From the IMG/VR virus record IMGVR_UViG_3300045988_169823, positions 1-12,404 of that record: a DNA stretch of 12,404 nucleotides; one strand, 5' to 3'. The notes under the pieces are model-generated. The model saw nothing but the letters and a program-made list of their open reading frames with translations, made no database searches and was not told the DNA's origin. Positions 1 to 12,404 of this stretch are shown here, piece after piece (within the stretch, counting starts at the first letter, position 1; each line of letters begins with the position of its first letter). A program made the translations under genes and the position numbers. The stretch is from a virus.

Positions 1-249
1 GGGTATATCCCCCCCCTCCGTGAAAAAATTTTTCCCATTGTCAGAATATTCAGATTGCTTTAGTTCGCTAAAGTGCTAAAGTAAATTGACAGAATATTTG
101 TAATGCTTTAGTTTATTAAAGCGGTGAAGTGATATGCAAAATATTCTAACAATTCAAATCACCACTAAAATAGATGTTAGAAAATTCTAACAATAAATAT
201 CAATGACCGGATAAATGTTAGAATATTCTAACAATAATTAACAAAATAA
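1..249. repeat. Left inverted terminal repeat (ITR), 249 bp perfect; imperfect match continues to ~257
   Basis: 1..249 is the exact reverse complement of 12156..12404. It starts at window position 1 with GGGTATATCCCCCCCCTCCG. The first mismatch is at 250, then AGGTGGA matches again. Confidence 0.95.
141..240. repeat. Array of three ATTCTAACAAT(W) sites at ~40-bp spacing inside the ITR
   Basis: ATATTCTAACAATT at 141-154, GTTAGAAAATTCTAACAATA at 176-195 and GTTAGAATATTCTAACAATA at 217-236. The last is a perfect 16-bp palindrome, GTTAGAATATTCTAAC. Spacing is ~40 bp (~4 helical turns), and the array is mirrored in the right ITR. Confidence 0.85.
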
Positions 250-269
250 AAGGTGGAACTTGTCCACCT
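238..269 (-). terminator. Rho-independent terminator for the leftward gene, at the inner edge of the left ITR
   Basis: The hairpin stem is AGGTGGA (251-257) / TCCACCT (263-269) with an ACTTG loop. On the - strand it is followed by TTTTATTTTGTT. It lies 14 nt downstream of the stop codon of CDS 284..502 on the - strand. Confidence 0.7.
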
Positions 270-283
270 TGGATACACATTAT

Positions 284-502
284 TTAATATTTATCAACGT
301 TTAAATCGTACCATTTACCTTTAGTTCTATAACTAAATTCGTTTGTACCTACCTTGTTTAAAAGAACTGTATAAAACTCTTTATCTTGGTAAAATGAACT
401 AACTTGTCTTTTAGCTCCTAGCCAAGTTTTAGCGGTGAAACCTGTTTTCCACTTATCTCCATCGGTGGTTGTAATATTAGCAATAAAATTCACGACTTCC
501 AT
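284..502 (-). CDS. Hypothetical 72-aa basic Lys/aromatic-rich protein; the only minus-strand gene, adjacent to the left ITR
   Basis: ORF track entry 284..553 (-). The likely true start is the internal ATG (rc of 500-502), preceded by AGGAGG (rc of 511-516) at 8-nt spacing. It has its own promoter and terminator. Confidence 0.6.
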   Translation of the reverse strand: MEVVNFIANITTTDGDKWKTGFTAKTWLGAKRQVSSFYQDKEFYTVLLNKVGTNEFSYRTKGKWYDLNVDKY

Positions 503-543
503 AATAATAACCTCCTGTAATTTAGAACCTTTTCTATACTTAT

Positions 544-572
544 ATAATATCATATTAGGTGTTTAAATGCAA
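544..572 (-). promoter_or_regulatory. Leftward sigma70-like promoter (-35 TTGCAT, 17-bp spacer, extended -10 TGaTATTAT)
   Basis: The reverse complement of 544-572 reads TTGCAT-N17-TATTAT with TG at -15/-14, placed ~35 nt upstream of the RBS of CDS 284..502. Confidence 0.55.
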
Positions 573-615
573 CTGATTTTTGAAAATAAATAAATATAAA
601 AAATTTAAAATATTG

Positions 616-645
616 TTGACAAAAACTTAAAAAATCTGTTATTAT
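616..645 (+). promoter_or_regulatory. Early promoter P1 (-35 TTGACA, 18-bp spacer, extended -10 TGtTATTAT)
   Basis: Consensus TTGACA at 616-621; TG at 637-638; TATTAT at 640-645. It is divergent from the leftward promoter and sits ~50 nt upstream of the RBS of CDS 694..930. Confidence 0.65.
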
Positions 646-693
646 ATAATCATAGAAAACAAAAACACTTAAAACATAATAGGAGGTATTACC

Positions 694-930
694 ATGATAG
701 AATTTACAGTAGAAGAAATAACACCTATGGTTGGTTGTGTCTGCTGGTCAATCAAAGCAAGCACTGTTAGAGGTGCTAAGATAAAAGCGACACGCTATGC
801 TAAGAAAACATCCGATATAAATATTTTATGGAATGATGTTTGTGTTGCTTTTAAGAAAAACGGCAAATGGGTAGGTGGTCGTAATATTGAAGTAACAAAC
901 AATAACTACGTTAAAAAACATTTAGCATAA
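694..930 (+). CDS. Early protein, 78 aa, hypothetical
   Basis: ORF with AGGAGG at 681-686 and ATG at 694. It is the first gene downstream of P1. Confidence 0.6.
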   Translation: MIEFTVEEITPMVGCVCWSIKASTVRGAKIKATRYAKKTSDINILWNDVCVAFKKNGKWVGGRNIEVTNNNYVKKHLA

Positions 931-947
931 AACAGGAGGTCATTATT

Positions 948-1148
948 ATGGAAACAATAATCACTAAAAAACAGTTTTTTAGCACGTTAGAATTTTTTTC
1001 TAATGACAGTAGGTTTAAATTAACAATTAGTCAATATCTTTCACCTAAACAAGAACCTCTAATCATTTACTATCACTTTCAAAGTAAAAATAAAAAATTT
1101 ACATTGGTGCACCTTTTAGATAATAATAGTTACCGTTACACTGATTAA
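948..1148 (+). CDS. Early protein, 66 aa, hypothetical
   Basis: ORF with AGGAGG RBS (ACAGGAGGTCATTATTATG). A terminator follows. Confidence 0.55.
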   Translation: METIITKKQFFSTLEFFSNDSRFKLTISQYLSPKQEPLIIYYHFQSKNKKFTLVHLLDNNSYRYTD

Positions 1149-1155
1149 CAACCAG

Positions 1156-1180
1156 CAAGGCGAAAGCCCTTGTTTTTTTC
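1156..1180 (+). terminator. Rho-independent terminator (GNRA-looped hairpin + T7)
   Basis: CAAGGC-GAAA-GCCCTTG hairpin followed by TTTTTTT, immediately after the stop codon at 1146-1148. Confidence 0.75.
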
Positions 1181-1196
1181 ACCTGTAAACTTACCA

Positions 1197-1212
1197 CTTT
1201 AGCACACTAAAG
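1197..1212. promoter_or_regulatory. Operator-like palindrome CTTTAG-CACA-CTAAAG upstream of P2
   Basis: Perfect 6-bp inverted half-sites with a 4-nt spacer, 15 bp upstream of the P2 -35 box. The same CTTTAG-N4-CTAAAG motif occurs in the ITR at 58-73, with related palindromes at 76-81 and 104-121. Confidence 0.6.
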
Positions 1213-1226
1213 CAAAATATTTATTT

Positions 1227-1255
1227 TAAAAAACTATTGACAAAAAACCTTAAAT
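1227..1255 (+). promoter_or_regulatory. Early promoter P2 (-35 TTGACA, 17-bp spacer, -10 GATAAT)
   Basis: TTGACA at 1227-1232 and GATAAT at 1250-1255. The flanks resemble P1 (TATTGACAAAAA...TTAAA). Confidence 0.6.
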
Positions 1256-1292
1256 TTGAGATAATAAATAATGTAGTAAGGAGGTGACAAAA

Positions 1293-1535
1293 ATGAAAAT
1301 AACAGTTCCATGTACAGTACTAACCGAAATTACCGATAATAAATCTATTGGCAACAGGTTAGTAGTCGGTGAGAGAATCTCTCGCCGTATTGCTCAACAT
1401 TCAGCACCCGACAATGTAAAGGTTGTTGACGCTGAATATATCGGTGTAAAAGCTGATATAACTGCTGATGAATTTACAGACGAATTTAAAGGAAAAATTA
1501 AAACCTATTTAGAGAAGTTAATCGAGGAGAGATAA
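1293..1535 (+). CDS. Early protein, 80 aa, hypothetical (acidic C-terminus)
   Basis: ORF track 1284..1535 begins at a GTG that overlaps the RBS. The likely start is ATG 1293, 8 nt after AAGGAGG (1278-1284). Confidence 0.6.
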   Translation: MKITVPCTVLTEITDNKSIGNRLVVGERISRRIAQHSAPDNVKVVDAEYIGVKADITADEFTDEFKGKIKTYLEKLIEER

Positions 1536-1536
1536 T

Positions 1537-1890
1537 ATGTTTGAAGAACTGAATAAAAGTTTCGAGAGTGTTTTCACTGTAGAACCTCCCGAAAACGCCG
1601 TTTATTTGAAGTTGGTTGATATGAAACCCGATACCATGTATACCATGATTTCGTGTTTCGTAAATCCGAAATCTAAGTATGGCGAACACGGCGTATTAGG
1701 CGTGCAAGAAGGTCAGAACTTGTTTTGGTTGTCTTTGCCCCAGCACCTAACAGGTATCATCAAACAGATTTTGGCAACACCTGCTATGATAGAAGCAGTC
1801 AACAACGGTAAGGTTGGCTTCACGGTGGAAAGTTTCTTCTCTAAGAAGTATAATAAAGAAGGGCACACCATCAAATTTAAGGATTTATAA
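1537..1890 (+). CDS. Early protein, 117 aa; hypothetical, possibly a ssDNA-binding protein (weak)
   Basis: ORF with GAGGAGAG RBS, coupled to the upstream gene (TAA 1533-1535, ATG 1537). Size and position are like phi29 p5, but the function is not supported by clear motifs. Confidence 0.5.
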   Translation: MFEELNKSFESVFTVEPPENAVYLKLVDMKPDTMYTMISCFVNPKSKYGEHGVLGVQEGQNLFWLSLPQHLTGIIKQILATPAMIEAVNNGKVGFTVESFFSKKYNKEGHTIKFKDL

Positions 1891-1892
1891 GA

Positions 1893-1916
1893 TGTTTCAC
1901 GTGAAGCATTTTTATA
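1893..1916 (+). terminator. Weak terminator / CACGTG-centred palindrome
   Basis: ATGTTTCACGTGAAGCAT is a near-perfect 18-bp palindrome followed by TTTTTA, 3 nt after the stop at 1888-1890. Confidence 0.4.
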
Positions 1917-2024
1917 AGGCAAGGGATGAACCGAAATCACTATCCCTTAATCTATCCAAGAGAAGTTGTTAATTTTAGAATAATTTAGGTGTCGTAACAT
2001 TGGTTATACTTTATAGTTGAAATG

Positions 2025-2055
2025 GTTTTAGCTATTTCGCTGTTTCAGCTATTTC
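2025..2055. promoter_or_regulatory. Direct repeats GTTTyAGCTATTTC x2 (17-bp period) upstream of the embedded promoter
   Basis: GTTTTAGCTATTTC at 2025-2038 and GTTTCAGCTATTTC at 2042-2055, centred ~-55 and ~-38 relative to the TATAAT at 2085-2090. Confidence 0.5.
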
Positions 2056-2078
2056 ATAAAGTCTTTAATTCCTGCTAA

Positions 2079-2113
2079 GTGTGCTATAATAACATATAGC
2101 ACACTATTTTTTT
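2079..2113 (+). terminator. Strong rho-independent terminator with an extended -10 promoter (TGCTATAAT, 2082-2090) in its left arm
   Basis: Perfect 10-bp stem GTGTGCTATA (2079-2088) / TATAGCACAC (2095-2104) with a 6-nt loop, followed by TATTTTTTT (2105-2113). TGCTATAAT fits the extended -10 consensus TGnTATAAT. The RBS AGGAGGG (2114-2120) follows immediately. Confidence 0.7.
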
Positions 2114-2126
2114 AGGAGGGAACATC

Positions 2127-2759
2127 ATGATAGGAACTACGATTTTAAAGATAACCAGCAAGCTGGTAGGTGGCAGTAAAGGTAAAAGCGGTAAACTTAG
2201 TAAAGCAGAACAATTAAGAGATAATGCAAACAAGAAACGGATTTTAGCTAAAAAACGTGAGATACAATCACTTATGAATAAAGCTAACAAACGTTTGAAA
2301 CGCTTAGAACAAGCCAACCTAAAATCATCGCCAGCATATAAAGGTCTTTATAGAGAGGGTGGTTGGACGGAAAGTGAATCAAGGTTTGGTGTACGTGGTA
2401 AAACAGCCAAAGAGATAGATAGAGAATATTTACGAATTAAAAAATTTTTGGCTGATAAAACATCTACCGTTCGAGGTGCAACATTGATATTAAAACAAAC
2501 TGCTAAAAACGTAGGTCTGAAATATAAAACGGTTAGAGAATTGAGAGAAATATCCCCGAAATTTTTTGAATTAGCCAGTAAAGCCAAACAGTATTTAGAG
2601 AGTAGTAACAGACAAGCAGAAGCACTAGACTATAACAGGATTTTTGTTGCTATCAACCAGCTGACAAGGAAAGGTAAAATAGATTTTCAAGATACTAAAG
2701 ACGCAACCGAAAAAGTGAATGTATTAATCAATGAAATCAATGATATGATGGGTAAATAA
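2127..2759 (+). CDS. Putative terminal protein (basic, 210 aa) for protein-primed replication
   Basis: It lies immediately upstream of, and is coupled to, the pol B gene, as in phi29/Cp-1. It is Lys/Arg-rich with a strong AGGAGGG RBS. A loose resemblance to the phi29 TP N-terminal region rests on recall only. The call is positional and the priming residue is unknown. Confidence 0.5.
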   Translation: MIGTTILKITSKLVGGSKGKSGKLSKAEQLRDNANKKRILAKKREIQSLMNKANKRLKRLEQANLKSSPAYKGLYREGGWTESESRFGVRGKTAKEIDREYLRIKKFLADKTSTVRGATLILKQTAKNVGLKYKTVRELREISPKFFELASKAKQYLESSNRQAEALDYNRIFVAINQLTRKGKIDFQDTKDATEKVNVLINEINDMMGK

Positions 2760-2761
2760 CT

Positions 2762-4888
2762 ATGGTTAAATACGAGCAGGAATTAATAAAAAATAATAGC
2801 GAAAAAATAGTTTCTTGTTACGACTTTAGAATTAAAAAGATGGTCAAATATTATAACACGATTTTTTCTTTCGATATTGAAACGACTTCTACATATATAG
2901 ATGATGAAAAATTTGCTTTTATGTATGAGTGGACGTTCGGCAAACTGGATGATGTTTCACGCGAAACAATTTGCTACGGCAGAAGTTGGAACGATTTTTT
3001 AACTCTATATAATGAAATCGTTGCTGGATACGGTACTAATGAAGAAAAACGTTGTATAATATGGGTACATAATCTAGGTTACGAGTTCCAATTTATGCGT
3101 AAATATTTCAGTTTTTTAAATGTATTTTCAGTAGACGAACGAAAACCTATCAAAGCATTAACTGTTGATGGTATTGAGTTTAGAGACACTTATATCCTTT
3201 CAGCTATGTCACTAGCCAAGGTCGCTGATAACCTGTCAGAACATACAATTGAAAAAATGGTAGGCGATTTAGATTATAAGCTGGTTCGCACTGAAAAGAC
3301 AATATTAACAGATAAAGAACTCAAATATTGTGAAAATGATGTTAAAATAATTTTATATTATATAGCAGAACAAAAGGAACAATTTTACAACAATATAGGC
3401 AAAATACCATTAACAAATACAGGCAGAGTAAGAGACTATGTTAGAAACAATTGCTTGTATACGAATAAATCACATAAAAAAGCTAGTGCTGGAAAATTTA
3501 ATCGCTATCGAGCTTTAATGCAAGAACTCACTATAACTTCTCATGAATACTCACTATTAAAACAATGTTTTGCTGGTGGATATACACACGCTAACTCATA
3601 CTATGTAAATAAAAAGCTAGAAAATGTATCAAGTATTGATTTTACTTCCAGCTACCCGTTTGTTATGCTATCTGAAAAATTTCCAATGTCGGAACCTAGA
3701 AAATTAGAAAATTTAACACAAGAACAATTTGAAACGCTGGTTGACAATGAAAATCACGGTTTAATGATGAAAATTACTTTTCACGATATTGAAAGTAAAG
3801 TAATATGTGATGATTATATTAGCGAGCATAAATGCCAAAACACACATAATCAAATAGTTAATAATGGTCGCGTTCATTCAGCAGACTTTTTAACTTTAGT
3901 TGTAACCGATTTAGACTATAAAATTATTAAAGAATGTTATAGTTATTCAAGTCTTGAAATACATGAAATCTATGATTTTTATATGACGTATTTACCAAAA
4001 GCAATAATTAAATCAATTTTAGACTTGTATAATAAAAAAACAACGTTGAAAGGTGTAGAAGGTTATGAAACTGAATATATGGTTAGTAAGCAAATGCTTA
4101 ACTCAATATATGGTATGTGTGTTACCGATATTGTTAGGGATGAAATCTTATATAATGAAGAAGTCTGGGAAACTGAAAAAGCTGATATTGAAAAAAATGT
4201 AGAAAAATACAATACCAGCAAAAGACGTTTTCTTTATTATCCGTGGGGTGTGTGGGTAACTGCTTATGCTAGATTTAACCTATGGACAGGAATTTTAAAT
4301 ATTTATGATGATTATGTTTATTCAGATACTGACAGTATCAAGTTTTTAAACCTAAAAAAACATGAAAATTTTATAAATAAATATAATAAAAACGTAAAAA
4401 AGAAACTCAAAAAAATGTGTGATTTCATGAATATTGATTTTAAATTATGTGAACCTAAAACCAAAAAAGGTGAAAAAAAACTAATAGGTGTATGGGATTT
4501 TGAAGGTACTTATGATGTATTTAAAACGTTAGGTGCTAAGCGTTATTTAGTAAAAAAAGATGATAAATATTATTTAACGTTAGCTGGTTTATCTAAAAAA
4601 GCTGGTATGAATTATATCGTAGAAAAATGTGAAAATATAGAAAAAAATATTTTTAATTTTTTCAATAATAATATGTATATTCCAGCTAATAAAACAGGTA
4701 AAAACACACATACATATATAGATGATGTGATGGAAAAATGTATAACCGATTGTGATGGTAACAGAGTTTTTGTTAAATCTTTGTCTAGCATACACTTAGA
4801 AGAATGTGAGTTTAGCTTGTCAATGTCAGATAAATATTTAACATTTTTGAATGAAGTTCAGATGGGTATTTTAAGTAAGGAAGTGTAA
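2762..4888 (+). CDS. Protein-primed family B DNA polymerase (708 aa)
   Basis: Motifs Exo I FDIETTS; Exo II HNLGYEFQF (Glu at the usual Asp position); Exo III YCENDVKII; motif A DFTSSYP; motif B KQMLNSIYG; motif C YSDTDS; KxY LGAKRYL. A second in-frame ATG at 2840 (MVKYYNTIFSFDIETT) would place Exo I at residues 12-14 as in phi29, so the start is ambiguous. Confidence 0.9.
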   Translation: MVKYEQELIKNNSEKIVSCYDFRIKKMVKYYNTIFSFDIETTSTYIDDEKFAFMYEWTFGKLDDVSRETICYGRSWNDFLTLYNEIVAGYGTNEEKRCIIWVHNLGYEFQFMRKYFSFLNVFSVDERKPIKALTVDGIEFRDTYILSAMSLAKVADNLSEHTIEKMVGDLDYKLVRTEKTILTDKELKYCENDVKIILYYIAEQKEQFYNNIGKIPLTNTGRVRDYVRNNCLYTNKSHKKASAGKFNRYRALMQELTITSHEYSLLKQCFAGGYTHANSYYVNKKLENVSSIDFTSSYPFVMLSEKFPMSEPRKLENLTQEQFETLVDNENHGLMMKITFHDIESKVICDDYISEHKCQNTHNQIVNNGRVHSADFLTLVVTDLDYKIIKECYSYSSLEIHEIYDFYMTYLPKAIIKSILDLYNKKTTLKGVEGYETEYMVSKQMLNSIYGMCVTDIVRDEILYNEEVWETEKADIEKNVEKYNTSKRRFLYYPWGVWVTAYARFNLWTGILNIYDDYVYSDTDSIKFLNLKKHENFINKYNKNVKKKLKKMCDFMNIDFKLCEPKTKKGEKKLIGVWDFEGTYDVFKTLGAKRYLVKKDDKYYLTLAGLSKKAGMNYIVEKCENIEKNIFNFFNNNMYIPANKTGKNTHTYIDDVMEKCITDCDGNRVFVKSLSSIHLEECEFSLSMSDKYLTFLNEVQMGILSKEV

Positions 4889-4891
4889 AAA

Positions 4892-5977
4892 ATGAAGTAT
4901 TATAGTTTACGTGAAATTTTAAAGAAAAAAGCGACTTATAATGTGATAATCGGTGAAAGAAGTAACGGCAAAACATATTCAGTTTTAAAATATTCCGTTC
5001 AAAAATATGTTAAAACAGGAGGTCAAATAGCTATTGTCAGACGCTGGAGAGAGGATGTCATAGGACGTAGGGCAAGCGGGATTTTTAGTGCTTTAAATGT
5101 TGATGGTACAATTAAAAAAATAACAAATAATGAGTTTTCAGAAGTCTATTATTATGCAGGTAAATTTTACTTATCAAATATTGATGAAAACGGTAAGCAT
5201 ATATATTCAGATGAAAACTGTATAGGTTATACTTTTGCTTTAAGTGAAAACGAACATAATAAATCAATTTCTTATCCAAAAGTCACAACAATTTTTTTCG
5301 ATGAATTTTTAACAAAACATATTTATTTAGCTGATGAATTTGTGCTGTTTATGAACACTCTTAGCACAATTATTCGCCAGCGTGATAACGTTGAAATTTT
5401 CATGTGTGGTAACACTGTTAATAAATATTCTCCGTATTTCGCTGAAATGGGATTATCACATATACAAAAACAAAAACAGGGTACTATCGATGTTTATAGC
5501 TATGGTGATAGCAATTTAAAGGTTGCCGTTGAATACTGTGCAAGTTTAGCTAAACAAAAGAAAAATAATTTTTATTTTGCTTTTGATAACCCGAAACTAA
5601 ACATGATTAAGTCTGGTGTGTGGGAATTAGGCATCTTTCCACATTTACCGAAAAAATATAATAACAGGCAAATACTTTTTACCTACTTCATTATTTTTGA
5701 ACAGCAGATTTTTCAGTGTGAAATTATTGACTATAAAAATGGTAATTTAATTACTTTCATCCATTTAAAAACTTCTGAAATAAAAGATGAAAGTCATGAT
5801 TTAGTATACACGCTTGATGATAGTGAAAAGATGAATTATAATAAAAATATATTAAAACCAGCAACAAGTATTGGTGAAAAAATTAAATGGTTTTTTACAC
5901 ATGAAAAAGTATTTTTTCAAAATAACGATGTTGGCAACACAATAACTAACTATCTTAAAATTTGTGGAGGTATCTAA
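4892..5977 (+). CDS. DNA encapsidation ATPase, phi29 gp16-like (361 aa)
   Basis: Walker A GERSNGKT near the N-terminus, followed by the YVRRW/IVRRW-type motif. Walker B TTIFFDEF. Size and N-terminal layout match phi29 gp16. Confidence 0.85.
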   Translation: MKYYSLREILKKKATYNVIIGERSNGKTYSVLKYSVQKYVKTGGQIAIVRRWREDVIGRRASGIFSALNVDGTIKKITNNEFSEVYYYAGKFYLSNIDENGKHIYSDENCIGYTFALSENEHNKSISYPKVTTIFFDEFLTKHIYLADEFVLFMNTLSTIIRQRDNVEIFMCGNTVNKYSPYFAEMGLSHIQKQKQGTIDVYSYGDSNLKVAVEYCASLAKQKKNNFYFAFDNPKLNMIKSGVWELGIFPHLPKKYNNRQILFTYFIIFEQQIFQCEIIDYKNGNLITFIHLKTSEIKDESHDLVYTLDDSEKMNYNKNILKPATSIGEKIKWFFTHEKVFFQNNDVGNTITNYLKICGGI

Positions 5978-6159
5978 TGGAATATGCACAAGCAATATCT
6001 CAAATTGGTTTTCCAATTTCCATGTGTTTACTGCTTTTAAAGCGTATGCAGGAACAAGACAATTTATACCGTGAAAATGAAGGTAAGCTAAGGGATGTAA
6101 TTGAACGGAATACACTGGCAATTACTAAGTTATTAAGAGAAGGTGATGTTAATGAGTAA
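5977..6159 (+). CDS. Small membrane protein, 60 aa, one predicted TM segment with a charged C-terminus; holin candidate
   Basis: ATG at 5977 overlaps the ATPase stop (TAATG) and GGAGG lies 7 nt upstream. The hydrophobic stretch AISQIGFPISMCLLLL is followed by a K/R/E-rich tail. The ORF track TTG start at 5962 is rejected. Confidence 0.45.
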   Translation: MEYAQAISQIGFPISMCLLLLKRMQEQDNLYRENEGKLRDVIERNTLAITKLLREGDVNE

Positions 6160-7327
6160 AAATAAACTTTTTGACAAATTTTATAACTATCAAGATAAAA
6201 CAAAAAATATAAACACTTATGTTTTTAACTATCTGAATAAGACTAACTCGATGTTTAAATATCATAATCTGCCCGAATCAATCCCTGCTGATATGCTAGA
6301 ATCGTTTTTACAACGCAATGGCTATGTTTGTATAGCTAAGCATGAAAACACTCTCTATGCCTTTGTAGGAGGGTTAGGAGGTGAATTGGATGTTTACTAT
6401 CGACCAACAATTTGTACGGTAGCAAATCCAGCTTTAAATCTTAGCAAGGATTTTGTTATTGATAAAGATTGCATTATCATGAAAAATGATACAAATTTGC
6501 AAGGGCTTTTACCTATTATTTTGCGATATTCTTCAATGCTGGTTGAAAACGATATATCGATGGTGTTGGCTACATATAACACCCGTATACAGAAAATAGT
6601 GAGTGCTAGTGATGATGGTACAATAGCAAGTGCAAAAGAGTATTTATCACAAATAGTTAGCGGTAAACAGGGTATCATTGCTGATAATGCTTTTTTGAAA
6701 TCTTTAGATGTAAAAGATAGTTCAACAGATAATAAGATTATAGAAGAACTTATCAAGCAAAACCAGTATCTTAAATCGTCTATGCTAAACGAGGTTGGTT
6801 TACAAGCTAATACGAACTTGAAAAAAGAACGCTTAGTGTCTGCTGAAATTGAAAGCAATTCAGAGAGTTTATACCCGATTGTTGATGATATGCTAAAATG
6901 CAGAAAAAACGCACTAGAAAAAGTGAATGAAATGTTTGGTACTAACATAGAAGTTGAATTTAATTCCAGCTGGGACTTACGACCTTTAAATGGAATGTCA
7001 GTACACAACACGGATGATGAAATTGATATGAAAGATTTGGAGAGCGGAAACAATGAAAACGATGATAAAAAAACTTCTGCTGAAACTGATGGAGGAGACA
7101 GTGCAGAAGAAAATAGTGGAACTAGAAACACGGATAATGATGAAAATTCATTACAAGATAATGAAGAAAATGGAGGAAATGGAGAAGAAGAATCAAGCGA
7201 TGATAGAGAAGAAAACAGTGGAAATAATGAATCAACAGATGATGAAAATAAAGAATCTATAAAAGATGAAGAAAATGAAAACAATGAAAAAGACGAAAAC
7301 GAGGATGAAAAAGATGATAACAAATAA
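6152..7327 (+). CDS. Head-tail connector (portal/upper collar), phi29 gp10-like, with a ~106-aa polyacidic C-terminal extension
   Basis: Strong collinear similarity to phi29 gp10: NLPESIPADMLE..GYV, GGLGGELDVYY, NLKKERLVSAEIESNSE, LEKVNEMFGTNIEVEFN. Start taken as ATG 6152, 5 nt after the AAGGTGA SD. The track GTG 6143 and ATG 6146 remain possible. Residues from ~289 (nt 7007) to the end are D/E/N/S-rich and low-complexity. Confidence 0.85.
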   Translation: MSKNKLFDKFYNYQDKTKNINTYVFNYLNKTNSMFKYHNLPESIPADMLESFLQRNGYVCIAKHENTLYAFVGGLGGELDVYYRPTICTVANPALNLSKDFVIDKDCIIMKNDTNLQGLLPIILRYSSMLVENDISMVLATYNTRIQKIVSASDDGTIASAKEYLSQIVSGKQGIIADNAFLKSLDVKDSSTDNKIIEELIKQNQYLKSSMLNEVGLQANTNLKKERLVSAEIESNSESLYPIVDDMLKCRKNALEKVNEMFGTNIEVEFNSSWDLRPLNGMSVHNTDDEIDMKDLESGNNENDDKKTSAETDGGDSAEENSGTRNTDNDENSLQDNEENGGNGEEESSDDREENSGNNESTDDENKESIKDEENENNEKDENEDEKDDNK

Positions 7328-7664
7328 TGAATATGTTGATTTAATTCAAGAAGTTTTAAGCGAAAGAGATTTACTAGAACAATTAGTAGAAGAACTTTCA
7401 GAACTCCAGCAGGTCAGCATAAAACTAATAAGAATAAAAACGCTTAATAAACCAAACGCTGAATTTTATGATTTACTGAAAAATTTTAGAGAAGAAGAAA
7501 AAGACATTATTTCAATTCTTCATCTTTTAGATGATAACGACAAATATGGTTGGATAGATGATTATTATAAATATGAACGCTGGTATAATAGAATTATAAG
7601 TGGGATGTATAACAGAACTATGAAAGAACGATATAATAAAATTACAGGAGGGTGTTCAAAATGA
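7314..7664 (+). CDS. Hypothetical 116-aa helical protein
   Basis: Track ORF 7266..7664. Its N-terminus (MKKMKTMKK...) is an out-of-frame read of the connector polyacidic region. The likely start is ATG 7314, 8 nt after GAGGA, overlapping the connector stop by 14 nt. Confidence 0.55.
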   Translation: MITNNEYVDLIQEVLSERDLLEQLVEELSELQQVSIKLIRIKTLNKPNAEFYDLLKNFREEEKDIISILHLLDDNDKYGWIDDYYKYERWYNRIISGMYNRTMKERYNKITGGCSK

Positions 7665-8236
7665 TTTATGGTATAGATGTATCTGAAAATAACGGTTATG
7701 TTGATTGGCAAAGATTGAAAGAAACCAGCAACCTAAAATTTGCTATCATACGTTCTAGTTTCGGGTTTTCAACTGATAGCAGGTTTTTAGACAATATTTA
7801 TCATGCTTTAGAAAATGGTTTTAAGTGTGGAGCTTATCACTACTCTTATGCTTTAAATTCTGATGAAGCTATCAAAGAAGCTAGAACTATGAAAAGCATT
7901 ATAGAAAAAAGCGGTGTGTTGCTTGAATTACCCTGCTTCTTTGATATTGAAAATGATAGCTATAAAGCAAAAAACGGTTTTGAGTATACGCAAGAAAATG
8001 TTACCAATATTTGCCAAGCCTTTTTAGATGAAATTAAACCTTTAAATTGTGGCGTTTATGCCAACCTAGATTGGCTAACAAATTATGTTGATTGGCAAAA
8101 ATTAGGGTGTTCAATATGGTCAGCACAATATAATTCCAGCGATGATTTCAAAGGTTATATGTGGCAGTATACAGACAAATTGCATTTAATAGGCAAAAAT
8201 TTTGATGGTAATGTTTTATATTTAGATGAAATTTAG
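7661..8236 (+). CDS. Endolysin, GH25 muramidase catalytic domain only (191 aa)
   Basis: GH25 signatures: GIDVSENNGYVDW, FAIIRSS, GAYHYS, FFDIEND (the D-x-E region), GVYANLDW, WSAQY, MWQYT...FDGNV. AGGAGG at 7646-7651 and ATG at 7661. There is no cell-wall-binding domain. Confidence 0.85.
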   Translation: MIYGIDVSENNGYVDWQRLKETSNLKFAIIRSSFGFSTDSRFLDNIYHALENGFKCGAYHYSYALNSDEAIKEARTMKSIIEKSGVLLELPCFFDIENDSYKAKNGFEYTQENVTNICQAFLDEIKPLNCGVYANLDWLTNYVDWQKLGCSIWSAQYNSSDDFKGYMWQYTDKLHLIGKNFDGNVLYLDEI

Positions 8237-8247
8237 AAGGTGTTGAA

Positions 8248-8823
8248 ATGAACTTATATGAAAGATTTAATAAATCGTTATTGTGGGATAAAATTAATGA
8301 ATATCAAGCGTTTAGCTGGATTGATATTTTCGATAATGCAAGTCTTAATTTGTTGTGGTTAAATAAATACCATAGCAGGAGTTGTAATTCGTTGGCTGAG
8401 GATTTAGACGATGATAACATAGCTAAAATAATAGCTGGTATGTTTGTTTTTAATTGGAATATTGAATATAATTTATTAAAAGAAAATTGGTTAAAAAATG
8501 GCGATTTTTCAACGACTTATACAGAGAAAAAAACCGAGAAAAACACGGAAACAGGAACGGAAAATAACAACGTAAAAAATAATGTGTCTGCTTTTGATGA
8601 TGAAAATTATACAAATAAAGATGAAGAAGTTTCTACAAAAAATAATGAAAATAACGGCACTAATGACGTTGAAAGAACCTACACAACCAATGGTTATAAT
8701 TCAGCACAAATAAAGAATAAAATTGATTATGTAAAGTATTTGCAAAAAAATAACTTCTTTGATAATATAATAACAGATGTTAATAATTTACTGACTATGA
8801 ATATTGTTGTGGAGGATGATTAA
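8248..8823 (+). CDS. Hypothetical 191-aa protein directly upstream of the capsid gene (scaffold or decoration candidate)
   Basis: ORF with AAGGTG RBS. Trp-rich N-terminal half and a low-complexity N/T/E-rich C-terminal half. The scaffold role is a positional analogy to phi29 gp7 only. Confidence 0.5.
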   Translation: MNLYERFNKSLLWDKINEYQAFSWIDIFDNASLNLLWLNKYHSRSCNSLAEDLDDDNIAKIIAGMFVFNWNIEYNLLKENWLKNGDFSTTYTEKKTEKNTETGTENNNVKNNVSAFDDENYTNKDEEVSTKNNENNGTNDVERTYTTNGYNSAQIKNKIDYVKYLQKNNFFDNIITDVNNLLTMNIVVEDD

Positions 8824-8825
8824 AA

Positions 8826-10007
8826 ATGGAAGTAAAACAGATTTACACTTTAATGAATAATGTTACTAACGAGGTGCTAGGTCAAGAGGATTTAGTCAAA
8901 GAGGATTTGTCAAATGTAATTGATATTGGTACTGAAATTTTCAACCAAAATGCCGTTGATAATTATGTCAAGACTTTGGTAAATCACATCGGAAAAGTTA
9001 TTTTCGTTAATCGCCCATACGCTGGTAATGCACCTTCTGTTTTGATGGACGGCTGGGAGTTCGGAAGTGTACTAGAAAAAATCAATGCAGATATTCCCGA
9101 AGCTACCGAAAATGAGAGTTGGAATTTGGTTGATAAGCAGGAATATAAACAGGATATTTTTTATAAACCTTCTGTTAGTGCGAAATTCTTTAATAAAAAG
9201 GTTACTTTTGAAGTGCCTATGTCATTTACTGAAATGCAGGTAAAAGAGAGTTTCTCAAGTGCTGAGCAATTGAACGGCTTCTTGTCTATGATTTACAATG
9301 CCATTGATAAGTCAATGAGTATCAAGGTTGATAGTTTGATTATGAGAACTATCAATAATATGATTGGCGAAACTATCGCCCATGAATACGCTGATAGCAC
9401 GGATAGTACAGGTAAAAAGTTGGTTGCCTTATCGTCAAAAAGCGGTGTAAAAGCAGTTAATTTGCTTTTCTTGTATAATGCTAAATTCACTAAAACTTTG
9501 ACTGCTGAACAGGCAATTACCGACCCCGACTTTATTCGTTTTGCTAGCTATACCATTGGTTTGTACCGTGATAGACTTTCTAAGATTTCAACACTTTTCA
9601 ATGTTGGTGGTAAAGAACGTTTCACTTCTAAAGAATACTTGCACACAATCTTACTTAGCGACTTTATCGCTAGTGCTGATGTTTATCTCAATTCGGACAC
9701 TTTCCACGATGATTTTGTGAAACTTCCAACAGCTGAGCGTGTTCCTTATTGGCAAGGTTCGGGTACTGATTATAGCTTTAGCAAGACTTCTGATATTCAC
9801 ATTGCAACCGCTGGTGGTGTTGATGTAGAGGTTAGCGGGGTTATCGGCGTAATGTTCGATAGAGACGCTTTAGGTGTATGCAACACCAGCAAACGGGTAA
9901 CTACGAACTATAACGCTAAAGCTGAATTTTATAACAACTACTACAAATTTGACGCCAGCTATTTCAATGATTTGAATGAAAATTTCGTTGTATTCTTTGT
10001 TGAGTAA
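8826..10007 (+). CDS. Major capsid protein (393 aa)
   Basis: Largest structural ORF after the connector, with a GGAGGA RBS. A strong terminator directly follows, as expected for the most abundant structural protein. Loose resemblance to the phi29 gp8 N-terminal region. Call is based on size, position and context. Confidence 0.6.
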   Translation: MEVKQIYTLMNNVTNEVLGQEDLVKEDLSNVIDIGTEIFNQNAVDNYVKTLVNHIGKVIFVNRPYAGNAPSVLMDGWEFGSVLEKINADIPEATENESWNLVDKQEYKQDIFYKPSVSAKFFNKKVTFEVPMSFTEMQVKESFSSAEQLNGFLSMIYNAIDKSMSIKVDSLIMRTINNMIGETIAHEYADSTDSTGKKLVALSSKSGVKAVNLLFLYNAKFTKTLTAEQAITDPDFIRFASYTIGLYRDRLSKISTLFNVGGKERFTSKEYLHTILLSDFIASADVYLNSDTFHDDFVKLPTAERVPYWQGSGTDYSFSKTSDIHIATAGGVDVEVSGVIGVMFDRDALGVCNTSKRVTTNYNAKAEFYNNYYKFDASYFNDLNENFVVFFVE

Positions 10008-10019
10008 GAAGGGAGGAAG

Positions 10020-10047
10020 GGACGGTTTTTAACCGTCCTTTTTTATT
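10020..10047 (+). terminator. Rho-independent terminator after the capsid gene
   Basis: GGACGG(TT)-loop-(AA)CCGTCC hairpin followed by TTTTTTATT. The next ATG (10048) abuts the U-tract. Confidence 0.75.
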
Positions 10048-10479
10048 ATGAAAATTACTTTTTATAACACAAACTCACCTAATAATAAAATCCAAAAAGA
10101 GTTAAAAAATGCTTTGGAAAAAGATATTAAATTTAAAATGGAAGGTAGTATTTTAACACCTGTTTTGACTATTAAAAGTGAAACTTTTTTTAATTATAAT
10201 TACTGTTTTATTGAAAAGTTTAAACGTTATTATTTTATAAATGATATTGAAATTTATCCTAATAAAATATATATCTTGCATTTAGAAGTTGATGTTTTAA
10301 TGAGCTTCAAAGATGATATTTTAAATAGTCGGGCAACAATTAATCAAGAAACTGTTTTTAATAAATACTACAATTCAGATTATCAAAACTTAGAAAACTT
10401 TGAAGAACACATTTATAAAAGTGATGTAACATTAAGTAGTGAAAAGAATATTATTTTGTCTACGTTAGGAGGGTTATAA
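10048..10479 (+). CDS. Hypothetical 143-aa structural protein; possible homolog of the N-terminal domain of the phi29 tail knob
   Basis: ORF track. There is no proximal SD, but GGGAGGAAGG lies just 5' of the terminator hairpin. The segment YCFIEKFKRYYFINDIEIYPNKIYILHLEVDVLMSF resembles the phi29 gp9 N-terminal region as I recall it. Unverified. Confidence 0.5.
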   Translation: MKITFYNTNSPNNKIQKELKNALEKDIKFKMEGSILTPVLTIKSETFFNYNYCFIEKFKRYYFINDIEIYPNKIYILHLEVDVLMSFKDDILNSRATINQETVFNKYYNSDYQNLENFEEHIYKSDVTLSSEKNIILSTLGGL

Positions 10480-12113
10480 TGGCAGCTAATAGGTTGAGAT
10501 TGTATATTAAAGATAATAAATATGCTAATGTGGATATTAATGGTTCTGATTTATCATGGGTAAGCCAACCTGTTAATGCAGATACTTATAGTTTAGATAG
10601 TTCCGAATGTTATATTTTTTGGAGTGGCTTATCAAAAAATGAACATACTGACAGTTTTGAAATTGCTTTAGCTGGTAGAAAAATAACTGGTATTCAATGG
10701 TTGTCATTAAATAGAACTGATGTTACTGCTGATTTACAAAAATTTGGTATAATTCCATCGTTTCCAAATGGTCATTTCAAATTAAATATCCAATCATTGA
10801 AGTTGTTAAGTGATTTTATCACTAAGAATGACGGTAGCGTTTACACTGATTATAACTACATAAACTTTTCATTTGATACAGGTAAACAACAGTATAACAT
10901 AACTCAAAATCTGACTAATTGTGTATCTGATTTTACTTATGATAAAATAGATGAAGGCGATAATACATTAACCTTAACTTGTTCTGAAATGTGCTTTTTT
11001 GATGATGTGCCCACATTAACAATTGGCGAAACAGTCACTAATTTTACTTTAAACGATGATAAAAATATTGCAACATTAACGATTAATATAACGGGTGATT
11101 GTGTTGTAAATGCAACTGCTACGCAATATTATACTTATCAAGAAACCTTGACTAATTGTAAGTCGAATTTTACAGGTAAAACATTACTCAAAGAAGGTAC
11201 TACGACTTTTACATTTACTGCTGATAGTGGATATATCTTTGGTGAAAACGGAAGTATATATATCCAACCTGTTACAACAAGTATTGAAGGTAACGGAAAA
11301 AGTGTTTTAACTAAAACATATTTGATAGCTGGAAACACAAGAGTTACTTTATCCGCTATTAAAAAAGTTGAAACTTTAAGCACTTTTAATCATTTATATT
11401 TAGTTGATAATGATATTTTGAGTTCTTTATCAAAGAAACGCTATTATAATTCAAACGGTGTTGAAAGTGATTATGGACGTTTTATTACTGATTTATATAT
11501 CATACCTTTCAACATTGAGGATATTTTAAGTGAACAGGCAAATATTATTCTAGGGTTTTATGATACACAAATTCCAGCTACACAAATAAATGGTTACACT
11601 TATAATTTGAATTTAGGAAAAATAATTGTTAATGAAAATTATGGTAATGTTTACGATTATATTAATTCAAAAACGATTTTGCACGTTCCATTTTTTAATG
11701 TTATTGAACTACCTATTGAAAATGTTATGAACCAAACATTACAGTTAAATGTGATAGTTGACTTGTATGATGGTAGTGGCACTCTTAACATAGTTAGTTC
11801 TCTTGGTGGTTTAATTCATAGTGAAACATCTAATATTTTCAAACACATACCCTATATTCAGAGAACAACAGAAACAAGTTTCTTACAAACATTAAACACT
11901 ATTAATAATGATATTACTAATGCTTATTTAAGTATTATAAATAATGTTCCATATAATGTTATTGATGATTTTGGTAAAAACGTTGTTGAATATATGGAGA
12001 TTAAATCACTCACTAATTACTTTAAAATCAACGATATTAAAATGAATACATCAGCAACAAACGATGAAAAAAATAAAATCGTTGAATTGTTGAAAAATGG
12101 TTGCTTTATTTGA
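10479..12113 (+). CDS. Tail protein, 544 aa (tail knob / receptor-binding candidate)
   Basis: Its ATG overlaps the stop of the 143-aa ORF (TAATG at 10477-10481). It is the last and second-largest ORF, beta-rich in appearance, and followed by a terminator. Confidence 0.55.
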   Translation: MAANRLRLYIKDNKYANVDINGSDLSWVSQPVNADTYSLDSSECYIFWSGLSKNEHTDSFEIALAGRKITGIQWLSLNRTDVTADLQKFGIIPSFPNGHFKLNIQSLKLLSDFITKNDGSVYTDYNYINFSFDTGKQQYNITQNLTNCVSDFTYDKIDEGDNTLTLTCSEMCFFDDVPTLTIGETVTNFTLNDDKNIATLTINITGDCVVNATATQYYTYQETLTNCKSNFTGKTLLKEGTTTFTFTADSGYIFGENGSIYIQPVTTSIEGNGKSVLTKTYLIAGNTRVTLSAIKKVETLSTFNHLYLVDNDILSSLSKKRYYNSNGVESDYGRFITDLYIIPFNIEDILSEQANIILGFYDTQIPATQINGYTYNLNLGKIIVNENYGNVYDYINSKTILHVPFFNVIELPIENVMNQTLQLNVIVDLYDGSGTLNIVSSLGGLIHSETSNIFKHIPYIQRTTETSFLQTLNTINNDITNAYLSIINNVPYNVIDDFGKNVVEYMEIKSLTNYFKINDIKMNTSATNDEKNKIVELLKNGCFI

Positions 12114-12134
12114 TGATTAAATAATATGTATCTT

Positions 12135-12165
12135 AGGTGGGCGAATGTCCACCTATTATTTTGTT
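12135..12165 (+). terminator. Rho-independent terminator of the late operon at the inner edge of the right ITR
   Basis: AGGTGG-GCGAATGT-CCACCT hairpin followed by ATTATTTTGTT. The stem sequence is identical to the left-end hairpin (251-269) but the loop differs. Confidence 0.7.
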
Positions 12166-12404
12166 AATTATTGTTAGAATATTCTAACATTTATCCGGTC
12201 ATTGATATTTATTGTTAGAATTTTCTAACATCTATTTTAGTGGTGATTTGAATTGTTAGAATATTTTGCATATCACTTCACCGCTTTAATAAACTAAAGC
12301 ATTACAAATATTCTGTCAATTTACTTTAGCACTTTAGCGAACTAAAGCAATCTGAATATTCTGACAATGGGAAAAATTTTTTCACGGAGGGGGGGGATAT
12401 ACCC
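12156..12404. repeat. Right inverted terminal repeat (ITR), 249 bp
   Basis: Reverse complement of 1..249, ending exactly at the last base of the window (...GGGGGGGGATATACCC). Confidence 0.95.

Follow-up and report, generated by a model that had tools for sequence, protein, structure and literature searches.

We analysed a stretch of 12,404 nucleotides of viral DNA (hereafter, the window; 30% GC) that derives from an uncultured podophage of animal-gut or sewage samples. The window is very probably the complete linear double-stranded DNA genome, 12.4 kb in length, of a tiny phi29-related, protein-primed tailed phage, and there is good reason to regard this phage as a new uncultured member of the described 10–13 kb phi29-related group that includes astrithr/Astrid, DU_PP_III and Phanie. 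A preliminary description of the same DNA had likewise read it as a whole linear phi29-related protein-primed podophage genome bounded by inverted terminal repeats (ITRs), and both the repeats and the gene-family matches agree with that reading (Table 1).

Table 1. Features of the window, with coordinates, strand and basis or remark.
Feature	Coordinates	Strand	Basis or remark
Left inverted terminal repeat	1..249	.	Exact 249-nt reverse complement of right end
Terminator-like hairpin, inner boundary of left ITR	270-250	-	Sequence scan
Leftward ORF, 89 aa, early gene	284..553	-	No family match
Divergent promoter-like region	593..645	.	Consensus match only
Two small early ORFs, 694-930 (78 aa) and 948-1148 (66 aa)	694..1148	+	ORF calls
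CTTTAG..CTAAAG repeat (1188-1233) and promoter-like site	1188..1265	+	Repeat search, consensus match
Small ORF, 83 aa, likely start ATG 1293	1284..1535	+	83–91% identical in L088, L089
117-aa protein	1537..1890	+	tblastn matches in 74 loci
236-nt non-coding element	1891..2126	+	Fold z = -3.83
Candidate terminal protein, 210 aa	2127..2759	+	Directly upstream of polymerase
Protein-primed family-B DNA polymerase, 708 aa	2762..4888	+	PF03175 E 3.9e-11, phrog_1907 E 2.3e-75
gp16-type DNA packaging ATPase, 361 aa	4892..5977	+	PF05894 E 3.8e-21, phrog_2150 E 5.1e-34
Small protein, ~60 aa from ATG 5977	5962..6159	+	Hydrophobic N-terminal segment
Connector / upper collar (portal)	6143..7327	+	PF05352 E 7.8e-20, phrog_2038 E 5e-44
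100-aa ORF inside ORF 7266-7664	7362..7664	+	Gene call in L088, L089, L115
GH25 muramidase (endolysin), single-domain	7652..8236	+	PF01183 E 7.7e-22, phrog_291 E 1.9e-34
191-aa structural-module protein	8248..8823	+	Orthologue of astrithr gp07 / Phanie gp7
phi29-type (HK97-fold) major capsid protein	8826..10007	+	PF25622 E 3.8e-52
Tail-knob N-terminal part, separate 143-aa protein	10048..10479	+	Counterpart of Phanie gp9
Distal tail protein, 544 aa	10479..12113	+	Model, homology to isolates
Terminator-like hairpin after tail gene, inner boundary of right ITR	12134..12155	+	Sequence scan
Right inverted terminal repeat	12156..12404	.	Complement of left end

Direct comparison of the left end with the reverse complement of the right end gave 249 identical nucleotides, in agreement with the perfect 249-bp inverted repeats that had been placed exactly at both window ends. 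The first mismatch falls at position 250 and is followed by seven matching bases; the repeat search returned arms of 257 nt with one mismatch (1–257 and 12148–12404), beyond which weaker complementarity reaches ~288. The window opens with 5'-GGG, and its first ~20 nt, GGGTATATCCCCCCCCTCCG, can be aligned with the ends of the deposited Phanie (GGGTTATCCGCCCCCCTCC) and DU_PP_III (GGGATATCCGCCCCCCCCCC) sequences, the three having in common the terminal pattern GGGnTATC..CCCCCC. By this alignment, the window appears to start and stop at true genome termini and not at breaks of a contig. The left ITR, a putative replication origin, holds two 48-nt repeats (37–82 and 85–130) with CTTTAG..CTAAAG palindromes, of which a third copy lies outside the ITR (1188–1233), as well as two 34-nt repeat units (170–203 and 211–244; spacing 41 nt), each with the 18-bp palindrome TGTTAGAAWWTTCTAACA inside it.

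An assembly artefact, in which fold-back chimeric reads made the ITR or the window is a piece of a larger or circular replicon, is extremely unlikely. Although assemblers can generate inverted terminal repeats, and the repeats of some relatives measure exactly 55, 99, 119 or 141 nt and seem to be k-mer-limited, the usual assembler k-mer lengths do not include 249 nt. Further, the outermost 20 nt agree with the ends deposited for two isolates, and the window carries a complete gene set that corresponds to that of the isolates from end to end. Symmetric terminator-like hairpins occupy both inner ITR boundaries, several other samples yielded assemblies of near-identical genomes, and the window's tail protein is listed under three sources (JGI/IMG, Logan and ENA). 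Of 80 IMG/VR relatives, 53 (on contigs of 10.9–13.1 kb) have terminal inverted repeats that are 55 nt or longer, and in several relatives sequencing-adaptor remnants directly abut the termini, indicating that their genomes have physical ends.

The sole PDB sequence match of the polymerase is the phi29 polymerase (1xhx, E 1.6e-8); it is 24% identical to phi29 gp2 and 46–51% identical to its counterparts in isolates, and its translation contains YSDTDS, KQMLNSIYG, DFTSSYP, FSFDIETT and YCENDV. The candidate terminal protein (TP) upstream of it is all-alpha (AF2 pLDDT 83), has a KTSTVRG-type motif that is invariant in alignments, and is 38–45% identical to the product of the gene upstream of the polymerase in astrithr, Phanie, DU_PP_III and K58 g2. 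It did not match the phi29 TP by sequence or fold, and its BFVD matches are uncharacterised proteins only; its counterpart has been named terminal protein (PMC11476376). The ATPase, with the motifs GERSNGKT and IFFDEF, shares 28% identity with the N-terminal domain of phi29 gp16 and 54–60% with isolates, the connector (37–43% to isolates) ends in an acidic, low-complexity C-terminal tail, and the capsid protein reaches 56–60% identity to isolates and 98% to metagenomic proteins. The polymerase, ATPase, connector, capsid and GH25 lysin genes had all been named in the preliminary description, and the profile matches bear out each of them, as do the motifs in the translations of the first two.

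From TP-like protein and polymerase the core order continues through gp16 ATPase, small hydrophobic protein, connector, gp07-like protein and capsid to the tail-knob N-terminal and tail-knob C-terminal (Ig-like) proteins, with ten core genes homologous and syntenic between the window and isolates. These isolates are astrithr (11,569 bp), Astrid (11,713 bp), assan (11,578 bp), DU_PP_III (11,504 bp), Phanie (11,885 bp), Entb_47 (11,593 bp), vB_SHGBLB0004 (11,151 bp) and Vibrio phage K58 g2 (10,390 bp; an incomplete record in which the polymerase CDS runs past the end). They span 10.4–11.9 kb, so that the window exceeds every isolate, and the group has been published as ~11–14 kbp phages with a TP and a split knob (PMC11476376). 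The preliminary description had taken described phi29-like phages to be ~16.5–20 kb and had suggested that the window may represent a new minimal lineage. Given the sizes of the isolated relatives and of the published group, the premise is not supported, nor therefore is the suggestion, as smaller isolates have the same core order, with capsid identities of 56–60% and polymerase identities of 46–51%.

It is therefore very unlikely that the window represents a new minimal phi29-like lineage apart from everything described. Both the group and the small genomes of its members have already been published, and other small relatives, such as the 12.3-kb Amedibacillus phages, have been isolated. The features that set it apart, namely left-end early ORFs without a family, a GH25 gene in a new position, 30% GC and the 236-nt non-coding element, are differences of the module-swap kind that is usual between phage genera. 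Megablast against 50,697 phage records returned no match to the window, so that no described phage is close to it in nucleotide sequence; because nucleotide-level similarity is missing, the window falls outside the genus Astrithrvirus. In a neighbour-joining tree of 100 polymerases, the window belongs to a low-GC clade of 13 members, and this clade groups with the four isolates (17 sequences together). More than 8000 capsid relatives were found in metagenomes, many on contigs of 11–12.4 kb, and some of these genomes have a 98% identical capsid and an unchanged gene order.

Among the isolates, Acinetobacter phage Aci01-2-Phanie (OX458330) is linear with an ITR of 171 bp in the record and a terminus almost the same as that of the window. 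It shares the core gene order, including gp7, the major capsid protein (MCP), gp9 (knob N-terminal part) and gp10 (Ig-like domains and knob C-terminal part), with identities of 45% (TP), 51% (polymerase), 56% (ATPase), 40% (connector) and 59% (MCP). It differs from the window in that its small early genes lie at the right end and point leftward, its tail gene is followed by the gene for an amidase-type lysin, its gp10 is 854 aa long, its GC content is 37% and its host is Gram-negative. Core synteny is also shared with the Salmonella phages astrithr, Astrid and assan (Astrithrvirus; 11.6–11.7 kb; MCP 60%, ATPase 60%, polymerase 51% and TP 38%, plus the gp07 orthologue), which have a small one-TM protein between ATPase and connector as does the window, whereas their four small leftward right-end genes are unrelated to the window's early genes, their lysin is of the CHAP type, their GC content is 40%, their deposited terminal repeat is 83 bp with other termini, and nucleotide similarity is nil. 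Pectobacterium phage DU_PP_III (MF979562), with an annotated 219-bp terminal repeat, has the same core (MCP 59%, polymerase 50%), but differs in a lysin of another family after the tail gene, a leftward right-end gene and a GC content of 37%.

More remote are the Amedibacillus phages AD70P2/P3 (filed under Guelinviridae) and the gut contigs MT836125/MT836155, which are similar to the window in size and share the polymerase, ATPase, connector and MCP families at 23–34% identity, but whose gene order differs. The Bacillus phage phi29 (Salasmaviridae, 19,282 bp) has in common with the window the polymerase (24%), the gp16 ATPase (28%), the connector and MCP families and tail-knob homology. By contrast, its 6-bp ITR, early genes at both ends, packaging RNA (pRNA; Rfam search), scaffold protein, head fibres, appendages (gp12), tail lysin (gp13) and single-gene tail knob were not found in the window.

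In the tail region, orthology of the 191-aa protein to gp07 was established by hhalign between window-clade and isolate-clade profiles (probability 99.7%, E 3.8e-26), and no match to phi29 gp11, phi29 gp7 or PDB was detectable. By elimination, this protein would be the shortened lower collar reported for the group (2024 review, PMC11476376); alternatively, it may be a scaffold. The family profile of the 143-aa protein matches N-terminal regions of tail knobs, those of C1 gp12 (4eo2, E 2.3e-4), phi29 gp9 (5fb4, E 0.021) and Andhra (8egs_Y, E 0.032), and hhalign places it on residues 90–131 of phi29 gp9 (E 8.5e-5); its identity to isolates is 26–34%. The distal tail protein begins with 134 variable residues, followed by two beta-sandwich (Ig-like) domains (~138–295) and a conserved C-terminal tail-knob part (304–544; 27–32% to isolates). 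The top match of its model is the Ig-like 4z7a, which is also the top match of Phanie gp10 (PMC11476376), in addition to the C1 tail knob. Among close relatives, its N-terminal and central parts are hypervariable in sequence and length (346–981 aa), and it is likely to be what touches the host or the tail of a helper phage.

The latter would apply if the phage were a helper-dependent, tail-hijacking satellite of the Phanie type, with its own capsid and stubby tail but infectious only when bound to the tail of a co-infecting phage to which it is unrelated. For Phanie itself, the need for a helper phage's tail has been demonstrated (as cited in PMC11476376). The window has Phanie's structural genes, with lateral Ig-like domains on a split knob and without genes for a fibre, a spike or appendages, the hypervariability of the distal tail protein is what a specificity module would show, and the record name "Vibrio phage K58 g2" may point to a second genome in one lysate. 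We nevertheless consider this lifestyle possible but doubtful, since helper dependence was shown in one isolate only, Astrid was termed non-satellite (bioRxiv 10.1101/2025.06.18.659913), the Ig-like domains and variable N-terminus could bind a host receptor themselves, and the window sequence points to no particular helper.

The GH25 gene is placed mid-operon, between the connector gene and the gp07-like gene, and has an equivalent position in L008, L009, L088–L090 and L115 among the metagenomic relatives, whereas the CHAP or amidase lysin gene of the isolates follows the tail gene. The proteins nearest to its product (30–37%) are encoded by phages and plasmids of gut Firmicutes. Gram-negative bacteria are the hosts of all isolates, and therefore, with a Firmicute-phage-like lysin and 30% GC, the biology of this phage may differ from theirs. 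The small protein after the ATPase, a candidate holin, has a weak holin PHROG match (E 0.0015), is 27–39% identical to its counterparts in astrithr and K58 g2, and corresponds in position to Astrid ORF005, annotated as transmembrane in the Astrid record. The 100-aa ORF, without a Pfam match, occurs in the closest relatives only (89% identical).

Pfam and PHROG scans of the 16 selected ORFs revealed no integrase or transposase, consistent with the preliminary description, and the scans detected no partition, toxin-antitoxin or repressor genes either. A linear protein-primed plasmid or phage-plasmid, instead of a lytic virus, is thus scarcely credible, the genome being nearly all replication, virion and lysis genes. 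Phi29-related sequences have been annotated as Enterococcus and Clostridium plasmids (PMC11476376), and relatives of the window are binned into MAGs of many taxa, but what was binned there are entire phage contigs, and the taxa are unrelated and include archaea, a pattern typical of mis-binning.

Taken together, we hypothesize that in this phage the TP-like protein serves the family-B polymerase as primer at both ITR ends, where the terminal GGG reiteration would permit a sliding-back step, known from phi29 and PRD1. The gp16-type ATPase would fill a small phi29-type capsid with TP-DNA by way of the connector; as an Rfam search of the window found no packaging RNA, the motor may differ from that of phi29. 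The short tail would comprise the gp07-like protein and the two-gene knob, and the GH25 muramidase would act in lysis together with the small membrane protein. At the left end, two strong sigma-70-like promoters are predicted to drive the small early genes, and a single rightward operon, with the TP gene first and the tail gene last, would then follow and stop at the hairpin on the ITR boundary.

The promoter-like sites are consensus matches: TTGACA-18-TATTAT (616–645; 11/12 with TG) on the plus strand, TTGTCA-18-TATATT (622–593) on the minus strand, and a second strong plus-strand site, TTGACA-17-GATAAT (1237–1265), adjoining the downstream end of the third CTTTAG..CTAAAG copy. The ORF at 284–553, the only one of the 16 on the minus strand, as had been described, has a likelier start at ATG 503–501, preceded by AGGAGG (~72 aa), and a leftward homologue in L088 (59% identical). 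Family searches with the two small early ORFs gave no match, homologues of the second are limited to the closest genomes, and a terminator-like hairpin (1154–1174) follows them. The 117-aa protein is kept upstream of TP and polymerase in most metagenomic relatives; it has no homologue in isolates, does not match their small proteins, and lacks PDB and phi29 gp5 matches, and we regard it as a candidate replication accessory or DNA-binding protein.

The 236-nt non-coding element contains the palindrome TGTTTCACGTGAAGCA (1893–1908), a well-folding region, and a hairpin (2078–2105; 11-bp stem) that holds the extended -10-like sequence TGCTATAAT and is followed by a T-run. Its mean column identity in the alignment of the window, L088 and L089 is 97%, and across five genomes (with L115 and L116) there are one compensatory change, several wobble-compatible changes and a few broken pairs. 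The element had no match in Rfam and is confined to these five closest genomes, being missing from L090 and L113 and replaced by an ORF in L012.

The left-end early genes are unrelated to those of isolates, and the lack of leftward early genes at the right end, pointed out in the preliminary description, is by gene order a real difference from isolates. Nothing is coded between the stop of the tail gene (12113) and the right ITR, where the plus-strand terminator-like hairpin is the mirror of the minus-strand one at the left ITR.

The genome in the window is both genuine and complete. On end-to-end comparison its first and last 249 nt are exact reverse complements, as the preliminary description had stated of these inverted terminal repeats (ITRs), and both ends read 5'-GGG. 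Position 250 is a mismatch, and since the following seven bases pair again, a repeat search reported arms of 257 nt; weaker complementarity of the ends extends to about position 288. It might be supposed that such ends arose as an assembly artefact, but this is very unlikely given the evidence from other genomes and from the boundaries of the repeats themselves. The opening ~20 nt (GGGTATATCCCCCCCCTCCG) can be aligned to the ends of the deposited genomes of Acinetobacter phage Phanie (GGGTTATCCGCCCCCCTCC) and Pectobacterium phage DU_PP_III (GGGATATCCGCCCCCCCCCC), and terminator-like hairpins lie symmetrically on the inner ITR boundaries. Further, 53 of 80 IMG/VR relatives (contigs of 10.9–13.1 kb) have inverted repeats of 55 nt or longer at their ends, one relative with an ITR of 242 nt also starts with GGG, and independent assemblies from other samples have capsid proteins 98% identical to that of the window and the same gene order. 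This gut/sewage contig shares a conserved terminal origin of the form GGGnTATC..CCCCCC with the Acinetobacter and Pectobacterium isolates.

The public contigs also retain traces of library preparation. In five metagenomic relatives (L010, L016, L036, L042 and L071), remnants ending in CTCTTCCGATCT or GTGTGCTCTTCCGATCT, which we take to be Illumina adaptor, abut the terminal AAAGGTAC... in the first bases of the contig, and in another (L079) a Nextera-like sequence is joined to the genome terminus AAAGGTAC.... These remnants are contamination of public IMG/VR contigs; their position also means that reads began at a physical DNA end, which likewise speaks against an artefact. The adaptor-bearing ends begin with AAA, and those of the window, the relative L008, Phanie and DU_PP_III with GGG.

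Profile searches bore out the polymerase, packaging ATPase, connector, GH25 lysin and capsid gene named from the sequence earlier (see the table), with the PF05894, PF05352 and PF25622 matches all exceeding gathering scores, and the quoted motifs were found in the translations, including Exo I, Exo III, Kx3NSxYG and YxDTDS in the polymerase, whose sole PDB sequence match is the phi29 DNA polymerase. The described absences hold as well: no integrase or transposase, and no partition function, was matched in profile searches of the window's ORFs; a single one of the 16 ORFs taken as genes lies on the minus strand; and there are no right-end early genes, the interval from the tail gene stop (12113) to the right ITR being non-coding. 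The double-jelly-roll major capsid protein (MCP) and FtsK-type ATPase of Tectiviridae and other protein-primed elements were not found, the window having the PF25622 and PF05894 types instead. The connector ends in a long, acidic C-terminal tail of low complexity, with a high content of D, E, N and S and with imperfect repeats of 21–42 nt. A serine/leucine-rich minus-strand ORF overlapping the connector gene is almost certainly spurious.

Coordinates of the window's features, with profile matches and protein identity to the small cultured relatives
Feature	Coordinates	Length, strand or match	Identity to isolates
46–48-nt repeat with CTTTAG(N4-5)CTAAAG palindromes, twice per ITR	37-130; 12275-12368		
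Further copy of this repeat	1188-1233	inverted	
Region with copies of the 18-bp ITR palindrome	139-244; 12161-12266		
Terminator-like hairpins	270-250; 12134-12155	minus; plus	
Leftward ORF	284-553	minus	
Duplicated start context	497-518; 932-953		
Strong promoter-like sites	616-645; 1237-1265		
117-aa protein	1537-1890		
Non-coding element	1891-2126	236 nt	
16-bp palindrome sites	1893-1908; 2953-2968		
Hairpin with T-run	2078-2105	11-bp stem	
Candidate terminal protein	2127-2759	210 aa	38-45%
Family-B DNA polymerase	2762-4888	PF03175, E 3.9e-11; phrog_1907, E 2.3e-75	46-51% (50-51% gene by gene)
gp16-type packaging ATPase	4892-5977	PF05894	54-60%
Small hydrophobic protein	5977-6159		27-39%
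gp10-type connector	6143-7327	PF05352	37-43%
Acidic tail of connector	~7000-7327		
Overlapping ORF, almost certainly spurious	6397-7323	308 aa, minus	
GH25 lysin	7652-8236	PF01183	
gp07-like protein	8248-8823	191 aa	
phi29-type capsid protein (HK97 fold)	8826-10007	PF25622, E 3.8e-52	56-60%
Tail knob, N-terminal part	10048-10479	143 aa	
Same knob gene (~145 aa in the core comparison)			26-34%
C-terminal half of the large distal tail protein			27-32%

The preliminary description had set this genome against described phi29-like phages of 16.5–20 kb and proposed a new minimal lineage. The size premise is out of date, since a small phi29-related group has been described, with genomes "typically about 11-14 kbp" (Evseev et al., 2024; PMC11476376). 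The best protein matches of the window are all such small genomes, namely the Salmonella phages astrithr (11,569 bp), Astrid (11,713 bp), assan (11,578 bp) and S.Kent 1-2-1 (11,162 bp), Enterobacter phage Entb_47 (11,593 bp), Shigella phage vB_SHGBLB0004 (11,151 bp), Phanie (11,885 bp), DU_PP_III (11,504 bp) and Vibrio phage K58 g2 (10,390 bp, an incomplete record). At 12,404 bp the window exceeds all of these isolated relatives (10,390–11,885 bp), and its ten core genes are all homologous to, and co-ordered with, theirs, leaving a new minimal lineage unsupported. Compared gene by gene, the window and the isolates have a single conserved core order: terminal protein, polymerase, ATPase, small protein, connector, gp07, MCP, and the N- and C-terminal parts of the tail knob. 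The gp07-like protein is beyond the reach of BLAST, and its homology emerged when a profile of the window's subclade was compared with one of the gp07/gp7 family in the isolates (99.7% probability, E 3.8e-26). Orthology to astrithr gp07 is the only relationship established for this protein, which gave no sequence-level signal with either gp11, the lower collar of phi29, or gp7, its scaffold.

The same study describes the group as its cluster 23 (Astrid/astrithr/assan, DU_PP_III and Phanie) plus cluster 30, with a phi29-like polymerase, terminal protein, SSB, MCP, an upper collar and a lower collar shorter than that of phi29, a two-gene tail knob with inserted Ig-like domains, and no tail-fibre or spike genes (PMC11476376). 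Quick, identity-based neighbor-joining trees were made for polymerase and capsid. The polymerase tree joins the 13 members of the window's low-GC clade with the four isolates (17 of 100 sequences), and in the capsid tree the isolates form their own clade within a 98-member group containing the window. At the nucleotide level no described phage is close: with the complete window as query, megablast found no match among 50,697 phage records, and there is no nucleotide similarity to the isolates, which places the window outside the genus Astrithrvirus; protein identities are 26–60%. ICTV practice puts the limit of a genus at about 70% genome-wide nucleotide identity. The window is a new uncultured member of a known phage group, probably at genus level or above, and a new genus or subfamily next to Astrithrvirus is expected.

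Several features nevertheless set the window apart from the isolates. Its GC content is 30.4%, whereas theirs is 37–40%; their right ends hold two to four small leftward genes, where the window has none, and the window instead has five small ORFs at its left end, one leftward and four rightward, which are unrelated to those genes and would be driven by the two strong promoter-like sites. Further, its lysin is a single-domain GH25 muramidase encoded between the connector and gp07-like genes, whereas the isolates have CHAP/amidase-type lysins after the tail gene; the right-end leftward genes and the CHAP/amidase lysin are a layout common to the isolates and not a formal criterion. The mid-operon GH25 layout recurs in six metagenomic relatives of the window's subclade (L008, L009, L088–L090 and L115). 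These differences in early genes, lysin and GC are module exchanges of a sort common between phage genera and do not make a new kind of phage. As a discovery this is modest, adding a complete genome from an uncultured low-GC branch to the smallest tailed-phage class, and its value is comparative: it shows ten genes as an invariant mini-phage core, with early module, lysin and non-coding elements freely swapped around it.

We infer that the gene directly upstream of the polymerase encodes the terminal protein. This position is kept in many relatives, the product has an invariant T-S-T-V-R-type motif, and its counterpart has been named terminal protein (PMC11476376). The invariant T112/S113/T114 region is a possible site of its predicted linkage to the DNA. 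A PDB profile search and hhalign against phi29 gp3 were both negative for kinship with the phi29 terminal protein, and a BFVD Foldseek search returned only uncharacterised proteins, from gut 'Podoviridae sp.' and, in one case, from a 'Tectiviridae sp.'.

The tail knob of the window is encoded by two genes, the second with Ig-like domains, an architecture that matches the published split knob, at modest profile scores. The family profile of the 143-aa protein matches the N-terminal parts of the tail knobs of C1 (4eo2, E 2.3e-4), phi29 (5fb4, E 0.021) and Andhra (8egs_Y, E 0.032), and hhalign aligned the family with residues 90–131 of phi29 gp9 (E 8.5e-5). The distal tail protein varies from 346 to 981 aa among the relatives; it is 544 aa in the window and 346 aa in L089, one of the closest genomes, despite 98% identical capsids, which is the pattern expected for a specificity determinant. 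No tail fibre, spike or appendage family was matched among the window's ORFs, all of which are accounted for, an absent match being weak evidence.

Phanie uses the tail of a helper phage (Pourcel et al., 2024, as described in PMC11476376 and PMC13587820), and the structural gene set is common to the window and Phanie. It is therefore conceivable, although we consider it unlikely, that the window phage infects through a borrowed helper tail in the same way, the alternative being direct infection via its stub tail. More doubtful still is a joint reading in which the window represents a very abundant uncultured gut/sewage radiation of Phanie-like podophages with their own capsid and stub tail and no receptor-binding fibres, dependent on helper tails and perhaps infecting low-GC Gram-positive bacteria. 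If true, tail piracy by autonomously replicating mini-phages would be common in gut viromes rather than one Acinetobacter curiosity, and the split tail knob would not be limited to phages of Gram-negative bacteria; if helper dependence of the Phanie type extends to the window's branch, thousands of such gut contigs would be satellites.

The sources of the relatives are IMG/VR, assemblies in Logan and ENA, and MAG bins of gut, rumen and faecal origin, and the name of one ENA record (MUNK18-1...) suggests a sewage origin. A record of 12,404 bp is listed in JGI/IMG, Logan and ENA alike. Their MAG bins are scattered over Bacilli, Clostridia, Treponema, Melainabacteria, Methanobrevibacter and others. 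A scan of genome contigs (loci L091–L111) found whole phage genomes of 11–13 kb inside MAGs of unrelated taxa, including archaea, and these placements are probably binning errors. Because the contigs are whole phage genomes, the bins are uninformative on host and were rejected as a guide to it; binned phage genomes of this group would mislead host prediction. The nearest relatives of the GH25 lysin (30–37% identity) belong to phages and plasmids of gut Firmicutes, too distant for host assignment. The isolates have Gram-negative hosts, whereas the GH25 lysin and the 30% GC weakly hint that the window's branch may infect low-GC Gram-positive bacteria.

In the early region, no family was matched above noise by the small left-end ORFs. 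The 117-aa protein is the one widely conserved early member, present in 74 of the fetched loci; it gave no signal as the phi29 SSB (gp5) or as kin of the small early proteins of the isolates. It is followed by a non-coding element whose fold beats that of every one of 200 shuffled sequences (z = -3.83) and whose conservation with the close relatives L088 and L089 is 97%. Its changes across five close genomes (the window, L088, L089, L115 and L116) include one that is compensatory and several that are wobble-compatible, besides a few broken pairs, and it ends in a hairpin and T-run containing TGCTATAAT, which is extended -10-like. The element is not a clade-wide packaging RNA (pRNA) analogue, because it is missing in L090 and L113, whose terminal protein and polymerase are 64–66% identical, and in L012 a small HTH-like ORF fills the equivalent gap. 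Only the five closest genomes have it, and a lineage-specific role as a leader or regulatory RNA is possible. A pRNA is characteristic only of phi29 and related Bacillus phages (PMC11476376); the window has no Rfam match at E <= 1, and a divergent pRNA is possible.

Taken together, these features allow a life cycle to be proposed. Replication would be protein-primed from both ITR ends, and the reiterated terminal GGG is compatible with sliding-back initiation, established for phi29 and PRD1. Transcription would begin at the two left-end promoters and proceed through a single operon from the terminal protein gene to the tail gene; the hairpin just before this operon, with its TGCTATAAT, could separate early from late expression. 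The gp16-type ATPase and connector would package the DNA, and lysis would involve the GH25 enzyme, with the small hydrophobic protein, which has a weak PHROG match, as the only holin candidate.

The window and its relatives also carry palindromes. The 16-bp palindrome TGTTTCACGTGAAACA occurs 292 times, with up to two mismatches, in the window and 111 loci, against 0.35 expected from shuffles; it was not found in the isolates and looks like a putative clade-wide protein-binding site. It is present in most of the loci L008–L103, mainly within their ITRs: tandem pairs with a spacing of 28 or 42 bp lie inside both ITRs of most gut relatives, and one clade has an additional single internal site near 4.9–5.1 kb. 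It was not found in the window's ITR; of its two sites in the window, one lies just past the stop codon that ends the 117-aa gene and the other within the polymerase gene. The palindrome of the window's ITR is a different one of 18 bp, TGTTAGAATATTCTAACA / TGTTAGAAAATTCTAACA, contained in two repeat units of 34 nt that are 41 nt apart, plus a partial third copy. Because its outer TGTT..AACA bases and spacing agree with the 42-bp TGTTTCACGTGAAACA pairs of the relatives, a putative operator specificity appears to have been swapped at the equivalent position. The CTTTAG..CTAAAG repeat of the ITRs recurs directly upstream of the second promoter-like site and may be a putative operator common to the genome ends and the early promoter.

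A start context with ribosome-binding site, ACAGGAGGTnATTATTATGGAA, is present as a near-exact (95%) inverted duplicate, its copies serving the leftward ORF and the ORF at 948; this duplication suggests that the leftward ORF begins at the ATG at 503-501 (72 aa), rather than at 553.

What the first reader, a model, noticed from the sequence alone, without database searches (positions are those of the whole stretch)
1..249. Highly structured ITR: terminal G3, C8 tract, A6T5 unwinding element, palindromes and a 40-bp-periodic site array
Seen directly in the sequence. GGG at the terminus is compatible with sliding-back/jumping-back initiation, which needs a terminal reiteration. CCCCCCCC lies at 9-16. 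GAAAAAATTTTTC at 22-34 is an A-tract/T-tract junction, a likely easily melted element. ATTGnCAGAATATT is repeated at 36-50 and 84-98. CTTTAG/CTAAAG palindromes lie at 58-81 and 104-121. ATTCTAACAAT occurs three times (141-154, 176-195, 217-236), phased every ~40 bp and therefore on one helical face; two copies are 16-bp palindromes with a GAATATTC core. phi29 origins use p6 arrays with 24-bp phasing; a 40-bp-phased palindromic array in a 249-bp ITR looks like a different origin/enhancer architecture. Because the ITR is duplicated, every site exists at both ends.
Basis: partly seen in the sequence, partly recalled or inferred. Interest (0 to 1): 0.7.

Follow-up and report, generated by a model that had tools for sequence, protein, structure and literature searches.

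The report
Phage terminal repeat with binding-site arrays
The two identical 249-base ends of this small phi29-like phage genome are almost certainly its protein-primed replication origins, made of a terminal core shared with distant relatives plus copy-number-variable arrays of one palindromic site probably bound by an unidentified protein; this is a variation on known origins, not a new kind of element.

Summary
The window is a complete 12,404-bp linear genome with a perfect 249-bp ITR, and every listed element is present. Two corrections matter. The periodicity is 41 bp (three units) plus 48 bp (two units), not 40.

The genome is an uncultured phi29-like podophage whose closest cultured kin are Astrithrvirus-type phages (~51% polymerase identity). 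Comparison with about 55 related loci shows a modular ITR:
- **Terminal core (nt 1-37):** G3, TATAT, CC plus a C-run, a variable spacer, then CCCA. It is shared across the clade and resembles the PRD1 terminus.
- **Inner region (nt 37-249):** 94-98% identical in relatives whose genes are 66-94% identical. Unit copy number varies; the third 41-bp unit is private to this genome.
- **Inner edge:** abutted by intrinsic terminators at both ends, and no convincing promoter lies inside.

Best reading: a protein-primed origin core plus auxiliary dyad-symmetric protein-binding sites, adenovirus- or pGKL-like rather than p6-like. The binder is unknown; a conserved 80-aa early protein is the leading candidate. 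I rate it a new variant of a known kind, of moderate interest.

The parts
1..249 (.). Left inverted terminal repeat (ITR)
   Evidence: Identical to the reverse complement of 12156-12404, 249/249; first mismatch at 250.
12156..12404 (.). Right ITR. Every element listed below recurs here at coordinate 12405 minus x.
1..20 (+). Terminal core box A, GGGTATATCCCCCCCCTCCG: G3 reiteration, TATAT, then CC plus a C-run. Proposed TP-polymerase recognition and initiation site.
   Evidence: Conserved in Phanie, DU_PP_III, L032, L035, L031, L054 and L055 (first 14 nt identical in L055). PRD1 starts GGGGATACGTGCCCCTCCCC. Positions 9-21 are among the 0.02% most stable duplex windows of the genome.
21..33 (+). 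Variable spacer, here TGAAAAAATTTTT (the A6T5 tract).
   Evidence: A7T4 in L054, L048 and L057; A5T2 in L014; not AT-rich in Phanie, DU_PP_III or L032. Not exceptionally unstable.
34..37 (+). Box B, CCCA: a second conserved C-box at about nt 32-38 from the terminus.
   Evidence: C34 is invariant and C35 at least 90% conserved in terminal alignment A1. CCCA lies at 33-36 in L055 and 32-35 in L054.
39..56 (.). Site 1, TGTCAGAATATTCAGATT: left arm plus AATATT core, dyad centre 47.5.
   Evidence: Invariant in the close relatives with intact sequence there (L054, L048, L049; L053's mismatches at 51-53 are its chimeric junction). Homologous site TGTCAGAATATTCAGACA in L035, L036 and L021.
57..82 (.). 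TAAAG block 1, GCTTTAGTTCGCTAAAGTGCTAAAGT: one inverted plus two direct 8-bp TAAAG repeats.
   Evidence: The same module occurs in L006, L007, L009, L031 and L035; the local similarity beats 299-300 of 300 shuffles.
87..104 (.). Site 2, TGACAGAATATTTGTAAT: dyad centre 95.5, on the opposite helical face.
   Evidence: The 14-mer (85-98) is invariant in close relatives; position 101 is T>C in L053.
105..130 (.). TAAAG block 2, GCTTTAGTTTATTAAAGCGGTGAAGT.
   Evidence: Second 48-bp unit.
134..151 (.). Site 3, ATGCAAAATATTCTAACA: right arm plus core, dyad centre 142.5.
   Evidence: The 14-mer (140-153) is invariant in close relatives; position 136 is G>A in L054.
175..192 (.). Site 4, TGTTAGAAAATTCTAACA: 18-bp palindrome with one central mismatch. 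It lies in the 41-bp unit (174-214) that only this genome has.
216..233 (.). Site 5, TGTTAGAATATTCTAACA: perfect 18-bp palindrome.
   Evidence: Relatives keep it with centre variants (AATTTT in L053) or an arm variant (TCAAACA in L048R, L049 and L057).
250..270 (-). Intrinsic terminator of the outward-reading 89-aa ORF. Its T-tail is ITR nt 249-240.
   Evidence: 8-bp stem, followed by TTATTTTGTT.
12134..12155 (+). Intrinsic terminator of the last gene (10479-12113). Its T-tail runs into the right ITR.
1293..1535 (+). 80-aa early protein, the leading (unproven) candidate for binding the ITR dyad sites.
   Evidence: 80-94% aa identity in all relatives that share the sites. 31% identical in L055, whose ITR carries different palindromes. 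Always immediately upstream of the SSB. No family, structure or p6 similarity.
1537..1890 (+). 117-aa single-stranded DNA-binding protein.
2127..2759 (+). 210-aa putative terminal protein.
   Evidence: Directly upstream of the polymerase, basic N-terminus, homologs in 37 of 42 loci including the Astrithrvirus-type phages. No detectable similarity to phi29 TP or to any PDB chain.
2762..4888 (+). Protein-primed-type family-B DNA polymerase.
   Evidence: PF03175, E 3.9e-11; phrog_1907, E 2e-75.

Best explanation
The 249-bp ITR is the replication origin, present at both ends, of a terminal-protein-primed phi29-like podophage. It has three modules.

1. **Terminal core (nt 1-37).** G3, TATAT, CC plus a C-run, a spacer of variable sequence but roughly constant length, then CCCA. 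The TP-polymerase heterodimer most likely recognises this core. TP-dGMP would be formed opposite an internal C of the 3'-CCC template end and slid back to recover the terminal bases, as in PRD1.
2. **Auxiliary region (nt 37-235).** Tandem units (2 x 48 bp, 3 x 41 bp) each carry one copy of a dyad-symmetric site (consensus TGTYAGAA-W-ATTCTRACA). The 48-bp units also carry a CTTTAG/CTAAAG repeat block. These are most likely binding sites for a dimeric sequence-specific DNA-binding protein. Bound next to a very GC-rich, hard-to-melt core, it would help recruit TP-polymerase and/or distort and open the end. That role is filled by NFI and Oct-1 at adenovirus origins, and suggested for TRF1 on pGKL plasmid ITRs. 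The leading phage-encoded candidate is the 80-aa early protein encoded just upstream of the SSB; a host factor is the alternative.
3. **Inner edge.** It coincides with the T-tails of convergent intrinsic terminators, which keep transcription out of the origin.

Shown: the anatomy, its statistics, its conservation and copy-number variation, the replication gene set and the SSB fold. Inferred: the initiation nucleotide and sliding-back, protein binding to the dyads, the identity of the binder and the stimulatory role.
For: - **Perfect 249-bp ITR on a complete genome.** The genome encodes a PF03175 polymerase, Gp16 ATPase, phi29 connector and capsid protein and an SSB of the protein-primed-phage type.
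- **Conserved terminal core.** It is shared across lineages with only 48-59% polymerase identity, including the cultured phages Phanie and DU_PP_III, and it resembles PRD1's terminus. PRD1 initiates on the 4th C of 3'-CCCC with dGMP and slides back (PMC5175343).
- **The dyad motif is ITR-exclusive.** Twelve of 13 hits lie in the ITRs against 1.3 expected. Half-site octamers occur 6 times per 249-bp ITR against 2 times in the 11.9-kb body.
- **Inner ITR (37-249) is the best-conserved stretch of the genome.** It is 93.7-97.7% identical to L054, L048, L049 and L053. The same pairwise comparisons (L054, L053, L048) give 66-94% for coding genes and 77-81% for the promoter-bearing spacer.
- **Sites are preserved where spacers have decayed.** Within the window's own diverged units, the palindrome defined by its internal symmetry is 17/18 identical between units B and C, against 13/23 for the rest (p = 0.007).
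- **Site 1 and the TAAAG block recur in distant lineages.** They are found in L035, L036, L009, L007 and L031, where no other non-coding similarity survives (0-1 of 300 shuffles reach the score).
- **Centre variants are tolerated.** AATATT, AAAATT and AATTTT occur between constant arms, as expected for two half-sites contacted by a dimer.
- **Architecture is kept while the site sequence changes.** L055 (TP 63% identical) keeps the core and tandem units with palindromes, but the palindromes differ. Its 80-aa homolog is only 31% identical, whereas relatives with the same sites have 80-94% identity.
- **No convincing promoter in the ITR, and terminators abut it at both ends**.
Against: - No binding or replication data exist for this clade, and I found no paper describing its ITR anatomy.
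- Among close relatives, variable columns are no rarer in motif positions than in spacers (5/64 vs 9/108, p = 1). The whole inner ITR is constrained, not visibly the sites alone.
- Copy number varies: one palindrome in relatives against two here, and 2 to at least 4 of the 48-bp units. Extra copies are therefore dispensable.
- One arm of the palindrome carries a T>A change in three relatives.
- The L035 group shares site 1 but has no detectable homolog of the 80-aa protein.
- The 80-aa protein has no recognisable DNA-binding domain. Its single-sequence model is unusable (pLDDT 53) and it is net neutral or slightly acidic.
- phi29 and PRD1 minimal origins are short (about 12-20 terminal bp; from memory, not retrieved).
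- Part of the motif-vs-spacer statistic is circular, because the motif blocks were defined from the repeats themselves.
Confidence: 0.55

Rival explanations
1. Only the terminal ~40 bp are functional. The inner repeats are largely neutral products of tandem duplication or slippage in non-coding DNA. They look conserved because the two ITR copies are continually homogenised, and ITRs may be exchanged between co-circulating relatives.
For: - Copy number of both unit types varies between close relatives.
- There is no motif-vs-spacer contrast among close relatives.
- The two copies in the window are 100% identical, which shows active homogenisation.
- Minimal origins of phi29 and PRD1 are short (from memory).
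Against: - Homogenisation between the two ends does not explain 94-98% identity between different genomes whose genes are 66-94% identical.
- Diverged units keep the dyad site but not the spacers.
- Site 1 and the TAAAG block persist in lineages with about 55% polymerase identity.
- The dyad symmetry and ITR-exclusivity of the motif are not expected from slippage alone.
Confidence: 0.15
2. The dyad sites are operators for a host regulator or nucleoid protein that couples phage replication to host physiology or tethers the ends. The precedent is Spo0A boxes near phi29 origins (from memory). On this reading they are not sites for a phage-encoded activator.
For: - The L035 group shares site 1 without a detectable homolog of the 80-aa or 66-aa proteins.
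- No phage protein here has a recognisable DNA-binding domain.
- The motif loosely resembles AT-rich Firmicute operator consensus sequences (my own reading, untested).
Against: - The host is unknown and no known operator was matched by any tool.
- L055 keeps the architecture but changes the palindrome sequence, together with strong divergence of the 80-aa protein. That fits a co-evolving phage protein better than a conserved host factor.
Confidence: 0.12
3. The palindromes act as single-stranded DNA hairpins in the displaced strand. They might aid panhandle formation between the ITRs, pause SSB coating, or serve as structure-specific recognition signals, rather than as duplex binding sites.
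For: - The ITR folds unusually well as ssDNA: z = -4.4 and -3.9, with 0 of 200 shuffles as stable. The dominant hairpin pairs site 4 with site 5.
- A long perfect ITR permits panhandles, as in adenovirus type II replication (established knowledge).
Against: - The strongest hairpin depends on the 41-bp unit that all close relatives lack.
- The z-scores are an automatic consequence of repeated palindromes.
- Sites 1-3 are half-sites with little self-complementarity.
- The stems are AT-rich and weak.
Confidence: 0.08
4. The sites serve transcription (operators, promoters or an insulator for the early genes), or packaging and end protection, rather than replication.
For: - A perfect -35 TTGACA at 87-92 with a 17-bp spacer to TAGTTT (my own reading), and a weak promoter-like hit at 203-174 on the minus strand.
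- In DU_PP_III an early promoter-like sequence (TTGACG/TAGAAT; my own reading, not scanned) lies inside the ITR.
- phi29 packaging uses TP-DNA ends (established knowledge).
Against: - No copy of the motif lies near the window's strong early promoters (616-645, 1237-1265) or anywhere else in the body.
- Both ITRs lie downstream of outward-facing terminators.
- The count of promoter-like hits at the right end equals the shuffle expectation.
- An element duplicated at both ends cannot give packaging polarity.
Confidence: 0.08

Closest known systems
PRD1 (Tectiviridae) replication origin / 110-bp ITR
   Same: Protein-primed linear dsDNA. The terminus is a 5' G-run, then ATA, then a C-rich tract (PRD1 GGGGATACGTGCCCCTCCCC vs window GGGTATATCCCCCCCCTCCG). 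A 3'-C reiteration is suited to dGMP initiation and stepwise sliding-back (PMC5175343). The SSB fold is related to PRD1 P12.
   Different: Different virus realm and morphology (tailless and membrane-containing vs a phi29-like podophage). PRD1 has G4, not G3. PRD1 has no array of 18-bp palindromes or TAAAG blocks in the first 240 nt read. The terminal similarity is short and of low complexity, so common descent of the origins is not shown.
Adenovirus origin (conserved core nt 9-18 plus auxiliary NFI and Oct-1 sites in the ITR)
   Same: A core bound by pTP-polymerase near the end, followed within about 25-50 bp by sequence-specific, partly dyad-symmetric factor sites that stimulate initiation. 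The whole origin is duplicated in an ITR of about 100-165 bp (established knowledge; cited indirectly).
   Different: In adenovirus the factors are host transcription factors, with one site each. Here there are five sites of one motif in copy-number-variable tandem units, and the binder is unknown. Adenovirus uses jumping-back on GTAGTA rather than a homopolymer.
phi29 origins with the p6 nucleoprotein complex
   Same: Same virion and replication gene kit (pol, TP position, SSB, Gp16, connector, MCP). A small early protein is encoded just upstream of the SSB, as p6 is upstream of p5. The end must be opened for TP-polymerase.
   Different: phi29 has a 6-bp ITR. p6 recognises a bendability pattern, not a sequence, and binds every 24 bp (PMC4974454). 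Here the sites are sequence-specific dyads at 41-48 bp. The 80-aa family shows no similarity to p6 (hhalign probability 0.1%).
pGKL1/pGKL2 yeast linear plasmids: TRF1 binding inside the ITRs
   Same: A protein-primed replicon whose own small DNA-binding protein recognises sequences inside the ITR (title of McNeel & Tamanoi 1991, seen in the reference list of PMC6831550; details from memory).
   Different: A eukaryotic cytoplasmic plasmid. TRF1 is a basic protein with no detectable relation to anything here. No palindromic tandem array is known to me there.
ITRs of Astrithrvirus-type phages (Phanie 171 bp, DU_PP_III 219 bp, Astrid 83 bp as deposited)
   Same: Closest cultured relatives (~51% polymerase identity). 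Phanie and DU_PP_III share the same terminal core, GGG-(A/T)TAT-CC-C-run ... CCCCA.
   Different: No TGTYAGAA dyads, no TAAAG blocks and no 8-mer repeated at least three times in their ITRs. In DU_PP_III an early promoter-like sequence (TTGACG/TAGAAT; my own reading, not scanned) lies inside the ITR. Early genes read inward from both ends.

Membership tests
Protein-primed (terminal-protein) replication origin in an ITR | Identical inverted repeats at the two physical ends of a linear dsDNA genome | tested here: met
   249/249 identical. Independent assemblies and cultured relatives start at the same GGG.
Protein-primed (terminal-protein) replication origin in an ITR | Genome encodes a protein-primed-type family-B DNA polymerase | tested here: met
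   PF03175, E 3.9e-11, above the gathering score; phrog_1907, E 2e-75.
Protein-primed (terminal-protein) replication origin in an ITR | Terminal protein gene (usually next to the polymerase gene) | tested here: inconclusive
   A 210-aa basic protein directly upstream of the polymerase, conserved in 37 of 42 loci. It has no similarity to phi29 TP or any PDB chain.
Protein-primed (terminal-protein) replication origin in an ITR | Short reiteration at the 3' template end allowing sliding- or jumping-back | tested here: met
   5'-GGG / 3'-CCC, conserved in six termini. Rule taken from PMC5175343.
Protein-primed (terminal-protein) replication origin in an ITR | [quoted passage not shown] | not testable with these tools
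   Needs virion DNA biochemistry or in vitro initiation assays.
phi29 p6-type origin activation | Non-sequence-specific binding with 24-bp (2 x 12) periodicity nucleated on a bendability pattern | tested here: not met
   The repeats are one sequence-specific dyad motif at spacings of 48, 47, 41 and 41 bp. The p6 rule is from PMC4974454.
phi29 p6-type origin activation | A p6 homolog is encoded | tested here: not met
   hhalign of the 80-aa family against phi29 p6 gives probability 0.1%. No Pfam, PHROG or NCBIfam hit. Only the gene position matches.
Adenovirus-type bipartite origin (core plus auxiliary factor sites) | Conserved core within the first ~20-40 bp | tested here: met
   Alignment A1, plus L054 and L055.
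Adenovirus-type bipartite origin (core plus auxiliary factor sites) | Sequence-specific factor sites adjacent to the core that stimulate initiation | tested here: inconclusive
   Dyad sites start 2 nt after box B and are conserved and ITR-exclusive. Binding and stimulation could not be tested.
Plasmid/phage Rep-iteron origin | Directly repeated ~17-22-bp iterons bound by an encoded Rep initiator, next to an AT-rich DUE and DnaA boxes | tested here: not met
   No Rep-like protein among the ORFs. The sites are dyads in both orientations at 41-48 bp. Replication genes are TP-polymerase type.
phi29-family prohead RNA (pRNA), considered as ITR content | Match to Rfam pRNA, or a transcribed structured RNA near the left end | tested here: not met
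   No pRNA hit in the window at E <= 10. The ITR lies downstream of terminators.

The most novel reading that the evidence does not exclude
The 80-aa early protein family (encoded immediately upstream of the SSB, with no similarity to any known family) is a new kind of sequence-specific origin-binding activator for protein-primed replication. As a dimer it would read the 18-bp dyads of its own ITR and co-evolve with them, which would explain the different palindromes in L055 and the different iterons in other sublineages. It would replace the non-specific p6-type nucleoprotein mechanism and set replicon specificity between co-infecting relatives.
Probability: 0.25. Interest if true: 0.6.

Novelty: new variant of a known kind. 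Interest (0 to 1): 0.42.

Why it matters
Protein-primed origins have been dissected in only a handful of systems: phi29, Nf/GA-1, Cp-1, PRD1, Bam35 and adenovirus. This clade of very small (11-13 kb) podophages, which includes the Gram-negative Astrithrvirus-type phages, has not been studied at all in this respect.

The comparison gives three concrete, testable results:
- A roughly 37-nt candidate minimal origin with two conserved C-boxes and a PRD1-like G-run.
- Defined 18-bp dyads and TAAAG blocks as candidate auxiliary sites.
- A short list of candidate binders.

If the auxiliary sites and their binder are confirmed, they would provide an orthogonal, sequence-addressable origin module for TP-primed replication systems, of the kind used for in vitro DNA amplification and orthogonal replication. 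They would also explain how closely related linear replicons keep their replication specificity. If the sites turn out to be dispensable, the ITR is simply a well-documented example of tandem-repeat turnover in a homogenised terminal repeat.

Tried and rejected
1. **Nucleotide search of the whole genome in annotated phages:** no match. The 20-mer palindrome in IMG/VR gave only a chance hit in a giant-virus contig.
2. **Polymerase scans of IMG/VR, JGI/ENA metagenomes and GTDB genomes:** nothing closer than 59% identity. Close relatives came only through the word-indexed protein search with the TP.
3. **Logan unitigs of the closest relatives (L047, L044):** both stop within a few nt of the ITR boundary, so their ITR DNA could not be retrieved.
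4. **pRNA or another RNA encoded in the ITR:** no Rfam hit, and the ITR lies behind terminators.
5. **The 117-aa protein as the duplex binder:** rejected, because it has the SSB fold.
6. **The 89-aa and 78-aa proteins as binders:** rejected as essential, because they are absent from all close relatives that keep the sites.
7. **The 80-aa protein:** the single-sequence AF2 model is unusable (pLDDT 53), so no fold search was run. It has no hits in the Pfam, PHROG, NCBIfam, PDB-profile or phage tblastn searches, and no similarity to phi29 p6.
8. **TP family vs phi29 TP and PDB:** no similarity.
9. **Common origin of the window's site and the TTGACACAA / TGTGTCAA 10-11-bp iterons of L032, L013 and L010:** local alignment is no better than shuffles (60-83 of 300 reach the score), so this is not claimed.
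10. **Resemblance of the motif to CodY or Spo0A boxes:** recalled from memory only, not testable here and not used.
11. **A6T5 as a DNA-unwinding element:** nearest-neighbour stability is unremarkable and the element is not conserved.
Full report
**What the window is.** The 12,404-bp window is a complete linear genome. Its first 249 nt are identical (249/249) to the reverse complement of its last 249 nt, and similarity stops abruptly at position 250. It has 30% G+C. It encodes:
- a protein-primed-type family-B DNA polymerase (2762-4888; PF03175, phrog_1907);
- a phi29-type Gp16 packaging ATPase;
- a phi29 connector;
- a GH25 endolysin;
- a phi29-type major capsid protein.

No annotated phage matches at the nucleotide level. 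By polymerase protein, the nearest cultured phages are the 11-12-kb Astrithrvirus-type phages of Gram-negative hosts (astrithr/Astrid, Phanie, DU_PP_III, Entb_47), at about 51% identity. Uncultured relatives at 53-59% identity are common in IMG/VR and metagenomes. The word-indexed protein search with the putative terminal protein finally gave close relatives on long contigs: L048, L049, L050, L053, L054 and L057, with 86-89% genome nucleotide identity, and L055 with 63% TP identity.

**Check of the observation.** All listed elements exist.
- AATATTCTRACAAT with up to 2 mismatches has 13 hits in the window. Twelve are in the ITRs, at 37-50(-), 85-98(-), 140-153(+), 181-194(+), 214-227(-) and 222-235(+) plus their mirror images. 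The expectation is 1.3, and no shuffle in 200 reaches 13.
- Half-site octamers occur 6 times per ITR against 2 times in the 11.9-kb body.
- The sites form five dyads centred at 47.5, 95.5, 142.5, 183.5 and 224.5. Sites 4 and 5 are full 18-bp palindromes. Sites 1-3 keep the AATATT core and one arm.
- The sites sit in a 48-bp tandem pair and three 41-bp units.
- At 10.5 bp per turn, four dyads share a helical face and site 2 is opposite.

**Surroundings.** Both ITRs are abutted by outward-facing intrinsic terminators (minus strand 270-250; plus strand 12134-12155) whose T-tails are the innermost ITR bases. The strong early promoters lie further in (616-645, 1237-1265), and none carries the motif. 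The ITR is therefore most likely untranscribed. Rfam finds nothing in it.

**Module 1, the terminal core.** Termini that look complete begin as follows:
- window: GGGTATATCCCCCCCCTCCG
- L054: GGGTATATCCCCTCC
- L055: GGGTATATCCCCCCTATC
- Phanie: GGGTTATCCGCCCCCCTCC
- DU_PP_III: GGGATATCCGCCCCCCCCCC
- L032: GGGTTATCCCCCCCCTCCCCCC
- L035: GGTGTATCCCCCCTCCCCCCC

A second C-box, CCC(C)A, follows at about nt 32-38 in all of them. Between the two boxes lies a spacer of roughly constant length and free sequence. In the window it is the A6T5 tract. It is A7T4 in L054, L048 and L057, and not AT-rich in Phanie, DU_PP_III or L032.

The tract is not an outstanding melting point, since 13.7% of genome windows are as weak or weaker. 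In contrast, nt 9-21 are among the most stable 0.02%. The 'unwinding element' reading is therefore weak. At most, an A/T-only stretch next to an unusually stable core is locally conserved among close relatives.

PRD1 begins GGGGATACGTGCCCCTCCCC. It initiates with dGMP opposite the fourth C of 3'-CCCC and slides back stepwise (PMC5175343). By analogy I infer dGMP initiation on an internal C of 3'-CCC here. This is inference only.

**Module 2, the inner ITR.** In pairwise alignments with L054, L048, L049 and L053, nt 37-249 are 93.7-97.7% identical. In the genome-wide pairwise alignments (L054, L053, L048), coding genes range from 66% to 94% and the promoter-bearing spacer at 1149-1292 is 77-81%. 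The inner ITR is the best-conserved part of the genome.

Unit copy number is not conserved, however:
- The window alone has the 41-bp unit at 174-214 (site 4). All five relatives that cover that stretch (L048, L049, L050, L053 and L054 in A4; L057 likewise by inspection) have one half-site plus one palindrome.
- L049 has at least four 48-bp units.

At this short evolutionary distance, variable columns are as frequent in sites as in spacers. The older duplicates inside the window are more informative. Units B and C keep 17/18 positions of the palindrome (defined by its own symmetry) but only 13/23 elsewhere (p = 0.007). The 48-bp units keep the site and the TAAAG blocks but not the linkers. That last test is partly circular.

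Two further observations bear on function:
- Variants among relatives change the centre (AATATT, AAAATT, AATTTT) and, in three genomes, one arm (TCTAACA to TCAAACA).
- Across much deeper divergence (~55-58% polymerase identity), site 1 (TGTCAGAATATTCAGA) and the CTTTAG-N-CTAAAG / GYTAAAGT repeat block are still recognisable in L035, L036, L021, L009, L007 and L031. No other non-coding similarity survives there (0-1 of 300 shuffles reach the score).

Other sublineages carry different ITR-restricted repeats: TGTGTCAA-type 10-11-bp iterons, GGACAGCC and CCGGTGGTGTCC. L055 keeps the core and a two-unit tandem architecture but with different palindromes, ATCAGAACTGAT and TGTTTCAC(A/G)(T/G)GAAACA. 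'Conserved core plus lineage-specific repeated sites' is thus the clade's rule. The Astrithrvirus-type ITRs show no such repeats at the thresholds I used.

**Who might bind.**
- The 117-aa early protein is an SSB: AF2 pLDDT 83; best match the Staphylococcus phage JBug18 SSB, TM 0.81; OB fold including PRD1 P12.
- The 89-aa and 78-aa proteins are private to the window. The relatives that keep the sites lack them.
- The 66-aa and 80-aa proteins, the 210-aa putative TP and the polymerase co-occur with the sites.
- The 80-aa protein is 80-94% identical in the relatives with the same sites, but only 31% identical (E 4e-8) in L055, where TP is 63% and SSB 43% identical. It always lies just upstream of the SSB, the position of p6 in phi29.

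This co-variation is suggestive but thin. The protein has no detectable domain, no similarity to p6 and no usable structure model. The L035 group shares site 1 without a detectable homolog. A host factor therefore remains a live alternative.

**Mechanism proposed and its rivals.** I propose a bipartite origin.
- TP-polymerase recognises the conserved core and the parental TP.
- A dimeric site-specific protein bound at the dyads, from 2 nt inside box B onward, recruits or stabilises TP-polymerase and/or bends and opens the GC-rich end. This would be functionally like NFI/Oct-1 at adenovirus origins or TRF1 on pGKL ITRs (for the reference; details from memory). It would be unlike phi29 p6, which reads bendability at a 24-bp repeat (PMC4974454).
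- The perfect identity of the two copies implies ongoing homogenisation, for which panhandle or recombination repair is the usual explanation (inference).

The rivals are neutral repeat turnover, host-regulator sites, ssDNA hairpins (z = -4.4 and -3.9) and transcription or packaging roles. They are weighed in their own section. None is excluded, but each fits fewer of the observations.

**Comparison with the known, and novelty.** As a member of 'protein-primed ITR origins', the sequence-level criteria are met, TP identity is inconclusive, and the covalent protein is untestable here. It fails the tests for a p6-type array and for Rep-iteron origins. I found no description of ITR anatomy for this clade. 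The phi29-like phage review (PMC11476376) and the other papers found mention these phages without analysing their ends.

I rate it a new variant of a known kind. The interest is moderate. It offers a well-defined candidate minimal origin, candidate auxiliary sites and a candidate new origin-binding protein family for an unstudied group of the smallest tailed phages, but the functional steps are all inferred.

Noticed in passing
window 1891-2126 (+): The non-coding spacer between the SSB and the putative TP is 93-94% identical to close relatives, more than the flanking genes (72-91%). It folds well as RNA (z = -3.15) and ends in a strong terminator hairpin (2078-2105 plus T7). Nearly all substitutions in the predicted helices keep pairing, with one compensatory pair. 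It could be a small RNA, such as a pRNA-like partner of the Gp16/connector motor. There is no Rfam hit.
   Followed up: partly
window 276-913: The minus-strand 89-aa ORF (284-553), its promoter region and the 78-aa ORF (694-930) are missing from most close relatives (L048, L050, L053, L054, L057). Only L047 has the 89-aa homolog. Those relatives carry the 'right-end type' hairpin GGTGGACATTCGCCCACC at both ends, so their ITR extends through the terminator, whereas the window's left hairpin is a variant.
   Followed up: partly
[not shown]
   Followed up: yes
L055:1-190: This unitig runs through a genome terminus. It is the reverse-complemented ITR up to ...GGGGGGATATACCC, followed directly by the inverted copy of the contig's first 12 nt and then the unique left-end DNA. 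It is either an assembly-graph artefact at the ITR or a snap-back / head-to-head junction.
   Followed up: no
L010:77, L013:155, L030:17, L055:77/184, L054:1341, L053:1181; window 1894-1907 (one mismatch): A 14-bp palindrome, GTTTCAnnTGAAAC, recurs across the clade: at inner ITR edges, at the start of the SSB-TP spacer, and between polymerase and gp16 in many loci. Its meaning is unknown.
   Followed up: partly
L049:10000-10269 (right end); L048 both ends: L049 carries at least four copies of the 48-bp unit and the contig ends inside the array. In L048 the two ITR copies differ at two positions, which suggests a strain mixture or incomplete homogenisation.
   Followed up: partly
window 2127-2759 and alignment A8: The putative TP family has an invariant KTSTVRG-like motif (T112, S113) and invariant or nearly invariant tyrosines (Y133, Y156, Y169). 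These are candidate priming residues.
   Followed up: no
L040, L041 (GTDB MAG contigs); L053:10950-11520: Relatives are binned into a Clostridia MAG and a Treponema MAG. This is weak host evidence, and the window's host remains unknown. L053's right ITR is fused to unrelated DNA carrying a 166-aa ORF, probably a chimeric contig.
   Followed up: no

Follow-up and report, generated by a model that had tools for sequence, protein, structure and literature searches.

The phi29-type connector encoded in the window (the whole 12,404 nt stretch of DNA analysed here) very probably ends in a genuine, translated and intrinsically disordered polyanionic extension of 106 residues, a descriptive account that as a whole we hold with high confidence. 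Such an acidic disordered tail is a defining trait of the Astrithrvirus-like clade of 10–14 kb protein-primed mini-phages, with net negative charge and paucity of basic and hydrophobic residues being maintained, while sequence and length are free to change via slippage-type in-frame indels. The features on which this account is based are located as follows:

6152..7327, plus strand: connector (upper collar or portal) gene of 391 aa plus stop, recognised by Pfam, PHROG, Foldseek and an independent gene call
6152..6991, plus strand: structured gp10-like core, aa 1–280, delimited by AlphaFold2 pLDDT and dN/dS
6992..7051, plus strand: semi-conserved junction motif NGMSVHNTDDEIDMKDLESG, aa 281–300, shared with relatives and containing a predicted short helix at 293–297
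7052..7234, plus strand: hypervariable polyacidic disordered segment, aa 301–361, the dispensable tail middle, with pLDDT <50, high divergence and indels
7235..7324, plus strand: acidic C-terminal tail end, aa 362–391, conserved within the close clade and overlapping the region where translation of the next gene starts
7155..7317, plus strand: imperfect tandem repeats in the tail (Tandem Repeats Finder; 9 nt unit, 3.6 copies, 7155–7186; 24 nt unit, 2.4 copies, 7222–7279; 9 nt unit, 6 copies, 7261–7317)
7301..7316, plus strand: GAGGA ribosome-binding site (7301–7305) and ATG (7314–7316) of the downstream gene, read from the sequence and located inside the last tail codons
7314..7664, plus strand: 116 aa acidic helical open reading frame (ORF) from the ORF list, overlapping the connector 3′ end

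The product of 6152–7327 is a connector with the gp10 fold, in agreement with the first-pass annotation of this DNA. It matches Pfam family PF05352 (Phage_connector) over residues 25–274 (71.9 bits versus a cutoff of 25.6, E = 7.8e-20) and PHROG 2038 'upper collar connector' (E = 4.4e-44), a profile search against the PDB returned 7pv2 and 1h5w (E about 1e-31 to 5e-32), and Foldseek matched the AlphaFold2 model to 6qyj (8.6e-17) and 1h5w (9.6e-17), as well as to 7pv2, 7pv4, 8egr and 6iac. The ORF itself spans 6143..7327 on the plus strand and encodes 394 aa from a GTG at 6143, with the ATG at 6152, which gives 391 aa and is used by independent gene calls, being the likelier start. The core of the model superposes on the connectors of phi29 (gp10, PF05352; 1H5W, 1FOU, 6QYJ), GA1 (7PV2) and phiCPV4 (7PV4), which are of the same fold and family, and its N-terminal segment looks less basic than the pRNA-binding N-terminus of phi29. 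Model confidence (391 aa numbering) was above a pLDDT of 90 for about aa 11–270 and 75 for aa 271–280, and fell to about 50 for 281–300 and to below 50 for most of 303–391. The structured core therefore ends slightly before the residue ~288 originally given. The core has a dN/dS of 0.033 for aa 1–285 (8 genomes). By homology to phi29, where the C-terminal peptide of the connector is disordered, mobile and projects toward the channel (PMC3594213), the protein would be expected to form a dodecamer at the unique vertex, with its C-terminus toward the capsid interior.

The tail is encoded by nt 7007–7324 of the plus strand (residues 286–391), and is dominated by few amino acids (24 E, 20 D, 20 N, 10 S, 8 K, 8 G and 6 T). 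Its 44 acidic residues (41.5%) and 10 basic residues give a net charge of −34, which for the twelve tails of a connector adds up to −408, with 528 acidic residues. A long, polyacidic, low-complexity tail had been noted before, and this description holds, with disorder predicted by AlphaFold2; its acidic fraction had been set slightly too high (~45%), and the reported lack of hydrophobic residues is nearly but not fully correct, as seven are present (2 I, 2 L, 2 A, 1 M), and the first 25 tail residues hold five of these. When searched alone the tail had no Pfam or PHROG family match, no helix was predicted by AlphaFold2 past aa 293–297, with the remainder predicted as coil, and no heptad pattern was found, there being 7 aliphatic residues in 106. 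Three structured types of extension do not agree with these properties. A DNA-mimic of the Ocr or ArdA type is folded and presents its carboxylates in a B-DNA-like array, and does not fit a chain that is predicted to be disordered and lacks Pfam and PHROG matches; a barrel of the P22 type requires a long C-terminal α-helix assembling into a 12-helix tube, and does not fit predicted coil without heptads; and a scaffold-type helical, coiled-coil or helix-loop-helix module, as in phi29 gp7 or the HK97 delta domain, does not fit a pLDDT of <50 and the absence of helix beyond 293–297.

The tail is not an assembly error. An identical 391 aa connector was called in an independent Logan assembly besides the JGI contig, and in the relatives, the contigs of which were gathered by exact-protein look-ups, an in-frame acidic tail was present in 55/55 proteins with cores at least 91% identical. 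Dozens of tail length variants were found, all in frame and all with the downstream gene kept, which excludes the sequencing or frameshift error and artificial fusion that the first-pass annotation had put forward as its own refutation. The same stretch could also be read as a purine-tract DNA or RNA element, or as an overlapping gene, rather than as a protein feature. Its A+G content of 75.5% is about 4 standard deviations above the genome mean (55.3%, sd 4.9%), and the highest value among all 318 nt windows of the genome falls exactly at 7007; the tract is thus the most purine-rich of its size in the genome, although at this value the earlier description of the ~330 nt as near-pure purine is an overstatement. 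Furthermore, frame +1 contains an open stretch of 69 codons (7053–7262), and the tail shows less synonymous divergence than the core. However, higher-GC relatives keep acidic tails with only 64–67% purine, in 2/8 close genomes the frame +1 ORF contains stops, Rfam had no match anywhere in the window, and the conservation of the last 60–90 nt of the tract fits the overlapping start of the next gene. The purine richness of the tract follows from the amino acid composition, and we regard the artefact and nucleic acid readings, to which we give almost no credence, as refuted already.

The window represents a complete 12.4 kb gut mini-phage genome of 30% GC, originating from gut metagenomes and bounded by perfect 257 nt inverted terminal repeats. 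Pfam matches to DNA_pol_B_2, Podovirus_Gp16 and Phi29_MCP provide a protein-primed, phi29-like context, with the B-family polymerase (PolB), gp16-type ATPase and capsid protein shared with phi29-type genomes. Gene order (terminal protein, PolB, ATPase, small membrane protein, connector, a protein of about 185 aa, capsid protein and split tail knob) matches that of the Acinetobacter satellite phage Phanie, Salmonella phage astrithr and Pectobacterium phage DU_PP_III, and together with the 10–14 kb linear genome places the window among the Astrithrvirus-like mini-phages (cluster 23 of PMC11476376). In this group, which also includes Salmonella phages Astrid and assan, Enterobacter phage Entb_47 and Vibrio phage K58 g2, connector cores are 40–46% identical to that of the window and genomes are 10.4–11.9 kb. 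The window differs from these isolates in being AT-richer and in having two additional genes between the connector gene and a 191 aa gene, encoding the 116 aa ORF and a GH25 lysozyme. A megablast of 5.1 kb of the window versus 50,697 phage records gave no match, and lacking such a match to Astrithrvirus astrithr the phage is therefore a clade-level relative rather than a member of the genus.

Comparison of connector homologs in related phages, which had been proposed as a check, showed that the acidic extension is a clade-wide trait. Among 150 diverse connector representatives (39–53% identity), 110 have tails of at least 30 aa and 134 (about 90%) have tails of 20 aa or more, and 133 of the latter are net negative, with a median of 38% D+E and 6% K+R. 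Tail length ranged from 0 to 327 aa (medians 70–91 aa), the longest tail having a net charge of −137. All five Astrithrvirus-like isolates are tailed (78–145 aa, net −17 to −31), and these disordered acidic tails could not be aligned to that of the window. In contrast, 11 classical phi29-like connectors extend only 2–19 aa past the core, their net charge lying between −5 and +1, and solved and classical connectors are 294–330 aa in length, whereas the window connector adds 106 residues with a net charge of −34. The C-terminus of phi29 gp10 is indeed short, as had been stated, with 14 residues past the aligned core, and its solved relatives are all 301–309 aa. Tail sequences are wholly unlike between subclades and are not alignable, being built from units such as EPADEP, DTEDTK, NEDNAGN or PEPEPE. 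Many relatives' tails end in amphipathic acidic helices, heptad-like in some, or in a helix-loop-helix; the latter (ELQAII.DP.S...KQAA.ELL.EI) ends the connectors of astrithr, DU_PP_III, Entb_47 and, less clearly, Phanie, and is absent from Vibrio phage K58 g2 and the window. A PDB profile search with this helix-loop-helix gave chance matches only, and in Pfam its matches, SHOCT-like and SpoIIIAH, all stayed below threshold. In the papers surveyed, no description of the tails of Astrithrvirus-like connectors was found.

Within the close clade, the three tail segments evolve very differently. The junction motif, of the form NGMS[IV]HNT[DE]xEI[DES][LIM]x[DE], is common to relatives down to 57% core identity, with a dN/dS of 0.25 for aa 286–300 (8 genomes). 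The tail middle has an amino acid p-distance of 0.35 versus 0.027 for the core, and a nucleotide divergence of 0.13–0.17 with gaps versus 0.05–0.09 for the core, with dN/dS for aa 301–386 at about 1.2–1.25 (8 near-identical genomes) and frequent in-frame indels among close genomes. The tail end is intermediate in amino acid p-distance (0.11), with a nucleotide divergence of 0.05–0.09. The tandem repeats are a likely substrate for slippage, and duplicated tail blocks were seen in relatives, such as 'TSDKTSDKTSDE' in P0011 and L013. In one 304 aa variant (P0031) the tail is cut to 19 residues, NTDDEIDIKDLEDDKDDNK, keeping the junction motif and losing the segment corresponding to 7052–7234; at least 4 samples contributed the 12 contigs that carry this variant, in genomes that are otherwise intact. 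Combined with the strongly constrained core (dN/dS 0.03), these properties of the tail middle and the circulating deletion indicate that selection acts on charge and disorder rather than on sequence, and that the middle is dispensable. Composition is far from that predicted by genome base frequencies, with close-clade tails being 42% acidic, 11% basic and 5% hydrophobic against predicted values of 7%, 17.5% and 47%, respectively. Tail dN (0.16) is below core dS (0.40), and hence below neutral on the core synonymous yardstick; the low synonymous divergence of the tail itself can stem from two-fold codons, AT bias and the anchoring of low-complexity alignments.

The last 60–90 nt of the tail are conserved because the start region of the next gene overlaps them. 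Gene calls in relatives start at the ATG equivalent to 7314, one of two in-frame ATGs of the downstream ORF (7266 and 7314), while in one relative (L011) the equivalent Met is replaced by Ile and the call begins 40 nt upstream of the connector stop. The ORF was called in all close relatives at 100–116 aa; the 116 aa version had no Pfam match and only a weak PHROG match.

The tail may alternatively be a tolerated by-product, with slippage in the GAA/GAT/AAT-rich codons resizing it in free space and selection purging only basic or hydrophobic versions, since basic tails would stick to DNA and hydrophobic ones would aggregate. The high dN/dS of the tail middle, the in-frame indels and short tandem repeats, the wide length range across the family and the viability of a near-complete deletion all agree with this, as does the class spectrum of segregating tail substitutions, which is near that of random mutation; changes to basic residues made up 21.8% versus 22% expected, with no visible filtering over short time-scales, a point that also counts against the brush proposed below. 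Free drift fits less well with the retention of tails of at least 20 aa in nine-tenths of diverged lineages, in 10–12.5 kb genomes that are the smallest among tailed phages and of which 300 nt represents 2.5%. In addition, none of the 11 classical phi29-like connectors grew such a tail despite the same position of the C-terminus, many subclades of differing GC gained or rebuilt acidic tails from unrelated repeat units, and tail dN remains below core dS. We therefore consider an entirely passive origin possible but somewhat doubtful.

Our favoured, though tentative, proposal for the mechanism is that the twelve tails may form a DNA-excluding polyanionic brush at the capsid-interior face of the portal. 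Of the three roles suggested in the first-pass annotation (built-in scaffold or nucleator, DNA-mimicking or DNA-repelling element, and assembly domain removed by proteolysis), the DNA-repelling role is thus the one we favour by inference. As the phi29 connector has its C-terminus at the wide, capsid-interior end, the tails would be placed as a brush over the inner mouth of the channel, and as a tethered polyelectrolyte it could shield the crown and channel mouth from the first-entering and last-leaving DNA, as well as from stray polyanions of the host. Such a function is deduced from position, charge and analogy. A single tail resembles prothymosin-α in size and charge, and such a chain could reach about 10 nm or more, spanning much of the radius of a T=3 shell about 37 nm in diameter. 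Prothymosin-α, the acidic tail of HMGB1 and the A2 tract of nucleoplasmin are of similar length and charge density, lack structure and act through bulk charge, with scrambling tolerated; these are unrelated proteins in an unrelated setting, and serve as an analogy of mechanism only. The charge of the tails is about 1.6% of that of the genome, and the effect is therefore expected mainly in the empty or nearly empty head, with any effect in the full head being small. The brush would accordingly matter in the procapsid, as packaging begins and as ejection finishes, and its effect would be quantitative rather than all-or-none. Since a near-tail-less variant circulates and classical phi29-like phages are tail-less, the function of the tail is not essential to the connector as such.

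The proposed brush would be a soft and cheap counterpart of structures found at the inner face of other portals. In many podoviruses with a P22-type portal barrel, a C-terminal extension runs from the crown into the capsid, outside the portal core (PMC7617512), but this barrel is an ordered helical coiled-coil tube without sequence relationship to the window tail, which is predicted to be disordered. The phi29-like phage P68 has 72 inner-core subunits on the portal inner face (PMC6795507). P68 gp22 and the T7 core, both of small podoviruses, occupy the site proposed for the tail. However, these inner-core proteins are separate, partly helical and ejected with the DNA, whereas the tail is covalently linked to the portal and cannot leave.

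The flexible tails might instead recruit capsid protein to the portal, so that shells start on the portal without a gp7-type gene. A tail standing in for a scaffold has a parallel in the HK97 delta domain, where the capsid protein itself carries the scaffold. No separate scaffold candidate was recognised in the window, and the earlier premise that a clear scaffold gene is missing thus stands. The 60 aa gene upstream of the connector encodes a holin-like membrane protein, and this 60–70 aa pre-connector gene has a conserved transmembrane-like segment (GFPI..CL.LLWF) in all clade members. The 191 aa gene preceding that of the capsid protein resembles a small lower collar more than it does a scaffold, given its position, which is that of gene 11 (lower collar) after gene 10 in phi29, its predicted topology of helices, long β-hairpin and helices, and a review of phi29-like phages that reports a small lower collar and lists no scaffold for the clade (PMC11476376). 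Its product had no Pfam, PHROG or PDB sequence match and only 8 database homologues, hhalign comparison with six classical lower collars was not significant, and its AlphaFold2 model is poor (pLDDT 44). Conversely, the tail-less classical 12.2 kb mini-phage AD70P3 does have a hydrophilic 84 aa gene at the gp7 position. The terminal helices of many relatives' tails, which could be binding modules, hint at a binding or oligomerising role that a pure brush would not need.

Several observations make a scaffolding tail rather unlikely. The probable partners are themselves acidic, with net charges of −15 for the capsid protein, which has an acidic N-terminus, and −13 for the 191 aa protein, and a purely electrostatic pull is therefore unlikely. 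The window tail has no helix or hydrophobic motif past the junction, and the circulating P0031 lineage argues against a strict requirement for the tail middle. The helix-loop-helix of the relatives is unlike phi29 gp7 (hhalign probability 0.1%, on which we rejected homology) and unlike any solved chain, the association of a tail with the absence of a gp7-like gene goes back to one evolutionary event, and some small unassigned ORF could still be the scaffold. A broader version, in which twelve prothymosin-like arms fused to the portal serve as a sequence-free polyanionic factor for assembly and packaging that replaces the scaffold and either nucleates the shell on the portal or captures the basic terminal protein on the incoming genome end, would explain why charge is conserved and sequence and length are not, as bulk electrostatics would have replaced protein-protein recognition; we consider it unlikely.

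Capture of basic partners alone, with the tails acting as a tether or chaperone in the manner of prothymosin-α or nucleoplasmin, would anchor the genome end at the portal or carry cargo by binding small basic phage proteins or the very basic terminal protein, which sits on the DNA end packaged first. The terminal-protein-like 210 aa ORF is the only strongly basic product of the genome (net +25, pI 10.2), three small ORFs have a pI of 9.3–9.6, and in P68 one portal subunit holds one genome end (PMC6795507). The argument is entirely one of charge complementarity, classical phi29-like phages have basic terminal proteins yet no tail, and the tail-less variant exists, which makes this function very unlikely. 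Removal of the tail at maturation, as an assembly-only domain cleaved by proteolysis, seems more improbable still. Some phages do trim portal or scaffold proteins, and the junction motif could mark a domain boundary, but no protease domain was found by Pfam in the ten largest ORFs of the window, the 12.4 kb genome is almost fully assigned, and phi29-like phages are not known to use a prohead protease in maturation.

No tailed phages smaller than the Astrithrvirus-like ones are known, and these include at least one satellite, which uses the tail of its helper. They have some 15 genes, among which neither a scaffold nor an internal core has been recognised, and the connector tail provides a handle on how such phages assemble a shell with a portal and handle their DNA. 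Almost all of them spend 2–3% of a 12 kb genome on this conserved, charge-selected, disordered appendage. Should the tail prove to be tolerated slippage, it would be a hypervariable in-frame tract useful for strain typing of gut phages, and an insertion-tolerant site for display inside capsids. A portal-fused polyanionic factor, if true, would let the smallest tailed phages dispense with a separate scaffolding protein. More broadly, the tail would clearly illustrate, for viruses, how a disordered region can be retained for composition alone.

The window has a G+C content of 30% over 12,404 nt, and its ends are perfect inverted repeats, which marks the genome as complete, linear and protein-primed. 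Its repeats are longer than those annotated for Pectobacterium phage DU_PP_III (257 versus 219 nt), and nearly all of its genes are carried on the + strand:

Features of the genome
1–257 and 12148–12404: perfect inverted terminal repeats, 257 nt each
+ strand: 210-aa protein in the terminal-protein position, basic (pI 10.2)
+ strand: family-B DNA polymerase (PF03175)
+ strand: packaging ATPase, gp16-type (PF05894)
5977–6159, + strand: 60-aa membrane, holin-like protein, between ATPase and connector
6143–7327, + strand: connector ORF, likely start ATG 6152, giving 391 aa
7266/7314–7664, + strand: 116-aa acidic helical ORF, after the connector
+ strand: GH25 lysozyme, between the 116-aa ORF and the 191-aa protein
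8248–8823, + strand: 191-aa acidic protein, upstream of the capsid gene
+ strand: major capsid protein, phi29-type (PF25622)
+ strand: two tail-knob-like proteins

The nearest cultured relatives, with the same gene order, are the Astrithrvirus-like phages of roughly 11.5 kb (Salmonella astrithr, Astrid and assan, Pectobacterium DU_PP_III, Acinetobacter Phanie, Enterobacter Entb_47 and Vibrio K58 g2). Core identity between their connectors and that of the window is 40–46%, and the window belongs within this clade and outside the genus; near-identical genomes came from gut metagenomes. The 236-nt intergenic region between a 117-aa ORF and the terminal-protein-like gene (1891–2126, +) is predicted to fold into several hairpins (MFE −59.3 kcal/mol, z −3.95) and contains a TATAAT box. 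It is almost invariant in eight genomes that differ at ~30% of coding synonymous sites, with the few stem changes preserving pairing, and gave no match in Rfam; we regard it as a candidate for a structured RNA (perhaps a counterpart of packaging RNA) or for a regulatory element. The terminal-protein-like gene itself occurs in 210-, 204- and 198-aa versions among near-identical genomes, and PolB had the highest dN/dS (0.17) among the genes tested. The large distal tail protein (knob C-part, 10479–12113, +) is swapped between otherwise near-identical genomes (544 aa in the window, 346 aa in the close relatives L013, L015 and L016, 641 aa in contig L004), which suggests modular exchange of host range.

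The connector is a secure member of the phi29 gp10 family, as every defining feature that could be tested was found. It matched Pfam PF05352 (71.9 bits) and the PHROG 'upper collar connector' (E 4e-44), and its AlphaFold2 model (122 homologues), with pLDDT above 90 up to about residue 270, matched the phi29, GA1 and phiCPV4 connector structures in Foldseek (E 1e-11 to 1e-16). The first-pass annotation had described a polyacidic tail with 45% Asp/Glu and no hydrophobic residues, encoded by near-pure purine DNA. A long acidic C-terminal extension is indeed encoded at 7007–7324, and its 106 residues include 44 Asp/Glu (41.5%, a little less than claimed), 20 Asn, 10 Lys/Arg and 7 aliphatic residues (net −34), the last making the absence of hydrophobic residues a slightly generous description. 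'Near-pure' was an overstatement for 75.5% purine, although this is the top 318-nt window of the genome, ~4 sd over the mean and peaking at exactly 7007. From residue ~303 to the C-terminus pLDDT was mostly below 50, and AlphaFold2 predicted a five-residue helix at 293–297 as the only secondary structure in the tail. We tested for the defining structural features of a scaffold domain, a P22-type barrel and a structured DNA mimic, and since these were absent in each case, with the tail predicted to be disordered where a barrel or mimic would be structured, it is assigned to none of the three.

A frameshift or fusion error, raised beforehand as a possible source of the tail, was not upheld. The identical 391-aa connector is present on a contig assembled independently from a different sequencing run, all 55 database proteins with a core at least 91% identical run in frame into an acidic tail, and eight aligned genomes differ in the tail by in-frame indels only, with the downstream gene kept in 8/8; together these rule out an artefact. 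The purine tract is a consequence of the amino acids and not their cause, since tail DNA of GC-richer relatives is only 64–67% purine, and the frame +1 ORF inside the tract is a by-product, as two relatives carry stops in that frame. We give next to no credence to an artefact or a nucleic-acid element.

Comparison of eight near-identical genomes divided the tail into three parts:

Parts of the connector tail, + strand
aa 281–300, nt 6992–7051: junction motif NGMSVHNTDDEIDMKDLE; amino acid p-distance 0.235, dN/dS 0.25 (both for aa 286–300)
aa 301–361, nt 7052–7234: hypervariable middle; amino acid p-distance 0.35 (core 0.027), dN/dS ~1.25 (aa 301–386)
aa 362–391, nt 7235–7324: terminal 30 residues; amino acid p-distance 0.11

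In the same genomes the dN/dS of the core was 0.033. The junction motif is traceable among relatives to as low as 57% core identity, while the middle is rich in in-frame indels and short tandem repeats and has a nucleotide divergence of 0.13–0.17, versus 0.05–0.09 for the core. Conservation of the terminal part is explained by its dual use, as the 116-aa ORF that comes next has both its ribosome-binding site (GAGGA, 7301–7305) and its in-frame ATGs (at 7266 and 7314) there, and its start region overlaps the last 14–62 nt of the connector. One relative has Ile in place of the usual start Met of this gene, and translation must therefore start further upstream, within the tail-coding region. The ORF is confined to the gut subclade of the window (100–116 aa among relatives), and contains an EELSELQQ motif which we take to be reminiscent of MazG-like pyrophosphohydrolases.

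Nature has also provided a deletion. P0031, the 304-aa connector of contigs L004–L007, has a 98% identical core and has lost ~87 tail codons in frame, leaving NTDDEIDIKDLEDDKDDNK, which consists of the junction motif and the final residues overlapping the start of the next gene. It was seen on 12 contigs from at least 4 samples and at least 2 projects, and because these genomes are otherwise complete, propagation does not require the hypervariable middle in at least some settings. The tail of P0032, the 371-aa connector of a close relative, includes '...DKKMITNNELTDDE...', which looks like a duplicate of the junction with the N-terminus of the downstream gene (MITNNE), read through in frame; this is direct evidence that duplication and slippage occur at the locus.

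In close-clade tails 42% of residues are acidic, 11% basic and 5% hydrophobic, versus 7%, 17.5% and 47% expected from genome base frequencies. Over the short time-scale that close relatives sample, substituted residues in their tails were basic in 21.8% and hydrophobic in 19%, versus 22% and 26% under random point mutation (chi-square p 0.045), so that substitution classes are almost those given by random point mutation of the same codons. This, together with a dN/dS of ~1.2, in which the tail's own dS is low and can be depressed by each of two-fold codons, AT bias and alignment anchoring, indicates that there is little constraint on individual positions. Over the far longer time that takes the core down to 39% identity the bulk property is nevertheless maintained, and tail dN (0.16) is still below neutral by the core's synonymous rate (dS 0.40). 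The tail is under selection for its composition.

Comparison with the connectors of related phages found acidic extensions clade-wide. All five Astrithrvirus-like isolates examined have a tail (78–145 aa, net −17 to −31). An exhaustive profile-free search yielded 2,798 connector relatives, and among the best 150 of the 50%-cluster representatives (39–53% core identity) tail length ranged from 0 to 327 aa (median 70), with at least 30 aa in 110/150 and as few as 8–20 aa in some. Net charge was negative in 133 of the 134 tails of at least 20 aa (median D+E 38%, K+R 6%). Tail sequences are unrelated from subclade to subclade, with different repeat units (EPADEP, DTEDTK, NEDNAGN, PEPEPE); what characterizes the clade is the composition of the tail. 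In contrast, 11 classical phi29-like connectors (from Salasmaviridae, Guelinviridae, Enterococcus, Curtobacterium, Eggerthella and Bifidobacterium phages and two faecal contigs) have 2–19 residues past the core (net −5 to +1), and solved connector relatives are all 301–309 aa, which bears out the short C-terminus previously claimed for phi29 gp10. No description of acidic tails was found in the literature searched and read, and the word 'acidic' is absent from a review of phi29-like phages (PMC11476376).

Many relatives' tails finish in a conserved helix-loop-helix ('ELQAII.DP.S...KQAA.ELL.EI'), a module absent from the window's own tail, and others in heptad-like acidic helices (IEEIKEDIEDIKEDI), as read in the genomes L002 (astrithr), L003 (DU_PP_III) and L028 (Entb_47) and the connectors P0141, P0207, P0238, P0257, P0264 and P0188. 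The helix-loop-helix gave only sub-threshold SHOCT-like and SpoIIIAH matches in Pfam, and no similarity to phi29 gp7. Such ends, and the lack of a recognised scaffold gene, would suit a tail acting as scaffold or nucleator. That lack, a premise of the first-pass annotation, stands for the two positional candidates tested in the window, with small unassigned ORFs remaining. Of these, the 191-aa ORF preceding the capsid gene is a syntenic homologue of Phanie and astrithr gp07 (conserved motif KNxVSAF(N/D)SD) and comes after the connector, just as gene 11 of phi29 comes after gene 10; its poor AlphaFold2 model (pLDDT 44) has helices at both ends and a long beta-hairpin between them. The protein probably represents a small version of the lower collar (the counterpart of gp11) rather than a scaffold, an assignment short of proof because no significant match emerged when its profile was compared with those of classical lower collars; the review credits the clade with a small lower collar and lists no scaffold (PMC11476376). 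The other candidate, the 60–70 aa protein upstream of the connector, has a conserved transmembrane-like segment (GFPI(F/V)xCLxLLWF) in all clade members (the window and genomes L001, L002, L027 and L028) and a weak holin PHROG match, whereas AD70P3, a tail-less classical mini-phage of 12.2 kb, has a hydrophilic 84-aa gene at the gp7 position. Gain of the tail goes together with the lack of a gp7-like gene, as a single evolutionary event. However, both the capsid protein and the 191-aa protein are themselves acidic (net −15 and −13, respectively), the window's tail is without any motif, its middle is naturally deleted in P0031, and gp7 similarity is lacking, and we consider a scaffold or nucleator unlikely.

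The identity, charge and disorder of the tail, its spread through the clade, the way it evolves and the dispensability of its middle are established, whereas its mechanism is inferred. In phi29 the C-terminal peptide of the connector is mobile and lies close to the channel (PMC3594213), and by homology the C-terminus of the window's connector would lie at the wide end, inside the capsid. Together, twelve tails hold 528 acidic residues (net −408). In length and charge density the tail is similar to prothymosin-alpha, and each copy would be expected to adopt an expanded conformation measuring in the region of 10 nm from end to end. As T=3 phi29-type isometric shells are ~37 nm across (PMC11476376), a twelve-arm brush could reach toward the head centre, and since the charge of twelve tails is ~1.6% of that of the 12.4-kb genome, any effect would be mostly in an empty or nearly empty head. 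The tails may form a brush over the inner mouth of the channel, excluding DNA and polyanions. Such a brush would work with any sequence and at widely differing lengths, and losing it would carry a cost without being lethal, which is the pattern observed. This is the mechanism we favour, tentatively and short of calling it probable, and the brush would serve as an inexpensive equivalent of the P22-type barrel (PMC7617512) or of the portal-bound inner core of P68 (PMC6795507). Alternatively, the tail may represent tolerated slippage under an 'acid-only' constraint, a reading that we regard as rather doubtful. That the tail tethers the basic terminal protein or other basic proteins seems improbable, and a cleaved domain, also suggested initially, highly improbable. 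Low in complexity and able to lose its middle, with a putative functional role, the tail is real, widespread, selected for its composition and situated at a mechanistically important site in the smallest tailed phages.
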